DNA of 64,000 nt from a virus. The position numbers were made by a program, and so were the translations under genes. Where the stretch lies: IMG/VR virus record IMGVR_UViG_3300042324_002009, positions 17,709 through 81,708 of that record, one strand, 5' to 3'. Of this stretch, positions 1 through 64,000 are shown piece by piece (position 1 is the first letter of the stretch; each line of letters opens with the position of its first letter). The notes beneath the pieces are model-generated. The model was not told where the DNA came from, ran no database searches, and saw only the letters and a program-made list of their open reading frames with translations.

Positions 1-82
1 TTCTCTTATCGTTTGCAAGAATGTTTTTAACAATACTTACTGCCACGTTTAAAAAAGCATTTCCGTCTATGATTAGATTCAT
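1..82 (-). CDS. Partial (N-terminus only) 5'-3' exonuclease / T4 RNase H-like PIN-fold nuclease
   Basis: Manual translation from ATG at 82 gives MNLIIDGNAFLNVAVSIVKNILANDKR..., running off the window. The N-terminal LIIDGN motif is typical of FEN/PIN 5' nucleases, and the gene lies near a gp32-like gene as rnh does in T4-like phages. Confidence 0.55.
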   Translation of the reverse strand, partial: MNLIIDGNAFLNVAVSIVKNILANDKR

Positions 83-88
83 TTTATT

Positions 89-367
89 TTAATTAGTGGG
101 TTGTTTAGGAACTTGTAGTTTCTTTATTGCTTTTACAATAAGCTCAGATTCTTCTAGTGTAAATATTCCTTTAGCTTGGCAATGATTAGCTGAGGCTATT
201 AGAATAAGTACTGCATGTTCTGGAGTTAAATTTACCAAAAAGTTTTCATAATCTTCAAGATTACTATAACTAATTGAAGAAAGTAGAGTAGCTATTGGAG
301 CAGCCTCAGGTTGATTTGCGTCAACCTGAGGAGCTTCAACTACTGGTGGTGTTTTTGATTTTGCCAT
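89..367 (-). CDS. Hypothetical protein (92 aa)
   Basis: ORF packed in operon between the SSB and nuclease genes, with an A-rich start context. No recognisable motif. Confidence 0.7.
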   Translation of the reverse strand: MAKSKTPPVVEAPQVDANQPEAAPIATLLSSISYSNLEDYENFLVNLTPEHAVLILIASANHCQAKGIFTLEESELIVKAIKKLQVPKQPTN

Positions 368-386
368 TTTGTAGTTTAATTATTTT

Positions 387-1439
387 TTATAAAGATGCAA
401 ATAAATCGTCTAAATCATCTGCTTTTGGGGCAGCTGCTTTAGCGGTAGGTTTAACTTCAGGTGCTGGAGCAGAGATTTCAAAGTCATCATCTAAATTAAT
501 TGATGAACTTACATTTTTTACTGCTGGAGCTGGAGTGAATTCAATATCTTCTCCAAGTGGTGCTTGTGTTCTAGCCACTGGCGCAGATAATTTAAAATGT
601 TTTTTCATTCTTTCATCTTTAGTATTTGCAACTAAATTGTCAATGATTTGTTTGTAAGGAATAATTGCTTTAATATAGTCAGCAACTTTTTCGTATTCAA
701 CATCAGTCCATTCCTTTAAGAAATATTGACTCATATCTGGTGAATTCTTTTTAAAGTATTCACTTACAAACTGCATAACCTTAGGTTCAGTAGAAACTGG
801 AATTTCTTTACCTTGAGTTGAGATAATTAATGGGCTAACTTCATTCATGAATTTACTAGCACTAAAATCTCTCCATGCTTTAGTCTTACGCTTAATAACC
901 AAAACAAAATCTTTACCAGTAGTAAGTGAGAATGGATTGATTTTTTGAGTAGTAACTAATTCCTGCTCAGGATTAATTTCTTGTTGGATTAGGTTATCAA
1001 TTGTATATCCATACGAATATATTTTGATTTTACCTTCCATTGTAGGAAATTGTGGATCCTTCTTGATATAAACGCAAGAATAGTAATTGTAGTAACGATT
1101 AAAATACTTTTGAATCTCTTCAACAATAGTAGGCTCTTCATTTTTTAATCGCTTTAATTCAAGATCAAGCGTCCAAAGAATTGATGATGCTCCTGTCGTT
1201 GATGGACAATCTACATACAACTTTTCGTTGGTTAAAGGGTTTATTAATTTAGCTGCATATTTTTTATAGCGGCTCTTAGTTGGATCGGTTACCCAAGGGA
1301 TAAAACGAATAACTGATTTGTAAATACCGTTTTGACCTTGGTCTGGACCGGGATTGTACATGTTGTCGTCGACTTTGCGACCAGCGGATGATGATTTACC
1401 TGAGAAATCATCGAGATTAAGATTGAATAGATCTTCCAT
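387..1439 (-). CDS. gp32: T4 gp32-like single-stranded DNA-binding protein
   Basis: VIRFIP motif, CP..., YYSCVYIKKDPQFPTMEGKIKIYSYG, NPFSLTTGKDFVLVIK, and an acidic C-terminal tail DDLDDLFASL, all characteristic of gp32. Confidence 0.9.
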   Translation of the reverse strand: MEDLFNLNLDDFSGKSSSAGRKVDDNMYNPGPDQGQNGIYKSVIRFIPWVTDPTKSRYKKYAAKLINPLTNEKLYVDCPSTTGASSILWTLDLELKRLKNEEPTIVEEIQKYFNRYYNYYSCVYIKKDPQFPTMEGKIKIYSYGYTIDNLIQQEINPEQELVTTQKINPFSLTTGKDFVLVIKRKTKAWRDFSASKFMNEVSPLIISTQGKEIPVSTEPKVMQFVSEYFKKNSPDMSQYFLKEWTDVEYEKVADYIKAIIPYKQIIDNLVANTKDERMKKHFKLSAPVARTQAPLGEDIEFTPAPAVKNVSSSINLDDDFEISAPAPEVKPTAKAAAPKADDLDDLFASL

Positions 1440-1469
1440 ATTGTTTATAATGTTTAATAATTTAATAGA

Positions 1470-1497
1470 ATTGTACTAAAGAAATGTGAAGAGTTTT
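1470..1497 (-). promoter_or_regulatory. Putative early/middle promoter AAAAC-N17-TACAAT upstream of SSB
   Basis: Minus strand AAAAC (1497-1493), 17 nt spacer, TACAAT (1475-1470). The same geometry occurs at five other sites. Confidence 0.7.
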
Positions 1498-1498
1498 G

Positions 1499-1531
1499 AA
1501 AAAAAAAGGACGAGTTGTAAAACCCGTCCTT
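1499..1531 (-). terminator. Rho-independent terminator after the Hc1-like gene
   Basis: 11-bp stem AAGGACGAGTT/AACCCGTCCTT (one G-U pair on the minus strand) with a 4-nt loop, followed by a U run on the minus strand. Confidence 0.8.
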
Positions 1532-1558
1532 AAATGTGAACTTTTTGTCTAATAAAAA

Positions 1559-1750
1559 TTAGGCTTTAGTATCAACTTTAGATTCTTGAACGTGAGTTCG
1601 GCCTTCTTGACAAAGAGCTTTAATGTCTTGAAGAACTTTACGAGTTCTAGTTCCAGCTGATTTATTTCCTTTTTCGTAGAATTTTCCAGCTTCTGCTTCT
1701 AATTGAGAAACTTGTTCCTTTAGCGATGTTAACCATGTAGGTGTTGTCAT
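1559..1750 (-). CDS. Histone H1-like (Hc1 family) small basic nucleoid protein
   Basis: KFYEKGNKSAGTRTRKVLQDIK matches the KGNKAAGTRARK-type core of Hc1/Bacteroidetes 'histone H1' proteins. Has its own promoter and terminator. Confidence 0.8.
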   Translation of the reverse strand: MTTPTWLTSLKEQVSQLEAEAGKFYEKGNKSAGTRTRKVLQDIKALCQEGRTHVQESKVDTKA

Positions 1751-1771
1751 AATTTCAAATATTTTTTGTAT

Positions 1772-1799
1772 CTTATATTTGAGAAATCCACCCGGTTTT
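1772..1799 (-). promoter_or_regulatory. Putative early/middle promoter AAAAC-N17-TATAAG
   Basis: Same spacing as the other copies, directly upstream of the Hc1-like gene. One mismatch in the -10 hexamer. Confidence 0.55.
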
Positions 1800-1804
1800 A
1801 AATA

Positions 1805-2530
1805 TTAGTGATATTTGTTTGAAAATTTAGCTACTGGGTATACTTTTTTAGCAAAATCTATCCAAGTTTTCATAACCTTGTCAGCTTCAGATTGAGAAAT
1901 TACATTAGTCTCAATGAATGGCTGTAAATATTCTGTAAATTCCTGGTCAAGAGGTATTCGCTTCTTTTTAGCTGATGCATACATACCGGCAACCATTGCT
2001 GGAATTTCGTCAGATAATAAAAAGTAGTTATAATTATTTTGAGCACGGGTTCTGACTGCTTTTGGGGTATTAACAATATGTCCAGTCTTTTTATTTATGC
2101 CTTTTTGTAAAAGGTGCTCAAGTTCATGTCGTATATTGTCAATTAACTTATAATTTAATTCCGGATAACATTGAGGCTCTGCCTCTGGGCTAATATAGAG
2201 AATTATTTCAATTTCAGGTGATTCAGGCTCGTTTTCCTTTGGGATAAATGAATTTGCATCTATTGCAAAACCTTTATTTTCAAAATTAATTACCTCCCAA
2301 GGAAGTCTACTAAAATATTTAGATTTAGCTGGCTCAAATTCTTTAACTCTAGCTAGTTTAATTGATAGAGTAAATTCAAGTGGATTATCATATTCAAATT
2401 CTTTAGATATTTCTTTACCAAGCTTGGAACCAGCAGTTTTCTTAATTACACCAAATAAGTCTTTAGCAAAAACTGAGGCAAGTGAATCATATTTTGATTC
2501 AAATATAAATTGCGAAAACCTTTTTATCAT
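1805..2530 (-). CDS. Hypothetical HExxH protein, probable internal head protein
   Basis: IRHELEH motif with downstream DEIPA glutamate (zincin-like). N-terminus MIKRFSQFIFE resembles T4 capsid-targeting leaders. Confidence 0.55.
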   Translation of the reverse strand: MIKRFSQFIFESKYDSLASVFAKDLFGVIKKTAGSKLGKEISKEFEYDNPLEFTLSIKLARVKEFEPAKSKYFSRLPWEVINFENKGFAIDANSFIPKENEPESPEIEIILYISPEAEPQCYPELNYKLIDNIRHELEHLLQKGINKKTGHIVNTPKAVRTRAQNNYNYFLLSDEIPAMVAGMYASAKKKRIPLDQEFTEYLQPFIETNVISQSEADKVMKTWIDFAKKVYPVAKFSNKYH

Positions 2531-3111
2531 TTTTTAGATTTAATAAAATTTACGTCTAATTTATTGGTTGAAGGTGATAATTTAGAATCAAACTCTATAT
2601 CAATATCACCTTTGTCAATACCTAGTTTTTTAGCAGCCATTGCAGATTTTAGTTTATCATAAACTTCTTTATCTAAAAATCCTTTACCCCTAAGGGCATC
2701 AACTATATCAGTTTTCTTTGAATCTAATTGGCTATCGGTGATCCATTTATCTAAATCAGCTTGCTTAAGTTGATATTCTTTATAACGTTTAACTCCTCCG
2801 CCTCCAGTATAGTTAGAATGCCATTTTTTATCATCATCTACCAATACAATATTAATATCGCCAGTTTGACCAGCGGTTGGAGCTGGTGCATTTGGGTCTG
2901 GTGGTAATTCAGCAGTTGCAAATGGATCAGTTGAAGGTGGCGTCATTGATGTTGTTGGATCCGGTGAACTTACTGGAGCTGGTGCATTTTCATCAGGCAA
3001 TGGAGCAGCCTCAGTCTCAGTAGACGAAGGTGGCTCAACTGGTGGTGGAATAGGAGTAGGTTCATCTGCTTCTAATAATAGCTTAAATTGGTTAAAGTTT
3101 AGGATTTCCAT
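2527..3111 (-). CDS. Hypothetical Pro/acidic-rich protein, probable internal head protein
   Basis: N-terminus MEILNFNQFKLLLEA, followed by a Pro/Thr/Glu-rich linker. Preceded by TATAAATA and overlaps the next gene by 4 nt. Confidence 0.6.
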   Translation of the reverse strand: MEILNFNQFKLLLEADEPTPIPPPVEPPSSTETEAAPLPDENAPAPVSSPDPTTSMTPPSTDPFATAELPPDPNAPAPTAGQTGDINIVLVDDDKKWHSNYTGGGGVKRYKEYQLKQADLDKWITDSQLDSKKTDIVDALRGKGFLDKEVYDKLKSAMAAKKLGIDKGDIDIEFDSKLSPSTNKLDVNFIKSKK

Positions 3112-3130
3112 AAATATAGTAATTGTTATG

Positions 3131-3140
3131 GTTATTTATA
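3131..3140 (-). promoter_or_regulatory. T4-type late promoter TATAAATAAC
   Basis: Exact T4 late consensus TATAAATA about 20 nt upstream of the start at 3111, just after the nrdJ terminator. Confidence 0.7.
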
Positions 3141-3141
3141 C

Positions 3142-3170
3142 AAAAAAAGGGAGACAACTGCCTCCCTTTT
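3142..3170 (-). terminator. Rho-independent terminator after nrdJ
   Basis: AAAAGGGAG-8nt-CTCCCTTTT inverted repeat with an A7 run (U tract on the minus strand). Confidence 0.85.
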
Positions 3171-3192
3171 CATATTCAGTAGTTACTGTAGA

Positions 3193-5766
3193 TTAACCGC
3201 ACTTAGAATCACCGCAGTTCTTACAAGATAGGCAACCTTCTGTATAAACAAGTGCATCTGATCCACAAGATTTACAGGTTTTGCCAGAAACAGTAGTGCC
3301 GTCTTTTACAAACTTTTTAAGCATTCGTTTAACTCCAGCTTTCCAGGTAGTAATTAGGTCACCGTCTAGGTTTAAAGAATCCAATAATTCAATAACATAT
3401 GGTAATGGCATGCCATGTCGTAATACAGCAGAGATAGTTTTTGCCATATCATGATACTTTTCGTCAAATGCATGATTTAAGTTAGGGATTTTAATTGTTT
3501 CTCCAAGTTTATCAACATAGACTACGTCATATGAAGATTTTCCTTCTTTTTTAGTTCTAACAATTTTAACGGTTTCAACATAAGTTGGAATTGGAAAATT
3601 TTCATGTTGACCAGTAAATACCTCATATGGTTTCCCGTTTAGAAGTCCAATAAGTCCAACCCAACGTTCTCCGCTATTCATAAAGGTAGTAACTGAACCT
3701 TCTAATGATAGTGGTCTTTTTGGAGCCTGTGAATCGCTAAATAATTCCTGTTTTTTCTTATCGTCCTTTGAAACTAATACACCGGATCTAGAACCGTCTC
3801 GATAAATGGTACAGCCTTTACAGCCTTCTTCCCAAGCAGTCATATAAACTTGATTAACCAATTCTTCAGTAACGTGTTCTGGAAGATTCACGGTAACCGA
3901 AATTGAATGGTCAACCCATTGTTGAATCTTTCCTTGCATTCTAACTTTTTCTACCCAGTCAACATCATTTGCCATTGCTTTATGGTATGGAGACTTTTCA
4001 GTTAGTAACTGTATGGTGTCATCTGAGAGCTTTTCGATAATGTCTGATTCACCATTTGGAATGTATTTGTATCCTTCAATCTCAATCCATTTTTTAAAGC
4101 CGTGATGAAATACGTGATATTCTTCCCAATGATCCCCAACTGAATCAATAAAGTCAGATTTGGAATTTTTATCATTTGGATTAATTTTCTTTCGGCGTTT
4201 ATAAGATACCATAAAGGCAGGCTCAATACCTGAAGTAGTTTGAGACATTAACGAAACTGTACCAGTTGGTGCAATTGTCAATAGCGCAATATTACGTCTG
4301 CCGTATTTCATAAGATCTGAATATAGTTCAGCATCGTATTCTTTAATTCTTTCTAGGAATGGATGGCCTTCTTCTCTAGCTGCGTCCCATATTTTAAATG
4401 CTCCACGCTCTTTTGCTAGGGTATTAGATGAACGAAAAACTTCAAGTGCATAAGTTCTAGCAACTTCAACTGCAAAGTCAGTTGCTTTTTTAGTTCCATA
4501 ACGTAAACCTAATGCTGCAAGCATATCGCCTTCAGCAGTAATACCGACACCAGTACGGCGGCCTTCCATACATTTGGTTCGAATACGAAGCCATAGTTCA
4601 AGTTCAGTACGTTTAACGTCAGTAGATTCAGGATCACTGTCAATTTTAGAAATAATTGTATCAATTTTTTCAATTTCAAGATCAATAATATCATCCATCA
4701 TACGTAGTGCAATTTGAGCGTGTTCTTTAAATAAGTCAAAATCAAATTTTGCATTTTTAGTAAATGGATTAACTACATATGAATATAGGTTAATTGCTAA
4801 TAATCTACATGAATCGTCTGGACATAATGGAATTTCTCCACATGGATTAGTTGAAACTGTTTTATATCCTAAATCAGCATAACGGTCAGCAAATGATTCT
4901 CTAATTATTTGATCCCAATAAAGAATTCCTGGCTCTGCTGATTTCCAAGCATTATGAATAACTTTATTCCACAGAAGTTTTGGATCAATTACTTTGGTTA
5001 CTTTTGGAGAGTCAGAAAAAATTGGATATTGCTGAGTATACGGTTTACCTGCTTTAACCGCTTTCATAAAATCATCGTGCATTTTAAGAGAGATATTTGC
5101 ACCAGTAACTTTAGTACTATCAAGTTTAGCATCAACAAATGCTTCTGCTTCTGGGTGTCTAACTGAGCATGATAACATTAATGCTCCACGACGGCCACCT
5201 TGAGCAACTTCACGCGTTGAGTTTGAATATCTTTCCATAAATGGAATAATACCAGTAGAAGTTAGGGCTGAATTCTTAACTGGCAAACCTGCAGGTCGAA
5301 TATCAGATAAATCATGACCTACACCTCCACGGCGTTTCATTAATTGAACTTGCTCTTGATCTACTTTTAAGATTGCACCATATGAGTCAGATGATCCATT
5401 AACGCCAATAACAAAACAGTTAGACAATGATACTGTTTGATTATTATTTCCAATACCGCTCATTGGTGAACCTTGTGGAATAATATATTTAAACTTGTCT
5501 AATAGTGAAAAGATATATTCTTCGCTTAATGGATTTTTATATTTCTTTTCAACTCTTGCTAATTCTGATGCAATTCGACGATGCATCATTTCTGGATTCT
5601 TTTCGTAAAGATTACCGTCTGAATCTTTTAATGCGTATTTGTTAATCCATACACTGGCTGCTAAATCATCTCCATTAAAATACTCTAATGATGACGCATT
5701 TGCTTCTTCTCGGGTATACGTCATTTTAACCTCGGTTTCTGTTTCTAATACTGAATTGTCTATCAT
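3193..5766 (-). CDS. nrdJ: Class II adenosylcobalamin-dependent ribonucleotide reductase
   Basis: PQGSPM, SLSNCFV, RRGGVG, TNPCGEIPL (catalytic Cys), TIAPTGT, KGCTIYRDGSR, a C-terminal TSCPD-like domain and a CxxC...CxxC Zn ribbon. No small-subunit gene nearby. Confidence 0.93.
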   Translation of the reverse strand: MIDNSVLETETEVKMTYTREEANASSLEYFNGDDLAASVWINKYALKDSDGNLYEKNPEMMHRRIASELARVEKKYKNPLSEEYIFSLLDKFKYIIPQGSPMSGIGNNNQTVSLSNCFVIGVNGSSDSYGAILKVDQEQVQLMKRRGGVGHDLSDIRPAGLPVKNSALTSTGIIPFMERYSNSTREVAQGGRRGALMLSCSVRHPEAEAFVDAKLDSTKVTGANISLKMHDDFMKAVKAGKPYTQQYPIFSDSPKVTKVIDPKLLWNKVIHNAWKSAEPGILYWDQIIRESFADRYADLGYKTVSTNPCGEIPLCPDDSCRLLAINLYSYVVNPFTKNAKFDFDLFKEHAQIALRMMDDIIDLEIEKIDTIISKIDSDPESTDVKRTELELWLRIRTKCMEGRRTGVGITAEGDMLAALGLRYGTKKATDFAVEVARTYALEVFRSSNTLAKERGAFKIWDAAREEGHPFLERIKEYDAELYSDLMKYGRRNIALLTIAPTGTVSLMSQTTSGIEPAFMVSYKRRKKINPNDKNSKSDFIDSVGDHWEEYHVFHHGFKKWIEIEGYKYIPNGESDIIEKLSDDTIQLLTEKSPYHKAMANDVDWVEKVRMQGKIQQWVDHSISVTVNLPEHVTEELVNQVYMTAWEEGCKGCTIYRDGSRSGVLVSKDDKKKQELFSDSQAPKRPLSLEGSVTTFMNSGERWVGLIGLLNGKPYEVFTGQHENFPIPTYVETVKIVRTKKEGKSSYDVVYVDKLGETIKIPNLNHAFDEKYHDMAKTISAVLRHGMPLPYVIELLDSLNLDGDLITTWKAGVKRMLKKFVKDGTTVSGKTCKSCGSDALVYTEGCLSCKNCGDSKCG

Positions 5767-5806
5767 TTTTATTGTTTATTTTTAAGTTAATCTATTGAAA
5801 AAAGAC

Positions 5807-5839
5807 AACTCTACCCCAGCGGTTTACTGAGGTAGGGTT
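5807..5839 (-). terminator. Hairpin between the S1-like gene and nrdJ (weak terminator or processing site)
   Basis: 13-bp imperfect stem AACTCTACCCCAG/CTGAGGTAGGGTT. The U run is displaced 3 nt from the stem base. Confidence 0.45.
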
Positions 5840-5841
5840 AA

Positions 5842-7029
5842 CTATTGGATAAAATCGTATCTTAATTGTTTACGAATTGCATCAACTTTGTGAACTTTTA
5901 TTTGACCTGAGTCTGAAATTTTAGTTCTACCTTTTAGGTGATTTACATCACTCTTAAAAGTATTTTCGCCGTCCGGCATTATGATGGTAATTGAGAAATC
6001 AGATTTGTCTAATGAATAGGTTAAAGTTTGGCCTTCAATTTTGTTTTTAAGATCTTGCCATTGAAGTTGTTCTTGACCAATTTTATCATATGAATCGGTT
6101 AGGATTATACGAGGTTCGCCTTTTTTAATTATAACGTCCTTAACATAAAATTCAATAGTATCTCCAGAACGATATTGTTTACTAACCTCTTCATAATTTT
6201 CAAATTCAGTTTTATGAAGTAGTCCGGTAAAATAGTTTTGGAATTCAACAAACATTCCAAAGTCATATGGCTTATTGGTTAAAATACCTGTGTATTTTTC
6301 TCCAATATTAAGTTCATGTACTTTTTGAGGTAACGTCTGTTTAATATATTTCTTATATGAAACGATGAATAGATCATTAGTTGAATCGTAATTCTCAATC
6401 ATTACTGGAATTTCTTTATTCAAATATTCATTAAAGTCTCTAATTACGTTAGCGGCAGCATGCGAACCTGGTAAAAAGCATTTAACTGTTCCTTTATAGA
6501 GTGCAAGGTATCCGCCTTTAACAAGGTTAGTAACTTTGACATAGAACCATTTTTCTGTTTTTAAATAGTCTTCTAAATCTTCACGATGAGAAAGAGCAGC
6601 ACAACGTTTTTCTGAACCTAAGAAATCGCCATTATCATTTTTGTAAATAATAACTTTAAAACTGTGATTAACTTCATTGTGTACTAATAATGAAGGTTCG
6701 GAGCTAAATTCTCTAAATGGAACAAAGATTGTAGATAAAGATGCATTATCTTGAACTTCAATCATTTTCTCATCAAAGTCAATTTTCTTAGCAGTAACCG
6801 TACAGACCTTACCGAGTTCAAAATCTTTATTTGATGGTACAAATGAGGTTTTTGAATTTGATGAAAAGTACATGTCATACAATTCTTGAGCATAGGGCTC
6901 TTTACAGAAAATTTTAAGACCAGAACGTTGATCTTCTGGTGTCAATTTAATGGTTCGATTAAATTTAGAATTCCCTTGACTGAATAGTTGTTCAAAATCA
7001 ATTAATTCTCGGGTGTTGTCTTTTTGCAT
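5842..7029 (-). CDS. Ribosomal protein S1-like multi-S1-domain RNA-binding protein
   Basis: S1 repeats VKVTNLVKGGYLALYKGTVKCFLPGSH and GEKYTGILTNKPYDFGMFVEFQNYFTGLLHKTE...GDTIEFYV, plus IVSYKK linker, as in bS1 domains. Confidence 0.8.
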   Translation of the reverse strand: MQKDNTRELIDFEQLFSQGNSKFNRTIKLTPEDQRSGLKIFCKEPYAQELYDMYFSSNSKTSFVPSNKDFELGKVCTVTAKKIDFDEKMIEVQDNASLSTIFVPFREFSSEPSLLVHNEVNHSFKVIIYKNDNGDFLGSEKRCAALSHREDLEDYLKTEKWFYVKVTNLVKGGYLALYKGTVKCFLPGSHAAANVIRDFNEYLNKEIPVMIENYDSTNDLFIVSYKKYIKQTLPQKVHELNIGEKYTGILTNKPYDFGMFVEFQNYFTGLLHKTEFENYEEVSKQYRSGDTIEFYVKDVIIKKGEPRIILTDSYDKIGQEQLQWQDLKNKIEGQTLTYSLDKSDFSITIIMPDGENTFKSDVNHLKGRTKISDSGQIKVHKVDAIRKQLRYDFIQ

Positions 7030-7056
7030 ATGTTATTGTTTAAACGTTGCTATTTA

Positions 7057-7084
7057 ATTATACATAAAAAAAGTCAGTAGTTTT
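7057..7084 (-). promoter_or_regulatory. Putative early/middle promoter AAAAC-N17-TATAAT
   Basis: Perfect TATAAT (with TG just upstream), AAAAC 17 nt upstream, and 27 nt to the start of the S1-like gene. Confidence 0.75.
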
Positions 7085-10000
7085 ATGAAGTATGCATTCC
7101 TGGGTCAATAAAAATACTAGGTGACCATGCGGTCGGATAGAGTCCTGGCATTTTTGATTGGAACAGTAGAGTACCAGTTGAAGTTATACTTCCTCTCCAT
7201 GCAAGTTCATCTAAGAATATTGCAAATAATGGATTTTTATGAGTTAGTCTTTCCCATGGTGGAAGGTCATCTTGATTAAAAAATGGGCTTGACGCAATCC
7301 TAGCAACTTGAACTCCTGGCTTATTACCAAACGAACATGCAAGTATTGAAACTAAATATGCTAATTCTTTAACTACTGGCTCAGCAAAAGTAATAACTGG
7401 AATATATGCAGCTTTTAATAAATTAATTGCATCTAAATTTGCTAATTTAAGTTTACTTGAATTTGGTATTTTTAACTGAATTGCCATTATTGCTAATTTA
7501 ATTGGAAGAATATATGGATTGGCTGAATCAACTACGGTAAAACTTAAATCTTTTAAACTTTTAGTTAGTGATAAAATTGGGCCAACTATTGTTTTTAATG
7601 GTTCTAAAATTCCATCAATTGCAGTATTTAATAGGCCTTTAATTAATTCAACTAGGTCAGTTGAGGTAAGTAGTGCAAAATAACTAACAATATCAAGCGG
7701 TAACATTGGAATTTTTGGAAGCTTTATATTAAATCCATTAGGCAATGTTATTGAAACATATTTTGAAGATGTAGTAGTAGAAACTTTTGCAAATTCAGAA
7801 TTTCCACATGGAATCTGTCTAAGAATCTCTTTTAGCGAACTTGAGTTTGGTCCTTGATTGGCAGTTAACATATCACCAGCATCAGATAACATCCTAAGTA
7901 TTAATTCAAGTAAGTATGCAATTGCTAATTTAAGTAACGGTTTAATTACAATATCTAATGGTATTACTATTTGAATTGGAAACGGTACACCTAACGGATT
8001 TGGAGATTGTGGAACAGTTAATGCAGTTAATACTGGTAATATTATTGCTTGTGAAATTGATACAATGTCTGGTTTTTCCGGTAAAATAATTGGTGGAAGT
8101 AATCCAAGCAATGAATTAAATAAGGTGGTCACAGCAGAAATTCCAATTTCTTCAAGAGACTCTCCTAATAAACTTTTTAATACATCAATAGTTAAGCCGG
8201 ATAAAAGAGCATCAAGTAGTGCATTAAAAACTCCAAGAGCGGCAAGAACTTGTGGTGAAACTACCTCAAGTGGAGGTTGAGCCGCTGGGCAGCACGGAGC
8301 AGCTGGATCAAATAGTTTTAAATTAGGAGCAGCAACTGAAAGTGTAGTAAATGTCAAGGCTTTTTGAAGACGTTCTTTTCTTAATTTTGCAGCTTTTTTA
8401 ATCTTACCTTTCTCAACATCACTTAAGTTTGGATCAATATCTTCATCTGCTGGATTTGCATTTCCTTGTAAATAATCTAATGCTTTATTTGAATATTCTT
8501 TGATTGCTTTTTTAAATTCTCTAACGTCATCTGCTTTATTTAAGTTAAAAGATTTCTTACTCTTTAATTTAGTTGGATCAACTTGAGAGGCCATTCTTTT
8601 TATTTTTGCAATAAAATTAGTGGCGTCAATATCTGCACCTAATAAACCCTTTGCGGCTTTTTCAATAGTTGGTTGTAATCCACTAATCGCAGATGGTAAT
8701 TTTGGGTTAAGTTTAGTTGGGCTATCAGGAAAGGAAATTGTTCCTAATTTGATTTTATCAATATATTTATCAAAATCATCCAATACTCCTGAGATTTTAG
8801 AAGATAAGGTAATTGGGTCTAATGACCTTGCCGCTTTTTTAGATTCACGCTTCTTTTTTAAGTCTGATTCACCCTCGGCACCCATTACTTGGGACTCACG
8901 GTCCTTTCTGGTTTTATCCTTTAGTTTAGTAACTGCAGTTAGTTGAATTTCTCCTAATTTATTAAATTGAAGATTCATACTTCTTTTAAAATCTGCAATT
9001 TGTTTATCAAAATCATTTGACAAATCTAAATCTAGAAAGTTCATCATTTTTTCTAACTCGCCAGCGTATGATGCTATATAAGTAATTGGATCAACTTCAC
9101 CAATTGGGGTTCCGTCCCTTGTTGTAATATTAGGATTTTTGCCAAGTGCTAAAGTTGCAGCAAGTGCAGTAAGCCTAACCGCTTTTGATGCATTTCCAGA
9201 AATAGCTAATGGATTAACTAATGAACCTTTAATTAATTGCCCCTTAAATGGATTAGCTGGGTCAAGGCCTAGTGGATTTTCAGAGGCAGCAGTTTGATCA
9301 ATTTCAAATCCATATTTTATCGAAGTAGGCGTCATGTATACTAATGGAATATTGGGAGCAAGTAACATATACTTATTACCGTCTGGTGCAAAATATAGGA
9401 TATAAATGCTAGGTAATGGTATTCCAACTATTGCAATTGGCATTGTTAGGAAAGTAACAAGTGTGCCAACTGGGGTAGATAGTGTAAATAAGGTTCTCCA
9501 TTTTTGAGGTATTGGTATTAATGCAATACCTAATGGGGTTGGAATAATATTGTTAATTGGATAATATCTAAATAATGGAGCAGTTAAGTCAGGAATAGGT
9601 AAAAGGCTTACTTTATTTAATGATTTTGTAAATTCTCTCCAATAACAACTATTTGTCATATCTGGTAAACTTGCATCATTTCCGCCTAGCGTTCTAATGA
9701 ATAGTGGATCTTGTCCAAGTTTTTTCAGTGTTTCGGCTTCACAGTCTTTAGTTGGAATCGTGATTGCTGATGGCCCCTTAAAACATGCAACATCCGCAAT
9801 TCTTTTTGCTAGAACATCTGGATCCATTGAATTTTCCTTTATCTTTACCTCTAATAATCCAATTTCAGTATTACACTCTTTTATTTTTTCAAGTATTTCA
9901 GAATAGGCTTTAGTATAATAGGCTAATTTTTCTGGTAAAACTGAATCAACTGGACTGTATTTAAAATTTCCATTTGAATAAATGCTGGAAGTTTGAGCTC

Positions 10001-11447
10001 TATACGAAGTAGGCCTAGCTAATTTAAGCTGAACATCAGTAGTTCTTCTAAAAAAATCCGCAACTTCTCTTTTTGCAATAACTTTTAATTGATCAACTGT
10101 TGGTTTTATTTGATTTGGGAAAACCTTTTCAATTTCTGTCTTCTTTTTTATTTCAAGGGTTGAGTTTAGTTTTTCATAAAATTTTTCATAGGCCGCTTGG
10201 CTTTTAATATAAAATTGAGTATCTCCTTCCTTTATTGAAACAGGTGCATTTTCAATTCCTTTAAAAATTGGGTCAATTTTATTTGGATCAACTGAAAGAC
10301 CCCTTTCTGCTAATGTATAAAAATATTGAATTGGATTTGCAAATTTACGATATAGTCCAGGATAACCGTTTGATACTTTATTATATAGTGCTCCAGGAAT
10401 ATAGTCATAATTTGAAAATGGATTGGAATTTACAGAATCAATTGGGATACTTGAACAAAATGTTGCAAGAGTATTGTTAAATGGTTTATTAGTTAAATGC
10501 GTATTTTCTTTAACTGGAATATATCGATCAATTGATTCAGAACTGCCATCTTGTTTTATTTGCGGTACATTTATCGTAGTTATATCTAAATCAATTAATC
10601 TAACTCCAAAGGCTGCTGTAAATGCAGGAATATTAATACTAGCAGTAATTTGATCATTATCAAAATATGGAATAAATTGGCCGCTTATTTTTTTACATAA
10701 AGAACTGAGGGTTTGAGAAGTAGTCGATGCAGATCCAAGTGGAGGTAGTGAGCTAATTTTTTCGGATAGAGCATTGGTTGCTCCTTGTTTAGCAACACTT
10801 TGATTTTCTTCTGCAACAATTCTATTTTTACGAGCTTCATAATATAGTTTATAAGCTGAACCACTTATTAGAATATTATAGGCGTCTTCTGAAATAAGAT
10901 ATGTTAATATCTTATTCGAATCATATGTTGTAAATGTTTTAAAGGTTGAGTCACTTAAATTACGAATTATACTAAATGCATAATAATAATTACCATAATT
11001 GTTATAGTTATTAATATACTCATTCCAAATTTGATTTTCAATAGCTAGTGTTCGGGTATATTCATCAGTCCAATATAAGAATTGGGAAGTTAATGGTTCA
11101 ACGTTAGATATTGTAGAATTAAAAAAGTCTAGTCGTTCTTTGTAATACTCTGAAATAACTGTATAATGGTCAAGTGCTTCTTGTACTCGACCTTTAACTA
11201 CGGCAATTTCAATAGTAGTTGCCTGCTTTGCCATTTGATTAATTAAAATAGCCTTCACGTCTTCAACTCCTTGGTTAATACAATTGCCATTATCTGCTGG
11301 CATTGGAATTTTAACCTCTTTTGCAACTGGGGCAACTGGTTCAGGTAAACAGGCTTTTACATTAGCTAGGTCAGCATCAGTAAAAACAGGCGATGCAAGC
11401 TTTCCGCACTTAATATCATTAATTAGGCTTTTAAATGTGACGTTCAA
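7083..11447 (-). CDS. Large hypothetical protein (1454 aa), possibly virion-associated
   Basis: Long uninterrupted ORF with a TTG start, coiled-coil segments and two Pro/aliphatic-rich regions. Upstream ATAGATAA is a one-mismatch late motif. No family recognised. Confidence 0.75.
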   Translation of the reverse strand: MNVTFKSLINDIKCGKLASPVFTDADLANVKACLPEPVAPVAKEVKIPMPADNGNCINQGVEDVKAILINQMAKQATTIEIAVVKGRVQEALDHYTVISEYYKERLDFFNSTISNVEPLTSQFLYWTDEYTRTLAIENQIWNEYINNYNNYGNYYYAFSIIRNLSDSTFKTFTTYDSNKILTYLISEDAYNILISGSAYKLYYEARKNRIVAEENQSVAKQGATNALSEKISSLPPLGSASTTSQTLSSLCKKISGQFIPYFDNDQITASINIPAFTAAFGVRLIDLDITTINVPQIKQDGSSESIDRYIPVKENTHLTNKPFNNTLATFCSSIPIDSVNSNPFSNYDYIPGALYNKVSNGYPGLYRKFANPIQYFYTLAERGLSVDPNKIDPIFKGIENAPVSIKEGDTQFYIKSQAAYEKFYEKLNSTLEIKKKTEIEKVFPNQIKPTVDQLKVIAKREVADFFRRTTDVQLKLARPTSYRAQTSSIYSNGNFKYSPVDSVLPEKLAYYTKAYSEILEKIKECNTEIGLLEVKIKENSMDPDVLAKRIADVACFKGPSAITIPTKDCEAETLKKLGQDPLFIRTLGGNDASLPDMTNSCYWREFTKSLNKVSLLPIPDLTAPLFRYYPINNIIPTPLGIALIPIPQKWRTLFTLSTPVGTLVTFLTMPIAIVGIPLPSIYILYFAPDGNKYMLLAPNIPLVYMTPTSIKYGFEIDQTAASENPLGLDPANPFKGQLIKGSLVNPLAISGNASKAVRLTALAATLALGKNPNITTRDGTPIGEVDPITYIASYAGELEKMMNFLDLDLSNDFDKQIADFKRSMNLQFNKLGEIQLTAVTKLKDKTRKDRESQVMGAEGESDLKKKRESKKAARSLDPITLSSKISGVLDDFDKYIDKIKLGTISFPDSPTKLNPKLPSAISGLQPTIEKAAKGLLGADIDATNFIAKIKRMASQVDPTKLKSKKSFNLNKADDVREFKKAIKEYSNKALDYLQGNANPADEDIDPNLSDVEKGKIKKAAKLRKERLQKALTFTTLSVAAPNLKLFDPAAPCCPAAQPPLEVVSPQVLAALGVFNALLDALLSGLTIDVLKSLLGESLEEIGISAVTTLFNSLLGLLPPIILPEKPDIVSISQAIILPVLTALTVPQSPNPLGVPFPIQIVIPLDIVIKPLLKLAIAYLLELILRMLSDAGDMLTANQGPNSSSLKEILRQIPCGNSEFAKVSTTTSSKYVSITLPNGFNIKLPKIPMLPLDIVSYFALLTSTDLVELIKGLLNTAIDGILEPLKTIVGPILSLTKSLKDLSFTVVDSANPYILPIKLAIMAIQLKIPNSSKLKLANLDAINLLKAAYIPVITFAEPVVKELAYLVSILACSFGNKPGVQVARIASSPFFNQDDLPPWERLTHKNPLFAIFLDELAWRGSITSTGTLLFQSKMPGLYPTAWSPSIFIDPGMHTS

Positions 11448-11493
11448 TGAATTAGGTTCTTTATTTTATCTATCATTCTCTCTAAATAGAACA

Positions 11494-11521
11494 GCGCTTG
11501 TGAGGGTTACTCAACAAGCGC
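11494..11521 (-). terminator. Hairpin/terminator after groEL
   Basis: GCGCTTGTGAG-5nt-CTCAACAAGCGC inverted repeat (1-nt bulge) 27 nt past the groEL stop, with a U-rich tail. Confidence 0.6.
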
Positions 11522-11547
11522 CGATCTGTAATTGTAATTTAAAATTA

Positions 11548-13128
11548 TTAGATAGGTAGTTTGTCTTGTGGAATTTGTACCATTAGGCAATCAGTTGTGA
11601 TTAATAAGCCGGCAATTGAAACTGCATTTTCTAGAGCAGTACGAGTAACTTTAACTGGGTCAATAATTCCAGCCTCAAACATATCTACATACTCTTCAGT
11701 TTTTGCATTGTAACCAGGAGCTCCATTTTTAATTTTGTCCCAAACAATATCCGGATTAACTCCAGCATTTTCAAGGATTGTTTTAAATGGTTGAGCACAG
11801 GCTTTTTTAATTATTTCAATTCCCAATTCAATATCGCGGTTAGGCGAATGAATTGTAATTTGATCAATTGCTTTAAGTAGGGCAAGACCTCCACCTACAA
11901 CAATACCTTCTGCGATTGCAGAACGAGTTGCTCCAAGCGCATCATCAATACGGTCAGATTTTTCGCGAGCTTCAATTTCAGAAGTAGCTCCAATTTTAAT
12001 AATTGCAACACCGCCTTCAAATTTAGAAAGACGTTCTTTTAGTAAAATCTTTGGCGATTCACTTTCGCAAGCTTCAATTTGCTGTTTTAAATCAGTAGTT
12101 AATATTGCAATTGCTGCTGCGTCTCCATGACCTCCAATAATTGTGGTTGTATCAGACGTAATTGTTACTTTATCGCAACTTCCAACGTAATTGGCAGCAA
12201 TACTTTCTTTAAGAGTAACTCCATCCATTTCAGAAACAAGAGTTCCACCAGTTAAGGTTGCAATATCCTGTAATTTAGCACGGCGATTTTCTCCAAAACC
12301 TGGAGCTCTAACTGCAGCTACTCGTAGGGTACCCTGTAATTTATTAACCAACATTGTATTTAGGGCTTCTCCATCAACGCTATCACTAATAATAAGTAGT
12401 GGACGGCGCTGTTTATTTGAGAATTCCAAATATTGAATTAAGTCTGCAAGATTTGAAATTTTACCATCGTACAATAAGATAATGGGTTTTTCAAATTCAA
12501 CTGTATTCTTCTCTTGGTTATTTATGAAATATGGAGATAAGTAGCCATTTCCAAATAACATACCTTCAACGATTTCAACAAAGGTTTCGCCAGTTTTACT
12601 TTCGCCTGCTGTAATAATCCCGTCAAATCCAACTACTTTCATTGCATCTGCAATAATTTCGCCAATTTCCTCGTCATTATTTGCTGAAATAGTTGCTACC
12701 TGTTTGATTTTTTCAAAATCTTCAACTGGTATACTTTGAGATTTTAGGTTCTCAATAATTGCTTTCATACCGATTTCAATACCTTTCTTAAGGTCCATTG
12801 GATGAGCGCCGATTTCTACAAGTCGATTACCTTCAGTAAAGATTGCATGGGCCAGGACAGTTGCAGTAGTTGTACCATCACCTGCTTCTAGCGCAACTTT
12901 GTTTGCAACTTGCTTTACCATTTGGGCTCCAACATCTTCCATATAATTTTCGAGTTGAACTTCACGAGCAACGGTTACTCCGTCTTTTGTTATTGCAACG
13001 CCATTGTCACGAGCAATAACTACATTACGGCCGCGTGGCCCTAACGTAACTTTTACAGCATCTGCTAATGCATTAATACCGGCTGCTAAATGCTGTCTAG
13101 CTTCTGCTTTAAATTTAGTTTGTTTCAC
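11548..13128 (-). CDS. groEL: Chaperonin GroEL (phage-encoded)
   Basis: [72 protein letters not shown] start, no GGM tail. Confidence 0.97.
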
Positions 13129-13144
13129 TTGTTATTTGATTATT

Positions 13145-13888
13145 TTACTTTATTATTATATCCGATTTTTCAATTTGGTTTAGGTTAGAAAGCTTTAATG
13201 CCACTTGAATTAGCGTAATAACGTCTTTTTGGCAGTATTCTTTAATTCCTTCAACATTTCCGGCCCAATAATTCTCATGCACTTGATCGCCTTTCATTGC
13301 ATCTTTGGGGGAATCTATTCCAAGAACAGTCGCTAACAGATCAAGAGATGTGAAACCTTCTTGCCATGCACCAAATGACCAAAGTTCTGAAGTATCAATA
13401 ATTGAAGTTTCCCAAGGTTTTTTATCCCATACTTGAAGAGGGGTCGCTGGCTCGATATTGAGAATAAATGCACGTTTACATAGGAATGGAACATCAAATC
13501 TTTTAACATTATGACCAGCAATCTTTACGCCGGTTTTTGAAAGAGCTGACATTAGTTTAAATGACTGACGTAAGATTTCAGCTTCGTCATCTCCGGAATA
13601 GGAAACAATTTGAGCAGTTGGCGCGCCATCTACAAATTTCATTTTGCCGAATGAAACACAAACAACTCTACCAAATTCAGCATGTAGAGCTGATTTCATT
13701 TGAAAAAGTTCTTCATCTGACTTGTCTTTATTATCTGGGTATTTAGCCCCTAACTGATTTTTAAGGATTTCTGCTTTAGCTGACCATAATTCTTGCATTT
13801 TAGGTGAAAGAGAATCAGCATGATTGACAGTACCGGCTGTTTCTATATCAAAAAACAGCATTTTTTCTAATTGATGTGGATCGAACAT
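13145..13888 (-). CDS. 3'-5' exonuclease, DEDDy (PolB exo-like, stand-alone)
   Basis: ExoI FFDIETA, Exo[14 protein letters not shown], ExoIII YCQKDV, plus [12 protein letters not shown] and KKPWE typical of the Bacteroidetes stand-alone family. Confidence 0.88.
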
Positions 13889-14044
13889 GACTTTAGTGTT
13901 ATAAGTTAGGGTAATTATACTAATAAAGATAAAAAGTAGCCTTTAATTAGAAGCTAAGGGCTAAAGTTTACTTAATTCTTTATATTAATAAAATAAGTAG
14001 ACTAAGTATCAGAGTATCTGTTGCTACACCCACCCAACACCCTT

Positions 14045-14072
14045 ATTCTACAGTACATTTTACAAAGGTTTT
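14045..14072 (-). promoter_or_regulatory. Putative promoter AAAAC-N17-TAGAAT (leftward, exo-groEL)
   Basis: Back-to-back with an equivalent rightward site at the strand switch. Confidence 0.65.
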
Positions 14073-14076
14073 AAAG

Positions 14077-14104
14077 AAAACTAAAAAATAGTTCTTAGTA
14101 GAAT
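14077..14104 (+). promoter_or_regulatory. Putative promoter AAAAC-N17-TAGAAT (rightward, RuvC-like/sigma)
   Basis: AAAAC 14077-14081, 17-nt spacer, TAGAAT 14099-14104. Confidence 0.7.
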
Positions 14105-14127
14105 ATTTAAAATGATTAATATGAACC

Positions 14128-14793
14128 TTGGTAGTAATAGGTATAGACTTTTCAATACAGTTTCCAGCTGTCTGCATTTGCAAAGACTTTAAAAGTCTGC
14201 ACTGGATTGCGTGCGTTAATACTAATACTACTAAAGCCCATCGAAAATTACTTGAAGATACTCAACTTCAATTTCCTGGTCTGGAATTTATATTTTTACC
14301 CCCAAAGAACTTTAAATACGATACTTACTCTGGTGTAGAACGTGCTAAATTAGCAAACTATTCACTATTAGTTGATACCCTAATAAATCGAGTAAAAGAA
14401 GTTATTAAACCTGAACCAGATCGAATCATTTCAATCGAAGGTATTGCGTATGGAGCTCAAGGTAATGCCCTATTAGATATAGCTCAGTCAACTGGTATGC
14501 TTAGAAAAAAGGTACTAGATGACTTATTAAATAATAAGCAAGAAAGTCTTTTCATATTTTCACCAGGCGAACTTAAAAATGCAATTGGCGCAAAGGGTAA
14601 TGCTGGTAAAATTGATGTTTACAAACAGTTTATGGAAACCCCACTTCTTGCAAAAGACAGTAGTTTACACAAAGTTTTAATTCAATATAATGATCAAATT
14701 ATTAAAAAAGACGTAGTAGGTTCGCCATTTATGGACATGATTGATTCATATTTAGCCGTTCTTAAGATCTACACATCACTAAAAGAATCCTAA
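14128..14793 (+). CDS. RuvC-like Holliday junction resolvase
   Basis: IGIDFS N-terminal motif, ISIEGIAYG, SPGELK...KGNAGK, C-terminal DMIDSY. TTG start. Confidence 0.8.
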   Translation: MVVIGIDFSIQFPAVCICKDFKSLHWIACVNTNTTKAHRKLLEDTQLQFPGLEFIFLPPKNFKYDTYSGVERAKLANYSLLVDTLINRVKEVIKPEPDRIISIEGIAYGAQGNALLDIAQSTGMLRKKVLDDLLNNKQESLFIFSPGELKNAIGAKGNAGKIDVYKQFMETPLLAKDSSLHKVLIQYNDQIIKKDVVGSPFMDMIDSYLAVLKIYTSLKES

Positions 14794-14797
14794 TCAA

Positions 14798-15217
14798 ATG
14801 GCAAAGGCTAAAGAAAGTAAGTATTACATTAACAACCGAGATTTCACTAATGAAATTATCCGGTGCAAGCATGGAATGCTTAATGAAGTGACCGGGTATC
14901 AGCACACAGCTGGAGAATTATCCCCTATTGCAATTAACTATTTTATAATTCTAGCAAATAGAGCAATTTTAAAATTAAGGTTTAGTAATCCGCTAGACAA
15001 AGAAGACTGTATCCAGTCAGCTCTATTAGATCTACTTAGGTACTGGAGAAACTTTAATGAAGAAAAATCAAACAATGCATTTGCCTATTTTACACAAATT
15101 GCAAAGAATGGATATGCAAAAGAATACAAGAAGATTTATAAACATATAGGCAAAGGCGAAAAAGTTGAATTTGTATCATTAAGCCATTCTGGCGAAAGTG
15201 AGATCTATACAATATAA
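14798..15217 (+). CDS. gp55: T4 gp55-like late-transcription sigma factor
   Basis: YINNRDF, KEDCIQSALLDLLRYWRNFNEEKSNNAFAYFTQIAKNGY match the gp55 family core. Short (139 aa) and lacks region 4. Confidence 0.88.
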   Translation: MAKAKESKYYINNRDFTNEIIRCKHGMLNEVTGYQHTAGELSPIAINYFIILANRAILKLRFSNPLDKEDCIQSALLDLLRYWRNFNEEKSNNAFAYFTQIAKNGYAKEYKKIYKHIGKGEKVEFVSLSHSGESEIYTI

Positions 15218-15266
15218 ACCAATATGTTACCAGCAATTTATAAATCCACTAGTACTAATACCCTTA

Positions 15267-15274
15267 ATAAATAA
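15267..15274 (+). promoter_or_regulatory. Late promoter motif ATAAATAA
   Basis: 24 nt upstream of the first structural gene. Motif recurs before most structural genes. Confidence 0.65.
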
Positions 15275-15298
15275 AGGTAAAGAGCTAGGTAATAACTC

Positions 15299-18200
15299 AT
15301 GGACATTAATAATTTAGTATTTTTTGATAAAAACGGTGAATCTTATAACTTTTCACAAAACGCCGATACTGGTGCTTGGGAAGGCTCTGACTATTTTTTA
15401 CCAATATCAACTGCACTATATGATGTTTCAAACCTGTTTATTCTTGAAAAAGTTGGAGATACTTATAAATTTCCAGTTTTAGAACCAGGTTCCAAATTAA
15501 CAGTTACTTGGCAAACTGCTGAATCCTCAGATAATTTTTTCTTATTTACAATTGCAAAAGAGGATCCACACACAGACTCACCAACCTACATAGAAAGACA
15601 AACTCGACTTGATATAACATATGATGATCTTTCGCCAGACGGATTTGTTGATCTGGATCTAGCGTATCCTTTACAGTTAAATGTAGGATTTTGTCCATCT
15701 GAGGAGGTTAGTTATAATCGAATCTTAAATATTCACTATGAAATTGGTTCAAGTAAGACATTAATTGCCTCTATTTACTTTTATGGTGAAGGCGAAGATG
15801 AAGATGAACGTTTTAGAATTTGGTTAGCCAATTTCGGAATCAAATTTAATAGAGAAGATGCTCTTTTACTAAAAGATTATGACCTAAAAGAAGGTTTACC
15901 TGATTGGACCCAAATCAACCAAGCCAGAAAGCAACTATTAGTAAACCGTGATCAAATTTATCCATACGTTGGTACGTATAAAGGACTTATTAATATTATT
16001 AATATTTTAGGCTACCGTGATGTACTTAGAGTAAAGGAATATTGGCAAGATCAAGATACAAAGTCTGGCTATTATGGAAAATATGCAATGGTTGATGTTA
16101 CTGACCTACTTACAGTTGGTTCAATTGACTCGTTAGACCTAGTTGACTTAAATGGCCAAATTAAAAAAGGTGGCAAGTTTAAAAAGACTGAATTTCTTGC
16201 ACTAGTTTACGAATTTTCAGTTGCTAGTGATGTTTATGATGATGATGGAGTTCCAGAAGTTGAATTTACCACTGATTTTACAGTAGATGAAATATTTTAT
16301 AAATTAAATCGACTTTCAACTAAATTAAAAACTGAAATTCTACCAATAAATGTTGTAATTAAGGACGTTATTGGAGAATTCATATATTTTAGTAAATTTA
16401 ATATTAGAAGTTGGTCAGATTCTGCATCAATTACTGAATTACAAATAAATGATGACTATAATACTGTAATTAATCATCCATCCTCTAAATCTCAATTACT
16501 ATTAATTAGAGATATTAAACCACTGTATCCTAAACTTAACGGAACCTCAGAATTTCCTGAAATTACATTTAATCAGACTGCAATTGTGCCATACGAAAAT
16601 AGGCAAAAATACACAATCTCAGAAATGCCAGATTTTATTACGGCAATTGCTGATTATTATGATGATATAAACCGATATGATTTTGAATTACACGGACAAA
16701 CTAATCCAACCGTAACTGGCGATGATATTGATGGAAAAGTAGGTTGCCCAATTACACTTGAAGCATATATTCCAGATTTTATGTTATCTGATCTAGATGG
16801 CTCTAAATTTGGCGATTTTACAGATGGTCATTTTACAATAGGCAATATCAGATACCGTAACGGTTATGAACTTGAATGGAATATTACTGGTCCTCAAGGC
16901 TATGTATTTAATTGGAGAAGTGCACTTGCAAATATAGTTAAAATTCCTCATATTTTACCGTATATTGGAGACTACTTAATTCAATCAACTGTTTATGATT
17001 TACAAGGAGGTCAAAATGTTAGTTATTTGCATGCAACGGTACTTAAGGAAGAGCCAATAATTGAAGTATTTATGAAGGTTCAAGATAAACCAAAATACCA
17101 AATTAAGGACTTATATAATATAACAATTGGCGACCTTGGAGATAGTCCACTCTATTTACCATTTGCAAATGTAGTTCAAGGAAATACGTTTAATTCAGGA
17201 TTATCTCAACACTATTTAGATTGGAATACCTATTCAAATAATTTTGGAGTAGGTAATCCACAAACTGAGTCTGAGATATTTACACCTGGCATTGGATTTG
17301 AATTAGTTACAAATTCTGCAAATTCGGCTAAATTACAATATGGAACCGGCTCAAGTCAAGAAGGCCAACCCACTCTTGGAGATTATCAAAATGCAACGCT
17401 TCAAGACCTAATTCTAAATAGACTATCTGATTTTTCATATACAGCTGACCGATTAAACGGATTTATAATTAAATTAAACACTGAATATCCAAGCCATACG
17501 TTAACTCATATCAATTTCTATTCAGATGATACGCTAGGAGCATATGCACTGGGTTCATATACTGATGCTGATGATTTAGCTGATCAGTTAAACACAGAGG
17601 CAGACGACTTAAATATTCAAGAATATAGATATGTTGCGGTAAACGAAAATATTCATGCTCATGCAAAGAGACAAGATAGGACTCTACACCGAGTTTTGGC
17701 CTTAACTTATCAAGGATCTCCTAGATTTACTGAACATGTATATACATTTAGTTATCCTAGATTAGTATATTCACCTACTTTAGTTAGTACCTTAAATTCA
17801 CAACTTTCTCAAATTGCCAAAGAAATAGATGAGGATTTATTATTTTTAAGTGTACCGTTTGACGATTGTTTGAGAAAGACTGGCGAAACATCTTATTCAA
17901 CTCGATCCTTTACTATCCCAAGCTCATTTCCTACGTCTGCAACATTTCCGCTAACTCGTCCTCAGGAATTTATAGTCGGTAAAAAAGTCAGAGCCTCAAG
18001 TATTTCAAGGCCTGCGGATTGGGCTGAAGGTATTGTTACTCAACCTTCTGATATAAATTCAATTTTTATAACCTTTTCTAATAGTTCATTAACTGGAACT
18101 CCTGTATCTGACTGGAAATTTGAGTATGTTGAAAGTATTGCTAATTTAACCCCAACCGAAGCAGTTGCTGGTACACCAGCCTATTGGATCAATAATCAAT

Positions 18201-18637
18201 TTGGAAACTATATTAGTTTTTCGTCAACAACTGATCCAACTGCAACTGTTATTGGGTTCTTACCGTCTAACCTAGACCAAAATACATTTAGTCTTTCCAA
18301 CTTAAAAACTGGACCAGATGGGCTGGTTGTTCCATTACACCAACCAGTATTTGCAGCAGTTGCAAATATTGAATCTAAAAAGGAGTGCATTTGGACACTA
18401 AGCCTATTTGGAAAAGAAGTCGTACAAATTAAAAATACTTCAACCTTTATTTGGAGATTTTCAGATCCTGGAGAATATTCACTAAATGTAAAAGTAACTG
18501 ATATTAATAACAACGAGTATACGCTAGTCACTAATTTTAATGCAATTCACGCAAATGGAATAAAGGACTATACTAAATACCTTGAAGGCACGCTTAATCG
18601 TCGCAACCTATTACACGGTTCCCGTCGATTTGCTTAA
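15299..18637 (+). CDS. Virion structural protein, baseplate wedge-like, with PKD/Ig-like domains
   Basis: YVGTYKGLINIINILGY...VKEYW resembles the baseplate wedge (gp7/P2 I-like) motif. C-terminal FSDPGEYSLNVKVTD is PKD-like. Has a late promoter. Confidence 0.6.
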   Translation: MDINNLVFFDKNGESYNFSQNADTGAWEGSDYFLPISTALYDVSNLFILEKVGDTYKFPVLEPGSKLTVTWQTAESSDNFFLFTIAKEDPHTDSPTYIERQTRLDITYDDLSPDGFVDLDLAYPLQLNVGFCPSEEVSYNRILNIHYEIGSSKTLIASIYFYGEGEDEDERFRIWLANFGIKFNREDALLLKDYDLKEGLPDWTQINQARKQLLVNRDQIYPYVGTYKGLINIINILGYRDVLRVKEYWQDQDTKSGYYGKYAMVDVTDLLTVGSIDSLDLVDLNGQIKKGGKFKKTEFLALVYEFSVASDVYDDDGVPEVEFTTDFTVDEIFYKLNRLSTKLKTEILPINVVIKDVIGEFIYFSKFNIRSWSDSASITELQINDDYNTVINHPSSKSQLLLIRDIKPLYPKLNGTSEFPEITFNQTAIVPYENRQKYTISEMPDFITAIADYYDDINRYDFELHGQTNPTVTGDDIDGKVGCPITLEAYIPDFMLSDLDGSKFGDFTDGHFTIGNIRYRNGYELEWNITGPQGYVFNWRSALANIVKIPHILPYIGDYLIQSTVYDLQGGQNVSYLHATVLKEEPIIEVFMKVQDKPKYQIKDLYNITIGDLGDSPLYLPFANVVQGNTFNSGLSQHYLDWNTYSNNFGVGNPQTESEIFTPGIGFELVTNSANSAKLQYGTGSSQEGQPTLGDYQNATLQDLILNRLSDFSYTADRLNGFIIKLNTEYPSHTLTHINFYSDDTLGAYALGSYTDADDLADQLNTEADDLNIQEYRYVAVNENIHAHAKRQDRTLHRVLALTYQGSPRFTEHVYTFSYPRLVYSPTLVSTLNSQLSQIAKEIDEDLLFLSVPFDDCLRKTGETSYSTRSFTIPSSFPTSATFPLTRPQEFIVGKKVRASSISRPADWAEGIVTQPSDINSIFITFSNSSLTGTPVSDWKFEYVESIANLTPTEAVAGTPAYWINNQFGNYISFSSTTDPTATVIGFLPSNLDQNTFSLSNLKTGPDGLVVPLHQPVFAAVANIESKKECIWTLSLFGKEVVQIKNTSTFIWRFSDPGEYSLNVKVTDINNNEYTLVTNFNAIHANGIKDYTKYLEGTLNRRNLLHGSRRFA

Positions 18638-18644
18638 TAAATAA
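18637..18644 (+). promoter_or_regulatory. Late promoter motif ATAAATAA
   Basis: 24 nt upstream of the ATG at 18669. Confidence 0.6.
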
Positions 18645-18668
18645 AAAAGACAAAAAATTACTTAAAAA

Positions 18669-19730
18669 ATGGCATTTACTAACCTAAATCTAAACACAAC
18701 ACCTTTATTAGAAACAACCTTTATTTCTGATATGCGACTAATCGTTAACGCTAACGTTGCTGTCGTTAAAGGTAAAGTTGAAGACTTAATCAATACTTTT
18801 GAATTTGATTTAACAAACAAATACATTGGGGTTGATAATTACTTTAACCAAGTTAAAACAAATAATGTAATCTTAGGAAATAGTATTTCCTTTATGGATT
18901 CAACCAATGTAATTGGAAGTTTAACTAAATCTACTGGAAAATCAATACTTTCAATTGATAGACTAGTTATTCAAGCTGGCGGATCAATTGATATGACTGG
19001 TACCGGCAATGCAATGGCCGTAAAGAAATTAGGAGTAGGTATGTCATTAGTTAATTTACAAAATGTTGCTCTATTTGCAGATGACGGCTTCTATGTAGGT
19101 TCTCCAGGTACTGCAACTCCTGCAAAAACTCAACTTTATGGAGAGACTTTATTGTTGGGCCAAGCAGTTACTCAAAGTACTGATACAGAAGCGGTTCCAA
19201 ATGTAATTACATTAACTGCTGAATCTACCTACTATCATAAGACTCTAGTTTTAAGTAAGTCAAGTAATCAATTCATTTATCTTACTCTTAGAGCTGGAGA
19301 TGCAAGTCCTAGTGGAAAACCAGTTTACTTATTCCTAATGGAAGATGCAGCAAACCGCCCAAATCCAGGACAAAGTTTTACTATCATAATTAAAGATTAT
19401 AAAGATTCAGGCGGAGTAACTGCAGTACCAATGGCAAACTGGGGAGATATTCGTATTGCTCCAGGTTATATTGACGGAACAAATACTCAAGCTTTAATAA
19501 ATGGTGGAACTCATTCAACTGCTGCAACCTCTGCAAATGCGGTAACCTTTGCACTAGCTAATCAATATATTGAAATGTATAATACCTCAATACAGCCAGA
19601 TCTTGGTGGATTTTTAAGCTTTGGTGCATCAGTTACATTAACTAAATTCCAAAATTTACCAGCAATTGGAACAGTTACCGATGCAAGATTTGTTATTACC
19701 GGATCACACAATATTACACTAGTAAACTAA
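18669..19730 (+). CDS. Putative virion fibre/structural protein
   Basis: Beta-rich Gly/Thr composition, N-terminal helix with IVNAN motif, late promoter, structural cluster. Confidence 0.6.
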   Translation: MAFTNLNLNTTPLLETTFISDMRLIVNANVAVVKGKVEDLINTFEFDLTNKYIGVDNYFNQVKTNNVILGNSISFMDSTNVIGSLTKSTGKSILSIDRLVIQAGGSIDMTGTGNAMAVKKLGVGMSLVNLQNVALFADDGFYVGSPGTATPAKTQLYGETLLLGQAVTQSTDTEAVPNVITLTAESTYYHKTLVLSKSSNQFIYLTLRAGDASPSGKPVYLFLMEDAANRPNPGQSFTIIIKDYKDSGGVTAVPMANWGDIRIAPGYIDGTNTQALINGGTHSTAATSANAVTFALANQYIEMYNTSIQPDLGGFLSFGASVTLTKFQNLPAIGTVTDARFVITGSHNITLVN

Positions 19731-19745
19731 TTTAACTAAATACCT

Positions 19746-21923
19746 ATGGCAGTTGCACCACTAATAAAACCAATACAAACTCAAAAAGGAATGTTTTATA
19801 CATTCCAGAGTTCTATTGAAGATTTAAGTTTAACCTTTAATAATAATACAAATAAGTTTAAATTTTCTAAATTTGCTCTATTGCGTATTCCAGAAATTGG
19901 AATCCCAACCTCTATGACAACTGATAATAAAAGTCAGTTTTTTGCACAAGGTGAAACTCCAATATTTTCAAATCTATCAAATAATGAAAATTTAAACCTA
20001 GCAAATAGTTTTCAAAACTATGCGCTTAATCTTGAAAGTCTATTAATTTCCCAAACTTCTTATAAAAGAGAAAAGAAATTAAATGTATCTGAGAGAGTAT
20101 TTTGGAAATGGTTAAAAGAAACCGGTGCAATTCGTTGGAGAGATTCAAATACTACTGAAGTTATTCAAACTTTACCAGTCGGTGACAGCCGTTGGAGTGA
20201 AGACTGGTATGATCCAACCTTAACTACGTATGACCGAGTTGTTAAATATATTGGCGAAATTGATGTAGTAAACTCAGTTCGTAGTAAAGATAATTCTTAT
20301 AGTGAATTGTATATCCATGTACCAACAAACGTAGGTGCAACTCCAACTGTGCTATTTCAGTCAAAACCTGATGAGAATTACGGACCTGATATGATTATTG
20401 TAAATACTCCAGGCGATCCACTTGATCTTGAATATCTTAATGGCAGACACTATAATGATACTCATCCATTTACTGGAATGAGCTTACAAGCTTTTTACGA
20501 TTTAGATGCAAATATAGTTGACAATTATATTTCAGATACACTAACAGTACAGCCAATTTCTACTGGATTTTGGTGGGGACCTCGCTCTGTTCAAAATGCA
20601 TATTATACAGATAGAGCAGAATATTTTGGAACACCATATGGTGGAGTACTAACGTCTGCGCCTAAACGTCAAAGAATTTTTAAAGACTACCCAGCCTCAT
20701 CTAGATCAGTTGAATATATCAGATCTACTCATGATGGTATGACTATTGACTTTAATTTATCAAATTACTTATTAGCTCAACAAAATACAAATATTAAATC
20801 ATTTGCTCAATTAAATGATAGTTATACAAACAGCGATTTTGAGTTTAACGCAATTCTTGTTTATTATGATGTATACGATCCATCACCAACCGCTGTTGCT
20901 GGTACTGAACCGGTTACTGTAACTAATTTGTATGGAGTTTACTTCTTAAATAAAGTAGTTCAAAGCGGTAGTGAACATATCATACCAATGATAACTAAGA
21001 ATAAGCCAGACACCATTAATAAAACAAATGGAAATGCTTTTGCTTTTAAGATAAACTTAAAATTTGATACATCAATTGAAGACGTAGCTGTTGAAAAATC
21101 AGTTAATGACTATAGCACAGTTGCTCTAGAATTATTTTATGATGTATTAACGGAAATGCGATCATTACAAACCAAATTTAATGATAAACTACTTGAACTT
21201 GAATCTTTAAAAACCGATGTTGATTTAGCAAAAGATGCGCTACTAAATACTACTTCGTTAACTAGTATTTCTACTAGACTTAGTAATCTTGAAACAACCG
21301 TTGCTGCCTCAACTTCTGCTTTTGCTGAAGCTACTTCAATAATGATGTTAATTGACAGTGTAAATAGTAGAATTGATGAACTATTAAGCGGTACGGTTTC
21401 ATTACAGATAAAATATAACACCGATTCATTTAAACCTGGATATGGTATGGTTTTAGATAAAACTATCCCAGGCCAAATTGTATTTGCCTCAGGCGTTCAA
21501 ACCTATTCAGTAATTAATGAAGTTGATTTTAGCGTTAATGTACAAGGAGAAAAATATGTAAACTTAGGAATTGGTGGAACCCAAATCCGTCATCTTAAAT
21601 TAAACGGCTCAGGTAATCCAATACCATTTACTCTTACTAGAAATTTAACTCTATTCATTGATGATTCTGTAAATTCATGGAAATTAGGTCAAACCTTAAG
21701 AATTGTTTGTGATTCGCAAATCATTCCGAGTACTTACACAATTACCGTAAAAACAGATTCACAAAATATAACAAATTCACTTTCGTCTTATAATACAATA
21801 ATTGCACAATTAAATGCGGCAGATTTTCCTACAACATATGGAAGAACTGGTACAACTATTATTGATATTATATGTACAAATGCTAAAACTTTAACGTTTA
21901 GCGTAGATAAAATAATAAGATAA
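19746..21923 (+). CDS. Putative structural (baseplate/tail) protein
   Basis: Long ORF in the structural operon with a central coiled coil (FNDKLLELESLK...ISTRLSNLE). Function inferred from context only. Confidence 0.6.
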   Translation: MAVAPLIKPIQTQKGMFYTFQSSIEDLSLTFNNNTNKFKFSKFALLRIPEIGIPTSMTTDNKSQFFAQGETPIFSNLSNNENLNLANSFQNYALNLESLLISQTSYKREKKLNVSERVFWKWLKETGAIRWRDSNTTEVIQTLPVGDSRWSEDWYDPTLTTYDRVVKYIGEIDVVNSVRSKDNSYSELYIHVPTNVGATPTVLFQSKPDENYGPDMIIVNTPGDPLDLEYLNGRHYNDTHPFTGMSLQAFYDLDANIVDNYISDTLTVQPISTGFWWGPRSVQNAYYTDRAEYFGTPYGGVLTSAPKRQRIFKDYPASSRSVEYIRSTHDGMTIDFNLSNYLLAQQNTNIKSFAQLNDSYTNSDFEFNAILVYYDVYDPSPTAVAGTEPVTVTNLYGVYFLNKVVQSGSEHIIPMITKNKPDTINKTNGNAFAFKINLKFDTSIEDVAVEKSVNDYSTVALELFYDVLTEMRSLQTKFNDKLLELESLKTDVDLAKDALLNTTSLTSISTRLSNLETTVAASTSAFAEATSIMMLIDSVNSRIDELLSGTVSLQIKYNTDSFKPGYGMVLDKTIPGQIVFASGVQTYSVINEVDFSVNVQGEKYVNLGIGGTQIRHLKLNGSGNPIPFTLTRNLTLFIDDSVNSWKLGQTLRIVCDSQIIPSTYTITVKTDSQNITNSLSSYNTIIAQLNAADFPTTYGRTGTTIIDIICTNAKTLTFSVDKIIR

Positions 21924-21927
21924 CTAA

Positions 21928-24900
21928 ATGGCAGCAGACAAATCATCATTAAGCGATTACTTAGCTGAGCTCGGTGTCGATATTAATAATCTTCAAGAAT
22001 TTTTACTTAAACTTTCTTTAATATTATCAACCAAGTCAGACTCGGTTACAATTAACCAAACTTTACAAGATGGGACAACCGCAAAGTATCTAGTACCATC
22101 ATTTGGTTACTTAAGCGGCCGTGTTAATAGCATAGAGCAAAAATTCAATGATTTATTAACAGGCAATGCTAATCAATTTGGCGTTAAAGATGCGGAAGGT
22201 AATTTAAAAACCTTTGAATTAAAAGACATATCCGCAGTTATTTCTGATTTAGAAAATGTTAGTAATTCTGGAGTTACGTTACCTGCAAACTTTAATTATA
22301 AAACAAACTGGTTTTTTGAATCATTTTTAAATCCATTACTCTATATTAATGTAGATACTTCTACAATTACAGCTGACTCAGATATTAATAAATTTGAGGT
22401 TAAACGACTAATTATTACAAGTAAAACTCAAGCTAATTTAGATTATTTTGATGCAACATATAAAGGCAAAAATGATTTAGTGTATGCAGATGTAATTAAA
22501 GATTTAGGTACTCGAATAATTGACTATTTTGAAGATGAATCTGAGGTTGAATTACCTCCATCTAAAAATACAGTTAGAGGAACCTTTGATATATTACAGG
22601 TTTTAGAAGATTCTTCAACTGAACTAATTGGTGGTCAAACCCTAAGTAATGCAATTCGTAGATATAAATTAAATACTCTAAGATACTCAACAATTTCAGG
22701 ATCAACTACGGTTGACAAATTGTTGGCTGAAGGAGACATATTGCTTGCATCAGATAATTCAGAATTTAAAGTTAAAACAATTGATGCCAATTCAAAAACC
22801 GTAATTTTATCGTTAATTTTTGGAACAGCAGGTTTAAAAAAAGGAGCTGCCGAGCTAAGAATAAAACCTCAATTAACTAAAGAATCAATTATTCAAGTAA
22901 ATTTAGGATATAATGAAAGAAACCTGATTTTCTTACGCCCAATTAGTAATAGGCTTTCAATAACAACTGATCAATACTCTAAAGGGTTTGGAATATTTAC
23001 TAATGAATTGAATATTACTATGAATAATGGTAATCAATTATCACTAACTGATTTTTATACAACATATGTTTCAGATTTTGGAATGCTTTTCCTAAGTTAT
23101 GCAAAAGAAAAAAAGCTTCCATCTTCGCTTGGCCAAATTCCAAATAGGGTAGCAATTTCAGCAGATAATTTTAAAGTTATTCAAACTGACCAACATATTC
23201 AAGATGCCGATAATACATTAGCCATCAAACAAAAGATTTCAGCAAAGGAACAAGCGGTTGCTCAAATTAGAGAAATCGATACTCAAATTTCGGCAGCTAG
23301 AGCTAACTTAAACACAAATGCGTCTTTAAATGAATCACAAAGGTTAAAGTTACAAAAAGATTTATCAACATTTTCTGATACAAGAGCAACGCTAACTAAT
23401 ACTCAACAGAGTTTAATTTCAGATATTACAACTTCGATTAAATCAACTCCAAGTTTTATAACTAATCCAAGCTATAGAGTTAGAGGTTTTTGGGCAATCC
23501 CAGAGCCGCTTAGTAGTGCTTATGGAGTTCAACAAGTTGCTCAATTTAAAATAGCATATCGTACACTAAGTAAAACTGGTAATTCAAAAACAGCTGATCA
23601 ATTAGAATTTGTTGATGCGGCTGGTAATAGAGTAACTGGAGCATTTTCTCCATGGACTGAATATTTATCAAAAGCTAGAACTAAGACATTAAATCCATTA
23701 ACTGGATTCTATGAATGGGCCGATGAAAATATTTCGGATCCAAATCAAGTTAATGCAAACCAATTAGATATTCCAATTAAAAAAGGCGAAGTTATTGAAA
23801 TCAGAATAAAAAGTTTGTCTGAAGCTGGTTGGCCTGATTCTCCAGTTGAATCTGACTGGTCTGATACTATTTTAATAGAATTTCCAGCTGGTATTGAAAC
23901 TGCTGAAGACGCAACTATTGTTTCTCAACAAGCCTTTGCCGACGAAACCAGAATAAATTTCCAATCTGAGTTAAATGCAAAAGGTTTAGATATTCACTTA
24001 AGTTCTGCATTCACTACTCGTGATAAATATTTTGCTCATAAATCTGAAGATATTGCAAGCGGCTTTTTTGCTAGTGATGGAAGCGTAGTTGATCTTTATA
24101 CAAAGGTCAAAAGTATTTCAGATTCAATTAGTGCTGTACAAACATCTTTATCAACTGGAGCAGGCGCTCTATCTGTAAGTATTGTAGACCAATCTGGAAA
24201 TCAACAAACTATTACTAATGGCCAATCATTGGAATTATTTGCTGGATATTATAAAGATTTAATTAAAGATACTAGCGTTGTCCCAGTAGTATATAATCAC
24301 GGTAGAGTATTAGCAACTCAATACCTAATTCAATTACAAAACACTTCGCAAACTCCACTACAATTAATTTCTACACTAAATGGAGGACTTGCTGAAATTG
24401 CACCATCTACTAATGCCTATACTAATCCAGCGGTTAATTACCATGCCAATTTAAGATATGATAGGGCTCCATTAGTTATCAATAACTCAGTTAGCTCAAG
24501 TATTGGTGGATTTGTACAGAAAGACGGGTATCAATCGTCTCAAGTTAGGAGTCAATATATTTACGCAAGATACAAAAGTGTAACTTTAGCAAATTTCCTA
24601 TATTCTGGAGATAAACAAGGCGGTAGTGCTGGTACACCAAGTACTTATGGAGATGGAGATTTTGCAGGCGTTGTATATTCAGCATCAACTTCCAACTATA
24701 CGTATGCTGGTATAACTATCGGTTCTACTAAAGTTCCATATTCGTCTGGTCATTATTTACCATTTAATCCAACCACTGCAACTCCGCTATATACTGGAGC
24801 GGCTGTTACTAATACAAATATTTGGAATGGTGTAGTTACATCAAATGTCCCAGAAGGTGGAGGCCAAGTTAGTGAATTTTGTATTCATAAAAGCCATCCA

Positions 24901-25563
24901 AGCATTATTGCTGGTGGATCAGCAAATATTACTTGGAATAACTCAACCTATAATGTGTCTAGACCAACATATTCAGTTGCCGAGACAATTCAAAAATATT
25001 TACCATTTAGTCATGCAATTCATTTTGAAACAACTGAGGCTGAATCTCAAAATGTTTTTGGAGCAAATTATTATGAGCAAGCAGTTTATGTAAAACCAGC
25101 TTCCGTAATCTTAGGCACGACTGCAGTTAATATGAGAGAAAATCAATATCCTATTAAAATGGGATTTGTAAATAGCGATGAATGGTTAGTTGGAAAATAT
25201 ACATGTGGAGCATATTTGTATATTGCACCACAGTCGCATACTACTATTTCAGTAGACGGCCTTAGCCCAGCCGGCTCTCAAAAAATGTTAGACTTTGGCG
25301 CTGAATCCGCTATTAAAATTCCGCTAATTTTTCAATTTAGAGCATCTGATAAATTAGGATATGTCGGCGGATGGAGATCAGCCGTTCCTGCTGGATTAAA
25401 AAACGTAAGATACGCTAAGAAATTAGGTATTGATATTTACTCATTAAATTCAGTATTCTCATTTGATGTTTTAGTTAGAACTCAATACGAAAAAGAAACT
25501 GCAGTTGTTACTCCAGTTAGCGCTCTAGCAGTTTCATCAACTGGTATTGGTGCTTCTGCTTAA
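21928..25563 (+). CDS. Putative structural (baseplate/tail) protein, 1211 aa
   Basis: Coiled coil followed by an FN3-like segment (IEIRIKSLSEAGWPDSPVESDWS). Tightly packed operon. Confidence 0.6.
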   Translation: MAADKSSLSDYLAELGVDINNLQEFLLKLSLILSTKSDSVTINQTLQDGTTAKYLVPSFGYLSGRVNSIEQKFNDLLTGNANQFGVKDAEGNLKTFELKDISAVISDLENVSNSGVTLPANFNYKTNWFFESFLNPLLYINVDTSTITADSDINKFEVKRLIITSKTQANLDYFDATYKGKNDLVYADVIKDLGTRIIDYFEDESEVELPPSKNTVRGTFDILQVLEDSSTELIGGQTLSNAIRRYKLNTLRYSTISGSTTVDKLLAEGDILLASDNSEFKVKTIDANSKTVILSLIFGTAGLKKGAAELRIKPQLTKESIIQVNLGYNERNLIFLRPISNRLSITTDQYSKGFGIFTNELNITMNNGNQLSLTDFYTTYVSDFGMLFLSYAKEKKLPSSLGQIPNRVAISADNFKVIQTDQHIQDADNTLAIKQKISAKEQAVAQIREIDTQISAARANLNTNASLNESQRLKLQKDLSTFSDTRATLTNTQQSLISDITTSIKSTPSFITNPSYRVRGFWAIPEPLSSAYGVQQVAQFKIAYRTLSKTGNSKTADQLEFVDAAGNRVTGAFSPWTEYLSKARTKTLNPLTGFYEWADENISDPNQVNANQLDIPIKKGEVIEIRIKSLSEAGWPDSPVESDWSDTILIEFPAGIETAEDATIVSQQAFADETRINFQSELNAKGLDIHLSSAFTTRDKYFAHKSEDIASGFFASDGSVVDLYTKVKSISDSISAVQTSLSTGAGALSVSIVDQSGNQQTITNGQSLELFAGYYKDLIKDTSVVPVVYNHGRVLATQYLIQLQNTSQTPLQLISTLNGGLAEIAPSTNAYTNPAVNYHANLRYDRAPLVINNSVSSSIGGFVQKDGYQSSQVRSQYIYARYKSVTLANFLYSGDKQGGSAGTPSTYGDGDFAGVVYSASTSNYTYAGITIGSTKVPYSSGHYLPFNPTTATPLYTGAAVTNTNIWNGVVTSNVPEGGGQVSEFCIHKSHPSIIAGGSANITWNNSTYNVSRPTYSVAETIQKYLPFSHAIHFETTEAESQNVFGANYYEQAVYVKPASVILGTTAVNMRENQYPIKMGFVNSDEWLVGKYTCGAYLYIAPQSHTTISVDGLSPAGSQKMLDFGAESAIKIPLIFQFRASDKLGYVGGWRSAVPAGLKNVRYAKKLGIDIYSLNSVFSFDVLVRTQYEKETAVVTPVSALAVSSTGIGASA

Positions 25564-25578
25564 AATAAAAACTAAATA

Positions 25579-28500
25579 GTGATAGATCAAAATTTAACAT
25601 ATACCCGAATTGCTGAAAGAAATGTTAGTTTTCAATTACTTAGAACTAACCCAAAATTAACAACTAATATAAAATTAACAGTTGATTCAGGTGGTGATTT
25701 ATGGCTTAACTCAATTAATGCAAATTCTCAATTATCTAGCCAAAAATATAAGAGATTTGCAATTTCTGAAACTTCTAATCATGAAGTTAACTTATACCGA
25801 TTTTATGATAATGGAAAAACCCCAACCTCAATTTCATATCAGTTAGGCTCAACTATTGGATTAAATGCAATTGCGAAAGATTTAAAAGATCAATATGATT
25901 TTGATCTATATACAAGTGGAGCTAAATATTTAACGGATAAGCAATATTCTGAGAAATTTACATATTTTGCACCAATTTATTTAGATAAAGTACTACCTGA
26001 AAAATTTGTAATTTTTAAAATACCTGGAGCTTCCAATTATACAGCTGGCGCAGGAAGAGAACTTTACAATAATGGAACTGGTTCAACTCAAAAATTTGCA
26101 ACTGACTTATTTACAAATGCCGAAGTTATAAAGGTATTTGACCTAAGTGAATCTTCTAAACTTGGAAAATACATACACAATATTTCAAAAAATCCAATGT
26201 TTACCCAAAATCCACTTTATGTTAATTATAAAGATGGTGGATATTCAATTTATAGAGGAGCTTCAATTTCTTCAGGTACCTATGTTGAATTACCTGAATT
26301 AATTAGTAGTGTACTAAGCCGATCATTACCTTTATTAAAAGTTGAACAATTTGTAACATTAGGTTTTGAAAGAAATAATATAGTTCATCCAAAAATTTTA
26401 AATTTAGAATTTTTATTTGACGACATTACTGCAAACCCATATGAGTTTAACCGATATTTTGGAGTTTATTGCAACGATATTGATCTTGAAACTTTTGAAT
26501 TTGATTTAGCTAAAATGTATGAATTAAGCTTATCTGAAAATACTGCAGATAATGATCAAACATTTTCAACTAATTTTACACAATCTGATGATATTTCATT
26601 TACTTTAACTAACTCAACTGGTGTTAAATTACGCGGCTATGGATTATCAAAAAATTTATCAGATATTTATTATAATCGCACAAGTACAAATACTTTATTT
26701 TTTCCATATTTAAAAACTAAAAATAATCAAATACATTTAATTAAACCACTATCTTGGAATCAAACAGATACCTTAGTTGATTTTCAATTAGATGATAACC
26801 AATTTGATTTAGGCTTAGCATTTGGGCCAACTGACCTAATTACTCAAGAAACTGCTGAATTATCAAAATTAGATACTAAAGCTACAATTCTTATTCAAGT
26901 CTTTAATACTCCGCAACACCTAGATAAGCTACGAATATATCATCCAAGCGGATCAATGTTTAGTATAACTGATAGTGGCGGCAAATATGATGAACTTGTT
27001 TTTGTATCTGGCTATTTTGTAGATAACGAAAGTTATTCATTATCATATTTATCAAGTGGTGAATCTGTAATATACGTTAATGCAGATAAAGATTTAGAAC
27101 AAATTGCTCAAGCAATTGTTGATATTGCAAGTGACTTTAAAGATTCCTCAATTACTGGGATACGAATGAATAATCATGCATTTATTCAAACTCAAAGTTA
27201 TGGAAATACTTTTGGTTCATTAAAAGTTAGATCGTTAGAAGCTGTCTCAATTCTTCCTAAGTTTAAAATAAACGATAAAGTTACCGGTGATTTAGTTTTT
27301 GCAGATGGCGGATTTTTAAATAGGCCTCATCCAATTATTGCATTAGGTAATGCAACTAAATTAGCTAATCAATTAGATAATATTGTAGTGAAAACAAATC
27401 AAAATTGGTCAAAAATTAGCCGAATTTGTAATTTAGCAGACCCGATTAAAACCGGCCTTTCATTAACTGACCAACTCACCGCAATTACTGATTTTAAAAC
27501 AAAAGCCTCAATTCAATTAGTCGATAATGAGACAATTAGATTTGATCATGGTAAAATTGAAATAAGAAAAAATTTCAAACCTTCAATTGGAGTATTATCT
27601 ATATTTGAAACAATGGATTTTAATTTCTCAACATATACTAGTGACTATTCTAGAAATTTATTATTGGACATTTATAAAGATTTTTTTATTCCAGAAAATA
27701 CACTATTGTTAGATTTTACTAAGTATACATATCAATTAGTTGGTGATGGTACTGTTAATATAAACGGAATAGACTATTCAGATTCAGCTACTTTAATTTG
27801 GCAAAATACTTCAACTATATCCAAATATAATGTTAGGTCAAATGGGCCTAGTGGAAAACCTATTTTGATATATGGTTTAAAATTACCAGCCTCGTCTTCT
27901 ACCAGCAGTAATAGATTAGATATTCCATATTTTGATGAATCGCAAGATGCTTTAAATTATATTGGCCCATTTTCAATAAAGGCAGATCATGTTGCAATTG
28001 ACCCAACTTTACCAACCTACTCATATCGAGACAAGTTTTTACAAAGTAACTTATCTAGTGAGTATCATGCATATTTAGAAAATTATACAACTGATTTTGC
28101 AATAGACGGTCGCGTAATTCCGTATATTACCAAATGGGGAATTACTGACTCAACTGATGTTAGAGATAACTCATATCGACTAAATTCAGATATTCTTTTT
28201 GGAAAGGATAATTTTGGGCCATCTCATAGAGAGACCTCGGCTACTCCTGAAAAGCTAACGCATGAATGGTTTTATATTGAATCTGATTTTGGTTATACCA
28301 AAGATATTTCACTAGCTAGAAATAATTTTTACTATTTTGATCAACCTTTAATAATTAATGAATTAATTAATTCGGATACATATTTTAATAATTACTTTAC
28401 ATATCTTCCAACAATTGATGGACAGTATAATTCTATCAATAACTTAGAATACTCATCAACTGATAATATTCAAGTAGGACGACCTCAATATCGATATTCA

Positions 28501-31413
28501 TTATTATCTAAAAACGAATTTAGTAAACAATATGAAACTGTTTTTAAAGGTTCGCTATTTAGATTTTATGAATTATCTACTAGCCAAACACCAGTTTTAA
28601 ATTCAACCCGATTTGAAGATTACAAATTCACAGTATTACTAAAACCAATTAAAGAAGAACCAAATTTAGTTAAACAGCCAGTTAAATATAGAGTAATTGA
28701 AAACACCAATTCCAAATCAATAACCGTATTAATTGAATTAGCGCTAGGATATAAGTCACAACTTAATAATTCAATATTTTTAGAAGGTTGGATTAACGGA
28801 AGTGAAAGTGCAATTAGTCAATCTACTTTATTTAGCGGTTCGCTTAAATCAGAACCACTTACTTATAATATTGACGTAGATAGCACGGCAATTTCTTTAG
28901 CCACTTACCAAAATCAAATCTCTGGGCTTTCACTAGTTCCAGGATTAGAATTAGGTCAAACTATTCATATTACATATATTGAACCTGTAACTAATCGTAC
29001 CCTATCAACCATTATTGCAACGCCTGGGTCAGATGTATATAATGCAATTCAATTAGAAAAAATTGCGTCTGGAGATAAATTGGGACCTAGAGTATATGCA
29101 AAAGTTCAAAAAAATGCGTCAATGATTTTATCAACAGGTTCATATAGTTGCTCTACTATTACTGCCTATTTTGAAGATATTTGGGAAAATGGAAATCCTG
29201 ATTTACCAATAAGTTCTGGTCAAATTTATGAACAAACAAATTATGCACCAGTTATTCCAGGACCTCCTTCTGCCGCTGAGTTTAATTCAAGCACAACTAA
29301 TTTAATAATTAGCAATACCTCAATGACCGATCCAAGTAATCAGTACTTTAGTGATTCGATTGGATCTGATCAATCTTCAAAGCTTGATAAATTATTTAGC
29401 ACAGCAGCCCTTCCAAGATTTAGTTTAGCTACCAGAACCGGTGGGTATTATGAAATATTCTTTAATATAGTTTCACAAAATACTCCAGCTGACGCTAATA
29501 CTTATGATATTAATGTAGTACATTCATCTGGTATCCTTAGCTCAGCTCCAGGTTCGCCTGCGTATGAGGAGCCTTTAATATTTAAAGCGGACTGGTTTAT
29601 TCCAGAATATACTGATTCAAATTCTCTTGCCGCTGCTAATTTTACCGTTGAAAATTCGGTAGCATATTATGATTCAATGCTTGGTGATTATCGAATAGAA
29701 TTTAATGAAAACTCTGTGTCAAACCTAACTCACTCATTTTTATATTATGCAAAGAGTAAAAAATATAATAATAAAATAGATGCATATTCTACAATTAAAT
29801 TATCTAGAGGAGTTAATTTATCAAGTAGCGGAATTTATGTAAATTTATCACTGATACCTGAATATGCTGAAACCTTACCGCTAATTGGACTTGAATCTTA
29901 TGATACTTCAGCTGATTCTGAAATTAATCAAATTAGTACAGGTTTTGCACCATTGTATATTATTAAACCTGGAGAAAAAAGTATATTAGTACAAAGAGCT
30001 ATTGGCGCGCCATTAACAGTAGATGCCTTATCATCAAGCTCTTACAATGATGGAATTTCTGGAGCATTTCAAAATGTTATTAATTTTATTGGATTCGGCC
30101 CAGCCTTATCATTAGTTAATCCGTTACCTAATGCATTAGGCGATATTCCAAGTTTTACATATACTGAACAAAGTTTACCAAGCGGAATTACCTTAGATTG
30201 GATTGATAATGCAAATCAATTTCAAATATTTGGAGGTATTAATTATTTTCAAAAAGTATTTGAAAATTTATCATTTGCAAAATTCTTTCAATTACTTGAT
30301 AAAAACCAGGATGCAATAAGTTGGGAATCATATACTAATGGCATTCTAACTAATTATAAAACACTATCTATTGAAATACTTGATGCCGATACCATTAGTA
30401 AATCAACAGTTATTAGTATTACACCAGATCAAGTAACAGAAGGCCGTATTAATACAACCGCTGGTTATTCATTAACTGAACGACCTTCTAAACCGTATGA
30501 AGTTAACCGATATTCTGCAGAATATGAAATAATTACAAAACCAGTTGCCGGTTTTAAATATAATTTTTCAATAAATTCAAATAGCTTACCTGGAGCAAAT
30601 ATTTGTTTTAACCCAGAAGTTGATAATTTCTTTATTATTCCAGATTTTGAATATGTTAAATACTCAACACAAAATATTCTATCCCTTGAAAATAGTCAAA
30701 ATTATTCAGCCGTTTATCCATTAATTAATGAGACCCCAATTTCTCGTACAAACTTTAATAGTTTAGCATCAAGTTGGGATTATAATTATCATTTTGAATC
30801 ATTAAATAAGAGTGAATCGACTGGTGTTGCTGGCAGTAAAAGAGTTGTTGAAGACTATTCGTTTATTTCAAAATTAATAAATCTGCCAAATGAATTTTTA
30901 ATTGAAGATTTTACATCAATTGAACTTACTCAAAGCCTCTTCAATATCTCACAAGCTGCTGAAGCTGATATTGTATACGCTAATTATCCAGAACAAGTTA
31001 AATTTAAAATTAACACAGCCTCTTTAATTACTAAACACTTATCAAATAACGGATTACGTTCAGAATTCCAAAAGTTTTTTAAATATGAGGACGGTTCTCA
31101 AATTAGCCTAGACTCTGACTTTTTAGGAGAATTAACCTTTGAAGAGTTTCTTTCTCAATACTGCCTACTTAATTTAATTAAATTATATAGAGTAGACAAT
31201 TTTGAATTCTATGAATTGGATGATAGAACGATTCAGGGTAACTTAGTTGAATTTAATCAGGTCAGTTACAATTCACTTAATAACTTAGGTTATGACTTAA
31301 TCAAGAATATTAGAATAAATAATACCAAATCAAGAGTAGTAGAGGGTTCTATCCTATTAAAACCTAATACTGGAGTTAAATTGGTTCCAAAAATAAAAAT
31401 TAAATTCATTTAA
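25579..31413 (+). CDS. Large putative structural protein, 1944 aa
   Basis: Uninterrupted ORF with a GTG start. The stop overlaps the next ATG (TAATG). Function inferred from context only. Confidence 0.65.
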   Translation: MIDQNLTYTRIAERNVSFQLLRTNPKLTTNIKLTVDSGGDLWLNSINANSQLSSQKYKRFAISETSNHEVNLYRFYDNGKTPTSISYQLGSTIGLNAIAKDLKDQYDFDLYTSGAKYLTDKQYSEKFTYFAPIYLDKVLPEKFVIFKIPGASNYTAGAGRELYNNGTGSTQKFATDLFTNAEVIKVFDLSESSKLGKYIHNISKNPMFTQNPLYVNYKDGGYSIYRGASISSGTYVELPELISSVLSRSLPLLKVEQFVTLGFERNNIVHPKILNLEFLFDDITANPYEFNRYFGVYCNDIDLETFEFDLAKMYELSLSENTADNDQTFSTNFTQSDDISFTLTNSTGVKLRGYGLSKNLSDIYYNRTSTNTLFFPYLKTKNNQIHLIKPLSWNQTDTLVDFQLDDNQFDLGLAFGPTDLITQETAELSKLDTKATILIQVFNTPQHLDKLRIYHPSGSMFSITDSGGKYDELVFVSGYFVDNESYSLSYLSSGESVIYVNADKDLEQIAQAIVDIASDFKDSSITGIRMNNHAFIQTQSYGNTFGSLKVRSLEAVSILPKFKINDKVTGDLVFADGGFLNRPHPIIALGNATKLANQLDNIVVKTNQNWSKISRICNLADPIKTGLSLTDQLTAITDFKTKASIQLVDNETIRFDHGKIEIRKNFKPSIGVLSIFETMDFNFSTYTSDYSRNLLLDIYKDFFIPENTLLLDFTKYTYQLVGDGTVNINGIDYSDSATLIWQNTSTISKYNVRSNGPSGKPILIYGLKLPASSSTSSNRLDIPYFDESQDALNYIGPFSIKADHVAIDPTLPTYSYRDKFLQSNLSSEYHAYLENYTTDFAIDGRVIPYITKWGITDSTDVRDNSYRLNSDILFGKDNFGPSHRETSATPEKLTHEWFYIESDFGYTKDISLARNNFYYFDQPLIINELINSDTYFNNYFTYLPTIDGQYNSINNLEYSSTDNIQVGRPQYRYSLLSKNEFSKQYETVFKGSLFRFYELSTSQTPVLNSTRFEDYKFTVLLKPIKEEPNLVKQPVKYRVIENTNSKSITVLIELALGYKSQLNNSIFLEGWINGSESAISQSTLFSGSLKSEPLTYNIDVDSTAISLATYQNQISGLSLVPGLELGQTIHITYIEPVTNRTLSTIIATPGSDVYNAIQLEKIASGDKLGPRVYAKVQKNASMILSTGSYSCSTITAYFEDIWENGNPDLPISSGQIYEQTNYAPVIPGPPSAAEFNSSTTNLIISNTSMTDPSNQYFSDSIGSDQSSKLDKLFSTAALPRFSLATRTGGYYEIFFNIVSQNTPADANTYDINVVHSSGILSSAPGSPAYEEPLIFKADWFIPEYTDSNSLAAANFTVENSVAYYDSMLGDYRIEFNENSVSNLTHSFLYYAKSKKYNNKIDAYSTIKLSRGVNLSSSGIYVNLSLIPEYAETLPLIGLESYDTSADSEINQISTGFAPLYIIKPGEKSILVQRAIGAPLTVDALSSSSYNDGISGAFQNVINFIGFGPALSLVNPLPNALGDIPSFTYTEQSLPSGITLDWIDNANQFQIFGGINYFQKVFENLSFAKFFQLLDKNQDAISWESYTNGILTNYKTLSIEILDADTISKSTVISITPDQVTEGRINTTAGYSLTERPSKPYEVNRYSAEYEIITKPVAGFKYNFSINSNSLPGANICFNPEVDNFFIIPDFEYVKYSTQNILSLENSQNYSAVYPLINETPISRTNFNSLASSWDYNYHFESLNKSESTGVAGSKRVVEDYSFISKLINLPNEFLIEDFTSIELTQSLFNISQAAEADIVYANYPEQVKFKINTASLITKHLSNNGLRSEFQKFFKYEDGSQISLDSDFLGELTFEEFLSQYCLLNLIKLYRVDNFEFYELDDRTIQGNLVEFNQVSYNSLNNLGYDLIKNIRINNTKSRVVEGSILLKPNTGVKLVPKIKIKFI

Positions 31414-33941
31414 TGTCAGTAGTCATAAACCTTAAGGAAATATTCTCAACAGACAGTCAAATTGACGTCTCTAGTAAAGTAAATTTTAACTTTAATCAAC
31501 TAATTGCACTTGGTTTTGGTCAAATCGGGCTAACTGGTAACCCCGGTATACAAGGCCCAGCTGGCCCAATTGGTCCAGACGGAATTCAAGGTCCAATCGG
31601 CACTGTTATTTTTGGAGATACTCCAAGCTCAACCACTGCGCCAGCAAGTCCTCCAAGTGGAATGGTTACTGGCGATCTATTAATTACGTCAGACTCAATT
31701 ATCCGAAAAATAGTTTCAGGCACGGGCTGGGAAAAACTAACTGATTTTAATTCTCTAGTGGTAAGCGCCTTAGGTTCAAATGCTTCGCCATTTGTTAAAT
31801 TAACCGGAACCTCTAGAATAATTAAACCTAGAATTACATCAGGGTTGGATTTAACTAATGCTAGTAGCCCTGCCCCAAATTACCAAACTCCTGGATTGGG
31901 CACAAATAACCAAACAGTTCTCTATAATTTTAATGAACTTAATACAAGTTCAGTAATTATAAATGGGTCAGGTAATATTGTAATTAGCTCAAATGGTTCA
32001 AGTACAGTTTCATTTGATGCAACAAGTGGCGGTATTAATCTTACTACTAATTTAATTACCGGATTAAGTGTATCTGGCCACGGATTAGTTAATAAACAGT
32101 ATATTACATATTCAGCCGGAACTGGAACAGTAGTTGGCGGATTAACTAATTATTCAGGATACTATGTGCTATACGTTGATGACTACACTTTTAAATTATG
32201 CGATACTGAATTAGACGTTGATAATAATAACCCAAAAGACCTTACTAGTTATGGTACTGGAACTCAAACTATATTAACATATCCTTCAACTGCTGAAAAA
32301 ATATTTCCAGCAACTGCAAACTTATCACTGTATTCGGTATTTGGAAGCGCTGCTACTCAAGCAAAAGAATTTGCAAGTACAGCCAAAGGATACAGACATC
32401 AACTTGAATTAGGATCAGTTGATGCATTACCTACTGCATATAGCGGAATTGCCGGTACAACTTATGTAATTAGTCCAAGTTTCGAAAATTTAAAGGTCAA
32501 AAAATACCGAGTAGGTAGTTATAGCGGAAGTGAAGATTATCCTGGAACATATTATCTAAGAGCTGAATACGATCTATCCTCAGCTGGTGGAACTACAGCT
32601 GAATCATTTTCTCCAAGAAGAAATAGTGAGCAAATTTGGAAAATCAATAAGATTGCAACCACTCAAGCCTCAGGTCAAACCTTTGAGCTTAAATTAACCA
32701 ATTCAAATTTATTAGCAGTTAACGAAAGCGGTAGCGGAGTTAGCGTTGACGGTTTATTATTAAAGCGTGGAGTATTAGATGGAGGTGGAGGTTCTGGGTA
32801 TATTGGATTTGGATTTGACCCAAGCGATGCAACTAAAGCTAAACTCGATGCGTCCAGCGGAATTACTAAATTTTCATTTGATGGAGTCAAGCTTGAATTA
32901 AAAAACGGAACAGATTTTGCAACATTTGAAATAGATACAGCAATCTTTGATGGAGATCCGTGTTTATTAATTACTTCACCGTTTAATAAAGTTGAATCGG
33001 TTACTGGAGCATCATATGAAACAATTAGCAGTGTTAAAGTAGAAACAATCAGTGGTAGTAAAACTGAAACCATTGGCGGTAGTAAAACTGAAACTATTAC
33101 TGGTAATAAAAGTGTTACTTCTGCTGCTTCAACTCATACTGTTTCAACTGGTAATAACTATACAATCACAACAGTTAATGGAAATATCCAATTAACTTCA
33201 ACTGATTCTAGTAAATTTATTGCACTAAATAACGCAATTAAAGTACAAGCAAATCGTCTTGCACAAGGTCTACCTTTTCCAACCACTCAAGTTCCATCAG
33301 CTGATGCGAATACTCTTGATGATTATGAAGAAGGAACTTGGGGAGGAGCTGGTAATTCAAGTTTATTATATGTTAGCCGAACTTGGAACGTCGTATCAGG
33401 TATCCTTGGTTACCAAGACAGTGGCTGGCTTGATGTAACTAGCGAATATGTGTCAGGAACATCAAGTGCAATTGCTGAAAAATCTAATCAATATACTAAA
33501 ATTGGAAATCTAGTAACATTTACTGTAAACTATCTTGTCAATATTGAGTACATTTACTTAGCCACTGGCGCTGCGCCATTACCAATTGATATTGGCGGTG
33601 GAGGCGGTGGTGCCACTAGCACGTATGCTGGAGATTCCTTTGAAGCTCCATTAGGTATTAGATTGCCATTCCCTCCCAAAGCAAATTCCCCAATCAATGC
33701 GCGAGGGATTGTCTTAGGGGATTCTGCCGCCATTGGAAGTATTGAAGTAGCCCAAATTGGCGACGCTGATCCAGCCGGTTATCATATTGCTGCATTATCG
33801 TGGCTTGACGCTGATGGCCTTTCATCAGCGTTGAGTCCATATACTCCAGGGGCTGCAGTTTCAATAGGTCTAGGTGGGTCTCCAAGTCCAACTATTCAAC
33901 TTCAAATGGCAATCACCATTAGCTATTTTGCAGCCGATTAA
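31413..33941 (+). CDS. Tail fibre/spike-like protein with short collagen segment
   Basis: N-terminal VNFNFNQL, canonical Pro-containing collagen GLTGNPGIQGPAGPIGPDGIQGPIG, 8-residue ETISGSKT repeats like the gp5 beta-helix, and DANTLDDYEEGTW...YTKIGNLVT fibre-tip motif. Confidence 0.75.
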   Translation: MSVVINLKEIFSTDSQIDVSSKVNFNFNQLIALGFGQIGLTGNPGIQGPAGPIGPDGIQGPIGTVIFGDTPSSTTAPASPPSGMVTGDLLITSDSIIRKIVSGTGWEKLTDFNSLVVSALGSNASPFVKLTGTSRIIKPRITSGLDLTNASSPAPNYQTPGLGTNNQTVLYNFNELNTSSVIINGSGNIVISSNGSSTVSFDATSGGINLTTNLITGLSVSGHGLVNKQYITYSAGTGTVVGGLTNYSGYYVLYVDDYTFKLCDTELDVDNNNPKDLTSYGTGTQTILTYPSTAEKIFPATANLSLYSVFGSAATQAKEFASTAKGYRHQLELGSVDALPTAYSGIAGTTYVISPSFENLKVKKYRVGSYSGSEDYPGTYYLRAEYDLSSAGGTTAESFSPRRNSEQIWKINKIATTQASGQTFELKLTNSNLLAVNESGSGVSVDGLLLKRGVLDGGGGSGYIGFGFDPSDATKAKLDASSGITKFSFDGVKLELKNGTDFATFEIDTAIFDGDPCLLITSPFNKVESVTGASYETISSVKVETISGSKTETIGGSKTETITGNKSVTSAASTHTVSTGNNYTITTVNGNIQLTSTDSSKFIALNNAIKVQANRLAQGLPFPTTQVPSADANTLDDYEEGTWGGAGNSSLLYVSRTWNVVSGILGYQDSGWLDVTSEYVSGTSSAIAEKSNQYTKIGNLVTFTVNYLVNIEYIYLATGAAPLPIDIGGGGGGATSTYAGDSFEAPLGIRLPFPPKANSPINARGIVLGDSAAIGSIEVAQIGDADPAGYHIAALSWLDADGLSSALSPYTPGAAVSIGLGGSPSPTIQLQMAITISYFAAD

Positions 33942-34729
33942 ACTTTAAGTTTAAATGGAATCGGTTTCTTTTTTTCAAGTAGTCGATTACAGTCTAGTAA
34001 GACATTTGCATCAAAGCCGTGGCTTGGATTCATTATTTTATTTAGTAGAATAATATCTTTAGTTAAGGATATTCCATCAGATAAAACAACATGATCCGTG
34101 CCGGAAACTACAATAACATTTTTCTCAGGTTGAAAATCATTAAGCCCAGGTTTTTCAGTAAGCAATCTATCTCTAAATTCGCTATTCTTAAGCCCAGGTA
34201 AAGTCAACACAGCCTTTCGGCTAATTGAATAGCCTAAACTGCGATTACTTTTTGTATTTAAGGTATAAATTTCATAACGATCTAATTTAGTAGACTTACA
34301 AACAATATAGATCTTTTCCTGTTTATGGATATTTGTATTATTAAAATGAAAGTGCAAATTTTCAAGAACTGGAATCTGTTTTTCTAAATACTTTTGCATT
34401 ACCTCAGATAGGATTTTAGATCCCATTTTCATGATTGCCTTACCATTAGAGTCATCCGATTGGGCAAGTTGAGTTACCACATCCATTAAATGAGAGTGAG
34501 CCCTAACCACATTCAAATGTGAATCGTAGACTTTTTTATCTGCGATTATTGTATTAATATTTAGATAATGAAAAACAATTTCGTAAAAGTTTAGAAAGTC
34601 ATCCTGTAAATTAGTGAGATACTTTTTTTGTGCGTCTAGTAAGACGTACGTATAGTATTCAAGATCAACAAAGTTAGCCTGACATAGCCACATTGGGTCT
34701 AGTACAAGCTTCGGGTTTAGAGGTTTCAT
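33938..34729 (-). CDS. Hypothetical protein (263 aa)
   Basis: Lone minus-strand ORF with an ATAAATAA motif upstream (34749-34756). Stop overlaps the convergent gene's stop (TTAA). Confidence 0.7.
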   Translation of the reverse strand: MKPLNPKLVLDPMWLCQANFVDLEYYTYVLLDAQKKYLTNLQDDFLNFYEIVFHYLNINTIIADKKVYDSHLNVVRAHSHLMDVVTQLAQSDDSNGKAIMKMGSKILSEVMQKYLEKQIPVLENLHFHFNNTNIHKQEKIYIVCKSTKLDRYEIYTLNTKSNRSLGYSISRKAVLTLPGLKNSEFRDRLLTEKPGLNDFQPEKNVIVVSGTDHVVLSDGISLTKDIILLNKIMNPSHGFDANVLLDCNRLLEKKKPIPFKLKV

Positions 34730-34748
34730 TGATACCCCGATTTTATTA

Positions 34749-34790
34749 TTATTTATTTTGGGTAAAGACGTAATACTCTGCGATAAATAA
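34749..34790. promoter_or_regulatory. Divergent pair of late promoter motifs
   Basis: ATAAATAA on minus (34756-34749) and plus (34783-34790), each 16-19 nt from a start codon. Confidence 0.6.
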
Positions 34791-34806
34791 CAAAAAGATC
34801 AAATTA

Positions 34807-36870
34807 ATGCAAGTAATCGCTTACAAGATCATTCCGGAGCCAGATAAGAACTCGGTCACCTACAGTAAAAATTATAGAATTTTTTCTGCAGCTGAACCTA
34901 TCCCTGGGGCTGTGAAAATTGTAGGTTTTAGTGAATCCGTTGACCTGGGTTCGGCTTTGCCCCAATATTTGATTCGTAAGTTTAGATATTCATTTGATAT
35001 GGGCAATTGGTCACTATGGTATGAACTAGATCCAGCTGATTTAACTAATATTGAAGACTTGTTATTTAATGAAGCTGATGTATTTTTTGAAGTCAAATAT
35101 GAATATGACGATACTACCTATAATTCATTAGCTACTGCATTAACTGTTAATTTTGTAAAATTTAATATTCAAAGTACCAGTGTCTCTGAATCTTTATATA
35201 CTCCAACTGTGTATTGCTCATCTGAACGTTGCCCAGCAATTGTTGCTGAGCGCGAAGCCTCATTTAAACCATATGAAGTTGGAACTGCAATTGGAATTGC
35301 CAAAGAATTAAGTTATCAAACTACTAAAATCTTTGGGCATGAAGTTGTCTATTTTAAAACTGAACCAGACCGTACTGGCGGAGATTTTATATTTAAGGAA
35401 TGGACACTATTTGAAACAGTTGACCGTAAATGCGTAAAAGTTGTTGTACCCAATAATACTTTTCCAGATAATAAGCCCCAATTTACTGAATTTGGAATTG
35501 ATTTTGAAGTTCCGTTTGAAATTCATATTGACCATGTATACTTTCAGTCAATATTTGGACCAGGTACCCAACCTCGTAAAAGAGACTATATGTACTTTCC
35601 ATTAACTAATCGAATGTATGAAATTCAAGGTTCATATCTGTATCGTGGATTTATGATGGAGCCATTATATTGGAAAATACAGTTAACTAAATTTCATCCA
35701 AACATTGATATGTTAATGAAAGCTGGTGATCGTGTATTCCTAGACAATATTATTATTTCTAGTGATCAGCTTTTTGGTAAACAGGCAGAGGTTCAGAAAA
35801 AAGATGCTCTTGATAAACAGCAATATAAAACAATTTCCAATAGGTTTGATGAAACACGTAGATCGTTACATCCTGACTTAACTAACCGAATATTAGATCA
35901 CACATTTAATTATTCTCCATTAATTGAGTATTACTATGATATGAGCGGCGTAAAACAGGTGATTGCAAATTATACAATTGCATCAAACGGAAATTCGGAA
36001 GATCAATACTTAACCCCTGATGCTCCATATTCAGTTTATGCATATGAAGGTAGTAATATATTTAGTGCATGGCAACGTCGCCAGCTAAATACTGGAGATA
36101 CTAATATTGGGACGTCAAGCCAAGCTACTGTTAAAATGGACGGGCCTAAGGATTCATACACTGCTCTTGGTAAATATGTAGTAGTTGAAGGTTATAAAAA
36201 TTTGGCACTAAACCCAACCAAGCGCCAATCAATTACAGTTAATGCAGGTGGAGCTCTTCAATTTAAACAGTCAGAGCATGCGGTTGTATATAAAGCAGTT
36301 GCCTCAACTGATAATACTCCAAATATGACATTTAGTGCCTTAATTAAATTTAATAGGGGCACCCAGGATATCCGAATATTGGATGGATATGATAACTTAT
36401 TAAGTAAAGGATTAAGAGTAACCTGTTCACTCGTAGATAATAGTGGAATACCATATTCAACCTTCTACGTACAAATTAATGGTAGCTCTTATACTTTTAT
36501 TGTTGGTGATTTAGCCTATGATAAATGGTATTCATTAATTGTGCCAGTATCATCGCAATATGGACAATTACAACTTAACCTATATTCGTTTGGTCAAGAT
36601 CCAGCAAATATCAAGAATTTTAATAGTTTAGTTAGTGTATATACAGGATCAGCTAATCCTGGAAACTTTACATTTGTGACTGACCAAAATTGGGCACTAC
36701 CATCCGCAAATTATTCAATTGCAAATATCCGATTGTTTAATACAATGGTTCAGCCAGAAGATCATGAATTTATAGTAAGTCAATTATTCATACGAGACGA
36801 GTCTCTACTTGAACTAATTGATAATGCTCGACCTAGATTAAATGTACCATTTATTGCAATAAACAGTTAA
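34807..36870 (+). CDS. Neck/head-completion protein (T4 gp14-like core) with C-terminal LamG-like domain
   Basis: FGHEVVYF...FTEFGIDFE...PRKRDYMYFPLTNRMYEI resembles gp14 motifs. C-terminal MTFSALIKF...DKWYSL...IANIRLFN is concanavalin/LamG-like. Confidence 0.6.
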   Translation: MQVIAYKIIPEPDKNSVTYSKNYRIFSAAEPIPGAVKIVGFSESVDLGSALPQYLIRKFRYSFDMGNWSLWYELDPADLTNIEDLLFNEADVFFEVKYEYDDTTYNSLATALTVNFVKFNIQSTSVSESLYTPTVYCSSERCPAIVAEREASFKPYEVGTAIGIAKELSYQTTKIFGHEVVYFKTEPDRTGGDFIFKEWTLFETVDRKCVKVVVPNNTFPDNKPQFTEFGIDFEVPFEIHIDHVYFQSIFGPGTQPRKRDYMYFPLTNRMYEIQGSYLYRGFMMEPLYWKIQLTKFHPNIDMLMKAGDRVFLDNIIISSDQLFGKQAEVQKKDALDKQQYKTISNRFDETRRSLHPDLTNRILDHTFNYSPLIEYYYDMSGVKQVIANYTIASNGNSEDQYLTPDAPYSVYAYEGSNIFSAWQRRQLNTGDTNIGTSSQATVKMDGPKDSYTALGKYVVVEGYKNLALNPTKRQSITVNAGGALQFKQSEHAVVYKAVASTDNTPNMTFSALIKFNRGTQDIRILDGYDNLLSKGLRVTCSLVDNSGIPYSTFYVQINGSSYTFIVGDLAYDKWYSLIVPVSSQYGQLQLNLYSFGQDPANIKNFNSLVSVYTGSANPGNFTFVTDQNWALPSANYSIANIRLFNTMVQPEDHEFIVSQLFIRDESLLELIDNARPRLNVPFIAINS

Positions 36871-36878
36871 CAACACAT

Positions 36879-38231
36879 ATGTATAAAGATTTAACAAAAA
36901 GCCAGCTATTCGATAATGTAAAATTAGGATTTGAATTTGAATTCTTTTCTCCAATTTTACGTGCGGAATTAGCTGAGAAATTAACAACCATTTTAGGTAA
37001 AAAGGTAATTAGCACCAATGAGTATGGTTCAGATATTCCAGTAAGCTATGATACTTTTAAAATTGAACCTGATTTTTCAGGTGGATTTAAAATGAATGAG
37101 CTAATTACTGGCGTAATGCCGTATAATGAAGCAATTCACGTATTATATAAAGTCTTAAATTTCATTGATGAAAACGGCTTTACTACTGAAAGAACTGGAT
37201 TACACATAAACCTGTCATTAAATGAATTTGATCTTGGGCTAAATGAGCGTCTGCAAAATCTAAATGTATTTAAGTATATTCTAGGTCTTAACGAAGAGAA
37301 AATATTTGAATTATGGCCATCTGCTAAATCAAGAATTCAAAAAATTTATAAAAATTCAGTTAGCAATATTTACCCTAAAACTAAATTCTTGGCTGAGACC
37401 TCAATCGATTATGCCCGACCAAACAGTCCACTTGATTTTTTATATCCTCAATCAAAGTATTTTGGTTTAAATTTTGAAAAGTTAAATGAAGGCTATTTAG
37501 AAATTAGATATGCTGGTGGAATTGACTATCAATTAAAAAGAGCAAGCGCAACTGAATTAATTAATTATATTGCTGAATCTCTGTACAATACGCTTCAAGT
37601 AAATCACTCATATTCAATTGATGAACAAAAGAAAGTTTACGAAGTGATGAAAAAGCAGAGAGAAAATACTTTAGCTATTAAAACTTATGAAAATTTCAAA
37701 AAGAATTTTCCAGAAATAGAATTATTCATTGACTTAAGAGATGATCCGCGAATTATTGAATCTAATTATCTAAATCTTCGTGAAAAGCTATTTGACTTAA
37801 TCACTTTTGGCAAAATCAAAAAGGGCCAAGTAAATTATGATACTCAAAATAAAAGGGTTCAATTAAAAGAGTCTAAATTAGAAGAAGGCTTTGGAATTCA
37901 TGACATTGATATTATAAATTGCAAAATTGAAGCCGAAATTTCTAACTGTACTCTATATGGGTGCAAAGTTAGATCATCACATATCACTGAATGTAGAATC
38001 TTAACCAGCAATGATATTAGATATTGTCATTTAGATGATTGTTTATTTGAGAGAGGGTGTCATAACCGAATTGACTTAAGCTATATTAAGAGTTCGCCTG
38101 AAGCAATTATATATGCAGACTTAAATGAGTGTATTGTTAGATCAGGAATTATTGCACTTGATTCAAAAGTTGATAATAAAACCGAAATTCTGTCCGGTAG
38201 TGCAAAAGGCAGTAAAAATCAAATAAAATAA
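36879..38231 (+). CDS. Putative amidoligase (COOH-NH2 ligase, Amidoligase_2-like) with C-terminal Cys-rich beta-helix-like repeats
   Basis: LGFEFEF, IEPDFSGG, ELITG, TGLHINLS, KYFGLNF, YLEIRYAGG. C-terminus has INCKI/SNCTL/YGCKV/TECRI short repeats. Confidence 0.8.
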   Translation: MYKDLTKSQLFDNVKLGFEFEFFSPILRAELAEKLTTILGKKVISTNEYGSDIPVSYDTFKIEPDFSGGFKMNELITGVMPYNEAIHVLYKVLNFIDENGFTTERTGLHINLSLNEFDLGLNERLQNLNVFKYILGLNEEKIFELWPSAKSRIQKIYKNSVSNIYPKTKFLAETSIDYARPNSPLDFLYPQSKYFGLNFEKLNEGYLEIRYAGGIDYQLKRASATELINYIAESLYNTLQVNHSYSIDEQKKVYEVMKKQRENTLAIKTYENFKKNFPEIELFIDLRDDPRIIESNYLNLREKLFDLITFGKIKKGQVNYDTQNKRVQLKESKLEEGFGIHDIDIINCKIEAEISNCTLYGCKVRSSHITECRILTSNDIRYCHLDDCLFERGCHNRIDLSYIKSSPEAIIYADLNECIVRSGIIALDSKVDNKTEILSGSAKGSKNQIK

Positions 38232-38250
38232 TGAATGGATCTGAAAGTTA

Positions 38251-38258
38251 ATAAATAA
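38251..38258 (+). promoter_or_regulatory. Late promoter motif ATAAATAA
   Basis: 20 nt upstream of the ATG at 38279. Confidence 0.65.
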
Positions 38259-38278
38259 CTGAAATCCTTTAACCGAAA

Positions 38279-41200
38279 ATGGCAGTACAACTAAAAATCT
38301 CAAGTATTAAATCAATCAATGGTTCAAGTTTAAATACCATCATTGATTTGTCTAATTTCAACTTTAGCACAATTAAATCAGCAATTGATGAATTCTTAAC
38401 CTCAATTAATTATTCTCAAGTAGATGGTGAGATTGCAGTTGATATTCAAGGAATCTCAACCAATTCAATTATTATCAGAAATGGTTTAACTGTATATGGT
38501 ACTCAACAACAAAATGGCAGCTATCCTGAAGTAATTAAAATGTATCCAACTGGTGCAATCACTGCAAAGAACGTTGTAGTTGAAGATGTACTTGAAGGAA
38601 AACGTCTTAGACTTAAGGTGTATGGAGTACTTCCACCAACTGCTGTTCCTGGTGAAATTGTTTATATTACTGCGCAGAATGGAAGAGTTGAAGGTTTTTA
38701 TGGATATTTACAGTCGACTGGTTGGTGTTTACTTAGCTGCGGCGGAACTGGCGAAGGTATTTGTACAGCATCGGTTACTAGGTCAGTTACTCCAAATGTA
38801 ATATCTGGAGATGGAGAATTATTATCACCTGGTCTATTACCAATACCTGCACCAATTGCAACAACCATGTACTTATTATTTGTTAATGGTCATCAAATAA
38901 CTATTGGAGATGGAGATATTAGCGCCAGTGCCTATTTTAGTAAAGATGGTGGAGTTACTGCAACTATATACGCTCAAGTCGATGTGACTGACGAACTTTA
39001 TTGGAACACAACCTCTGCTGGTTATGGATTAGATAGCGGAGACTTTGTTACCTTAATGTATTCAACAGTTGATGCAAATTGTGCTGGAGCAAATGGTACT
39101 ATTTGTATAACTAATATTTTAACTGCAGGTAATACTGAGTCAGTATTTGCTCAAGTTGGAGTTGATGTTATTATGGAGGATCCAGCTTCAGCTAATTGCC
39201 CAATTACTGTGTGCACTTTACCAATTCCAACAATTGAGCCAGAGGGAATTGATTTACCATATGGATATTTTTTAACTAATTCAGTTTTGGCTTTTGATAT
39301 TTCTACTAGCTGCGCAGGTTGTGCACTTATTGGATTTGGATTACCTCAAACAATGACTGAAACTGAATTTGATTCAGTTAGAATTTTTGAAGAAATTAGC
39401 GGAGTTTATACAGACGTTACTATTTTAACTGGACCGTATGCTCCAAATTATTCTACTCGTACAATTTATGCAGAGATTTGCGATTTTGGAGCATTTTATT
39501 TGATACCAGTAGACTCAGCGATACCAACTACAACTACGACAACTGCTGCGCCTACTACCACTACTACTGCTGCTCCAACTACCACTACTACAACTGCGGC
39601 GGCAACCACTACTACAACGGCTGCACCTACTACTAGTACAACAACCGCTGCACCTACTACTAGTACAACAACCGCTGCTCCGACTACTAGTACAACAACG
39701 GTTGAGCCTACGACTACAACAACGGTTGAGCCTACGACTACAACAACTATTGAGCCTACGACTACAACTACCACAACTAGAGTTGACCCTACTACTACAA
39801 CAACTGAGGCTCCGACTACTAGTACAACAACTGTTGCTGAAACTACTAGTACAACAACAGTAGGTGAAAGAACTACCACTACTACAACTAGGTCAGGCGA
39901 AATAACTACAACTACCACAATTAGTTGTGATGGATTTATTGCAACTATTAATGGACCTGGTCCATTTGATATAATACTAGATGGCTTTGATGGAATTGGA
40001 TATACAATTACACAAGATGGCTCAGATATTACATCCGGTACTCTACCGGATTCTTTACCTGGAATCGGATTAGCAATTGAAAAGCTTTTAACAATTACGT
40101 TAGCGAATGGATGCGTATTTACCTATGCATTTGACGAAGGTTTAGGGACTTGGGAGTTATTTACTGGATCAACTACTACAACGACAACTGAGGCTGCAAC
40201 TACTAGTACCACAACTGCCGCTCCTGAGCCAGCTACAACCACAACAACGGTAGCTCCTACTACAACAACAACAACTGAGGCTTCAACTACGAGTACCACA
40301 ACTAAGGCTGAACCTACTACAACTACAACAACACTGACGGAAATATTTAGAAGTATAAATTGCGAAACTTCAACTGTTATAAATATTGACTTTACTACAA
40401 TATTAGCAATAACTCCAGAAATTGGACAAGTTTATTACTTAACATTTGACGACAGTAGCGAGGGTTGTTATACAATATTGTCAAGTGCTACTGGAACTGC
40501 TAATCGTATTGCAAATACAGCAAGCGATCCTATTGCTGACTGTATGAGCTGTCTACCAACTACAACTACAACAACAATAGCCCCTACTACAACTACCACA
40601 ACTGAACCAATATCCGAACCTACGACTACTACAACACTAGAGCCTGGGCTTACCACTACTACAACCGCTGAACCTAGGCCTACAACTAGTACAACAACGG
40701 TTGAACCTACAACTAGTACAACAACGGTTGAACCTACAACTAGTACAACAACGGTTGAACCTACAACTAGTACAACAACGGTTGAGCCTACTACAACTAC
40801 CACAACAACGGTTGAGCCTACTACAACTACCACAACTGAACCAATATCCGAACCTACGACTACTACAACAACGGTTGAACCTACAACTACTACAACAACT
40901 AGAGTTGACCCTACTACAACTACCACAACTGAACCAATATCCGAACCTACGACTACTACAACAACGGTTGAGCCTACTACAACTACCACAACTGAACCAA
41001 TATCCGAACCTACGACTACTACAACAACGGTTGAGCCTACAACTAGTACAACAACTAGAGTTGACCCTACTACAACTACAACAACGGTTGAGCCTACAAC
41101 TAGTACAACAACGGTTGAGCCTACAACTAGTACAACAACAATAGCCCCTACTACAACTAGTACAACAACGGTTGAACCTACAACTAGTACAACAACAATA

Positions 41201-41572
41201 GCCCCTACTACAACTAGTACAACAACCGTTGAGCCTGAATTTGAAACTACTACAACCACAACAGCTGAGCCTACAACTACCACTACAACGGTATTTGATG
41301 GAGAAGTTACAACTACGACTACCGCAAATCCTTGCAACTGTGTATCCGTTGAAAATACAATGGATGGACCAAACGACTTTGACTATACAGACTGTGACGG
41401 TAATTTACAAATGACTCAAATTGCAGCATTTACTACAGTTAGTTTATGTGTACTTAGCTATCCGGATAATGCAATATTTAATGTTACCCCAAGCGGAAGT
41501 TGTGCATTTAATGGAGAAATTTGGAGTTGCGTAATTGGTGAAACTACTACAACTACAACAAGGCGACCATAA
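38279..41572 (+). CDS. Mucin-like Thr-tract protein with Cys-rich modules (putative virion surface protein)
   Basis: N-terminal SNFNF helix, globular domains, and three poly-Thr/PTTSTTTVE tracts separated by small Cys-containing domains. Has a late promoter. Confidence 0.8.
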   Translation: MAVQLKISSIKSINGSSLNTIIDLSNFNFSTIKSAIDEFLTSINYSQVDGEIAVDIQGISTNSIIIRNGLTVYGTQQQNGSYPEVIKMYPTGAITAKNVVVEDVLEGKRLRLKVYGVLPPTAVPGEIVYITAQNGRVEGFYGYLQSTGWCLLSCGGTGEGICTASVTRSVTPNVISGDGELLSPGLLPIPAPIATTMYLLFVNGHQITIGDGDISASAYFSKDGGVTATIYAQVDVTDELYWNTTSAGYGLDSGDFVTLMYSTVDANCAGANGTICITNILTAGNTESVFAQVGVDVIMEDPASANCPITVCTLPIPTIEPEGIDLPYGYFLTNSVLAFDISTSCAGCALIGFGLPQTMTETEFDSVRIFEEISGVYTDVTILTGPYAPNYSTRTIYAEICDFGAFYLIPVDSAIPTTTTTTAAPTTTTTAAPTTTTTTAAATTTTTAAPTTSTTTAAPTTSTTTAAPTTSTTTVEPTTTTTVEPTTTTTIEPTTTTTTTRVDPTTTTTEAPTTSTTTVAETTSTTTVGERTTTTTTRSGEITTTTTISCDGFIATINGPGPFDIILDGFDGIGYTITQDGSDITSGTLPDSLPGIGLAIEKLLTITLANGCVFTYAFDEGLGTWELFTGSTTTTTTEAATTSTTTAAPEPATTTTTVAPTTTTTTEASTTSTTTKAEPTTTTTTLTEIFRSINCETSTVINIDFTTILAITPEIGQVYYLTFDDSSEGCYTILSSATGTANRIANTASDPIADCMSCLPTTTTTTIAPTTTTTTEPISEPTTTTTLEPGLTTTTTAEPRPTTSTTTVEPTTSTTTVEPTTSTTTVEPTTSTTTVEPTTTTTTTVEPTTTTTTEPISEPTTTTTTVEPTTTTTTRVDPTTTTTTEPISEPTTTTTTVEPTTTTTTEPISEPTTTTTTVEPTTSTTTRVDPTTTTTTVEPTTSTTTVEPTTSTTTIAPTTTSTTTVEPTTSTTTIAPTTTSTTTVEPEFETTTTTTAEPTTTTTTVFDGEVTTTTTANPCNCVSVENTMDGPNDFDYTDCDGNLQMTQIAAFTTVSLCVLSYPDNAIFNVTPSGSCAFNGEIWSCVIGETTTTTTRRP
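39520..41325 (+). repeat. Thr-tract coding repeats (ACW/ACT codon runs; 27-nt VEPTTSTTT units)
   Basis: Tandem CCTACAACTAGTACAACAACGGTTGAA units from 40679, and repeated ACTGAACCAATATCCGAACCTACGACTACTACAACA cassettes. Confidence 0.9.
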
Positions 41573-41578
41573 CTTACC

Positions 41579-41606
41579 TAAACTCTATTAAGGTAGTTAG
41601 TATAAT
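41579..41606 (+). promoter_or_regulatory. Putative early/middle promoter TAAAC-N17-TATAAT for the glycosyltransferase (leaderless geometry)
   Basis: TAAAC 41579-41583, TATAAT 41601-41606, ATG at 41612. Confidence 0.7.
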
Positions 41607-41611
41607 TTATT

Positions 41612-42565
41612 ATGTTAACAAAGAAGACTATTTTTATATCAGCACAGCCTGACCATCAATACTTCCATTGGCAAGTTGAGGTGGTAATCCACAATTTTAT
41701 GAAAAATGGAATTAATCCAAATTGGATAGAAATTCTATTTGCCTATAATGACGAGCCTAGCCAAGAAGGTCTTGCCCTAGCTAGAAAATATCCAATGGTT
41801 AGATTCTTTTTCTATAAAAAAAGAATAACTCAAAACTTTGGATACATTCCAATTCTTAGGCCTGATATTCTTGAACAGCATTGGATAAAATATCCAGAAT
41901 TACGTGGTGAAACCGTTTTTTATCATGATTCAGATATTATCTTTAGAGAACTTCCAGATTTCGACTCAATGCATGACAATTTATATTGGTATGTAAGTGA
42001 TACCGTTTCTTATATTGGCGCAAATTATATTAAAAGTAAATCAGAAGACCTATTCATTGACCTTTGTAGTTTAACAAAAATTTCTCCTGAAATAGTAGAA
42101 AAAAATCAAGAAGGGTCAGGCGGTGCTCAATATTTAATGAAAGGCGTTACTTCTGACTTTTGGAAAGAGGTAATTTCAGATTCATTAACTATGTATAAGT
42201 ATATGGCAGATAGAGAAAGTCAAGAACGCAATACATTAACACCAGAAGAGTTAAAAATCTATAATCCTGTACAAAAATGGTGTGCGGATATGTGGGCAGT
42301 TCTTTGGGGTGGCTGGAAAATTGGTGCACAAACAATAATTACACCTGACTTAAATTTTAGTTGGGGAACTTCCTCAATTGAGGATTATGACCGTTGTACA
42401 ATTATGCATAACGCTGGAGTAACAGATGATAGAAAACCTGATCTTTTTTATAAAGCAGATTATCGAGAATCAAGCCCGTTTAATGCGGATCTTTCAAATA
42501 TTAAACCTAATACAGCTTCTGCTAAGTACGTAGATGCAATAATTTACGCAAAAGAAAATAGATAA
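41612..42565 (+). CDS. GT-A fold glycosyltransferase resembling peptidyl-Ser/Hyp O-glycosyltransferases (HPAT/SERGT1, GT95/96-like)
   Basis: YFHWQ, YIPILRPDILEQHW, DxD motif FYHDSDIIF, GGAQYL, KWCADMWAVLWGGWKIG, IMHNAG. The order and spacing parallel the plant YxxWQ / NRP / DxD / WxxEMY motifs. Confidence 0.75.
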   Translation: MLTKKTIFISAQPDHQYFHWQVEVVIHNFMKNGINPNWIEILFAYNDEPSQEGLALARKYPMVRFFFYKKRITQNFGYIPILRPDILEQHWIKYPELRGETVFYHDSDIIFRELPDFDSMHDNLYWYVSDTVSYIGANYIKSKSEDLFIDLCSLTKISPEIVEKNQEGSGGAQYLMKGVTSDFWKEVISDSLTMYKYMADRESQERNTLTPEELKIYNPVQKWCADMWAVLWGGWKIGAQTIITPDLNFSWGTSSIEDYDRCTIMHNAGVTDDRKPDLFYKADYRESSPFNADLSNIKPNTASAKYVDAIIYAKENR

Positions 42566-42597
42566 ACCGGATCTGCCTTATCGCATACAGTATACTG

Positions 42598-42605
42598 ATA
42601 AATAA
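42598..42605 (+). promoter_or_regulatory. Late promoter motif ATAAATAA
   Basis: 30 nt upstream of the first Gly-X-Y gene. Confidence 0.65.
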
Positions 42606-42635
42606 CTGTAGGTAGAAAAATGCAAGTCCAGTATA

Positions 42636-44633
42636 ATGTCTAATAAACTCAAAATAAAACAGGTTGATCTTAGCAACCTAAGTCAAGATAATTCATTAAA
42701 TAAGTTTTTGGTAGTTGATGCTGCTGGTAACGCTTATTATAGTGATTCTCCTGGTGCCGGTTCTGGTGGTTCTGGCTCAAATGGTACGTCGGGTACTTCA
42801 GGTACAAGTGGCCAAGACGGTTCAACTGGTACATCAGGCTCAGATGGAACTTCTGGTACTTCAGGTACAAGTGGCCAAGATGGTTCAACTGGTACTTCTG
42901 GTTCAGATGGAACTTCTGGTACTTCAGGTACAAGCGGTCAAGATGGTTCAACTGGTACTTCTGGTTCAGATGGAACTTCTGGTACTTCAGGTACAAGCGG
43001 TCAAGATGGTTCAACTGGTACTTCTGGTTCAGACGGTACGTCAGGTACTTCAGGTACAAGCGGTCAAGATGGTTCAACTGGTACTTCTGGTTCAGACGGT
43101 ACGTCAGGTACGTCCGGTTCTTCTGGAACAAGTCCATTAGGTTTTTCTTCTGGTACTTCTGGTTCAGATGGAACATCTGGTTCAGACGGTACTTCAGGTA
43201 CAAGCGGAGAAGCAGGTTCTTCAGGTTCAGATGGAACTTCAGGTACAAGTGGCCAAGACGGTTCAACTGGTACTTCCGGCTCAGACGGAACAAGCGGTAC
43301 TTCAGGTATAGATGGAACTAATGGTTCAGACGGAACTTCAGGTACTTCTGGAATTGATGGAACTAATGGTTCAGATGGAACTTCAGGTACTTCTGGAATT
43401 GATGGAACTACTGGTTCAGACGGAACTTCAGGTACAAGCGGACAAGACGGTTCAACTGGTACTTCTGGTTCAGACGGAACTTCTGGAACAAGTGGTGATA
43501 CTTTTACTTATCCAACTGATTTAATTGTTTCATTAACTGGAGGTAGAACTTTTGGACGTTATGTAAGCGGTAGTACTATTCCAGCAACTGGAAAAACTGC
43601 AGCTGAGGTAATTAGTTTAGCAATTGCTGAGCCAATTACTCCAACTGTTGCTCTAACTTCTAGCACATCAATTGCGTTTAATCAAACAGCAATTAGTAAT
43701 GTTCTAAATTTTAGTCATACTATAAATAGTTTAGGAGCAACAATTAGTAGTGTTTCTCTTGAATGGCGAAGAGGCGGTGCAGGTTCATGGGTAGTTTTAT
43801 CAACCTCAACTACTACGCCAAGTACATTTACACATTCACTCACCGATACTAATTATAATACCTCTGCTTTTAATTACAGATATATTGTAACTGATTCAAT
43901 TGGTGCAACTGCGACTGCTACTTTAAATATTACGCCAATCGCATATTCAGCACCATCAATTTCCTTAACAGTTGCTGCAGTTTCAAGTACTTCACCTGAA
44001 ACAAATACAAAAAGAGAAAAAGGAAATATTAATACTAATTTAAGCGGAACTATTACCAGAAATAGTGTAAACAGTGCCTTATCTAGTTATACTTTACAAT
44101 ACTCATTAAATAATAGTTTATGGGTAGATATTGGATCAGAGGTATCAATTGGTCCAGGTACTTCAAGCATTACATTAACTAATCATAATGATATTACGTT
44201 ATTTGCGTCAACTACCATCTATTATAGAGTAAAAGTAATTGATGCATATCAAACATCCTTATCAAGTTTTGCAACTGGTGGAAATACCACAGTTAGTTTT
44301 TTAAATCTAATATTTTACGGACCATCATCCGCAGTTCCAACAACTTCAAGTGATATTAGAGCACTAGGATCCCGAATATTTACGGATGGAAGTAATCCAT
44401 TTAATTTATTAACGGGTACTACTCAAATCAATTTTACAGCAGCAATGCCAGCTACACTAAGTTTAAGCAGTGTAGTTGACTTAGATGCATTAAACGCAGA
44501 TATTACTGGAAATTATGTTTTATCAACATTTAATGTAGTTGACTCCTACGGTACTAACGTATCGTATCGTAACTATACCATGACAAATGCGACTCCTTAT
44601 GGAACATCGCATCGACACCAAATAACTAGATAA
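42636..44633 (+). CDS. Gly-X-Y (Ser/Thr-rich, collagen-like) fibre protein 1 with C-terminal Ig/FN3-like domains
   Basis: 40 + 39 Gly-X-Y triplets (42774-43133, 43152-43502), then beta-sandwich-like domains ([18 protein letters not shown]). Confidence 0.85.
42783..43097 (+). repeat. 5 x 63-nt tandem repeat ([21 protein letters not shown])
   Basis: Five near-identical 21-codon units differing at synonymous sites. Confidence 0.9.
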
Positions 44634-44639
44634 TAGAAT

Positions 44640-47600
44640 ATGTCATTAACTCCAGGATTACAATTACCGTATGGTATACAGCCGGTTAACCCAGTACCAG
44701 TAGATGCTTGGTCCGGACCTTATACCGGGGCAAACGAAACTGCTGCGATTGCTGCAGCAAATACAGCGATCCTTTCAGCCATCCGTTTTCAATCAATGGA
44801 AGTCCGCCTTATCTTCGGCGGCAGCTCTCATAAATATTGGTACCGTGATGGAGTATTAGATACAGATTTAGTAGAATTTGCATCAGGTAGTGGAACTGCT
44901 GGCACAGCCGGTAGTGCAGGAACAAGCGGAACCTCTGGAGCCTCAGGCTCAGATGGAACTTCAGGTACTTCAGGTATAGATGGAACTAATGGTTCAGACG
45001 GAACTTCAGGTACTTCTGGAATTGATGGAACTAATGGTTCAGATGGAACTTCAGGTACTTCAGGTATAGATGGAACTAATGGTTCAGACGGAACTTCAGG
45101 TACTTCTGGAATTGATGGAACTACTGGTTCAGACGGAACTTCAGGTACTTCTGGAATTGATGGAACTAATGGTTCAGATGGAACTTCTGGAACATCAGGA
45201 TCAGATGGAACAAGTGGTACTTCAGGTATTGACGGAGTCTCTGGAACAGATGGTAGCTCAGGTACTTCAGGAGAATCCGGCTCAAATGGAACAAGTGGTA
45301 CTTCAGGAGAATCCGGCTCAAATGGAACAAGTGGTACTTCAGGTTCAAATGGAACAAGCGGTACGTCAGGTATAGATGGAACAAATGGTTCAAATGGAAC
45401 TTCCGGTACAAGCGGTATTGATGGAGTCTCTGGAACAGACGGTAGCTCAGGAACTTCTGGCGAATCAGGTTCAAACGGGTCAGATGGTACGTCCGGTACG
45501 TCAGGCTCAAATGGAACTAGTGGTACTTCAGGTTCAAACGGTACTTCTGGAACTTCTGGTTCCAATGGCTCAAACGGGTCAGACGGAACTTCGGGTACGT
45601 CAGGCATTGACGGAGTCTCTGGAACAGATGGTTCTAGTGGAACTTCAGGAGAATCAGGCTCAAATGGAACTTCTGGAACTTCCGGTTCAGATGGTACAAG
45701 CGGAACTTCAGGTTCAAATGGAACTTCTGGTACGTCTGGAATAGACGGAACAAATGGTTCAGACGGAACTTCCGGTACTTCAGGTATCGATGGAGTCTCT
45801 GGAACTGACGGTAGCTCAGGTACTTCAGGAGAATCAGGTTCAAATGGTTCAGATGGAACAAGCGGAACTTCAGGATCAGATGGAACTTCAGGATCAGATG
45901 GAACATCTGGTACGTCCGGTATAGATGGTACAAATGGAGAAGATGGTTCTTCTGGAACAAGTGGTAGTTCAGGCCTAAGCGGCGTAGACGGTTCAAGCGG
46001 AACTTCAGGCTCAACTGGTTCAGATGGTACTTCAGGTTCAAATGGAACAAGTGGAACTTCAGGATCAAATGGAACAAGTGGAACTTCCGGTACTGCTGGA
46101 ACTTCTGGAACAAGCGGAATAGACGGAACAAACGGTTCAGACGGTACTTCAGGAACAAGTGGAATAGACGGAGTCTCTGGAACAGATGGTAGCTCTGGAA
46201 CTTCTGGCGAATCAGGTTCAAATGGAACAAGTGGAACTTCAGGTATAGATGGAACTAATGGGTCAGATGGAACAAGTGGAACTTCAGGTATAGATGGAAC
46301 TAATGGGTCAGATGGAACAAGCGGTACCTCAGGTACTTCAGGAATAGACGGAGTCTCTGGAACAGACGGTAGCTCAGGTACTTCTGGAGAATCAGGTTCA
46401 AATGGGTCAGACGGTACCTCAGGTACTTCAGGTTCAGATGGAACAAGCGGTACTTCAGGCTCAGACGGAACAAGTGGAACTTCGGGTATAGACGGAACTA
46501 ATGGTTCAGATGGTACTTCTGGTACTTCTGGTATCGATGGAGTCTCTGGGACAGATGGTAGCTCAGGTACTTCAGGAGAATCAGGTTCAAATGGTTCAGA
46601 CGGTACATCAGGTACTTCAGGTATAGATGGAACTAATGGGTCAGACGGTACTTCAGGTACTTCAGGCATAGATGGAACTAATGGTTCAGATGGAACAAGT
46701 GGTACTAGTGGAACTTCAGGTATTGATGGAGTCTCAGGAACAGATGGTTCAAGCGGAACTTCTGGCGAATCAGGTTCAAATGGTTCAGATGGAACTTCTG
46801 GTACTTCAGGATCAGATGGTACATCAGGTTCAGATGGTACTTCAGGTACTTCAGGAATAGATGGAACTAATGGTTCAGATGGTACTTCGGGTACTTCTGG
46901 TATCGATGGAGTCTCTGGGACAGATGGTAGCTCAGGTACTTCTGGAGAATCAGGTTCAAATGGTTCAGATGGAACTTCTGGTACAAGTGGAATAGACGGA
47001 ACAAACGGTTCAGATGGTACAAGTGGAACTTCAGGTTCAGATGGAACAAGCGGTACATCTGGCTCAAACGGATCAGACGGTACTTCTGGAACTAGCGGTA
47101 TTGATGGAGTCTCTGGAACAGATGGTTCTAGTGGAACTTCCGGTTCAGAAGGCACAAGCGGAACTTCCGGTTCAGATGGTACTTCTGGAACTAGTGGTAT
47201 AGATGGAACAAATGGATCAGATGGTACAAGCGGTACTTCAGGCTCAGATGGAACTAGTGGTTCAGATGGAACTTCTGGTACATCAGGAATAGATGGTACT
47301 TCAGGCTCAGATGGTTCTTCTGGAACAAGTGGTAGCTCTGGTTTAAGTGGCGTAGATGGTTCTTCTGGAACATCCGGTTCTATTGGAACTTCTGGAACAA
47401 GCGGTACATCAGGTACATCAGGGTCAGATGGTACTTCTGGTTCAAATGGTACTTCTGGAACAAGCGGGTCAGACGGTACTTCTGGAACAAGCGGGTCAGA
47501 TGGTACTTCAGGAACAAGCGGGTCAGATGGTACTTCCGGTACTTCTGGATTAGACGGAACAAATGGTTCAGACGGTACTTCCGGTACAAGCGGAACTTCA

Positions 47601-50600
47601 GGTATAGACGGAGTCTCAGGAACAGATGGTAGCTCAGGAACTTCTGGCGAATCAGGTTCAAATGGAACAAGTGGAACTTCAGGTTCAAACGGATCAGATG
47701 GAACAAGCGGTACCTCAGGCTCAGATGGAACTTCAGGTACTTCAGGTATAGATGGAACTAATGGTTCAGATGGTACTTCAGGTACAAGCGGTATTGATGG
47801 AGTCTCTGGAACAGATGGTTCTAGTGGAACTTCTGGCGAATCAGGTTCTAATGGAACAAGCGGTACGTCAGGTTCAAACGGGTCAGATGGAACTTCAGGA
47901 ACTTCCGGTTCAGACGGTACTTCTGGTACATCAGGTTCAGATGGTACAAGTGGTACATCAGGTTCAGATGGTACTTCAGGAACTTCAGGTTCAGATGGTA
48001 CGTCAGGAACAAGTGGAACTTCTGGTTCAGATGGTACTTCTGGTACTTCAGGATCAGACGGTACAAGTGGAACTTCTGGAATTGATGGAACAAATGGTTC
48101 AGACGGTACTTCAGGTACAAGCGGAACTTCAGGTATCGATGGAGTCTCTGGAACTGACGGTAGCTCAGGAACTTCTGGAGAATCAGGTTCAAATGGAACC
48201 TCTGGTACTTCAGGCATAGATGGAACTAATGGTTCAGATGGTACAAGTGGAACTTCAGGTTCAGATGGAACAAGCGGTACTTCAGGTTCAAACGGATCAG
48301 ATGGAACTTCTGGAACTTCTGGTATTGATGGAGTCTCTGGAACAGATGGTTCTAGTGGAACTTCTGGTTCAGAAGGTACAAGCGGTACTTCTGGTATTGA
48401 TGGAACAAACGGATCAGATGGAACAAGCGGCACGTCAGGAATAGATGGAACAAATGGTTCAGATGGTACGTCAGGTACTTCAGGCTCAGATGGTACTTCT
48501 GGAACAGATGGTATAAATGGAACAGATGGTTCTAGTGGAACCTCTGGTAGTTCAGGTCTAAGCGGAGTAGACGGTACTTCTGGTACTTCAGGTTCAGACG
48601 GTACTTCTGGTACTTCAGGTTCAACTGGTACTTCTGGTACTTCAGGTTCAGACGGTACTTCTGGTACTTCAGGTTCAGACGGTACTTCTGGTACTTCAGG
48701 TTCAGACGGTACTTCCGGTACTTCAGGTTCAGACGGAACTTCAGGAACTTCGGGAATAGACGGAACAAGCGGTTCAGATGGAACAAGCGGTACCTCAGGT
48801 ACTTCAGGAATAGACGGAGTCTCTGGAACAGATGGTAGCTCAGGAACTTCAGGAGAATCAGGTTCAAATGGTACTTCAGGTACAAGTGGAACCTCTGGTA
48901 CTTCAGGTTCAGATGGAACAAGCGGTACTTCAGGCACAAGCGGTTCAGACGGTACTTCTGGAACAAGCGGCACCTCTGGTTCAGACGGAACCTCTGGTAC
49001 TTCTGGTTCAGACGGAACCTCTGGTACTTCTGGTTCAACTGGTACTTCAGGTACTTCAGGCTCAACTGGTTCAGATGGAACTTCAGGCACAAGCGGAACT
49101 TCAGGGTCAGACGGAACCTCTGGTACTTCCGGTACTTCCGGTATTGATGGAGTCTCTGGAACAGATGGTAGCTCTGGAACTTCTGGCGAATCAGGTTCAA
49201 ATGGTACTTCTGGAACAAGTGGAACTTCAGGTTCAAACGGTTCAGACGGAACCTCAGGTACTTCAGGTATTGATGGAACAAATGGATCCGATGGAACTTC
49301 CGGTTCAGATGGAACCTCTGGTACTTCCGGTGCAAATGGTATTTCAACTAGTGTATTCTATTATGAAGCTAAAGATAATGCACAATCAGGTAATCCTGGA
49401 GATGGTCATATTCTTTGGAATAATGCAACACAAATTAGTGCAACCCAAATAAACATAAATCATTTAACGGATGCTCCAATAACTGATATTGATATATTTT
49501 TAGCTCTATTACAAGTAGGTCAACAATTAACAATTCAAGATCGAAACAATAGTGCAAATTATCAAGTATGGGTTATTAATGGAGCAACTACCTTAATTAC
49601 TGGAGCCTCCAATTACTGGACTGTTCCAGTTGCACTAGTTAGTTCTGGTGGTACTCCACAGTTTGCAAATAATCATGAAATTTTCTTAGCCATAATTGCT
49701 GCAACTGGTTCTAGTGGCACAAGCGGTACTTCAGGCTCAACTGGTACTTCAGGAACTTCAGGTTCAACTGGTACTTCCGGTACTTCAGGCTCAACTGGGT
49801 CAAATGGAACTAGCGGAACATCAGGTACTTCAGGCTCAGACGGAACAAGCGGTACTTCAGGTACTTCCGGTATTGATGGAGTCTCAGGAACAGATGGTTC
49901 TTCAGGTACAAGCGGAACAACTGGTACTTCCGGTACTTCAGGTTCAGACGGAACCTCTGGTACTTCAGGTTCAAATGGTTCAGTTGGAACTTCCGGTACA
50001 AGCGGAACAACTGGTACTTCCGGTACTTCAGGTTCAGACGGAACAAGCGGTACTTCTGGTTCAACCGGCACAAGCGGAACCTCTGGTACTTCTGGAACAA
50101 GCGGAACTTCTGGTTCAACTGGGTCAGATGGAACATCAGGCACAAGCGGAACTTCTGGAATAGACGGCGTCTCTGGAACAGACGGTAGCTCTGGTACATC
50201 AGGCGAATCTGGCTCAAATGGAACTTCTGGAACAAGCGGTACTTCAGGTTCAACTGGAACAAGCGGAACTTCTGGTACTTCTGGTACATCCGGTTCAACT
50301 GGTACTTCGGGTACAAGCGGAACTTCCGGTTCAACTGGTACTTCGGGTACAAGCGGAACTTCCGGTTCAACTGGAACTTCAGGCACAAGCGGAACAAGTG
50401 GAACTTCAGGCACAAGCGGTACTTCAGGTTCTGATGGTACATCAGGAACAAGCGGAACTTCTGGTATTGATGGAGTCTCTGGAACAAACGGTAGCTCAGG
50501 AACTTCGGGAGAATCAGGCTCAAACGGTACTTCTGGAACATCCGGTTCAACTGGAACTTCGGGAACTTCTGGTTCAACTGGAAGTTCAGGAACATCAGGC

Positions 50601-51986
50601 TCAACTGGTACATCTGGTACTTCCGGTTCAACTGGTACATCTGGAACTTCTGGCTCAACTGGTACATCTGGAACTTCTGGCTCAACTGGTACATCTGGTA
50701 CTAGCGGTACTTCCGGTTCAAGCGGTACTTCTGGAACTTCAGGTTCAACTGGAACTTCGGGAACATCAGGTTCAACTGGAACAAGCGGAACTTCTGGTAG
50801 TTCTGGTACATCGGGTTCAACTGGTACTTCAGGTTCAACTGGAACATCAGGAACTTCTGGTTCAAGTGGATCAGACGGTACTTCTGGTACTAGCGGTACG
50901 TCCGGTATTGATGGAGTCTCAGGAACAAATGGTAGCTCAGGTACATCAGGTTCAGCTGGAACAAGCGGAACATCTGGTACTTCTGGTACCTCTGGTTCTT
51001 CAGGAACTTCTGGTTCAAACGGCTCAAGCGGAACTTCTGGTTCAAATGGCTCAAACGGTTCTTCAGGAACTTCAGGTTCTAATGGATCAAGCGGAACTTC
51101 AGGTTCTAATGGATCAAGCGGAACTTCAGGCTCAAATGGTTCTTCTGGAACTTCAGGTTCTAATGGATCAAGCGGAACTTCTGGTACTTCAGGTTCAACT
51201 GGAACAAGCGGAACTTCTGGTTCAGATGGTTCATCTGGAACATCAGGTATTGATGGAGTCTCTGGAACAAACGGCTCAAGCGGAACGTCGGGTTTAACTG
51301 GTACTTCGGGCTCAGACGGTTCAAGCGGTACTTCTGGTGGAACTGGTACTTCAGGCTCAAACGGTTCAAGTGGTACTTCCGGTACATCTGGTTCAAGCGG
51401 AACTTCGGTTTCAGTATCCGGTACTCAATCTCAATATACGGTATTTGGTGCAGGTGGAACCACTGTAGTTGATTCAACCTTTGGTATATTTGAAGATACT
51501 ACACTAGATGCCCTATTAATTGGAACCCAGGCTGTTGCTGAAATGCCAAATGAAGTAGTATACAGCCGCCATCAAAATATAACGACTGGAGTAAAACAGG
51601 CTCATTCAAATATTTTATACTCTGATCCAATTTCAGCCTTTGGCTCTGCTGGCTTAAAAATTGATATTGTAAATAATAAATCATTTGAGTTTAATACAGT
51701 GGATAGAATATATGGTATTCAAATTTATATGATAGGTAGTGCGGGAGGCTCTAATGAGGTTGATTATCGAATGTATAGCGGAGCTGTTAAAAATATTGCT
51801 GGAACTGTTTCAATTGTTGGAAATGGATTTACTGAAATTACGCTTGCTCAAGATTCAGTACTTTGGGTATCTATCCCAACTTTTACAATAAGTGGAGCAA
51901 TTTTACTTATTAATATTGCAAATAATACATCTGACCAAATCGCAATTGCTGCACGAGTTGAAATAATTAGTGATGGATTGATATAA
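44640..51986 (+). CDS. Gly-X-Y fibre protein 2 (2448 aa)
   Basis: N-terminal domain, 495 triplets (44892-49346), ~120-aa globular insert, 189 triplets (49707-51407), C-terminal domain of about 190 aa. Confidence 0.9.
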   Translation: MSLTPGLQLPYGIQPVNPVPVDAWSGPYTGANETAAIAAANTAILSAIRFQSMEVRLIFGGSSHKYWYRDGVLDTDLVEFASGSGTAGTAGSAGTSGTSGASGSDGTSGTSGIDGTNGSDGTSGTSGIDGTNGSDGTSGTSGIDGTNGSDGTSGTSGIDGTTGSDGTSGTSGIDGTNGSDGTSGTSGSDGTSGTSGIDGVSGTDGSSGTSGESGSNGTSGTSGESGSNGTSGTSGSNGTSGTSGIDGTNGSNGTSGTSGIDGVSGTDGSSGTSGESGSNGSDGTSGTSGSNGTSGTSGSNGTSGTSGSNGSNGSDGTSGTSGIDGVSGTDGSSGTSGESGSNGTSGTSGSDGTSGTSGSNGTSGTSGIDGTNGSDGTSGTSGIDGVSGTDGSSGTSGESGSNGSDGTSGTSGSDGTSGSDGTSGTSGIDGTNGEDGSSGTSGSSGLSGVDGSSGTSGSTGSDGTSGSNGTSGTSGSNGTSGTSGTAGTSGTSGIDGTNGSDGTSGTSGIDGVSGTDGSSGTSGESGSNGTSGTSGIDGTNGSDGTSGTSGIDGTNGSDGTSGTSGTSGIDGVSGTDGSSGTSGESGSNGSDGTSGTSGSDGTSGTSGSDGTSGTSGIDGTNGSDGTSGTSGIDGVSGTDGSSGTSGESGSNGSDGTSGTSGIDGTNGSDGTSGTSGIDGTNGSDGTSGTSGTSGIDGVSGTDGSSGTSGESGSNGSDGTSGTSGSDGTSGSDGTSGTSGIDGTNGSDGTSGTSGIDGVSGTDGSSGTSGESGSNGSDGTSGTSGIDGTNGSDGTSGTSGSDGTSGTSGSNGSDGTSGTSGIDGVSGTDGSSGTSGSEGTSGTSGSDGTSGTSGIDGTNGSDGTSGTSGSDGTSGSDGTSGTSGIDGTSGSDGSSGTSGSSGLSGVDGSSGTSGSIGTSGTSGTSGTSGSDGTSGSNGTSGTSGSDGTSGTSGSDGTSGTSGSDGTSGTSGLDGTNGSDGTSGTSGTSGIDGVSGTDGSSGTSGESGSNGTSGTSGSNGSDGTSGTSGSDGTSGTSGIDGTNGSDGTSGTSGIDGVSGTDGSSGTSGESGSNGTSGTSGSNGSDGTSGTSGSDGTSGTSGSDGTSGTSGSDGTSGTSGSDGTSGTSGTSGSDGTSGTSGSDGTSGTSGIDGTNGSDGTSGTSGTSGIDGVSGTDGSSGTSGESGSNGTSGTSGIDGTNGSDGTSGTSGSDGTSGTSGSNGSDGTSGTSGIDGVSGTDGSSGTSGSEGTSGTSGIDGTNGSDGTSGTSGIDGTNGSDGTSGTSGSDGTSGTDGINGTDGSSGTSGSSGLSGVDGTSGTSGSDGTSGTSGSTGTSGTSGSDGTSGTSGSDGTSGTSGSDGTSGTSGSDGTSGTSGIDGTSGSDGTSGTSGTSGIDGVSGTDGSSGTSGESGSNGTSGTSGTSGTSGSDGTSGTSGTSGSDGTSGTSGTSGSDGTSGTSGSDGTSGTSGSTGTSGTSGSTGSDGTSGTSGTSGSDGTSGTSGTSGIDGVSGTDGSSGTSGESGSNGTSGTSGTSGSNGSDGTSGTSGIDGTNGSDGTSGSDGTSGTSGANGISTSVFYYEAKDNAQSGNPGDGHILWNNATQISATQININHLTDAPITDIDIFLALLQVGQQLTIQDRNNSANYQVWVINGATTLITGASNYWTVPVALVSSGGTPQFANNHEIFLAIIAATGSSGTSGTSGSTGTSGTSGSTGTSGTSGSTGSNGTSGTSGTSGSDGTSGTSGTSGIDGVSGTDGSSGTSGTTGTSGTSGSDGTSGTSGSNGSVGTSGTSGTTGTSGTSGSDGTSGTSGSTGTSGTSGTSGTSGTSGSTGSDGTSGTSGTSGIDGVSGTDGSSGTSGESGSNGTSGTSGTSGSTGTSGTSGTSGTSGSTGTSGTSGTSGSTGTSGTSGTSGSTGTSGTSGTSGTSGTSGTSGSDGTSGTSGTSGIDGVSGTNGSSGTSGESGSNGTSGTSGSTGTSGTSGSTGSSGTSGSTGTSGTSGSTGTSGTSGSTGTSGTSGSTGTSGTSGTSGSSGTSGTSGSTGTSGTSGSTGTSGTSGSSGTSGSTGTSGSTGTSGTSGSSGSDGTSGTSGTSGIDGVSGTNGSSGTSGSAGTSGTSGTSGTSGSSGTSGSNGSSGTSGSNGSNGSSGTSGSNGSSGTSGSNGSSGTSGSNGSSGTSGSNGSSGTSGTSGSTGTSGTSGSDGSSGTSGIDGVSGTNGSSGTSGLTGTSGSDGSSGTSGGTGTSGSNGSSGTSGTSGSSGTSVSVSGTQSQYTVFGAGGTTVVDSTFGIFEDTTLDALLIGTQAVAEMPNEVVYSRHQNITTGVKQAHSNILYSDPISAFGSAGLKIDIVNNKSFEFNTVDRIYGIQIYMIGSAGGSNEVDYRMYSGAVKNIAGTVSIVGNGFTEITLAQDSVLWVSIPTFTISGAILLINIANNTSDQIAIAARVEIISDGLI
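48573..48734 (+). repeat. 6 x 27-nt near-perfect tandem repeat GGTACTTCTGGTACTTCAGGTTCAGAC
   Basis: Directly visible. One unit ends in ACT instead of GAC and one has TCC. Confidence 0.9.
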
Positions 51987-52002
51987 TACTGGCCTATCTT
52001 AA

Positions 52003-52010
52003 ATAAATAA
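52003..52010 (+). promoter_or_regulatory. Late promoter motif ATAAATAA
   Basis: In the intergenic gap, 57 nt upstream of the ATG at 52068. Confidence 0.55.
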
Positions 52011-52067
52011 TATTGATCAGTAAATAGGCTAAGATTCAGTCTATTCAAAAAAAAGAAATTAAGCTAG

Positions 52068-55000
52068 ATGTCATATAAAATAACTTCGCCAGGTGGTGTT
52101 GAACTTAACGATAGTAGTGCAAATCCAAAGCTAGGATTACTAATTCCAACCATTGACGATATTACCAATGCAAGTGGATCAGCTAAAGAAGGTTCTGTAA
52201 TCTATAATAAATTAGATAATAATATTTATAGGTTTACTGGTGCAGCCTGGGAGTCAGCTGCTGGTAGTTCAGGCACAAGCGGTACATCTGGTTCAAGCGG
52301 AACTGCTGGTACTTCAGGTTCTAGTGCAATTGATGGTATTTCAAATGAGTCGTTTAATTCTTCATTAGTTACTGCATTTACTAATACCACTAATGATAGC
52401 GAAGTTATTACAATTGTAAATCAATTAAGTACTAAAATTGTTATTGGTGGATATTTTACAACTTTTAAAGGTGCTACCCGAAAGAGTTTAGTTAGATTAA
52501 ATATTGACGGTTCTGAAGATATTGGATTTTATTCAAATTTAGGTACAGGTTTTAGTGCTGGAACTTATGTTGAAACAGTTAGTGTTCAAGCGGATGAAAA
52601 ACTTATAATAGGTGGAGACTTTACCACATTTAATACTAATACCCGAAACCGCTTAATCCGATTAAATTCAAATGGTACAGAAGATACTGCATTCTATACA
52701 AACTTAGGTTTGGGATTTAATGGAACAGTTATTCAATCCGCTGTTCAAGCCGATGGAAAGATTTTAGTAGGTGGAGTATTTACCACATTTGATGGAAATA
52801 CCCGAAACCGCTTAATCCGATTAAATTCAGATGGTACAGAAGATACTGCATTCTATACAAACTTAGGCTCAGGTATTACTTCTCAAGTTAATGCAATTAC
52901 AATTCAATCTGATAATTCTATATTAATCGGTACAGCAGCTGGCCTAATTAAATTAAACGCAAATGGAACATTAGACTCAGCATTTAATTCAAACTTAGGT
53001 TCAAATGCAGTTGATATACTTGCAATTGCGTGTCAAGCCGACGGATTAATATTAGTCGGCGGCGGATTTACTACATTTAATGGAACTACTAAAAATGGTC
53101 TAATCCGATTAAATTCAAATGGTACGGAAGATACTGCTTTTTATACTAAAATAGGAACAGGTTTTACTGGAGCATTTACCCCACTTGGATTCACAATAAA
53201 TGTTCAATCAGACGGTCGTATACTTGTAGGTGGAGGTTTTGATTCATTTAATGGAGGTACTCGTCATAAGTTAGTTAGATTATTTGCAGATGGTACAGAA
53301 GATATTAGATTCTATGCCGCATTAGGAAGCGCCGTAGGCCCAGGTTCTCCAAGTGGATCTCAAATTAATACAATTTTACTTAAGAATAATTTAATATTGG
53401 TAGGCGGAGCTTTTACTACATTAAACGGAGTTACTCTAAACAATTTATTTTCTTTATATAATAATTCAAACTTATCATCAGGGACAGTTGGTTCAAGCGG
53501 ATCTAATGGAACTAACGGTTCTTCAGGATCAAGCGGAACCTCTGGAACTTCTGGTGAATCTGGTTCTAATGGAAGCTCTGGAACTTCAGGTTCCAACGGC
53601 TCAAATGGTTCTTCGGGTACTTCAGGTTCCAACGGATCACATGGTAGCTCAGGTACTTCCGGTACTTCCGGATCAAATGGTAGCTCAGGTACTTCAGGTT
53701 CTAACGGATCTAATGGTTCAAGCGGAACTTCAGGTTCTAATGGTTCTTCAGGAACAAGTGGAACTTCAGGTTCTAACGGATCTAATGGATCAAGCGGAAC
53801 TTCAGGTTCAAGTGGTTCTAATGGTAGCTCAGGAACATCAGGTTCAAGTGGTTCTAATGGATCAAGTGGAACTTCCGGCTCAAATGGATCAAGTGGAACT
53901 TCAGGTTCTAATGGATCAAATGGAAGCTCAGGAACTTCTGGTTCTAACGGTTCTTCTGGTACGTCAGGTACATCAGGTTCTAATGGATCTTCTGGAACTT
54001 CAGGTTCTAATGGATCAAATGGAAGCTCTGGAACTTCTGGTTCTAATGGTTCAAGTGGAAGCTCTGGAACTTCTGGTTCTAATGGTTCAAGTGGAACTTC
54101 TGGTAGTTCTGGTTCAACTGGAACAAGCGGAACATCAGGTTCAAACGGTTCTTCAGGTACATCAGGTTCTAACGGTAGCTCAGGAACTTCTGGTTCTAAT
54201 GGATCTAACGGTTCTTCTGGAACATCAGGTACTTCAGGTTCTAATGGCTCTTCTGGTACTTCAGGTACTTCTGGTTCAACCGGCTCAAACGGTAGCTCAG
54301 GAACTTCAGGTTCAAATGGTTCTAATGGAAGCTCAGGAACTTCTGGAACTTCCGGCTCAAATGGTTCAAGCGGTACATCTGGTTCTAATGGAAGCTCTGG
54401 AACATCAGGTTCTAATGGCTCAAACGGTAGCTCAGGAACATCAGGTTCTAATGGCTCAAACGGTAGCTCAGGAACAAGCGGTACATCTGGTTCAAACGGT
54501 TTAAATGGAAGCTCAGGTACATCCGGATCAAATGGTTCTTCAGGAACTTCAGGTTCAAACGGTAGCTCAGGTACTTCAGGTACATCAGGTTCAAATGGTT
54601 CAAGCGGAACAAGCGGTTCAAATGGTAGCTCAGGAACATCTGGGACTAGTGGTTCTAATGGATCTTCTGGAACATCTGGTTCAAACGGTTCTTCCGGAAC
54701 TTCAGGTTCTTCTGGAACATCTGGTTCTAATGGATCAAATGGAAGCTCTGGTACATCAGGCGAATCTGGCTCAAATGGAACTTCTGGAACAAGCGGTACT
54801 TCAGGTTCAACTGGAACAAGCGGAACTTCTGGTACTTCAGGAACTTCAGGTACAAGCGGTTCAAATGGTTCTTCCGGAACTTCCGGTTCTAATGGAAGCT
54901 CTGGTACATCTGGTTCTAATGGCTCAAATGGAAGCTCTGGTACTTCAGGTTCTAATGGATCTTCTGGTACTTCAGGTTCTAATGGATCAAATGGAAGCTC

Positions 55001-58000
55001 TGGAACTTCAGGTTCAAATGGTTCTTCAGGAACTAGTGGTACTTCAGGTTCGAATGGCTCAAATGGTAGCTCAGGAACTTCTGGTTCTAATGGGTCTTCT
55101 GGTACAAGTGGTACTTCTGGAACTTCTGGTTCAAATGGTTCTTCAGGAACTTCAGGTTCTAATGGCAGTTCAGGTACTTCAGGTTCAAACGGTTCTTCCG
55201 GTACTAGCGGTACTTCTGGTTCAAATGGTTCTTCTGGAACAAGCGGTTCAAATGGTTCAAACGGATCATCCGGTACTTCAGGAACTTCAGGTTCAAACGG
55301 ATCAAATGGTAGCTCAGGTACTTCAGGTTCAAACGGTTCTAGTGGAACATCTGGTACTTCTGGGTCAGATGGAACTTCTGGAACTAGTGGTACTTCAGGT
55401 TCAAACGGCTCAAATGGTAGCTCTGGAACAAGCGGAACTTCTGGTACATCAGGTTCAAATGGTAGCTCTGGAACGAGTGGTTCAAATGGATCAAACGGTA
55501 GCTCAGGTACATCAGGTTCAAATGGTAGCTCTGGAACTTCAGGTTCTAACGGGTCAAATGGATCATCTGGAACATCTGGTTCTAATGGATCAAATGGAAG
55601 CTCTGGTACTTCAGGAACAAGCGGTTCAAATGGATCATCTGGTACTTCAGGAACTTCAGGTTCAAATGGAAGCTCTGGAACATCTGGTTCTAATGGTAGT
55701 TCAGGAACATCAGGTACATCAGGTACGTCTGGAACATCAGGTTCAAATGGCTCTTCTGGAACTTCCGGTTCTAATGGCTCAAATGGTTCTTCTGGAACTT
55801 CCGGCACAAGCGGATCAACCGGTTCTTCAGGAACAAGTGGAACATCAGGATCAAATGGATCAAGCGGTACTGCTGGTTCTTCTGGAACAAGCGGATCAAA
55901 CGGTTCTTCCGGTACTTCAGGTTCAAATGGTTCAAGTGGAACTTCCGGTACTTCAGGTTCAAACGGATCACATGGTTCTTCTGGAACTTCAGGTTCAACT
56001 GGTTCTTCTGGAACAAGTGGAACCTCTGGAACTTCAGGTTCAACTGGTTCTTCTGGAACAAGTGGAACCTCTGGTACTTCTGGTTCAACTGGAACTTCAG
56101 GAACATCAGGTTCAAACGGCAGCTCAGGAACTTCTGGAACATCAGGTTCAAACGGCAGCTCAGGAACAAGCGGTTCTTCAGGAACTTCGGGTACTTCAGG
56201 TTCTAATGGTTCTTCTGGAACATCCGGTACTTCCGGTACATCTGGTTCAAACGGATCAAGTGGTACTTCTGGTTCTAATGGATCAAATGGAAGCTCAGGA
56301 ACTAGTGGCACATCCGGTTCAAATGGCTCTAATGGAAGCTCTGGTACTTCAGGTTCTAATGGATCAAATGGTAGCTCTGGTACATCAGGTACTTCTGGAA
56401 CATCCGGCTCAAATGGTTCTAACGGAAGCTCAGGAACTTCTGGTTCAAGTGGTACCTCAGGTACTTCCGGTTCTAACGGCTCTTCTGGTACTTCAGGCTC
56501 AAACGGTTCTTCTGGAACTTCAGGGTCAAATGGATCAAACGGTTCTTCTGGTACAAGTGGAACTTCAGGTTCAAATGGAACAAGCGGAACTAGCGGTTCT
56601 AATGGTTCAAGCGGAACTTCAGGTTCTAATGGATCAAGCGGAACCTCAGGTACTTCAGGAACATCCGGTTCGAATGGTTCAAATGGATCAAGCGGTACTT
56701 CAGGTTCTAATGGATCAAATGGAAGCTCGGGAACTTCTGGTTCTAATGGAAGCTCAGGTACGTCAGGTTCTAATGGTTCAAGTGGAACATCTGGTACTTC
56801 AGGTTCAAACGGCTCAAACGGTAGCTCAGGAACTTCAGGTTCTAATGGTTCAAGTGGAACCTCAGGTACTTCAGGTTCTAACGGAACCTCAGGAACATCA
56901 GGCTCAAATGGATCTAATGGTAGTTCAGGTACATCAGGTTCAAATGGATCTAATGGAAGCTCGGGAACAAGTGGTACATCAGGAACATCCGGTACTTCAG
57001 GTTCTTCTGGAACATCAGGCACTTCCGGTTCAAACGGTTCTTCTGGAACTTCTGGTTCTAATGGATCAAACGGTAGCTCAGGTACTTCAGGTTCTAATGG
57101 CTCTTCTGGTACTTCTGGAACATCAGGTTCAACTGGTACATCAGGAACATCAGGTTCAAGTGGAACTTCTGGAACTCGTGGTACATCAGGTACGTCAGGG
57201 ACAGCCGGTTCTTCTGGAACTTCTGGCACAAGCGGATCTACTGGAACCTCAGGAACAAGTGGAATAAGCGGAGTAGATGGATCTAATGGTACATCAGGAA
57301 CCTCCGGCACCTCAGGTTCGAATGGATCTTCTGGAACAAGCGGAACATCTGGCTCTAATGGTTCTTCAGGATCAAGTGGAACCTCAGGAACATCTGGTTC
57401 AACTGGTACTTCTGGAACAAGCGGCTCAACTGGAACTTCTGGAACGTCAGGTTCTTCTGGAACGTCAGGTTCTTCTGGAACTTCTGGAACAAGTGGTACA
57501 TCAGGTTCAAACGGTTCAAGTGGAACTTCAGGTTCTAACGGCTCAAACGGTAGCTCAGGAACTTCTGGAACAAGAGGTACGTCTGGAACAAGCGGTTCTA
57601 ATGGCTCAAGCGGTACTTCTGGAACTTCAGGCTCAACTGGTACTAGTGGTACTTCAGGTTCAAATGGTTCTTCCGGTTCAAGCGGTACCTCAGGTACTTC
57701 CGGTTCTAATGGCTCTTCTGGTACTTCAGGTTCAAACGGATCAAATGGTTCTTCTGGAACTTCAGGTTCAAATGGATCAAATGGTAGTTCCGGTACATCT
57801 GGTACTTCTGGTTCTAACGGATCAAATGGTACTTCAGGCTCAAATGGTTCAAACGGTTCAAGTGGAACTTCAGGTTCTAATGGATCTTCTGGAACATCTG
57901 GTACCTCTGGTTCTAATGGTTCTTCAGGAACCTCAGGTTCAACTGGCTCAAATGGTTCAAGTGGAACATCAGGTTCAAACGGTAGCTCAGGAACTTCAGG

Positions 58001-61000
58001 TTCTAATGGATCAAATGGTTCAAGCGGAACTTCAGGTTCAAATGGTTCTTCTGGAACTTCAGGCTCAAATGGTTCTTCTGGAACTTCAGGTTCTAATGGA
58101 TCAAACGGTTCATCTGGAACTTCAGGTTCTAATGGATCAAGTGGTACATCTGGTTCAAACGGTTCTTCTGGAACTTCAGGTTCTAATGGTTCTTCTGGAA
58201 CAAGCGGAACCTCCGGTTCTAATGGTTCTTCTGGAACAAGCGGAACCTCCGGTTCTAATGGTAGTTCAGGTACTTCAGGTTCTAATGGATCTAATGGTTC
58301 TTCTGGTACTTCAGGTTCTAATGGATCAAACGGTTCATCTGGAACTTCTGGTTCTAATGGCTCAAGTGGTACATCTGGTTCAAACGGTTCTTCTGGAACT
58401 TCAGGTTCTAATGGATCAAATGGAAGCTCTGGTACTTCAGGTTCTAATGGATCAAATGGAAGCTCTGGAACTTCAGGTTCTAATGGATCAAATGGAAGCT
58501 CTGGAACTAGTGGAACCTCAGGGTCTAATGGTTCAAATGGAAGCTCTGGAACTTCAGGCTCAACTGGTACTTCAGGTACATCAGGTTCTAACGGTACTTC
58601 AGGAACTTCAGGTTCAAATGGTTCAAGCGGTACATCAGGTTTAAATGGCTCAAATGGTTCAAGTGGAACATCAGGCTCAAATGGTTCTTCTGGAACTTCA
58701 GGTTCTAATGGATCTTCTGGAACATCTGGTACCTCTGGTTCTAATGGTTCTTCTGGAACAAGCGGAACCTCCGGCTCAAATGGATCAAATGGTTCTTCTG
58801 GTACTTCTGGAACCTCAGGAACAAGCGGAACAACTGGTTCAACTGGAACAAGCGGAACTTCAGGTTCAAGTGGATCAATTGGAACAAGTGGAACTAGTGG
58901 AACTTCAGGTACATCCGGTTCAAACGGTTCTTCTGGAACTTCAGGTTCTAATGGATCAAATGGAAGCTCAGGAACTTCGGGTTCTAATGGAAGCTCAGGT
59001 ACTTCAGGTTCAAATGGATCAAACGGTTCTTCAGGAACTTCAGGTTCAAACGGCTCTAATGGAAGCTCAGGTACTTCAGGTTCAAATGGATCAAACGGTT
59101 CTTCAGGAACTTCAGGTTCAAACGGCTCTAATGGTAGCTCAGGTACGTCAGGCTCAAATGGATCTAATGGTAGCTCGGGAACTTCAGGTTCTTCTGGAAC
59201 AAGAGGTACGTCAGGTACTTCCGGTACTAGTGGAACCTCAGGTTCTAATGGTAGCTCAGGAACTAGTGGAACCTCAGGTTCAAGCGGCTCAAATGGTTCT
59301 TCTGGAACTTCTGGAACATCTGGTTCTAATGGTAGTTCAGGTACTTCTGGTACATCTGGCTCTAATGGATCAAATGGTTCTTCTGGTACTTCAGGTTCTA
59401 ATGGATCAAACGGAAGCTCAGGTACATCAGGTTCTAATGGTTCTTCTGGAACAAGCGGTAGCTTAGGAACTTCTGGAACATCAGGTTCAAGCGGCTCAAA
59501 TGGTTCTTCTGGAACTTCTGGAACATCTGGTTCTAATGGTTCTTCTGGTACTTCTGGTTCAAATGGATCAAACGGAAGCTCAGGAACATCAGGTTCTAAT
59601 GGATCGAGTGGAAGCTCAGGAACGTCAGGTTCTAATGGTTCTTCTGGAACAAGCGGTAGCTTAGGAACTTCTGGAACATCAGGTTCAAACGGCTCAAATG
59701 GTTCTTCTGGTACTTCTGGTTCAAATGGATCAAATGGTTCTTCTGGTACTTCTGGTTCAAATGGATCAAACGGAAGCTCAGGAACATCAGGTTCTAATGG
59801 ATCGAGTGGAAGCTCAGGAACGTCAGGTTCTAATGGATCAAGTGGAACTTCCGGTTCAAGTGGAACTTCTGGTTCTAATGGATCAAACGGAAGCTCAGGA
59901 ACTTCAGGTTCAAATGGTTCTTCAGGAACTTCAGGTTCAAATGGCTCAAATGGTTCAAGTGGAACTTCAGGTACTTCAGGTTCAAATGGATCAAACGGTT
60001 CAAGCGGAACATCAGGTTCAAATGGATCTAATGGATCAAGCGGAACATCCGGTACATCTGGTTCAAACGGATCAAATGGAAGCTCAGGAACTTCAGGTTC
60101 AAACGGCAGCTCTGGTACGTCAGGTACATCTGGTTCAAACGGATCAAATGGTTCTTCAGGTACTTCAGGCTCTAATGGATCTTCTGGAACTTCTGGTTCT
60201 AATGGCTCAAGCGGTACATCCGGCTCTAATGGTTCAAATGGTAGTTCAGGAACTTCAGGTTCTTCTGGAACAAGAGGTACTTCTGGTACTTCTGGTACTA
60301 GTGGAACTTCAGGAACATCAGGCTCAAACGGATCAAATGGTTCTTCTGGAACATCTGGAACTTCAGGTTCAAACGGCTCAAATGGAAGCTCTGGAACTAG
60401 TGGAACCTCAGGGTCTAATGGTTCATCTGGAACTTCTGGTTCTAATGGTTCAAGCGGTTCATCTGGTACTTCTGGAACAAGAGGTACTTCTGGAACTTCT
60501 GGTACTTCAGGTACTTCCGGTTCTAATGGTTCTTCTGGAACTTCTGGTACTTCCGGTTCTAATGGTTCTTCTGGAACAAGTGGTACGTCTGGTTCAAATG
60601 GATCAAATGGAAGCTCTGGTACCTCTGGTTCTAATGGATCAAACGGAAGCTCAGGAACTTCAGGTTCTAATGGCTCAAGTGGAACATCTGGTTCAAACGG
60701 ATCAAATGGAAGCTCTGGAACTTCTGGTACATCTGGTTCAAATGGCTCAAGCGGAAGCTCAGGAACTTCAGGCTCTAATGGAAGCTCAGGAACGTCGGGT
60801 TCAAACGGATCAAACGGTTCTTCAGGAACTTCTGGTTCAAGCGGTACATCCGGTTCTTCTGGCACAAGAGGTACTTCAGGTACTAGTGGTACCTCAGGTA
60901 CATCAGGTTCAACTGGTACTTCTGGAACAAGCGGTACTTCTGGTTCTAATGGATCAAATGGAAGCTCAGGAACTTCAGGTTCAAACGGTTCAAACGGGTC

Positions 61001-64000
61001 AAGCGGAACTTCAGGTTCTTCCGGCTTAACTGGTAGCTCAGGAACTAGTGGAACTTCCGGTTCTAATGGTTCTAGTGGTACATCAGGTTCAAACGGTTCT
61101 AATGGTTCTTCAGGAACGTCAGGGTCAAACGGTTCTAACGGTTCTTCAGGAACGTCAGGGTCAAACGGATCTAATGGTTCTTCTGGAACTTCAGGTTCTA
61201 ACGGTAGCTCAGGAACATCTGGTTCAAATGGATCAAACGGTAGCTCAGGAACATCTGGTTCAAATGGCTCTAATGGTAGCTCAGGAACTTCAGGATCTTC
61301 AGGAACAAGAGGTACTTCAGGTACTTCTGGTACTAGTGGAACTTCAGGTTCAAACGGTTCATCTGGAACTTCAGGAACAAGCGGTTCAAACGGTTCAAGT
61401 GGAACTTCAGGTTCTAATGGATCAAATGGAAGCTCAGGAACTTCAGGTTCAAACGGTTCTTCTGGCACATCAGGTTCTAATGGTTCTTCTGGAACTTCAG
61501 GAACCAGAGGTACTTCTGGTACATCTGGAACAAGCGGAACTTCCGGTTCAAACGGATCAAACGGAAGTTCTGGTACATCAGGTTCTAATGGCTCAAATGG
61601 ATCAAGCGGTACTTCTGGTTCTAATGGCTCAAATGGTAGTTCAGGAACTTCAGGTTCTAATGGATCAAATGGAAGCTCTGGTACCTCAGGGTCTAATGGT
61701 TCTAATGGTTCTTCTGGAACTAGTGGAACTTCAGGTTCTAATGGATCTTCTGGAACATCTGGTACTTCAGGTTCTAATGGCTCAAACGGTAGCTCTGGTA
61801 CTTCCGGCTCAAATGGTTCTTCAGGAACATCTGGTTCAAATGGATCAAACGGTTCAAGTGGAACGTCAGGTTCTAATGGTTCTTCTGGAACTTCAGGAAC
61901 AAGAGGTTCTTCTGGAACTTCGGGAACAAGCGGAACATCAGGTTCAAATGGTTCTAACGGCTCAAGTGGTACCTCAGGTTCTAATGGATCAAATGGTTCT
62001 TCTGGAACTTCTGGTTCTAATGGATCAAATGGTTCTTCTGGAACTTCAGGTTCTAACGGTAGCTCAGGTACTTCCGGTTCTAACGGCTCAAGCGGAACCT
62101 CAGGTTCAAACGGCTCAAATGGTTCAAGTGGAACTTCAGGTTCAAACGGCTCAAATGGTAGCTCAGGAACATCTGGTTCAAACGGAAGCTCAGGAACTTC
62201 AGGTACTTCAGGTTCAAATGGTTCTAATGGCTCAAGTGGAACATCAGGTTCAAATGGTTCTTCAGGAACATCAGGTTCAAATGGATCAAACGGTTCAAGC
62301 GGTACTTCTGGTTCAAATGGTTCAAACGGTTCTAGTGGAACTTCAGGTACCTCAGGCTCTAACGGCTCAAATGGTAGCTCAGGAACATCCGGCTCAAATG
62401 GTTCTTCAGGAACTTCTGGAACAAGAGGTACTTCAGGTACTTCTGGTTCAAACGGTAGCTCAGGAACATCCGGCTCAAATGGTTCAAACGGTTCAAGCGG
62501 TACGTCTGGCTCAAACGGTTCTTCGGGAACTTCTGGTTCAAATGGTAGCTCAGGAACCTCTGGTTCAAACGGTTCAAGCGGTAGCTCAGGAACATCCGGC
62601 TCAAATGGTTCAAACGGTTCAAGCGGTACTTCTGGCTCAAATGGAAGCTCAGGTACTTCAGGTTCTAATGGTTCTAACGGAAGTTCTGGTACATCAGGTT
62701 CAAATGGCTCAAATGGATCTTCAGGTACATCAGGTTCAAATGGTTCTAACGGAAGTTCTGGTACATCAGGTTCAAATGGCTCTAACGGAAGTTCTGGTAC
62801 ATCAGGTTCTAATGGTTCTTCAGGAACTTCCGGCTCAAACGGCTCAAACGGCTCTAGTGGAACTTCTGGTTCAAATGGCAGTTCCGGTACTTCAGGAACA
62901 CGTGGTACTTCTGGTACATCCGGTTCTAATGGAAGCTCAGGAACGTCCGGCACATCAGGCTCAACTGGAGCAAGTGGAGCAGCAATTAGTGACGGTTGGG
63001 ATTGGGGTACTCCATTAGCCAGTACTAAAATTTATAGTAATAATGGTAATTTAGATGCTGCAACTTCTCTATTAAACATAGCGGAAGTTTCATTAACTTC
63101 AACCAATTATAGTGGAGTGTATCCATCAATTGGTACTGGCACACTAATTAAGACAAATGGTGGAATTGGTGGTCAAATTGTATATTATAGAACAACTGGT
63201 GTAGGTTTTGATACTGGAATATATTGGGAATTTCCAGTAACTTATGTTTCAGGTACACCTTGGACGCCATCTGCTGGCACTGATATTATTGTTGACATAT
63301 CTGCTGCAGGTGTATCAGGCTCGTCTGGTACTTCAGGAACACGTGGTACTTCAGGTACTTCAGGCTCAAATGGTTCTTCTGGAACCTCAGGTTCTAATGG
63401 ATCAAATGGAAGCTCGGGTACATCAGGTTCTAATGGTTCTTCTGGAACTTCAGGTTCTAACGGATCAAACGGTAGCTCTGGTTCTTCTGGAACACGAGGT
63501 ACGTCAGGAACCTCTGGTACATCTGGTTCAAACGGTTCTTCTGGAACATCAGGTACTTCAGGTTCTAATGGCAGCTCAGGTACATCAGGAACTTCAGGAT
63601 CAGCTGGTACTAGTGGTACAAGTTTTATATGGAAAGGTATTTGGGTTGGTGGTACTCTTTATGCGATTAATGATGTAATTTCATTTAACGGAAGTTCTTA
63701 TATTTCTATAGTATCAAGTAATATAGGAAATAACCCGTCTACTAGTCCAGCGCAATGGACGCTAATGGCATCTGCTGGGTCAAACGGCTCATCAGGTACA
63801 AGTGGTACATCAGGCTCAAATGGTAGCTCTGGAACTTCTGGTTCAAATGGCTCAAATGGAAGTTCTGGAACTTCAGGAACAAGAGGTACTTCTGGAACTT
63901 CTGGTTCAAATGGATCATCTGGTACTTCTGGTACATCCGGTTCAAACGGTTCTTCTGGAACTTCTGGTTCTAATGGATCAAATGGCTCATCAGGTACAAG
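52068..64000 (+). CDS. Giant Gly-X-Y fibre protein 3 (>3970 aa, 3'-truncated; absent from ORF track) with delta-60-repeat beta-propeller and CBM5/12-like module
   Basis: ATG at 52068 (MSYKITSPGGVELND...), and the same frame reads TSGSNGSNGSSGT at the window end. Contains delta-60/DUF5122-like repeats (VQADGKILVGGVFTTFDGNTRNRLIRLNSDGTEDTAF, ~52380-53460), a Gly-X-Y block at 53481-62984, an insert at 62985-63308, and WKGIWVGGTLYAINDVISFNGSSY...QWTLMA (~63630-63770). Confidence 0.9.
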   Translation, partial: MSYKITSPGGVELNDSSANPKLGLLIPTIDDITNASGSAKEGSVIYNKLDNNIYRFTGAAWESAAGSSGTSGTSGSSGTAGTSGSSAIDGISNESFNSSLVTAFTNTTNDSEVITIVNQLSTKIVIGGYFTTFKGATRKSLVRLNIDGSEDIGFYSNLGTGFSAGTYVETVSVQADEKLIIGGDFTTFNTNTRNRLIRLNSNGTEDTAFYTNLGLGFNGTVIQSAVQADGKILVGGVFTTFDGNTRNRLIRLNSDGTEDTAFYTNLGSGITSQVNAITIQSDNSILIGTAAGLIKLNANGTLDSAFNSNLGSNAVDILAIACQADGLILVGGGFTTFNGTTKNGLIRLNSNGTEDTAFYTKIGTGFTGAFTPLGFTINVQSDGRILVGGGFDSFNGGTRHKLVRLFADGTEDIRFYAALGSAVGPGSPSGSQINTILLKNNLILVGGAFTTLNGVTLNNLFSLYNNSNLSSGTVGSSGSNGTNGSSGSSGTSGTSGESGSNGSSGTSGSNGSNGSSGTSGSNGSHGSSGTSGTSGSNGSSGTSGSNGSNGSSGTSGSNGSSGTSGTSGSNGSNGSSGTSGSSGSNGSSGTSGSSGSNGSSGTSGSNGSSGTSGSNGSNGSSGTSGSNGSSGTSGTSGSNGSSGTSGSNGSNGSSGTSGSNGSSGSSGTSGSNGSSGTSGSSGSTGTSGTSGSNGSSGTSGSNGSSGTSGSNGSNGSSGTSGTSGSNGSSGTSGTSGSTGSNGSSGTSGSNGSNGSSGTSGTSGSNGSSGTSGSNGSSGTSGSNGSNGSSGTSGSNGSNGSSGTSGTSGSNGLNGSSGTSGSNGSSGTSGSNGSSGTSGTSGSNGSSGTSGSNGSSGTSGTSGSNGSSGTSGSNGSSGTSGSSGTSGSNGSNGSSGTSGESGSNGTSGTSGTSGSTGTSGTSGTSGTSGTSGSNGSSGTSGSNGSSGTSGSNGSNGSSGTSGSNGSSGTSGSNGSNGSSGTSGSNGSSGTSGTSGSNGSNGSSGTSGSNGSSGTSGTSGTSGSNGSSGTSGSNGSSGTSGSNGSSGTSGTSGSNGSSGTSGSNGSNGSSGTSGTSGSNGSNGSSGTSGSNGSSGTSGTSGSDGTSGTSGTSGSNGSNGSSGTSGTSGTSGSNGSSGTSGSNGSNGSSGTSGSNGSSGTSGSNGSNGSSGTSGSNGSNGSSGTSGTSGSNGSSGTSGTSGSNGSSGTSGSNGSSGTSGTSGTSGTSGSNGSSGTSGSNGSNGSSGTSGTSGSTGSSGTSGTSGSNGSSGTAGSSGTSGSNGSSGTSGSNGSSGTSGTSGSNGSHGSSGTSGSTGSSGTSGTSGTSGSTGSSGTSGTSGTSGSTGTSGTSGSNGSSGTSGTSGSNGSSGTSGSSGTSGTSGSNGSSGTSGTSGTSGSNGSSGTSGSNGSNGSSGTSGTSGSNGSNGSSGTSGSNGSNGSSGTSGTSGTSGSNGSNGSSGTSGSSGTSGTSGSNGSSGTSGSNGSSGTSGSNGSNGSSGTSGTSGSNGTSGTSGSNGSSGTSGSNGSSGTSGTSGTSGSNGSNGSSGTSGSNGSNGSSGTSGSNGSSGTSGSNGSSGTSGTSGSNGSNGSSGTSGSNGSSGTSGTSGSNGTSGTSGSNGSNGSSGTSGSNGSNGSSGTSGTSGTSGTSGSSGTSGTSGSNGSSGTSGSNGSNGSSGTSGSNGSSGTSGTSGSTGTSGTSGSSGTSGTRGTSGTSGTAGSSGTSGTSGSTGTSGTSGISGVDGSNGTSGTSGTSGSNGSSGTSGTSGSNGSSGSSGTSGTSGSTGTSGTSGSTGTSGTSGSSGTSGSSGTSGTSGTSGSNGSSGTSGSNGSNGSSGTSGTRGTSGTSGSNGSSGTSGTSGSTGTSGTSGSNGSSGSSGTSGTSGSNGSSGTSGSNGSNGSSGTSGSNGSNGSSGTSGTSGSNGSNGTSGSNGSNGSSGTSGSNGSSGTSGTSGSNGSSGTSGSTGSNGSSGTSGSNGSSGTSGSNGSNGSSGTSGSNGSSGTSGSNGSSGTSGSNGSNGSSGTSGSNGSSGTSGSNGSSGTSGSNGSSGTSGTSGSNGSSGTSGTSGSNGSSGTSGSNGSNGSSGTSGSNGSNGSSGTSGSNGSSGTSGSNGSSGTSGSNGSNGSSGTSGSNGSNGSSGTSGSNGSNGSSGTSGTSGSNGSNGSSGTSGSTGTSGTSGSNGTSGTSGSNGSSGTSGLNGSNGSSGTSGSNGSSGTSGSNGSSGTSGTSGSNGSSGTSGTSGSNGSNGSSGTSGTSGTSGTTGSTGTSGTSGSSGSIGTSGTSGTSGTSGSNGSSGTSGSNGSNGSSGTSGSNGSSGTSGSNGSNGSSGTSGSNGSNGSSGTSGSNGSNGSSGTSGSNGSNGSSGTSGSNGSNGSSGTSGSSGTRGTSGTSGTSGTSGSNGSSGTSGTSGSSGSNGSSGTSGTSGSNGSSGTSGTSGSNGSNGSSGTSGSNGSNGSSGTSGSNGSSGTSGSLGTSGTSGSSGSNGSSGTSGTSGSNGSSGTSGSNGSNGSSGTSGSNGSSGSSGTSGSNGSSGTSGSLGTSGTSGSNGSNGSSGTSGSNGSNGSSGTSGSNGSNGSSGTSGSNGSSGSSGTSGSNGSSGTSGSSGTSGSNGSNGSSGTSGSNGSSGTSGSNGSNGSSGTSGTSGSNGSNGSSGTSGSNGSNGSSGTSGTSGSNGSNGSSGTSGSNGSSGTSGTSGSNGSNGSSGTSGSNGSSGTSGSNGSSGTSGSNGSNGSSGTSGSSGTRGTSGTSGTSGTSGTSGSNGSNGSSGTSGTSGSNGSNGSSGTSGTSGSNGSSGTSGSNGSSGSSGTSGTRGTSGTSGTSGTSGSNGSSGTSGTSGSNGSSGTSGTSGSNGSNGSSGTSGSNGSNGSSGTSGSNGSSGTSGSNGSNGSSGTSGTSGSNGSSGSSGTSGSNGSSGTSGSNGSNGSSGTSGSSGTSGSSGTRGTSGTSGTSGTSGSTGTSGTSGTSGSNGSNGSSGTSGSNGSNGSSGTSGSSGLTGSSGTSGTSGSNGSSGTSGSNGSNGSSGTSGSNGSNGSSGTSGSNGSNGSSGTSGSNGSSGTSGSNGSNGSSGTSGSNGSNGSSGTSGSSGTRGTSGTSGTSGTSGSNGSSGTSGTSGSNGSSGTSGSNGSNGSSGTSGSNGSSGTSGSNGSSGTSGTRGTSGTSGTSGTSGSNGSNGSSGTSGSNGSNGSSGTSGSNGSNGSSGTSGSNGSNGSSGTSGSNGSNGSSGTSGTSGSNGSSGTSGTSGSNGSNGSSGTSGSNGSSGTSGSNGSNGSSGTSGSNGSSGTSGTRGSSGTSGTSGTSGSNGSNGSSGTSGSNGSNGSSGTSGSNGSNGSSGTSGSNGSSGTSGSNGSSGTSGSNGSNGSSGTSGSNGSNGSSGTSGSNGSSGTSGTSGSNGSNGSSGTSGSNGSSGTSGSNGSNGSSGTSGSNGSNGSSGTSGTSGSNGSNGSSGTSGSNGSSGTSGTRGTSGTSGSNGSSGTSGSNGSNGSSGTSGSNGSSGTSGSNGSSGTSGSNGSSGSSGTSGSNGSNGSSGTSGSNGSSGTSGSNGSNGSSGTSGSNGSNGSSGTSGSNGSNGSSGTSGSNGSNGSSGTSGSNGSSGTSGSNGSNGSSGTSGSNGSSGTSGTRGTSGTSGSNGSSGTSGTSGSTGASGAAISDGWDWGTPLASTKIYSNNGNLDAATSLLNIAEVSLTSTNYSGVYPSIGTGTLIKTNGGIGGQIVYYRTTGVGFDTGIYWEFPVTYVSGTPWTPSAGTDIIVDISAAGVSGSSGTSGTRGTSGTSGSNGSSGTSGSNGSNGSSGTSGSNGSSGTSGSNGSNGSSGSSGTRGTSGTSGTSGSNGSSGTSGTSGSNGSSGTSGTSGSAGTSGTSFIWKGIWVGGTLYAINDVISFNGSSYISIVSSNIGNNPSTSPAQWTLMASAGSNGSSGTSGTSGSNGSSGTSGSNGSNGSSGTSGTRGTSGTSGSNGSSGTSGTSGSNGSSGTSGSNGSNGSSGT
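53481..62984 (+). repeat. 9,504-nt low-complexity Gly-X-Y coding array (GSN/GSS/GTS), 1,056 triplets
   Basis: 9-nt periodicity GGN-(TCN/ACN/AGY)-(AAY/TCN/AGY). Length is exactly divisible by 9, and the antisense shadow ORF shows Pro at every third residue. Confidence 0.92.

Follow-up and report, generated by a model that had tools for sequence, protein, structure and literature searches.

What does a glycosyltransferase gene do between a gene for a mucin-like, threonine-packed protein and three genes for collagen-like fibres that contain no proline? The question is raised by an 81.7-kb viral contig from IMG/VR, rated 30% complete, of which we analyzed the final 64 kb (64,000 nucleotides, hereafter the window). 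The window is a fragment of a very large (jumbo) uncultured phage. The original prediction, made from this DNA, was that the phage glycosylates its own proline-free fibres. Following the enzyme and its neighbors through other phages points us first to the threonine-rich protein, and with less assurance to the fibres.

A block of collinear, hydroxyl-rich genes

The poly-Thr gene, the enzyme gene and the three Pro-free Gly-X-Y genes are arranged head to tail on the + strand from 38279 to 64000 (Table 1), in agreement with the order and coordinates first proposed. The thousands of potential hydroxyl acceptors that had been claimed for this block are there as well, since the four non-enzyme proteins contain 3,745 Ser and Thr residues in total. 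The enzyme gene starts 39 nt downstream of the poly-Thr gene. Directly 5' of the latter lies an Amidoligase_2-family gene that is kept in close relatives, and the order 690 / 450 / poly-Thr / enzyme is also found in L005-L016, G001 and G002. Further upstream, the neck/head-closure-like gene places the cassette in the virion module; its product additionally resembles the Pfam T4_neck-protein model at 3.6e-04, a value below that model's cut-off. The enzyme gene itself is found in this structural module, between neck-like and fibre genes.

Table 1. Features of the window discussed in the text.
Feature	Position	Strand	Basis or remark
Fibre protein outside the cassette	31413..33941	+	phrog_5073 tail fiber at 2.2e-04
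Neck/head-closure-like protein, 687 aa	34807..36870	+	phrog_679 head closure at 9.3e-07
Amidoligase_2-family protein, 450 aa	36879..38231	+	Pfam PF12224 at 2.7e-07
ATAAATAA, late-promoter-like motif	38251..38258	+	also 42598-42605 and 52003-52010, upstream of fibre genes
Mucin-like poly-Thr protein, 1,097 aa	38279..41572	+	334 Thr, 37% Ser+Thr
GT-A fold, GT8-like glycosyltransferase, 317 aa	41612..42565	+	uncharacterised family phrog_4417
Fibre protein 1, 665 aa, 80 Pro-free G-X-Y triplets	42636..44633	+	Pfam Collagen 6.3e-33; PHROG tail-fibre families
Fibre protein 2, 2,448 aa, 684 Pro-free triplets	44640..51986	+	triplet composition
Fibre protein 3, >3,977 aa, at least 1,122 triplets	52068..64000	+	gene cut by contig end

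A glycosyltransferase fold close to GT8 enzymes

The identification of the product of 41612-42565 as a glycosyltransferase stands. Its AF2 model (pLDDT 97.1) adopts a confident GT-A fold, with a single Rossmann-like alpha/beta/alpha nucleotide-sugar-binding domain, and a DxD motif (D106, D108) directly follows strand E101-105 of the model. Both aspartates and H266 are invariant in 46 family sequences of 33-85% identity; this DxD and downstream His may be the GT8 metal-binding set. Among solved structures, the fold search places the enzyme closest to GT8-type retaining enzymes (glycogenin, LgtC, UGGT, GlyE), and its matches also include LPS/O-antigen enzymes (LgtC again, and the C-terminal domain of WbbM). 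The DxD and downstream His would then be shared with glycogenin, LgtC, GlyE and Skp1 AgtA, with UGGT of GT24 having the same fold, but sequence identity to these GT8-type enzymes is about 7-13%. Indeed, the enzyme matches no Pfam family at E <= 1, GT8 included, and none of its 46 relatives matches the GT8 Pfam models, so that by sequence the family falls outside GT8. A search of PDB sequences likewise gave no match, and a profile search returned spurious TAL-effector repeats only. With neither a signal peptide nor a membrane segment in the model, the predicted structure supports a soluble glycosyltransferase-fold enzyme encoded in the virion module.

This phrog_4417-type family has about 2,000 members, is carried mainly by phages, and is unnamed and uncharacterised; some members are fused to GT2, GT6 or DXD-sugar-binding domains. 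A full-text literature search retrieved no description of the family, or of poly-Thr tags on phage virions.

The motifs of the enzyme had originally been likened to those of the plant enzymes HPAT (GT95) and SERGT1 (GT96). For HPAT, the sequence tests were negative: the HPAT profile (PF23452) did not match the enzyme, reached E = 0.23 with one of the 46 relatives, and gave nothing at the enzyme gene in five phage genomes at E <= 10. The one hint in its favor is a cluster of language-model look-alikes, of which 10% of members are annotated as HPAT. The Pfam profile produced nothing significant, the closest solved folds are GT8-like, and kinship with HPAT/GT95 is not supported by sequence. A search for DUF7164 in the five phage genomes also yielded nothing, but it is uninformative because control genomes were equally silent. 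What remains in common with HPAT and SGT1/SERGT1 is the proposed role, the addition of a first sugar to hydroxyl residues of repetitive structural proteins.

Threonine tracts accompany the enzyme in unrelated phages

The 1,097-aa protein consists of a folded N-terminal region of ~420 aa followed by Thr tracts that alternate with small Cys-containing modules. Neither Pfam nor PHROG has a family for the N-terminal region, and its AF2 model, built on 7 sequences, is poor (pLDDT 56, with residues 1-162 below 50); a fold search with this poor model gave weak beta-sandwich matches only. From the position of its gene, the protein would be located in the virion.

We studied the neighbors of the enzyme in IMG/VR using the best 80 of 595+ matches, which left 60 loci after clustering the enzyme at 90% identity, and defined a Thr tract as at least 10 Thr in 15 residues. 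One of the 60 loci has no upstream gene. In this set of the best 80 of 595+ matches, the gene at -1 carries a Thr tract in 45 of the 59 non-redundant loci that could be scored, and lacks one by this threshold in the other 14; elsewhere tracts occur in 13/56 genes at -2, in 8/202 over -4 to -8 and in 3/378 over +1 to +8. The absence of linkage to Ser/Thr-repeat genes in relatives had been named in advance as a reason to abandon the proposal, and for the poly-Thr partner the linkage proved very strong. Among genomic loci of the short, stand-alone enzyme (26, once 3 of 29 were dropped for having no upstream gene), 15 are without a tract at -1 by threshold.

By homology, the proteins with a tract form 13 unrelated groups; major tail proteins and a virion structural protein are among them. 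In phiFL1A, poly-Thr or PTTV tracts are found on both the capsid and the tail-tube proteins, and in VPE25 on the tail-tube protein; the gene at -1 encodes such a tract in Chryseobacterium phage MA9V-3, phiCTP1, Lactobacillus 521B and Staphylococcus RQ1. The enzyme gene adjoins the major tail protein gene in phiFL1A, phiCTP1 and RQ1, and lies in the head module in VPE25. In the most numerous group of small relatives, the gene at -2 matched hypothetical proteins only by tblastn, but its homologue in Flavobacterium phage immuto sits in the baseplate/tail-fibre module. An enzyme encoded directly behind particle proteins with pure Thr runs, in so many unrelated phages, probably serves to coat the virus particle with sugar.

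A family of siphophage tail-tube proteins allowed us to follow gain and loss of the tail together with the enzyme. We used 73 of 80 loci, the others (L184, L195, L198, L213, L221, L244 and L247) having less than 1,200 nt downstream. In all 17 loci whose tail-tube protein has a poly-Thr tail, the enzyme gene follows within 2.5 kb; in the 56 whose protein lacks the tail, it never does. On the core tree, tail and enzyme taken together changed state 10 times or more, and at least 4 of these changes are forced by well-supported branches. At the level of genomic co-variation, the presence of these hydroxyl-rich, putative acceptor tracts goes with that of the enzyme.

Proline-free collagen-like fibres

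The three fibre proteins contain 1,886 G-X-Y triplets with 0 Pro, 0 Lys and 14 Arg, without the Pro/Hyp or charge pairs that stabilise collagen-like triple helices. As had been claimed, X and Y are mostly Ser or Thr: Thr or Ser occupies X in 84-99% of triplets, and Y is Ser in 55-64%, followed by Asp or Asn. Uninterrupted runs reach 41, 39, 495, 189 and 1,056 triplets. The triplets of fibre protein 1 are followed by a C-terminal domain of ~375 aa; in fibre protein 2 the runs of 495 and 189 are set among non-repeat domains at the N terminus, in the middle and at the C terminus; and fibre protein 3, with its single run of 1,056, has a beta-propeller-like N-terminal region (52326-53480, Scone-R at 7e-10) and carries an insert at 63615-63785 that is chitin-binding-domain-like (4tx8, chitin-binding region of chitinase A, E = 5e-4; ChiA1 ChBD 1ed7, E = 0.084).

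Other, independent assemblies also contain giant Pro-free G-X-Y genes, which indicates that they are real: one of 3,730 aa is present in a 271-kb relative rated 100% complete, two of 2,514 and 2,810 aa in another relative and one of 2,432 aa in a third. Exact repeat numbers are uncertain, as they come from short-read assemblies.

A proposed mechanism and its alternatives

In small relatives the enzyme is followed by genes for GT6, for FkbM and other methyltransferases, and for a radical-SAM/SPASM protein. In the relative rated 100% complete, GT4+FkbM, Methyltransf_24 and methyltransferase+GT9 genes come after the fibre genes, and a second relative, rated 93% complete, has a GT4+GT9 fusion at this place; in both near-complete relatives the fibre genes are thus flanked by the enzyme gene and, at the far end, by GT4/GT9/methyltransferase genes.

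The best explanation, which we think likely though well short of certain, is that a cytoplasmic GT8-like enzyme glycosylates the Thr runs of virion proteins, in this phage those of the 1,097-aa mucin-like protein. It builds on what is observed of the fold, the invariant DxD and His, gene order, co-occurrence and co-variation; acceptor, donor sugar, linkage and any effect on the particle are inferred. The enzyme would be a nucleotide-sugar-dependent GT-A transferase of GT8-like (retaining-type) fold that, most likely, places the first sugar onto Thr hydroxyls of the 1,097-aa protein late in infection. Further enzymes would probably extend and methylate this glycan; the candidates are the GT4, GT9 and methyltransferase genes located past the fibre genes in complete relatives, a place that in our phage falls beyond the end of the contig. 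The particle would thereby acquire a mucin-like appendage that bears sugars, and the three Pro-free collagen-like fibres, encoded in the same enzyme-bracketed block, may by their position be further acceptors.

The enzyme could instead build or alter a polysaccharide, either a host surface glycan or a lipid-carrier glycan, with the poly-Thr proteins as unrelated neighbors. Phages do change the surface glycans of their hosts, prophage TarP being an example (serotype conversion or superinfection exclusion), and the fold matches to LgtC and WbbM fit such a role. So do the longer, fused homologues (420-900 aa) encoded in the chromosomes of Chitinophaga, Pedobacter, Sphingobacterium and Mucilaginibacter: none of 51 has a poly-Thr gene at -1, and 2 of the 5 loci examined are near Wzz or GT1 genes, which tells us that the family is not intrinsically protein-directed. 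However, the stand-alone phage form exactly tracks the poly-Thr tails of the tail-tube family (17/17 versus 0/56, through at least 4-10 changes), the tail belongs to the structural gene itself instead of being a separate passenger gene, and the enzyme gene resides in late structural modules, away from lysogeny genes. We therefore consider a polysaccharide target improbable. Glycosylation of hypermodified DNA bases, or extension of a DNA-bound glycan, as a protection against restriction, seems to us more remote still. DNA-glycosylating phage GT-A enzymes do exist, some of them GT8-like, according to the preprint by Pyle et al., in which clustering with thymidylate-synthase-like or 5mYOX base-modifying genes distinguishes the DNA-hypermodifying glycosyltransferases. 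Our contig has a single thymidylate-synthase-family gene, which scores only 71.8 bits and is compatible with a pyrimidine hydroxymethylase, but it is ~58 kb from the enzyme and thus not clustered with it. VPE25 is instructive in this regard: its DNA is glucosylated (PMC4999554), yet its T4-like beta-glucosyltransferase and thymidylate-synthase-like gene are at 31-35 kb and the enzyme-family gene is at 77 kb, 42 kb apart, among head and tail genes. Moreover, temperate phiFL-type phages have the enzyme beside the tail-tube gene, and a role on DNA leaves the co-variation with poly-Thr tails unexplained.

Whether the fibres are acceptors too is a closer call. The enzyme may glycosylate the poly-Thr protein only, the Pro-free fibres being sugar-free and either stable as they are or not triple-helical, and their adjacency being the usual clustering of fibre genes. 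We put this at slightly below an even chance; it is compatible with glycosylation of Thr runs and is a rival of the earlier fibre claim alone. Among the best 80 of 595+ IMG/VR matches, a G-X-Y gene is at +1 of the enzyme in 5 of 60 loci, all of them close relatives, and the complete relative, while keeping the enzyme, has a fibre-1 orthologue (627 aa) devoid of G-X-Y runs. Homologues of the fibre-1 C-terminal domain were found in 8 loci only, 5 of which have Pro-free, Ser/Thr-containing G-X-Y genes and no enzyme inside the locus (~10 kb); searching the 5 contigs in full revealed the enzyme in 1, but the 4 others are fragments, 22-43% complete. Two further observations speak for the fibres, namely that they are bracketed by the enzyme and GT4/GT9/methyltransferase genes in both near-complete relatives, and that the fibre encoded outside the block has an ordinary Pro-containing G-X-Y run (5 Pro in 10 triplets) whereas the block has 0 in 1,886. 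The link between fibre genes and enzyme, which the original claim of self-glycosylated Pro-free fibres calls for, is thus confined to close relatives. Given this, and the contig fragments with Pro-free G-X-Y genes on which the enzyme was not found, glycosylation of the fibres is a possibility suggested by gene position. A wider version of the Thr-run explanation is doubtful but worth stating: near-pure Thr runs would be portable glycosylation tags that this enzyme family recognises on capsid, tail-tube and fibre proteins, in phages as different as small Firmicutes siphophages and Bacteroidota-type jumbo phages, and the jumbo island would also glycosylate its Pro-free fibres of up to ~0.9 micrometre, equipped with a chitin-binding-like module, to form a sugar-stabilised adhesive fibre coat.

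Relation to known systems

To our knowledge, glycosylation of virions has been shown experimentally for mycobacteriophages only. The original prediction regarded a cassette of enzyme plus substrate as undescribed in phages; this holds for the enzyme family, of which we found no description, and not for the principle, as mycobacteriophages (Che8 and others) are reported to glycosylate their own virion proteins (Freeman et al. 2023, Cell Host Microbe, as cited in PMC12619734). These phages are reported to have glycosyltransferase genes among structural genes and acceptor tails on capsid and tail-tube subunits, a layout that phiFL1A and related Firmicutes phages share, with their poly-Thr C-terminal tails on capsid and tail-tube proteins beside the enzyme. 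The differences are nevertheless considerable: the phages described here are of Bacillota and Bacteroidota type, their acceptor is a near-pure Thr run, the enzyme family is without a Pfam model, and glycosylation is predicted from genes. Furthermore, the candidate acceptor in the window is no short tail: its 1,097 aa are built like beads on a string, and the block also holds giant collagen-like genes.

Glycosylated collagen-like surface proteins are found in Bacillus (BclA), Mimivirus (fibril and collagen-like proteins) and the cuticle of Riftia, where sugar on Thr stabilises Pro-poor triple helices. The fibres of the window resemble them in having long Thr-rich G-X-Y repeats and an associated glycosyltransferase. 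They differ in that Thr is mostly at X with Ser at Y, where the known cases have Thr in Y, in the complete absence of Pro, and in runs of up to 1,056 triplets; both their glycosylation and their triple helix are putative. The question that the window adds is whether glycosylated Ser and Thr can replace proline in micrometre-long collagen-like fibres.

If the proposal is true, sugar-coated virions are no peculiarity of mycobacteriophages: phages that infect lactic acid bacteria, enterococci, staphylococci, clostridia and aquatic Bacteroidota would commonly have them. This would bear on the pharmacology of phage therapy, including antibody recognition and clearance, and on the adhesion of phages to mucus or particles. 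It would also help to annotate an unnamed enzyme family, and a poly-Thr tag with a single small enzyme would make a simple, portable means of protein glycosylation in bacteria. The hypothesis lends itself to direct tests, as cultured model phages such as VPE25, phiFL1A and Chryseobacterium phage MA9V-3 have both partners.

Transcription of the block

All genes of the block except the enzyme had been thought to be under late-type promoters, and our data bear this out in part. Of the 7 + strand sites of the motif ATAAATAA, 6 precede an ATG by 20-70 nt, namely those of 38279, 42636, 52068 and three further + strand genes. With 7 copies against 5.7 expected over the whole window, the motif is no commoner than by chance, and its support comes from position. 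Upstream of 44640 the motif is absent, and this gene follows its predecessor by 6 nt. The enzyme gene also is without the motif, and between it and the poly-Thr gene there is no terminator-like site; transcription may just as well read through from the poly-Thr gene as begin at a separate promoter. Scans of the window for sigma-70-type promoters (46 versus 52 expected) and terminators (10 versus 10.7) were at chance level. A gene for a late sigma factor-like protein is present at 14798-15217 (phrog_234 at 4.9e-17).

The enzyme and its threonine-rich partner

The 317-aa glycosyltransferase-fold protein encoded just downstream of the poly-Thr gene, hereafter the enzyme, has no match in Pfam or NCBIfam, and in PHROGs it belongs to a family without assigned function, phrog_4417. 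This family is large (2,054 proteins out of 2,350 candidates clustered at 90%, with 837 representatives at 50% identity) and occurs in 77 GenBank phage records, whose hosts are mostly Lactobacillus, Enterococcus, Staphylococcus and Lactococcus; the best GenBank phage match is Chryseobacterium phage MA9V-3, at 40% identity. The AlphaFold2 model, built from 46 sequences with a pLDDT of 97.1, gives a predicted GT-A fold. The nearest solved structures are retaining enzymes of the GT8 type, namely glycogenin (score 15.0; rmsd 3.7, 226 aligned), Skp1 alpha-galactosyltransferase (14.6), the UGGT catalytic domain (14.2), LgtC and the WbbM C-terminal domain (both 13.8), LARGE1 (13.6) and GlyE (13.1), and Foldseek is concordant. 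Residues D106, D108 and H266 are invariant in the family alignment. The original prediction had likened the enzyme's motifs to HPAT (GT95) and SERGT1 (GT96); sequence tests lent the HPAT resemblance no support, its sole hint being a cluster of language-model look-alikes with 10% of members labelled HPAT.

Judging from gene neighborhoods, the conserved partner of the enzyme is the threonine run. We took the best 80 of at least 595 IMG/VR loci with enzyme relatives at 40-79% identity, reduced them to 60 by 90%-identity clustering on the enzyme, relied on a crude gene call that kept the longest non-overlapping ORFs, and scored a tract as dense when 15 residues included 10 or more Thr. Such tracts were present in 45/59 genes immediately upstream of the enzyme (position -1), 13/56 at -2, 5/54 at -3 and 8/202 at -4 to -8, and in three of the 378 genes at +1 to +8. 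The proteins bearing them form 13 groups without mutual similarity outside the tracts, including two major tail proteins and one virion structural protein, and small domains of 60-90 residues usually intersperse the tracts. Cultured phages conform to this pattern: in MA9V-3 the -1 gene carries poly-Thr. In phiFL1A both the capsid protein gp45 and the major tail protein gp50 end in C-terminal poly-Thr tails, gp50 directly preceding the enzyme gp51; the major tail protein of VPE25 has a poly-Thr tail as well. Thr-rich tracts also lie in the gene or genes preceding the enzyme in phiCTP1, Staphylococcus RQ1 and Lactobacillus 521B, the latter as PTTV repeats on an Ig-like protein.

We followed this association within one Firmicutes-type tail-tube family, using its core as query with the tails removed to prevent seeding; 80 IMG/VR loci were fetched and 73 kept, seven having short downstream DNA. 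A C-terminal poly-Thr tail was found in 17/73 tail-tube proteins, and the enzyme lay at most 2.5 kb downstream of all 17 and of none of the 56 tail-less proteins. On the maximum-likelihood core tree the joint state changed no fewer than 10 times, and well-supported branches force at least four of these changes. Thus, tail and enzyme have been gained or lost together repeatedly, which would be hard to explain if the enzyme did not act on, or need, the tail.

Alternative roles and known systems

That the enzyme O-glycosylates the poly-Thr protein is well supported by comparative genomics, seems probable to us, and can be tested directly in cultured phages. A polysaccharide or host-surface role would agree with the chromosomal homologues, but it is at odds with the co-variation, the tails being part of structural genes. 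These homologues come from a prokaryote scan with one genome per species, which returned 80 loci. Of the 26 loci with short stand-alone forms, which lie in prophage-like settings or on contigs binned with Bacteroidota (one contig, of 254 kb, holding an 85%-identical copy), 11 have poly-Thr at -1 and several others have shorter, sub-threshold tails; for the longer fused forms (420-900 aa) of Chitinophaga, Pedobacter, Sphingobacterium and Mucilaginibacter chromosomes the count is 0/51, and two of the five loci examined are close to Wzz and GT1 genes. Because these fused forms lack poly-Thr at -1 and some sit near Wzz or GT1 genes, the chemistry of the family is not tied to proteins, and a protein-directed role would be limited to the phage-type form. 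Fusions to GT2, GT6, DXD sugar-binding or radical-SAM/SPASM domains occur in longer family members, and five of ten fused proteins scanned had no family assigned. Homologues of 500-590 aa whose C-terminal half (~250 aa) has no assigned family (fetched loci L100-L166) are common in Sphingobacteriia and Chitinophagia chromosomes; they lack a poly-Thr neighbour, and some are close to Wzz and GT1 genes.

Glycosylation of DNA was also raised as the enzyme's role. Phage GT-A DNA transferases are known, and the source contig holds a thymidylate-synthase-family gene that, at only 71.8 bits, could encode a pyrimidine hydroxymethylase, so that the phage DNA may carry modified bases. However, this gene is ~58 kb from the enzyme, and VPE25 has its DNA-modification genes in a separate cluster, 42 kb away from the enzyme-family gene.

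For glycosylation of the poly-Thr protein, the closest known system is that of mycobacteriophage virions, in which, as cited in PMC12619734, capsid and tail-tube subunits carry glycans at their C-termini. The logic would be shared, and enzyme family, host range and the near-pure Thr tag differ; the jumbo-phage version adds a mucin-like protein and giant collagen-like genes. Our search of the full-text literature found neither the phrog_4417 enzyme family nor any poly-Thr tag on phage particles described.

Genome setting and the giant fibres

The source IMG/VR viral contig (81.7 kb, rated 30% complete, the window being its final 64 kb) carries genes indicative of a large tailed phage: those for GroEL, ribonucleotide reductase, SSB and a late sigma factor-like protein in the left part of the window, and very large structural genes grouped in a + strand block in the right. 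The chaperonin and sigma factor-like genes suggest a likeness to the recently named large aquatic 'moraphages', whose predicted hosts are Bacteroidota (PMC12619734).

Features of the window and related loci (window positions unless a locus is named)
Feature	Position	Strand	Details
Thymidylate-synthase-family gene	G000:C1:1091-1702 (full source contig, upstream of window)	-	
GroEL-type chaperonin	11548-13128	-	phrog_5725, 3.1e-157
Late sigma factor-like protein	14798-15217	+	
Fibre gene outside block	31413-33941		
Opposite-strand gene	33938-34729	-	263 aa
Amidoligase_2-family protein	36879-38231	+	Pfam, 2.7e-07
Poly-Thr protein	38279-41572	+	1,097 aa, 334 Thr
Enzyme	41612-42565	+	317 aa; phrog_4417, 2.7e-64
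Fibre 1	42636-44633	+	665 aa, 80 triplets
Fibre 2	44640-51986	+	2,448 aa, 684 triplets
Fibre 3	52068-64000	+	>3,977 aa, at least 1,122 triplets
N-terminal repeats of fibre 3	52326-53480	+	~50 residues each; Scone-R, 7e-10
Insert in fibre 3	63615-63785	+	50 residues; 4tx8, E = 5e-4; 1ed7, E = 0.084
Radical-SAM/SPASM protein	L038:10921-12003 (fetched locus)		

The array originally described, a poly-Thr gene, the enzyme and three Gly-X-Y genes, was confirmed as five consecutive + strand ORFs at 38279-64000. Its interpretation as a glycosylation system was partly supported: the poly-Thr linkage recurs at -1 in relatives, whereas a Gly-X-Y gene at +1 is confined to the closest of them (5/60 loci). 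The fibre 1 orthologue of the complete relative lacks a G-X-Y repeat, and Pro-free Ser/Thr G-X-Y genes also occur in loci without a nearby enzyme, those contigs being fragments. That glycosylation extends to the collagen-like fibres as well seems to us rather unlikely.

The poly-Thr protein has small Cys-containing modules between its tracts, and the fibres are mostly Gly-X-Y triplets. The triplets counted are free of Pro; Thr or Ser fills position X in 84-99% of them, and Ser, followed by Asp or Asn, prevails at Y. In contrast, the fibre gene outside the block has Pro-containing triplets, a suggestive difference within one genome. One stretch of 1,056 triplets is uninterrupted and would be ~0.9 micrometre long if it adopted a collagen helix, with the textbook rise of 0.286 nm for each residue. 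The last fibre gene is open at the contig end, a run-off typical of places where assemblies break in repeats; because independent assemblies of relatives contain comparable genes (3,730, 2,514, 2,810 and 2,432 aa), the giant Gly-X-Y genes are real, with repeat numbers uncertain.

Two near-complete relatives (271 kb, rated 100% complete, and 253 kb, rated 93%) share the order neck-like protein, amidoligase, poly-Thr protein, enzyme, fibre genes (giant Pro-free G-X-Y genes among them) and glycan-type enzymes; therefore, the fibre genes of this lineage sit within a block bracketed by glycan-building enzymes. Beyond the fibres, the larger relative encodes a GT4+FkbM fusion, a Methyltransf_24 protein and a methyltransferase+GT9 fusion, and the smaller a GT4+GT9 fusion; the source contig stops short of the region holding these genes. 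Downstream of the enzyme, small relatives encode a GT6-family transferase (two loci), FkbM and other methyltransferases and a radical-SAM/SPASM protein, five of ten scanned proteins having no family. In some relatives a radical-SAM/SPASM protein follows the enzyme or is fused to it (L038:10921-12003 and protein P0181), a pairing reminiscent of peptide-modifying gene clusters. In all close relatives the amidoligase gene immediately precedes the poly-Thr gene, and its product may likewise modify proteins as part of the cassette. Amid the + strand structural block, one opposite-strand gene, with no Pfam or PHROG family found for its product, keeps its place in both near-complete relatives, where it encodes 263 and 265 aa.

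Repeats matching designed and PQQ-type beta-propellers make up the N-terminal part of the giant fibre protein. An insert in the same protein, not collagen-like itself, has matches in two chitin-binding modules, those of chitinase A (4tx8, chitin-binding region) and ChiA1 (1ed7, chitin-binding domain); chitin or some other polysaccharide may be a ligand of the fibre.

Follow-up and report, generated by a model that had tools for sequence, protein, structure and literature searches.

A gene of an uncultured large phage, encoding a putative peptidyl-threonine O-glycosyltransferase, is coupled to poly-threonine tracts of phage particle proteins

We report that a 317-residue protein encoded by an uncultured large phage probably puts sugars on long threonine (Thr) runs of the phage's own particle proteins, as judged from comparison of sequences and gene neighbourhoods. 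The gene is conserved in a large, widespread and unnamed family, its relatives include fusions to other domains, and it is coupled in viral genomes to open reading frames (ORFs) with poly-threonine (poly-Thr) tracts. The window that we analysed is a stretch of 64,000 nucleotides, positions 17,709 to 81,708 of the IMG/VR virus record IMGVR_UViG_3300042324_002009. The original prediction for this gene was that of a glycosyltransferase with motifs of plant peptidyl O-glycosyltransferases, acting in the cytoplasm where virions assemble. Comparative genomics favours a cytoplasmic peptidyl O-glycosyltransferase for the phage's own proteins, specifically through the position of the poly-Thr ORFs and their co-variation with the enzyme in phiFL1A-type phages. 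Overall, that prediction was partly supported: a soluble transferase is likely, while the proposed kinship to the plant HPAT/SERGT1 enzymes was not supported.

In the mechanism that we propose, a soluble, metal-dependent (DxD and His) nucleotide-sugar glycosyltransferase would be made late, together with the structural proteins, and would in the host cytoplasm transfer the first sugar onto Thr hydroxyls within long poly-Thr tracts of particle proteins. The main acceptor in this window would be a 1097-residue mucin-like protein whose gene stops 39 nt short of the enzyme gene. A UDP-sugar common in the host would serve as donor, and the predicted outcome is a glycan-coated, mucin-like virion surface. 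GT2 genes and a sugar epimerase, present in two complete relatives of this phage (G002 and G004), could extend or diversify the glycan.

The gene and its neighbourhood

The enzyme is encoded by a single ORF with an ATG start (41612..42565, + strand; ORF list of the window), and the gene sits in a late structural module where it is flanked by neck-like and fibre-like genes. The module is marked by a 687-aa neck/head-closure-like protein (34807..36870, +), which matches phrog_679 (head closure) at 9.3e-07 and the Pfam model T4_neck-protein at 3.6e-04, the latter below the cut-off. Two genes upstream of the enzyme is a 450-aa Amidoligase_2 protein (36879..38231, +; PF12224 at 2.7e-07, 31.2 bits), and in the loci of close relatives (L003-L009 and L011-L014) the same position holds an ORF of 449-459 aa. 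The presumed acceptor, the mucin-like protein (38279..41572, +), follows. It contains 334 Thr, with 50 runs of at least three Thr, the longest being seven, and 22 Cys. It has no PHROG or Pfam match, and its N-terminal 410 residues have no annotated phage relative, with weak matches to two unannotated uncultured phages only. The pairing of enzyme and mucin-like protein in this window represents one case, conserved within one clade.

Directly downstream of the enzyme gene is a 665-aa collagen-like fibre protein (42636..44633, +; Gly-X-Y, Ser/Thr-rich) that matches Pfam Collagen at 6.3e-33 and tail-fibre PHROGs, e.g. phrog_5073 at 3.3e-34, with a longest Thr run of three. Moreover, the ORF list and the composition revealed two collagen-like giants, one of 2448 aa (44640..51986, +; Gly 0.29, Ser 0.27 and Thr 0.18, longest Thr run two) and one that extends beyond the window and has 3977 aa or more (52068..63998, +). 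We considered the Gly-X-Ser/Thr giants as a conserved target and rejected them, since such neighbours are confined to the close clade and a poly-Thr ORF at position +1 was found in 0/80 viral loci; they are at most candidates for extra targets in this phage. A promoter/terminator scan around the enzyme gene gave results at chance level.

Conserved motifs and an unnamed protein family

The ORF and all the motifs in the original prediction were recovered in the order given there: YFHWQ (residues 17-21), GYIPILRPDILEQHW (beginning at residue 77), DSDIIF (from residue 106), GG (170-171), WCADMWA (223-229) and WKIG (235-238). These motifs exceed chance because they are conserved in alignments of 58 and 94 relatives, with the exception of WKIG, which is not conserved; the prediction had also overlooked an invariant histidine, His266, in the motif HNAGV (42407..42409, +). 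Invariant in both alignments are W20, Y78, D106, D108, Y134, G171, M227, F249, H266, G269, F279 and K281, and conservation reaches 90% or more at Q21, W223, W228 and W232. WCADMWA (42278..42298, +) is the family's best conserved block, and from it the search pattern for relatives, QxW[CT][AS][DE]MW, was built.

Asp106-Ser-Asp108 (41927..41935, +), which is preceded by the hydrophobic stretch ETVFYH and followed by IIF, constitutes the DxD motif and is presumed to be the metal and nucleotide-sugar binding site, its role being read from the general GT-A pattern. By the same reasoning His266 is presumed to be a third metal ligand or a catalytic residue. The protein was also proposed to be without signal peptide or membrane anchor, and this agrees with our data: the highest 19-residue Kyte-Doolittle mean is only 0.70, which argues against a transmembrane (TM) segment, and the N-terminus, MLTKKTIFISAQPD, is not signal-like as judged from its sequence.

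The protein matches PHROG 4417 over its full length (E 2.7e-64, 218 bits; residues 8-312 on profile positions 3-290 of 293), a family for which no function is annotated and whose annotation does not hold the poly-Thr link. No Pfam family matched the enzyme at E<=10. The family is large, widespread and unnamed: we found 2054 homologs (clustered at 90%) and 837 representatives (clustered at 50%), and all retrieved relatives are from phages or bacteria. Homologs are present in 77 cultured phages of Enterococcus, Lactobacillus, Lactococcus, Staphylococcus, Clostridium and Chryseobacterium, including both virulent and temperate phages. The names in ten family clusters that were checked are "hypothetical protein" only, and two Firmicutes members carry the UniRef label "Glycosyl transfera...".

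Coupling to poly-threonine ORFs across viruses

The acceptor is most likely the poly-Thr tracts of virion proteins, as suggested by the gene order in viral genomes. We scored 80 viral loci, calling an ORF poly-Thr when 15 or more of 30 residues were Thr. Such an ORF is located at position -1 relative to the enzyme gene in 54/79 loci and at -2 in 13/73, compared with 0/80 at +1 and 7/486 positions three or more genes away. With the enzymes grouped at 70% identity, 20 of the 31 groups have a poly-Thr ORF at -1, and 24 at -1 or -2. Furthermore, the 67 poly-Thr partner proteins, compared on their non-repeat parts, fall into 16 unrelated groups.

In all six cultured phages examined, poly-Thr is present on particle proteins beside or near the gene. 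Specifically, the capsid and tail-tube proteins of phiFL1A and the tail-tube protein of VPE25 have poly-Thr tails, while poly-Thr is found on an Ig-domain protein in Lactobacillus phage 521B, on two upstream proteins in Chryseobacterium phage MA9V-3, on the tail tube and gp11 in Clostridium phage phiCTP1, and in Staphylococcus phage RQ1 on a tail protein together with an overlapping poly-Thr ORF. A strong poly-Thr ORF is missing from both -1 and -2 in 20 of the 80 viral loci, and in 14 of these a run of five Thr is absent from the entire locus. Four of the exception records were searched in full; three of them, each at least 90% complete, have poly-Thr ORFs elsewhere, and the fourth, a 4% complete fragment, has none.

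The phiFL1A-type Enterococcus phages offer a closer comparison. Here the set comprised 27 records with a phiFL1A-type tail-tube protein, in which the enzyme was sought anywhere in the record; it is present in 12 and absent from 15. A poly-Thr tail on the tail-tube protein was found in 12/12 enzyme-bearing records and in 0/15 of those lacking the enzyme. At the DNA level, the 12 enzyme-bearing records have 4-6 (ACN)6 matches each, with 11 of them having six matches at two sites roughly 2 kb apart, while 14 of the 15 enzyme-less records have no match and one has a single match. The second site corresponds to the C-terminus of the major capsid protein, where a poly-Thr tail is present in 3/3 enzyme-bearing phages checked and in 0/7 phages lacking the enzyme. 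On a tree of the tail-tube cores, enzyme and tail change jointly four times, and the well-supported branches force at least three such changes. The enzyme gene thus co-varies with a modifiable tail on the capsid and tail-tube proteins. The tail-tube tail is encoded next to the enzyme gene, and the two could therefore be transferred together on a single DNA cassette; of the poly-Thr tails, only that of the capsid protein is encoded apart from the enzyme gene.

These data also bear on the alternative that the protein is a glycosyltransferase for a non-protein acceptor, the poly-Thr neighbours being a by-product of the structural module. The acceptor could be the bases of phage DNA, in a hypermodification, or lipids or cell-wall polymers of the host, in receptor masking or lysogenic conversion. 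Phage DNA glycosyltransferases exist (bioRxiv 10.1101/2023.12.21.572611), and the 14/80 viral loci in which no Thr run of five or more lies within 6 kb would fit this alternative. We nevertheless regard it as unlikely. The tail-less sister phages have the same capsid and tail-tube genes and lack the enzyme (15/15), and those with tails have it (12/12), so the coupling is to poly-Thr itself and not to the structural module. The strict asymmetry between -1 and +1 and the presence of the gene in virulent as well as temperate phages also argue against it, as do the bacterial homologs, which are located in peptide-export and not in cell-wall or DNA-modification clusters (see below).

Evidence for glycosyl transfer

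We consider the 317-aa protein likely to be a glycosyltransferase, and a soluble transferase of the DxD type is the likely reading given the invariant D106, D108 and H266, the fusions to glycosyltransferase domains and the lack of a TM segment. The GT-A pattern is present, i.e., a DxD after a hydrophobic strand and the downstream His266, invariant in 58 and 94 sequences, and it suggests the fold as well as the putative role of these residues as metal ligands. Fusion partners in the family overall are GT2, GT32-type, GT6, GT7C, GT29 and GT25 domains. For example, one relative (P0139) is fused to domains matching GT2 at 1.3e-16 and Gly_transf_sug at 1.9e-07, and another (P0221) to a GT6 domain at 1.8e-13. 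Among 92 long representatives, Glyco_transf_7C was matched in 14, GT2-type models in four, three and one, GT6 in two, and GT29 and GT25 in one each; one relative is fused to a radical-SAM/SPASM maturase.

The family is without significant match to any curated glycosyltransferase family in Pfam (58 and 77 members searched). The weak matches were to Glyco_tranf_2_4 (4/77 members, best E 0.0065) and Nucleotid_trans (1/58, E 0.38). When the family profiles were searched against PDB sequences, no solved glycosyltransferase was detected at E<=10. Matches to TALE repeats (whole-sequence E 6.5e-06 and 3.5e-04) were rejected as an artefact because the score sums approximately eleven repeats, each with a per-stretch E of at least 290, on residues 139-169, and a geminin match was considered noise. 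When the family was compared by hhalign with the second (C-terminal) domain of the fused forms, the probability was 0.94%.

The lack of a significant Pfam glycosyltransferase match is compatible with an enzyme that acts on poly-Thr and transfers something other than a plain sugar to threonine, for instance a nucleotide, a glycerol or ribitol phosphate group or, in a Stealth-like phosphoglycosylation, sugar-1-phosphate. Other transferases that depend on nucleotide diphosphates also use a DxD motif, and Stealth_CR2 matches 2/58 members. These matches (best E 0.16) are far below significance, and the domains fused to family members are glycosyltransferases of ordinary type, which would lengthen a sugar primer; we therefore give this version a low probability, comparable to that of a non-protein acceptor. 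Still less plausible, in our estimate only barely so, is that the protein is not an enzyme for the tracts and instead is an assembly factor or chaperone travelling with repeat-rich structural genes. The absence of a significant match to any enzyme family is compatible with it; against it, the invariant positions D106, D108, H266, K281, Y78 and Y134 carry polar or aromatic residues, as is typical of an active site, fusions to glycosyltransferase domains recur and one is to a radical-SAM/SPASM maturase, and homologs are present in bacterial peptide-modification clusters where there is no virion to assemble.

Comparison with known glycosylation systems

Transfer of sugar to the phage's own poly-Thr proteins, the reading that we prefer, has its closest functional counterpart in the mycobacteriophages Che8, Corndog and Myrna, where the capsid and tail-tube proteins are glycosylated by an enzyme that the phage itself encodes (Freeman et al. 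2023, as described in PMC12363180 and listed in PMC12582341) and where virion glycosylation shields the particles from antibody binding. The phiFL1A-type phages show the same two candidate targets, the capsid and tail-tube C-termini, and these vary with the enzyme. The enzyme family is different, however: Mycobacterium phages are absent from the 77 phage records that contain a homolog, and the 94-member family profile gave no match at E<=10 to the whole Che8 genome in a first-pass screen that leaves very weak similarity unscored. Also, the C-termini of the capsid and tail-tube proteins of Che8 read ...NKTGS and ...YSDGS, with no poly-Thr tract, and the putative acceptor in our system can be a 1097-aa mucin-like protein.

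In mucin-type O-glycosylation, polypeptide GalNAc-transferases (GT27), which are DxD enzymes of the GT-A type, initiate dense O-glycosylation of Thr/Pro-rich tandem repeats. The resemblance is one of function only: we detected no relation in sequence, and the phage enzyme is predicted to be cytoplasmic and is without lectin domain.

In the literature that we searched, virion glycosylation by phage-encoded enzymes was found for mycobacteriophages only, and nothing on the present family came up under phage virion glycosylation together with poly-threonine tail or capsid proteins. If our reading is correct, a comparable role is played by another, far larger enzyme family, whose acceptor, the poly-Thr tract, is very simple and recognisable. 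Glycosylated virions would then be predictable from sequence, and the presence of poly-Thr tails and mucin-like proteins in phage particles would be explained. The cultured phages phiFL1A, VPE25, phiCTP1 and MA9V-3, along with sister phages naturally devoid of both tail and enzyme, would be test systems for the role of the sugar coat, and a small soluble enzyme with its peptide tag might be used for glyco-engineering.

Relationship to plant HPAT and SGT1

The plant hydroxyproline O-arabinosyltransferases HPAT1-3 (CAZy GT95) and the peptidyl-serine alpha-galactosyltransferase SGT1 (GT96), covered by the Pfam model PF23452, are initiating peptidyl O-glycosyltransferases that act on repetitive hydroxy-amino-acid tracts (PMC8012813). 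The original prediction assigned plant-type HPAT/SERGT1 motifs to the phage protein and placed it in a mainly eukaryotic enzyme clan. Neither assignment is borne out by our searches. PF23452 (family cut-off 23.9 bits) does not match the window protein at E<=10, and among 227 relatives it matched one (1/58 at E 0.23; 0/92 at E<=0.01; 0/77 at E<=1), while every relative retrieved comes from a phage or a bacterium. None of the homologs in 49 viral records matched PF23452 either. One weak PF23452 match in a viral record (E 0.0118, 11.8 bits), which has an internal stop and is far from the homolog, was treated as chance. PF23452 and PF23741 (DUF7164) had no match in the window's own record. At the genome level PF23452 was absent from five bacterial genomes with a homolog (0/5) and from 401 Bacteroidota genomes (0/401), and PF23741 from 301 Bacillota genomes (0/301); these blanks carry little weight because the control genomes were blank too.

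A distant but true membership of the plant HPAT/SGT1 (GT95/GT96) lineage, i.e., a specific common ancestor with the phage and bacterial family, is a separate question. This concerns descent and is compatible with poly-Thr glycosylation. As a language-model lead, 22 of the 30 nearest named clusters in the ESM Atlas have PF23452 (HPAT) in at least 10% of their members, and the cluster shown in support has 50 members, mostly viral, with a score of 0.96. The HPAT model (307 positions) is of the same size as the 317-aa protein, both families would be peptidyl O-glycosyltransferases, and GT95 is predicted to be GT-A-like (PMC8476585). Against this, apart from the PF23452 results above, just four of the ten best named Atlas matches share one family, for which the Atlas cautions that "that family is probably wrong", and plant HPAT/SGT1 are type II membrane proteins of the Golgi (PMC8012813), while the phage protein is soluble. 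Taken together we rate common descent as possible, at clearly less than an even chance.

The likeness to HPAT/SGT1 thus consists of the putative peptidyl O-glycosylation of repetitive structural-protein tracts, a catalytic domain of similar length and the language-model neighbours. The differences are that the plant acceptors are Hyp or Ser and the phage acceptor is predicted to be Thr, that the plant enzymes have a type II membrane anchor and reside in the Golgi while no TM segment is present here, and that no significant sequence-profile match links the two, with relatives of the phage enzyme only in phages and bacteria. A literature search joining hydroxyproline O-arabinosyltransferase with bacteriophage returned no report.

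A bolder version, which we offer as speculation and think rather doubtful, is that the family represents the founding phage and bacterial branch of HPAT/SGT1-type peptidyl O-glycosyltransferases, soluble and self-sufficient, which would recognise a bare poly-threonine tag, coat virions mucin-like across Bacteroidota and Firmicutes phages and glycosylate secreted Bacteroidota peptides. If so, extensin-type O-glycosylation of protein repeats would have a prokaryotic or viral origin, and a short (Thr)n tag together with one small cytoplasmic enzyme would constitute a portable glyco-tagging system.

Bacterial homologs

The Bacteroidota homologs belong to gene clusters for peptides (RiPPs), in which the precursors combine a GG leader (TIGR04149, 27.5 bits) with a core that is first Thr/Ser-rich and then Cys-rich; the same clusters encode thioredoxin-like proteins, an ABC exporter with C39 peptidase, and HlyD. 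Of 80 genome loci, 34 have the exporter and 15 a GG-leader peptide. Most bacterial homologs are without a poly-Thr neighbour, and their peptides have just short Thr/Ser stretches.

In glycocin-type RiPP systems, e.g. that of sublancin, an S- or O-glycosyltransferase of the GT2 family (SunS) occurs together with thioredoxin-like proteins and an exporter of the C39-ABC type. The Bacteroidota clusters share this list of parts: a transferase, a Cys-rich precursor with a leader, thiol-disulfide oxidoreductases and an ABC exporter with C39 peptidase. They differ in that the transferase domain is of the PHROG 4417-type family and not GT2, and in that it is usually fused to a second domain, with matches to Glyco_transf_7C or GT2 in some members. 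These clusters point to secreted, glycosylated peptides of a class not described before.

Genomic setting of the enzyme gene

The 317-aa putative peptidyl-threonine O-glycosyltransferase is encoded by an open reading frame (ORF) with an ATG start at positions 41612-42565 (+) of the window, and the source virus record is 81.7 kb long and estimated to be 30% complete (IMG/VR). The window has a low G+C content and carries a minus-strand replication block (gp32-like SSB, ribonucleotide reductase, GroEL and exonuclease) and a plus-strand late block, which starts at approximately 14 kb, includes the enzyme gene, and encodes a RuvC-like protein, a late sigma factor, large structural proteins, a tail-fibre-like protein and a neck-like protein. 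The GroEL chaperonin gene, 11548-13128 (-), matches phrog_5725 (E 3.7e-157) and lies in the replication/early block beside the genes for ribonucleotide reductase and the gp32-like SSB.

The enzyme ORF begins 39 nt after the end of a Thr-rich (mucin-like) ORF, 38279-41572 (+), whose 1097-aa product contains 334 Thr, 50 runs of at least three Thr and 22 Cys. The location of its gene, with neck-like genes on one side and fibre-like genes on the other, makes it probable that this protein is a surface fibre or decoration. Two genes upstream of the enzyme is an Amidoligase_2 (PF12224) gene (36879-38231, 450 aa), which may encode a second peptide-modifying enzyme of the same module; the loci of close relatives (L003-L009 and L011-L014) have an ORF of 449-459 aa at this position. 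The genes downstream encode three collagen-like proteins with Gly-X-Y triplets (665, 2448 and at least 3977 aa). The two giant ORFs (44640-51986 and 52068-63998, respectively) are built from Gly-Thr/Ser-Ser-Gly-Ser/Ile-Asp/Asn-type triplets, the G+C content climbs from ~0.33 to ~0.45 across both and, because of the repeats, long open frames are also present in other frames and on the opposite strand. Ser/Thr-rich collagen-like neighbours were found only in the close clade, and the giants are not counted as demonstrated targets.

Family size and conserved residues

The enzyme matches phrog_4417 over its full length (E 2.7e-64; function unknown in PHROGs), and searches with the 317-aa protein against Pfam (E≤10), NCBIfam and PDB sequences gave no match. 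Homologs number 2054 in a 90%-clustered protein collection (E≤0.001), and a Pfam domain was present in none of the 120 that were listed. The family has 837 representatives at 50% identity and is present in 595 IMG/VR loci, 132 loci in one-per-species prokaryote genomes and 77 cultured phage records, the latter all with <60% identity to the enzyme; the closest is from Chryseobacterium phage MA9V-3 (40%). The hosts of these 77 phages include Lactobacillus (23), Enterococcus (21), Staphylococcus (11), Lactococcus (8) and Clostridium (3), plus others. Residues W20, Y78, D106, D108, Y134, G171, M227, F249, H266, G269, F279 and K281 are invariant in alignments of 58 and 94 members. Residues 139-169 (30 residues, pattern L..MC...GI....V......SGGAQ) resemble TAL-effector repeats, with PDB matches to Hax3 TALE proteins as summed matches only; this likeness was taken as chance because every single stretch was non-significant.

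Probable enzyme class and proposed kinship to plant HPAT/SGT1

The original prediction was of a viral glycosyltransferase having HPAT/SERGT1-like motifs (YFHWQ ... DSDIIF ... GG ... WCADMWA ... WKIG) and no TM anchor. All these motifs are present in the 317-aa protein, in that order, and it has no hydrophobic segment (top 19-residue hydropathy mean 0.70). Metal-dependent GT-A enzymes typically have a DxD motif after a hydrophobic stretch together with a downstream His; in the family the invariant D106-x-D108 is preceded by a hydrophobic stretch and an invariant histidine is located further downstream. Moreover, fusions of the domain with recognised glycosyltransferase domains recur in relatives (GT2 plus a GT32-type domain; GT6). 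In a set of 92 long representatives the fusion partners were Glyco_transf_7C (14), GT2-type models (4, 3 and 1), GT6 (2), GT29 (1) and GT25 (1), and other fusions were to radical-SAM/SPASM (1) and DUF6171 (4). Curated glycosyltransferase models gave no significant match to the enzyme and its relatives, family profiles reached no solved glycosyltransferase among the PDB sequences, and hhalign of the family against the fused second domain was non-significant. Overall, the enzyme is quite likely a glycosyltransferase.

In the alignment of fused forms (A2, representatives P0130-P0268), 60 of the 78 extra regions constitute one C-terminal domain family of ~230-260 aa, mostly unnamed by Pfam; one representative has a GT29 sialyltransferase-like domain (1.1e-20) and another radical-SAM plus SPASM. 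The complete jumbo relatives G002 (271 kb) and G004 (253 kb) also encode GT2 and NAD-dependent sugar epimerase (epimerase/dehydratase) proteins far from the enzyme locus (G002:C1:188806-194201 and 249352-250032; G004:C1:198103-198813 and 215245-215724), and these could extend or diversify the glycan.

The plant enzymes HPAT1-3 (GT95) and SGT1 (GT96) are reported in PMC8012813 to be related Golgi type II membrane enzymes that initiate extensin O-glycosylation, and PMC8476585 gives a GT-A-like prediction for GT95 and a possibly novel fold as the prediction for GT96. The model searches did not place the enzyme in the HPAT family: the Pfam HPAT model PF23452 gave no match to the 317-aa protein, matched one of 227 scanned relatives (E 0.23) and had no hit among the homologs of 49 viral records. 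In the ESM Atlas, HPAT is carried by at least 10% of the members in 22 of the 30 nearest named clusters, and six clusters carry DUF7164; by the Atlas's own calibration, this consistency is low. Kinship of the family with plant HPAT/SGT1 is a tentative and somewhat doubtful proposal.

Poly-Thr proteins encoded next to the enzyme

We analysed the best 80 of the 595 related viral loci, a choice that under-samples distant family members. ORFs were called mechanically (longest first, non-overlapping) and were scored as poly-Thr when some 30-residue window contained at least 15 Thr. Such an ORF was directly upstream (-1) of the enzyme gene in 54/79 loci, at -2 in 13/73 and at -3 in 5/65; directly downstream (+1) it was found in 0/80 and at +2 in 1/72, and 7 of 486 ORFs three or more genes away qualified. 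With the enzymes collapsed into 31 groups (70% identity), a poly-Thr ORF was present at -1 in 20 and at -1 or -2 in 24. The 67 poly-Thr partners are more than one family (16 groups once Thr/Ser-rich parts were masked), and the partners in Firmicutes phages are either major tail proteins or an Ig-domain protein. A strong poly-Thr ORF was missing from both -1 and -2 in 20 of the 80 loci: six had shorter Thr runs and 14 had none, three of the latter being cut off just upstream. Searching four of these exception records in full revealed long in-frame poly-Thr ORFs elsewhere in all three that are at least 90% complete, and none in the fourth, a 4%-complete fragment.

Poly-Thr was found on particle proteins in all six cultured phages opened. 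In phiFL1A, gp51 (the enzyme) follows the major tail protein gp50, and a Thr-rich tail ends both gp50 and the major head protein gp45. The C-terminus of the VPE25 tail protein is eleven threonines, in Lactobacillus phage 521B the enzyme gene comes after that of an Ig-domain protein with terminal TTV(K/A)P repeats, the MA9V-3 proteins at -1 and -3 are poly-Thr, and in Clostridium phage phiCTP1 gp18 (tail tube) and gp11 both terminate in Thr runs. In Staphylococcus phage RQ1 (L215:4223-4925), the annotated major tail protein has seven terminal threonines, and its gene is overlapped in a different frame by an ORF (4614-4925) that shortly precedes the enzyme gene and encodes ~100 aa of almost pure poly-Thr repeats; this looks like a frameshift-extended tail-tube form bearing the tract.

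Co-occurrence of enzyme and tails in phiFL1A-type phages

The comparison took in all 27 IMG/VR loci whose tail-tube protein shares 65-100% identity with the core of phiFL1A gp50 (near-identical records included; 21 distinct cores). A C-terminal poly-Thr tail is present on the tail-tube protein in 12 and absent in 15, and the family profile, run on whole records, detected the enzyme in exactly the 12 tailed records and in none of the 15 untailed, six of which are at least 90% complete. Such a split has an exact probability of 1 in 17,383,860 (our own arithmetic, uncorrected for relatedness). A tree of the tail-tube cores, tails removed, needs four joint changes, at least three of them forced by well-supported branches, and the sister pair L176/L177 differs in both enzyme and tail.

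Scanning the genomes for six threonine codons in a row gave 4-6 matches in each of the 12 enzyme records, 11 of them having six matches in two places ~2 kb apart; of the 15 records without enzyme, 14 had zero and one a single match. The second site corresponds to the major capsid protein's C-terminus, which is tailed in 3/3 enzyme-bearing phages checked and in 0/7 without enzyme. Since five genes separate the capsid tail from the enzyme gene, one inserted cassette cannot explain the three-way agreement. In three of the 12 enzyme-bearing records (G773, G774 and G776) the profile match spans one in-frame TAG, which may be the natural end of a shorter form (open frame 294 aa).

Proposed mechanism and known virion glycosylation

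We propose that the enzyme would be produced late, alongside structural proteins, bind a host UDP-sugar at the putative DxD/His metal site and, before the virion is assembled or while it forms, attach the sugar to the hydroxyl groups of threonines in unfolded poly-Thr tracts. The acceptors in small siphophages would be short tails at the C-termini of capsid and tail-tube subunits, and in the window's large phage the carrier would be the 1097-aa mucin-like protein with its small Cys-containing modules. The glycan might then be lengthened by GT2-type enzymes, fused or separately encoded.

Virion glycosylation in mycobacteriophages is the nearest known system by function and, in secondary accounts, has the same targets, capsid and tail tube. 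The enzyme differs: the genome of Che8, a mycobacteriophage with virion glycosylation, has no match to the family profile, none of the 77 cultured records is a mycobacteriophage, and the Che8 proteins lack the poly-Thr tail of the enzyme's partners. A survey of mainly open-access main texts turned up no account of this enzyme family, nor of poly-Thr tails as sites of glycosylation in phages.

Cellular homologs

Most homologs in Chitinophaga, Sphingobacterium, Pedobacter, Mucilaginibacter and Elizabethkingia carry the domain as part of a fusion protein of 480-590 aa. The bacterial homologs sit in peptide clusters with GG-leader precursors (TIGR04149, 27.5 bits; cut-off 25), whose cores are Thr/Ser-rich first and then Cys-rich, together with thioredoxin-like proteins, a C39-peptidase ABC exporter and HlyD and, in Chitinophaga, radical-SAM and LanC-like proteins; examples of these RiPP-like Bacteroidota clusters are L136:2105-10603 and L095:2176-8934. 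Among 80 genome loci an exporter homolog was present in 34 and a GG-leader peptide in 15 (one false match removed). Peptides as the presumed substrates of this cellular branch would agree with the peptidyl transferase reading. Glycocin systems have a parts list resembling that of the bacterial clusters, which use a different transferase family; the clusters look like an undescribed glycocin-like class. An unnamed protein of ~290 aa adjoins the enzyme in L136 and has homologs in 28 of the 80 genome loci.

Follow-up and report, generated by a model that had tools for sequence, protein, structure and literature searches.

A candidate collagen-type virion fibre encoded by a giant proline-free Gly-X-Y gene of an uncultured freshwater jumbo phage

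Organization of the locus

The window, i.e. the whole 64,000-nt stretch analysed here (positions 17,709 to 81,708 of IMG/VR record IMGVR_UViG_3300042324_002009), contains on its plus strand a gene block opened by a neck-like gene and interrupted by the contig end inside a giant reading frame. The features are as follows.

34807..36870, plus strand: neck / head-closure-like protein opening the gene block (PF11649 and phrog_679, both weak)
38279..41572, plus strand: poly-threonine-tract protein of 1,097 aa with many tracts (from its sequence)
41612..42565, plus strand: GT-A fold glycosyltransferase (phrog_4417; model and Foldseek)
42636..44633, plus strand: first of the genes for collagen-like fibres, 665 aa with 41 + 39 triplets (phrog_819, phrog_38766)
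44640..51986, plus strand: complete collagen-like fibre gene, 2,448 aa, 495 + 189 triplets, 0 Pro, Asp-rich
52002..52010, plus strand: late-promoter-like motif AATAAATAA, 58 nt upstream of the start codon of the giant ORF
52068..52262, plus strand: N-terminal head of the giant ORF, 65 residues, start and sequence identical in the ortholog
52263..52325, plus strand: short Gly-X-Y run of 7 triplets, kept in orthologs
52326..53480, plus strand: delta-60 repeat (DUF5122) beta-propeller (PF17164, TIGR02608)
53481..62984, plus strand: presumed shaft of the fibre, an unbroken series of 1,056 Gly-(Ser/Thr)-(Ser/Asn) triplets (run scan, composition, PF01391)
62985..63308, plus strand: all-beta 'bead' domain, 108 residues (AlphaFold2 model, 7 strands)
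63309..63623, plus strand: Gly-X-Y run of 35 triplets (run scan)
63624..63776, plus strand: CBM5/12-like insert, 51 residues (weak match to PF02839, E 7.6e-5, with 23.1 bits where the cut-off is 26.2)
63777..64000, plus strand: Gly-X-Y run of at least 25 triplets, cut by the contig end (run scan)

At least three collagen-like fibre genes stand in tandem here (the closest relative, G001, has four), and the giant ORF is the third. They come after the neck gene, the poly-threonine protein and the GT-A glycosyltransferase. Matches of the 665-aa fibre to phrog_819 (tail protein) and phrog_38766 (virion structural protein) extend past its repeats. Those of the neck-like protein, to PF11649 (T4_neck-protein, E 3.6e-4) and phrog_679 (head closure Hc2, E 9e-7), are both weak. 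Other phage genes encode gp32, ribonucleotide reductase, a chaperonin, a sigma-like protein and a tail sheath; together with the tail-fibre PHROGs they bear out the original prediction of a fibre-type protein of a phage. Phages of Tenacibaculum, Chryseobacterium and Flavobacterium, PAU and Lak phages are relatives at 24–30% identity. Judged by sequence, the giant ORF is probably a late structural gene, and the source is an uncultured freshwater jumbo myovirus of a lineage that resembles phages of Bacteroidota.

The motif upstream of the giant ORF resembles TATAAATA, the T4 late promoter. Its general form, RATAAATAA, has eight matches in the window against 5.0 expected, a count reached by 15 of 100 shuffles and hence not enriched by itself. 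Six of the eight sit 17–58 nt upstream of plus-strand structural ORF starts, that of the giant ORF among them, and a motif of this type is conserved upstream of the ortholog in G001. It is the placement that is telling, not the number.

The giant reading frame and its Gly-X-Y block

Read from 52068, the plus strand has no stop in 3,977 codons (52068..63998), up to the contig end. The end of the window is also the end of its 81,708-bp contig, so that the gene is truncated by the assembly and not only by the window; the contig start holds no continuation of the ORF. The first 471 residues, propeller included, are identical to the ortholog at 419 positions (89%), with dS 0.41 and dN/dS 0.135, a ratio indicating that the head region is under purifying selection. 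The in-frame propeller, the ortholog with an identical start and this ratio support the earlier claim that the plus-strand gene from 52068 is the real one. Codon usage resembles that of other genes in the window. Serine in the block is encoded by 1,078 TCN and 221 AGY codons, and the triplet GTS by 38 different 9-mers, i.e. synonymous sites are scrambled while glycine is kept. The stop-free frame on the minus strand, rich in P/E/V/L, is the mirror image of the Gly codons.

The longest in-register Gly-X-Y run spans aa 472–3639 (nt 53481–62984), and the exact count agrees with the 3,168 consecutive, Pro-poor and almost uncharged residues announced by the original prediction: 1,056 triplets made of 1,299 Ser, 1,056 Gly, 445 Thr and 337 Asn, with neither proline nor lysine and with 15 charged residues (11 Arg, 2 Glu and 2 Asp; 0.5%). 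The commonest triplets are GTS (410), GSN (334) and GSS (264); Thr is found mostly in X (426 of 445), Ser and Asn in Y. Rare residues occupy 31 of the 2,112 X/Y positions and none of the 1,056 Gly positions (Fisher p 6.7e-6), and a run of ∼68 triplets would be expected at the X/Y rare-residue rate. A 333-residue sample of the block (55002–56000) matches the collagen profile PF01391 at 172.9 bits against a cut-off of 27.2. Thus, by profile score and by Gly at each third residue, the block is a collagen repeat. In collagen biophysics, imino acids, charge pairs or both are held to be required for a stable triple helix. Here, both known stabilisers, imino acids in X/Y and Lys-Gly-Asp/Glu salt bridges, are absent; zero Lys means that no KGE or KGD clamp can form. 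A trimer prediction with three copies of aa 3580–3800 scored 0.09 against a mark of 0.32, a result that speaks neither for nor against a trimer.

The domains around the block are of several kinds. The 65-residue head has no match to any Pfam family and would be the end attached to the virion. According to both profiles, the domain that follows the first seven triplets is a delta-60/DUF5122 beta-propeller (PF17164, E 4.3e-59, 196.9 bits in six stretches; TIGR02608, 127.7 bits, cut-off 76.5). A search with the N-terminal region (proteins of 2,187–6,960 aa) gave 865 matches, and none of the best 120 has a Gly-X-Y run of at least 8 triplets. The bead is modelled with seven strands (pLDDT 92.1); its fold has no clear solved relative in Foldseek (best E 0.033) or VIA (best Z 6.8, in the noise range), and its sequence has six matches among 1.84 billion representatives. 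With aa 3400–3977 as query, 4 of 1,835 candidates reach E ≤ 0.001, none of them with the same architecture.

Related genomes and the C-terminal end

Genes of the same class occur as complete, stop-ended ORFs of 2,514–3,622 aa in relatives, with 0–3 Pro and runs of up to 869 triplets. Relatives with complete genomes measure about 250–270 kb. The ORFs are as follows.

G001, the closest relative: giant fibre ORFs of 3,192 and 2,654 aa
G002: ORF of 3,011 aa with 869 unbroken triplets
G003: ORF of 3,622 aa; the genome, of 270,962 bp, is complete and has terminal repeats
G005: ORFs of 2,514 and 2,810 aa
L101, an independent contig: ORF of 3,558 aa

The bead of the window shares 101 of 108 residues with the bead of the fourth fibre gene of G001, and the tail DNA is 86.5% identical to that gene in its first 452 nt and 80.4% identical when a longer match of 761 nt is taken, similarities by which the two tails are orthologous. 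The G001 gene ends in a Peptidase_S74 domain (PF13884, E 2e-16, over the cut-off). By extrapolation from relatives, the giant ORF most likely carries this intramolecular-chaperone domain beyond the contig end. Examined for the C-terminal C1q/TNF-like trimerising domain of BclA-type proteins, the inserts and C-terminal domains of the window ORF and of the third fibre gene of G001 gave no Pfam family at E up to 1. The C-terminus of the 2,810-aa fibre of G005 is, as judged by eye, closely similar to the S74 end of G001.

Five distant cultured or curated relatives (PTm5, pT24, MA9V-1, MaF61 and LR756500) were searched with PF01391, and none has a match, so that the head fibres known from these phages offer no precedent by homology. 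The head fibres of PTm1/PTm5, considered as a precedent, are one in morphology only.

Candidate glycosylation enzymes

The product of the gene at 41612..42565 is modelled at pLDDT 93.4, its Foldseek matches are retaining GT-A enzymes (best E 8e-8) and its H105-D106-x-D108 motif is invariant; Pfam, NCBIfam and PDB hold no sequence match. A poly-threonine gene lies upstream at 56 of 64 loci of this enzyme, and Gly-X-Y genes occur at only 26 of 64. Judged by this neighbourhood, the enzyme is coupled to the poly-threonine gene, not to the fibres; of the originally predicted glycosyltransferase acting on the fibre, the GT-A fold stands and the link to the fibre does not. Atlas leads for the same protein point to DUF7164, and to HPAT in 10% of members; they are kept out of the evidence.

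A TibC-family enzyme is, on genomic grounds, the better candidate for modifying the fibre. In four of four relatives, a TIGR04414 (TibC/Aah) gene scoring 263–276 bits (cut-off 200) lies on the same strand, 2–6 kb downstream of the fibre genes. In G001, the enzyme matches solved TibC (4RAP) at E 7.6e-52, is fused to a methyltransferase domain and shares its operon with genes for a GT4 + FkbM protein and for methyltransferases. The contig of the window has no TIGR04414 match and no Pfam glycosyltransferase, because it stops inside the giant gene. Sugars on such repeats have precedents in two sources: Ac-(Gly-Pro-Thr)10 leaves the random-coil state only when its Thr are galactosylated (PMC11923368), and the collagen-like BclA3 is glycosylated by SgtA (PMC7157674).

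A proposed collagen-type virion fibre and competing explanations

With a probability of roughly 55%, the product of the giant ORF is a virion fibre of collagen type, a homotrimer that is probably coated with sugars. It would belong to a jumbo myovirus of ∼270 kb and reach at most about 0.9 micrometre, a length that is simple arithmetic and presupposes a straight triple helix throughout the block. What the sequences show is a conserved gene, the domains it encodes and, in relatives, the enzymes; the trimer, the helix, the sugars, the place on the virion and the function are proposals that build on these. The fibre would resemble beads on a string, made up of the head, the 7-triplet stalk, the propeller, the shaft, the bead, 35 triplets, the chitin-binding-like insert and further triplets. 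During assembly, the C-terminal chaperone domain would gather three chains and fix their register, and the shaft would zip towards the N-terminus into a collagen-type triple helix. As the shaft has neither proline nor salt bridges, its stability would be left to the hydration of Ser, Thr and Asn and probably to dense O-glycosylation by the TibC-type module encoded downstream. The chaperone domain would then be cleaved off, leaving a thin and flexible virion appendage whose propeller and carbohydrate-binding beads may catch glycans of the host surface and widen the capture radius of the phage.

The giant ORF and its relatives are natural collagen-type sequences without imino acids and without charge clamps. 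The absence of both stabilisers makes it testable whether hydration or glycosylation alone can hold a triple helix, and how register is kept over a thousand near-identical triplets. If the proposal is true, a fibre several times the length of the virion would alter host-encounter models for large freshwater phages.

A bolder version of the collagen reading is possible, although tentative. In it, these proteins are a third kind of collagen, with a micrometre-long helix devoid of imino acids and salt bridges, densely O-glycosylated on Ser/Thr (heptose or other) by the TibC-type module and nucleated by a self-cleaving S74 domain, and with arrays serving as head/tail recombination joints. The mosaic of the window, with the head of a third and the tail of a fourth gene, would then show Gly-X-Y arrays acting as such joints.

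It is rather unlikely that the shaft is instead a disordered, probably glycosylated mucin-like tether or brush, spanning tens of nanometres; the binding beads would then be borne by an entropic spacer or by a hydrated coat. Gly/Ser-rich chains are classic flexible linkers, and the composition of the block (Gly, Ser, Thr and Asn, no Pro, 15 charges in 3,168 residues) fits this picture, as do the poly-Thr mucin-like protein and the GT-A enzyme, which belong to this gene block too. Duplication of units that are multiples of 9 nt may account for part of the strict period (TRF periods of 27, 36, 45 and 63), and both of the stabilising mechanisms given for collagen in PMC11923368 are absent. A linker, however, needs no Gly at each third residue, whereas all 1,056 glycines are kept here while X and Y vary and synonymous sites are scrambled, and the same constancy of Gly is found in every relative. 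Further, Asn-Gly deamidates fast in flexible chains, yet 336 of the 337 Asn of the block directly precede Gly, and the orthologous tail ends in an S74 chaperone domain typical of trimeric fibres.

A third explanation accepts the gene class as real and takes the 1,056-triplet ORF as an assembly chimera, in which the array of one fibre gene (propeller head) is joined to that of the next (S74-type tail) and the unique domains between them are skipped; there would then be two genes, and the true run would be shorter. The combination of head and tail and the 1,056-triplet run are unique to this assembly. The head is collinear with the third fibre gene of G001 and the tail with its fourth; between them, only diffuse repeat similarity of ∼70% is found, and no clean junction emerges when the window array is mapped by k-mers onto the G001 arrays. 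The propeller head has two complete orthologs, in G001 and L101, and both differ in architecture, with a 144-residue insert after 156–259 triplets and a different tail, and for this reason the window ORF could be a chimera. Three more contigs with the same head each break inside the first array, and the contig of the window itself ends in an array. Pieces identical to internal parts of the array occur in four of four public lake-water runs examined (2020, 2023 and 2024), which, being short k-mer (Logan) contigs, attest the presence of pieces and not the long-range length or order of the array. These contigs are fragmented across the array, with many short-sided joints (20–25-nt sides) that were disregarded. 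Between 54 and 85% of the array words are found in 24 runs, which may be one campaign and may include the source sample.

Such a chimera is nevertheless unlikely. A single misjoin of arrays of the size seen in G001 gives at most about 428 triplets (259 + 169), not 1,056. The assembled array is degenerate, its longest exact repeat being 104 nt, and no 127-mer is repeated. Uninterrupted runs of 869 and 639 triplets exist in complete ORFs of relatives. In addition, the strains have diverged (dS 0.41), which makes a real rearrangement between them plausible, and fibre genes shuffle by recombination through repeats. Lastly, a compact polyglycine-II/PPII bundle of the kind seen in snow-flea antifreeze protein and the gp38 adhesin is very improbable, as is another beta-solenoid: such a fold would account for Gly at each third residue and for the small polar side chains, but polyglycine-II bundles need regular turns joining short PPII helices, and a scan of all 3,168 residues for breaks, turn motifs, Gly-Gly and Pro turns found none, which deprives the originally proposed bundle of support.

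Comparison with known systems

The endosialidase and the T5 L-shaped fibre are trimeric phage proteins with a C-terminal Peptidase_S74 intramolecular chaperone. The orthologous tail of G001 shares PF13884 with them, which implies C-terminal trimerisation and probably self-cleavage. Known S74 fibres have beta-helical or coiled shafts and are not known to contain kilobase-long Gly-X-Y arrays.

TibC–TibA and Aah–AIDA-I are heptosyltransferase systems of autotransporters (PMC4358343). The TibC relative beside a giant Ser-rich repeat protein, in four of four relatives, is suggestive of the cytoplasmic hyperglycosylation of a repetitive adhesin. The TibC/Aah substrate, however, is a beta-helical autotransporter, whereas the presumed substrate here is a Gly-X-Y fibre and the enzyme carries a fused methyltransferase domain.

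Repeats of BclA contain proline (GPT). BclA and BclA3 of the Bacillus and Clostridioides exosporium are Thr/Ser-rich collagen-like filaments at the surface of a particle (PMC8968730), a description that the proposed fibre shares. A glycosyltransferase dedicated to BclA proteins is encoded close to them and adds their sugars (PMC8968730 and PMC7157674). Differences lie in size and setting, with repeats of tens to hundreds of residues on a spore for BclA and a phage as the particle here, and in the enzyme family, SgtA for BclA3 versus a TibC-type enzyme plus GT4 in relatives of the giant fibre.

EPclA-D are collagen-like prophage tail fibres of E. coli O157:H7, among which EPclA is reported to be a trimeric triple helix with a dumbbell shape by EM (PMC3368898). 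EPclA and the giant ORF are both phage-encoded, with a Gly-X-Y domain between globular end domains, and EPclA has a C-terminal trimerisation domain (PMC3368898). The collagen domain of EPclA is short, in contrast to 1,056 triplets with no Pro and 0.5% charge, and PMC11923368 credits its stability (Tm 42 C) to proline at X positions together with a charged fraction of about 22%. End domains of the EPclA type, PfN (PF08400) and PfC (PF06820), have no Pfam match in the N-terminal, insert and tail pieces of the giant ORF.

A 2025 survey makes the case for Lys-Gly-Asp/Glu clamps as a universal feature that extends to viruses (PMC11923368), and a 2022 review of prokaryotic collagens gives phage collagens as about 18 residues (PMC8968730). 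The word 'collagen' has no occurrence in a 2026 review of jumbo phages (PMC13282480) or in a paper on freshwater 'moraphages' (PMC12619734). The literature searched holds no description of giant Pro-free phage fibres of this kind, although supplementary files may list such genes.

Riftia cuticle collagen still contains proline. In this vent worm, the cuticle collagen owes its stability to threonine that is galactosylated (Mann et al. 1996, as cited in PMC11923368); the protein is very long and has glycosylated Thr, not hydroxyproline, at stabilising positions (same citation). Riftia collagen is of animal origin, whereas in the giant phage ORF Thr resides mostly in X (426 of 445) and Ser and Asn in Y.

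Coding status of the giant Gly-X-Y gene

The window forms the final 64 kb of one 81,708-bp viral contig, and 3,977 open codons on the + strand from 52068 continue off the contig end. This giant ORF is a gene in that frame, on the evidence of its propeller, an ortholog, codon use, glycine conservation and a mirrored minus-strand frame. Its main parts are:

Start of the giant ORF, + strand: 65-residue head, then 7-triplet stalk, then delta-60/DUF5122 beta-propeller
53481-62984, + strand: Gly-X-Y block of 1,056 consecutive triplets (residues 472-3639)

The propeller matches PF17164 (E 4.3e-59) and TIGR02608 (127.7 bits versus a cut-off of 76.5). The ortholog, in another contig, is 89% identical with the same start site; codons 1-471 give dS 0.41 and dN/dS 0.135. 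Within the block both serine codon families are used (1,078 TCN, 221 AGY), the choice of Gly, Thr and Asn codons is that of the other window genes, and synonymous sites are scrambled, with GTS written by 38 different 9-mers. Rare residues occupy 31 of the 2,112 X/Y positions, versus glycine at 1,056/1,056 of its own (Fisher p 6.7e-6). The stop-free minus-strand frame, made of P, E, V and L, mirrors the Gly-X-Y composition. As an ORF it spans 53360-62953 (3,197 aa, Pro/Glu/Val/Leu-rich), and gene finders would probably annotate it wrongly as a gene.

The block consists of Ser (1299), Gly (1056), Thr (445) and Asn (337), with neither Pro nor Lys and only 15 charged residues (R 11, E 2, D 2); the figures of the original prediction for ORF and block were reproduced exactly on recount. 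Three kinds of triplet (GTS 410, GSN 334, GSS 264) account for 1,008 of the 1,056 and follow a grammar of GSN(1-2)-GSS-GTS(1-2) units, the most frequent triplet words being NNST (79x) and NST (72x). Every Arg (11/11) is at Y, ten of them within S-G-T-R-G-T-S-G. None of the 11 falls in the N-terminal third of the block. Nearly all Asn (336/337) precede Gly-Ser/Thr, forming N-X-S/T sequons that are also deamidation-prone Asn-Gly sites.

Relatives and mosaic structure

Stop-terminated, complete giant Gly-X-Y ORFs with 0-3 Pro are found in every relative whose contig could be extended, and this gene class is conserved among relatives:

G001, closest relative: 2,432, 3,192 and 2,654 aa
G002, relative: 3,011 aa, 869 unbroken triplets
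G003, relative: 3,622 aa, runs of 317 + 639 triplets
G005, relative: 2,514 and 2,810 aa
L101, independent contig: 3,558 aa

The arrays themselves evolve rapidly; 69 of 8,133 31-mers are common to the window array and the G001 third-gene arrays. G003, whose complete genome measures 270,962 bp, has directly 3' of its Pro-free 3,622-aa gene a collagen-like one of 870 aa with ordinary Pro-rich triplets (88 Pro; joined coordinates 24009-26621 of loci L033+L086), and thus both collagen chemistries occur in one phage.

Locally, the array is not an assembly product. Exact repeats within it are at most 104 nt long and every 127-mer is unique; 24 lake-water runs contain 54-85% of its sampled 31-mers, and error-free pieces from inside it occur in 4/4 runs compared (2020, 2023, 2024). 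These data are short k-mer contigs that inform on local sequence and not on long-range array order.

At larger scale the gene is a mosaic. By blastn, window and G001 are collinear over two stretches. The first begins at the end of the second fibre gene, takes in the propeller and stops ∼680 nt into the first array; the other covers the final 300 nt of the array plus the bead. This second stretch belongs to the fourth fibre gene of G001, not the third; the window bead is identical at 101/108 positions to the fourth-gene bead and at 54/108 to the third-gene bead. Both complete head orthologs (G001, 3,192 aa; L101, 3,558 aa) have another architecture, with a 144-residue insert after 156-259 triplets and a different tail. 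The giant ORF thus arose either by natural recombination (head 3, tail 4) or as an assembly chimera of two fibre genes. Its third-gene-like head and fourth-gene-like tail, together with the architecture of the orthologs, would suit a chimera; that reading is nevertheless unlikely, and a real rearrangement is favoured, because a single misjoin of G001-sized arrays gives at most about 428 triplets versus the 1,056 seen, and because the two strains are well diverged. If the mosaic is real, Gly-X-Y arrays are recombination joints between paralogous fibre genes.

A proposed collagen-type fibre

The absolutely conserved Gly period, the flanking globular beads, the S74-type end and the fibre-gene neighbourhood are most economically explained by a homotrimeric collagen-type fibre. 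The collagen triple helix rises 0.286 nm per residue, and the predicted length of ∼0.9 micrometre holds as arithmetic at that rise, conditional on the helix; a random coil of this block, by the scaling law, would extend over tens of nanometres only. With neither imino acids nor Lys-Asp/Glu clamps, the shaft would have to draw its stability from other sources. Ser/Thr/Asn hydration and a cold habitat may contribute, and dense O-glycosylation would be the most plausible stabilizer of the shaft. Precedents include the (Gly-Pro-Thr)10 peptide for a sugar-dependent helix (described in part of PMC11923368) and BclA and BclA3 for glycosylated collagen-like filaments (PMC8968730, PMC7157674). The fibre may be sited on the head, neck or tail of the virion and could work as a long line that catches host glycans.

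Shaft decorations comprise a weak CBM5/12-like insert and a small beta bead. Among the matches listed, the delta-60 propeller family is frequent in giant bacterial surface proteins and lies near the C-terminus of phage-fibre-like proteins (50-54% identical). The window's tail has its ortholog in the tail of the fourth G001 fibre gene; that gene ends in Peptidase_S74 (E 2e-16), and the end of the G005 2,810-aa fibre closely resembles it by eye. Peptidase_S74 is an intramolecular chaperone that trimerizes phage spikes and fibres and then self-cleaves. Folding of collagens starts at the C-terminus and proceeds zipper-like toward the N-terminus (PMC11923368), so a shaft of this kind would require a C-terminal trimerizer. 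Repetitive chains without a registering domain tend toward staggered gels (per an excerpt of PMC13138384), which underlines the need for a C-terminal chaperone.

Collagen-like fibres are already known in phages, EPclA being a proven trimer (PMC3368898). Prokaryotic Gly-X-Y proteins of up to 2,000 triplets are already in print (a passage of PMC11923368); new here are a chemistry lacking both Pro and charge pairs, the combination with S74 ends and TibC-type modules, and such scale in a phage. Literature searches, supplements excepted, found no published description of such fibres.

Glycosyltransferases near the fibre genes

A TibC/Aah-family gene (TIGR04414, 263-276 bits versus a cut-off of 200) is present in 4/4 relatives, always on the strand of the fibre genes and 2-6 kb 3' of them. 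The G001 enzyme matches solved TibC (E 7.6e-52), is fused to a methyltransferase domain and lies in this operon:

5764-12697 of G001 locus L084, minus strand of the locus: operon downstream of the fibre genes, encoding a 936-aa GT4 + FkbM-methyltransferase, two small methyltransferases and a 924-aa methyltransferase-TibC fusion

This operon suggests methylated sugars on the fibres. For the window's phage a TibC-type enzyme is an extrapolation, because the contig stops before that region.

The upstream 317-aa enzyme (41612-42565) is, from its predicted structure (pLDDT 93.4), a GT-A fold glycosyltransferase; the best Foldseek matches of the model are UGGT, WbbM, XXYLT1, glycogenin and LgtC (from E 8e-8), and its H-D-x-D motif is invariant. 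The poly-Thr protein (38279-41572) is directly upstream of it in 56/64 viral loci (37/41 with full flanks), and Gly-X-Y genes are downstream in only 26/64 (13/41 with full flanks), namely 25/29 of loci L020-L048 and 1/35 of L049-L083. Enzyme and poly-Thr protein look like a separate mucin-like virion-glycosylation pair.

Phage context and late transcription

The contig belongs to a contractile-tailed jumbo phage. It encodes gp32, ribonucleotide reductase, GroEL/GroES, a sigma-like protein, a neck-like protein and a 1,008-aa sheath, and its baseplate-region proteins share 24-30% identity with counterparts in Tenacibaculum, Chryseobacterium and Flavobacterium phages, PAU, Lak phages and a 462-kb metagenomic phage. 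Relatives sharing neighbouring genes include a complete genome of 270,962 bp with terminal repeats. The gene order is neck-like, amidoligase-like, 1,097-aa poly-threonine protein, 317-aa enzyme and three collagen-like genes of 665, 2,448 and >3,977 aa.

36879-38231: Amidoligase_2 protein (PF12224, E 2.7e-7), flanked by the genes for the neck-like and poly-Thr proteins
15266, 18636, 34782, 38250, 42597 and 52002, + strand: (A/G)ATAAATAA motif upstream of structural ORFs
14798-15217: small sigma-70 region-2 protein
11548-13128 of the window and 16346-16678 of locus L092: the phage's own GroEL and GroES
3720-4214 of locus L092: SET-domain protein among replication genes

The (A/G)ATAAATAA motif, which we take to resemble the T4 late promoter, lies 17-58 nt upstream of six + strand structural ORFs, the giant ORF included, and is retained upstream of the ortholog of the latter. 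Together with the sigma-70 region-2 protein, it suggests a T4-like late transcription system.
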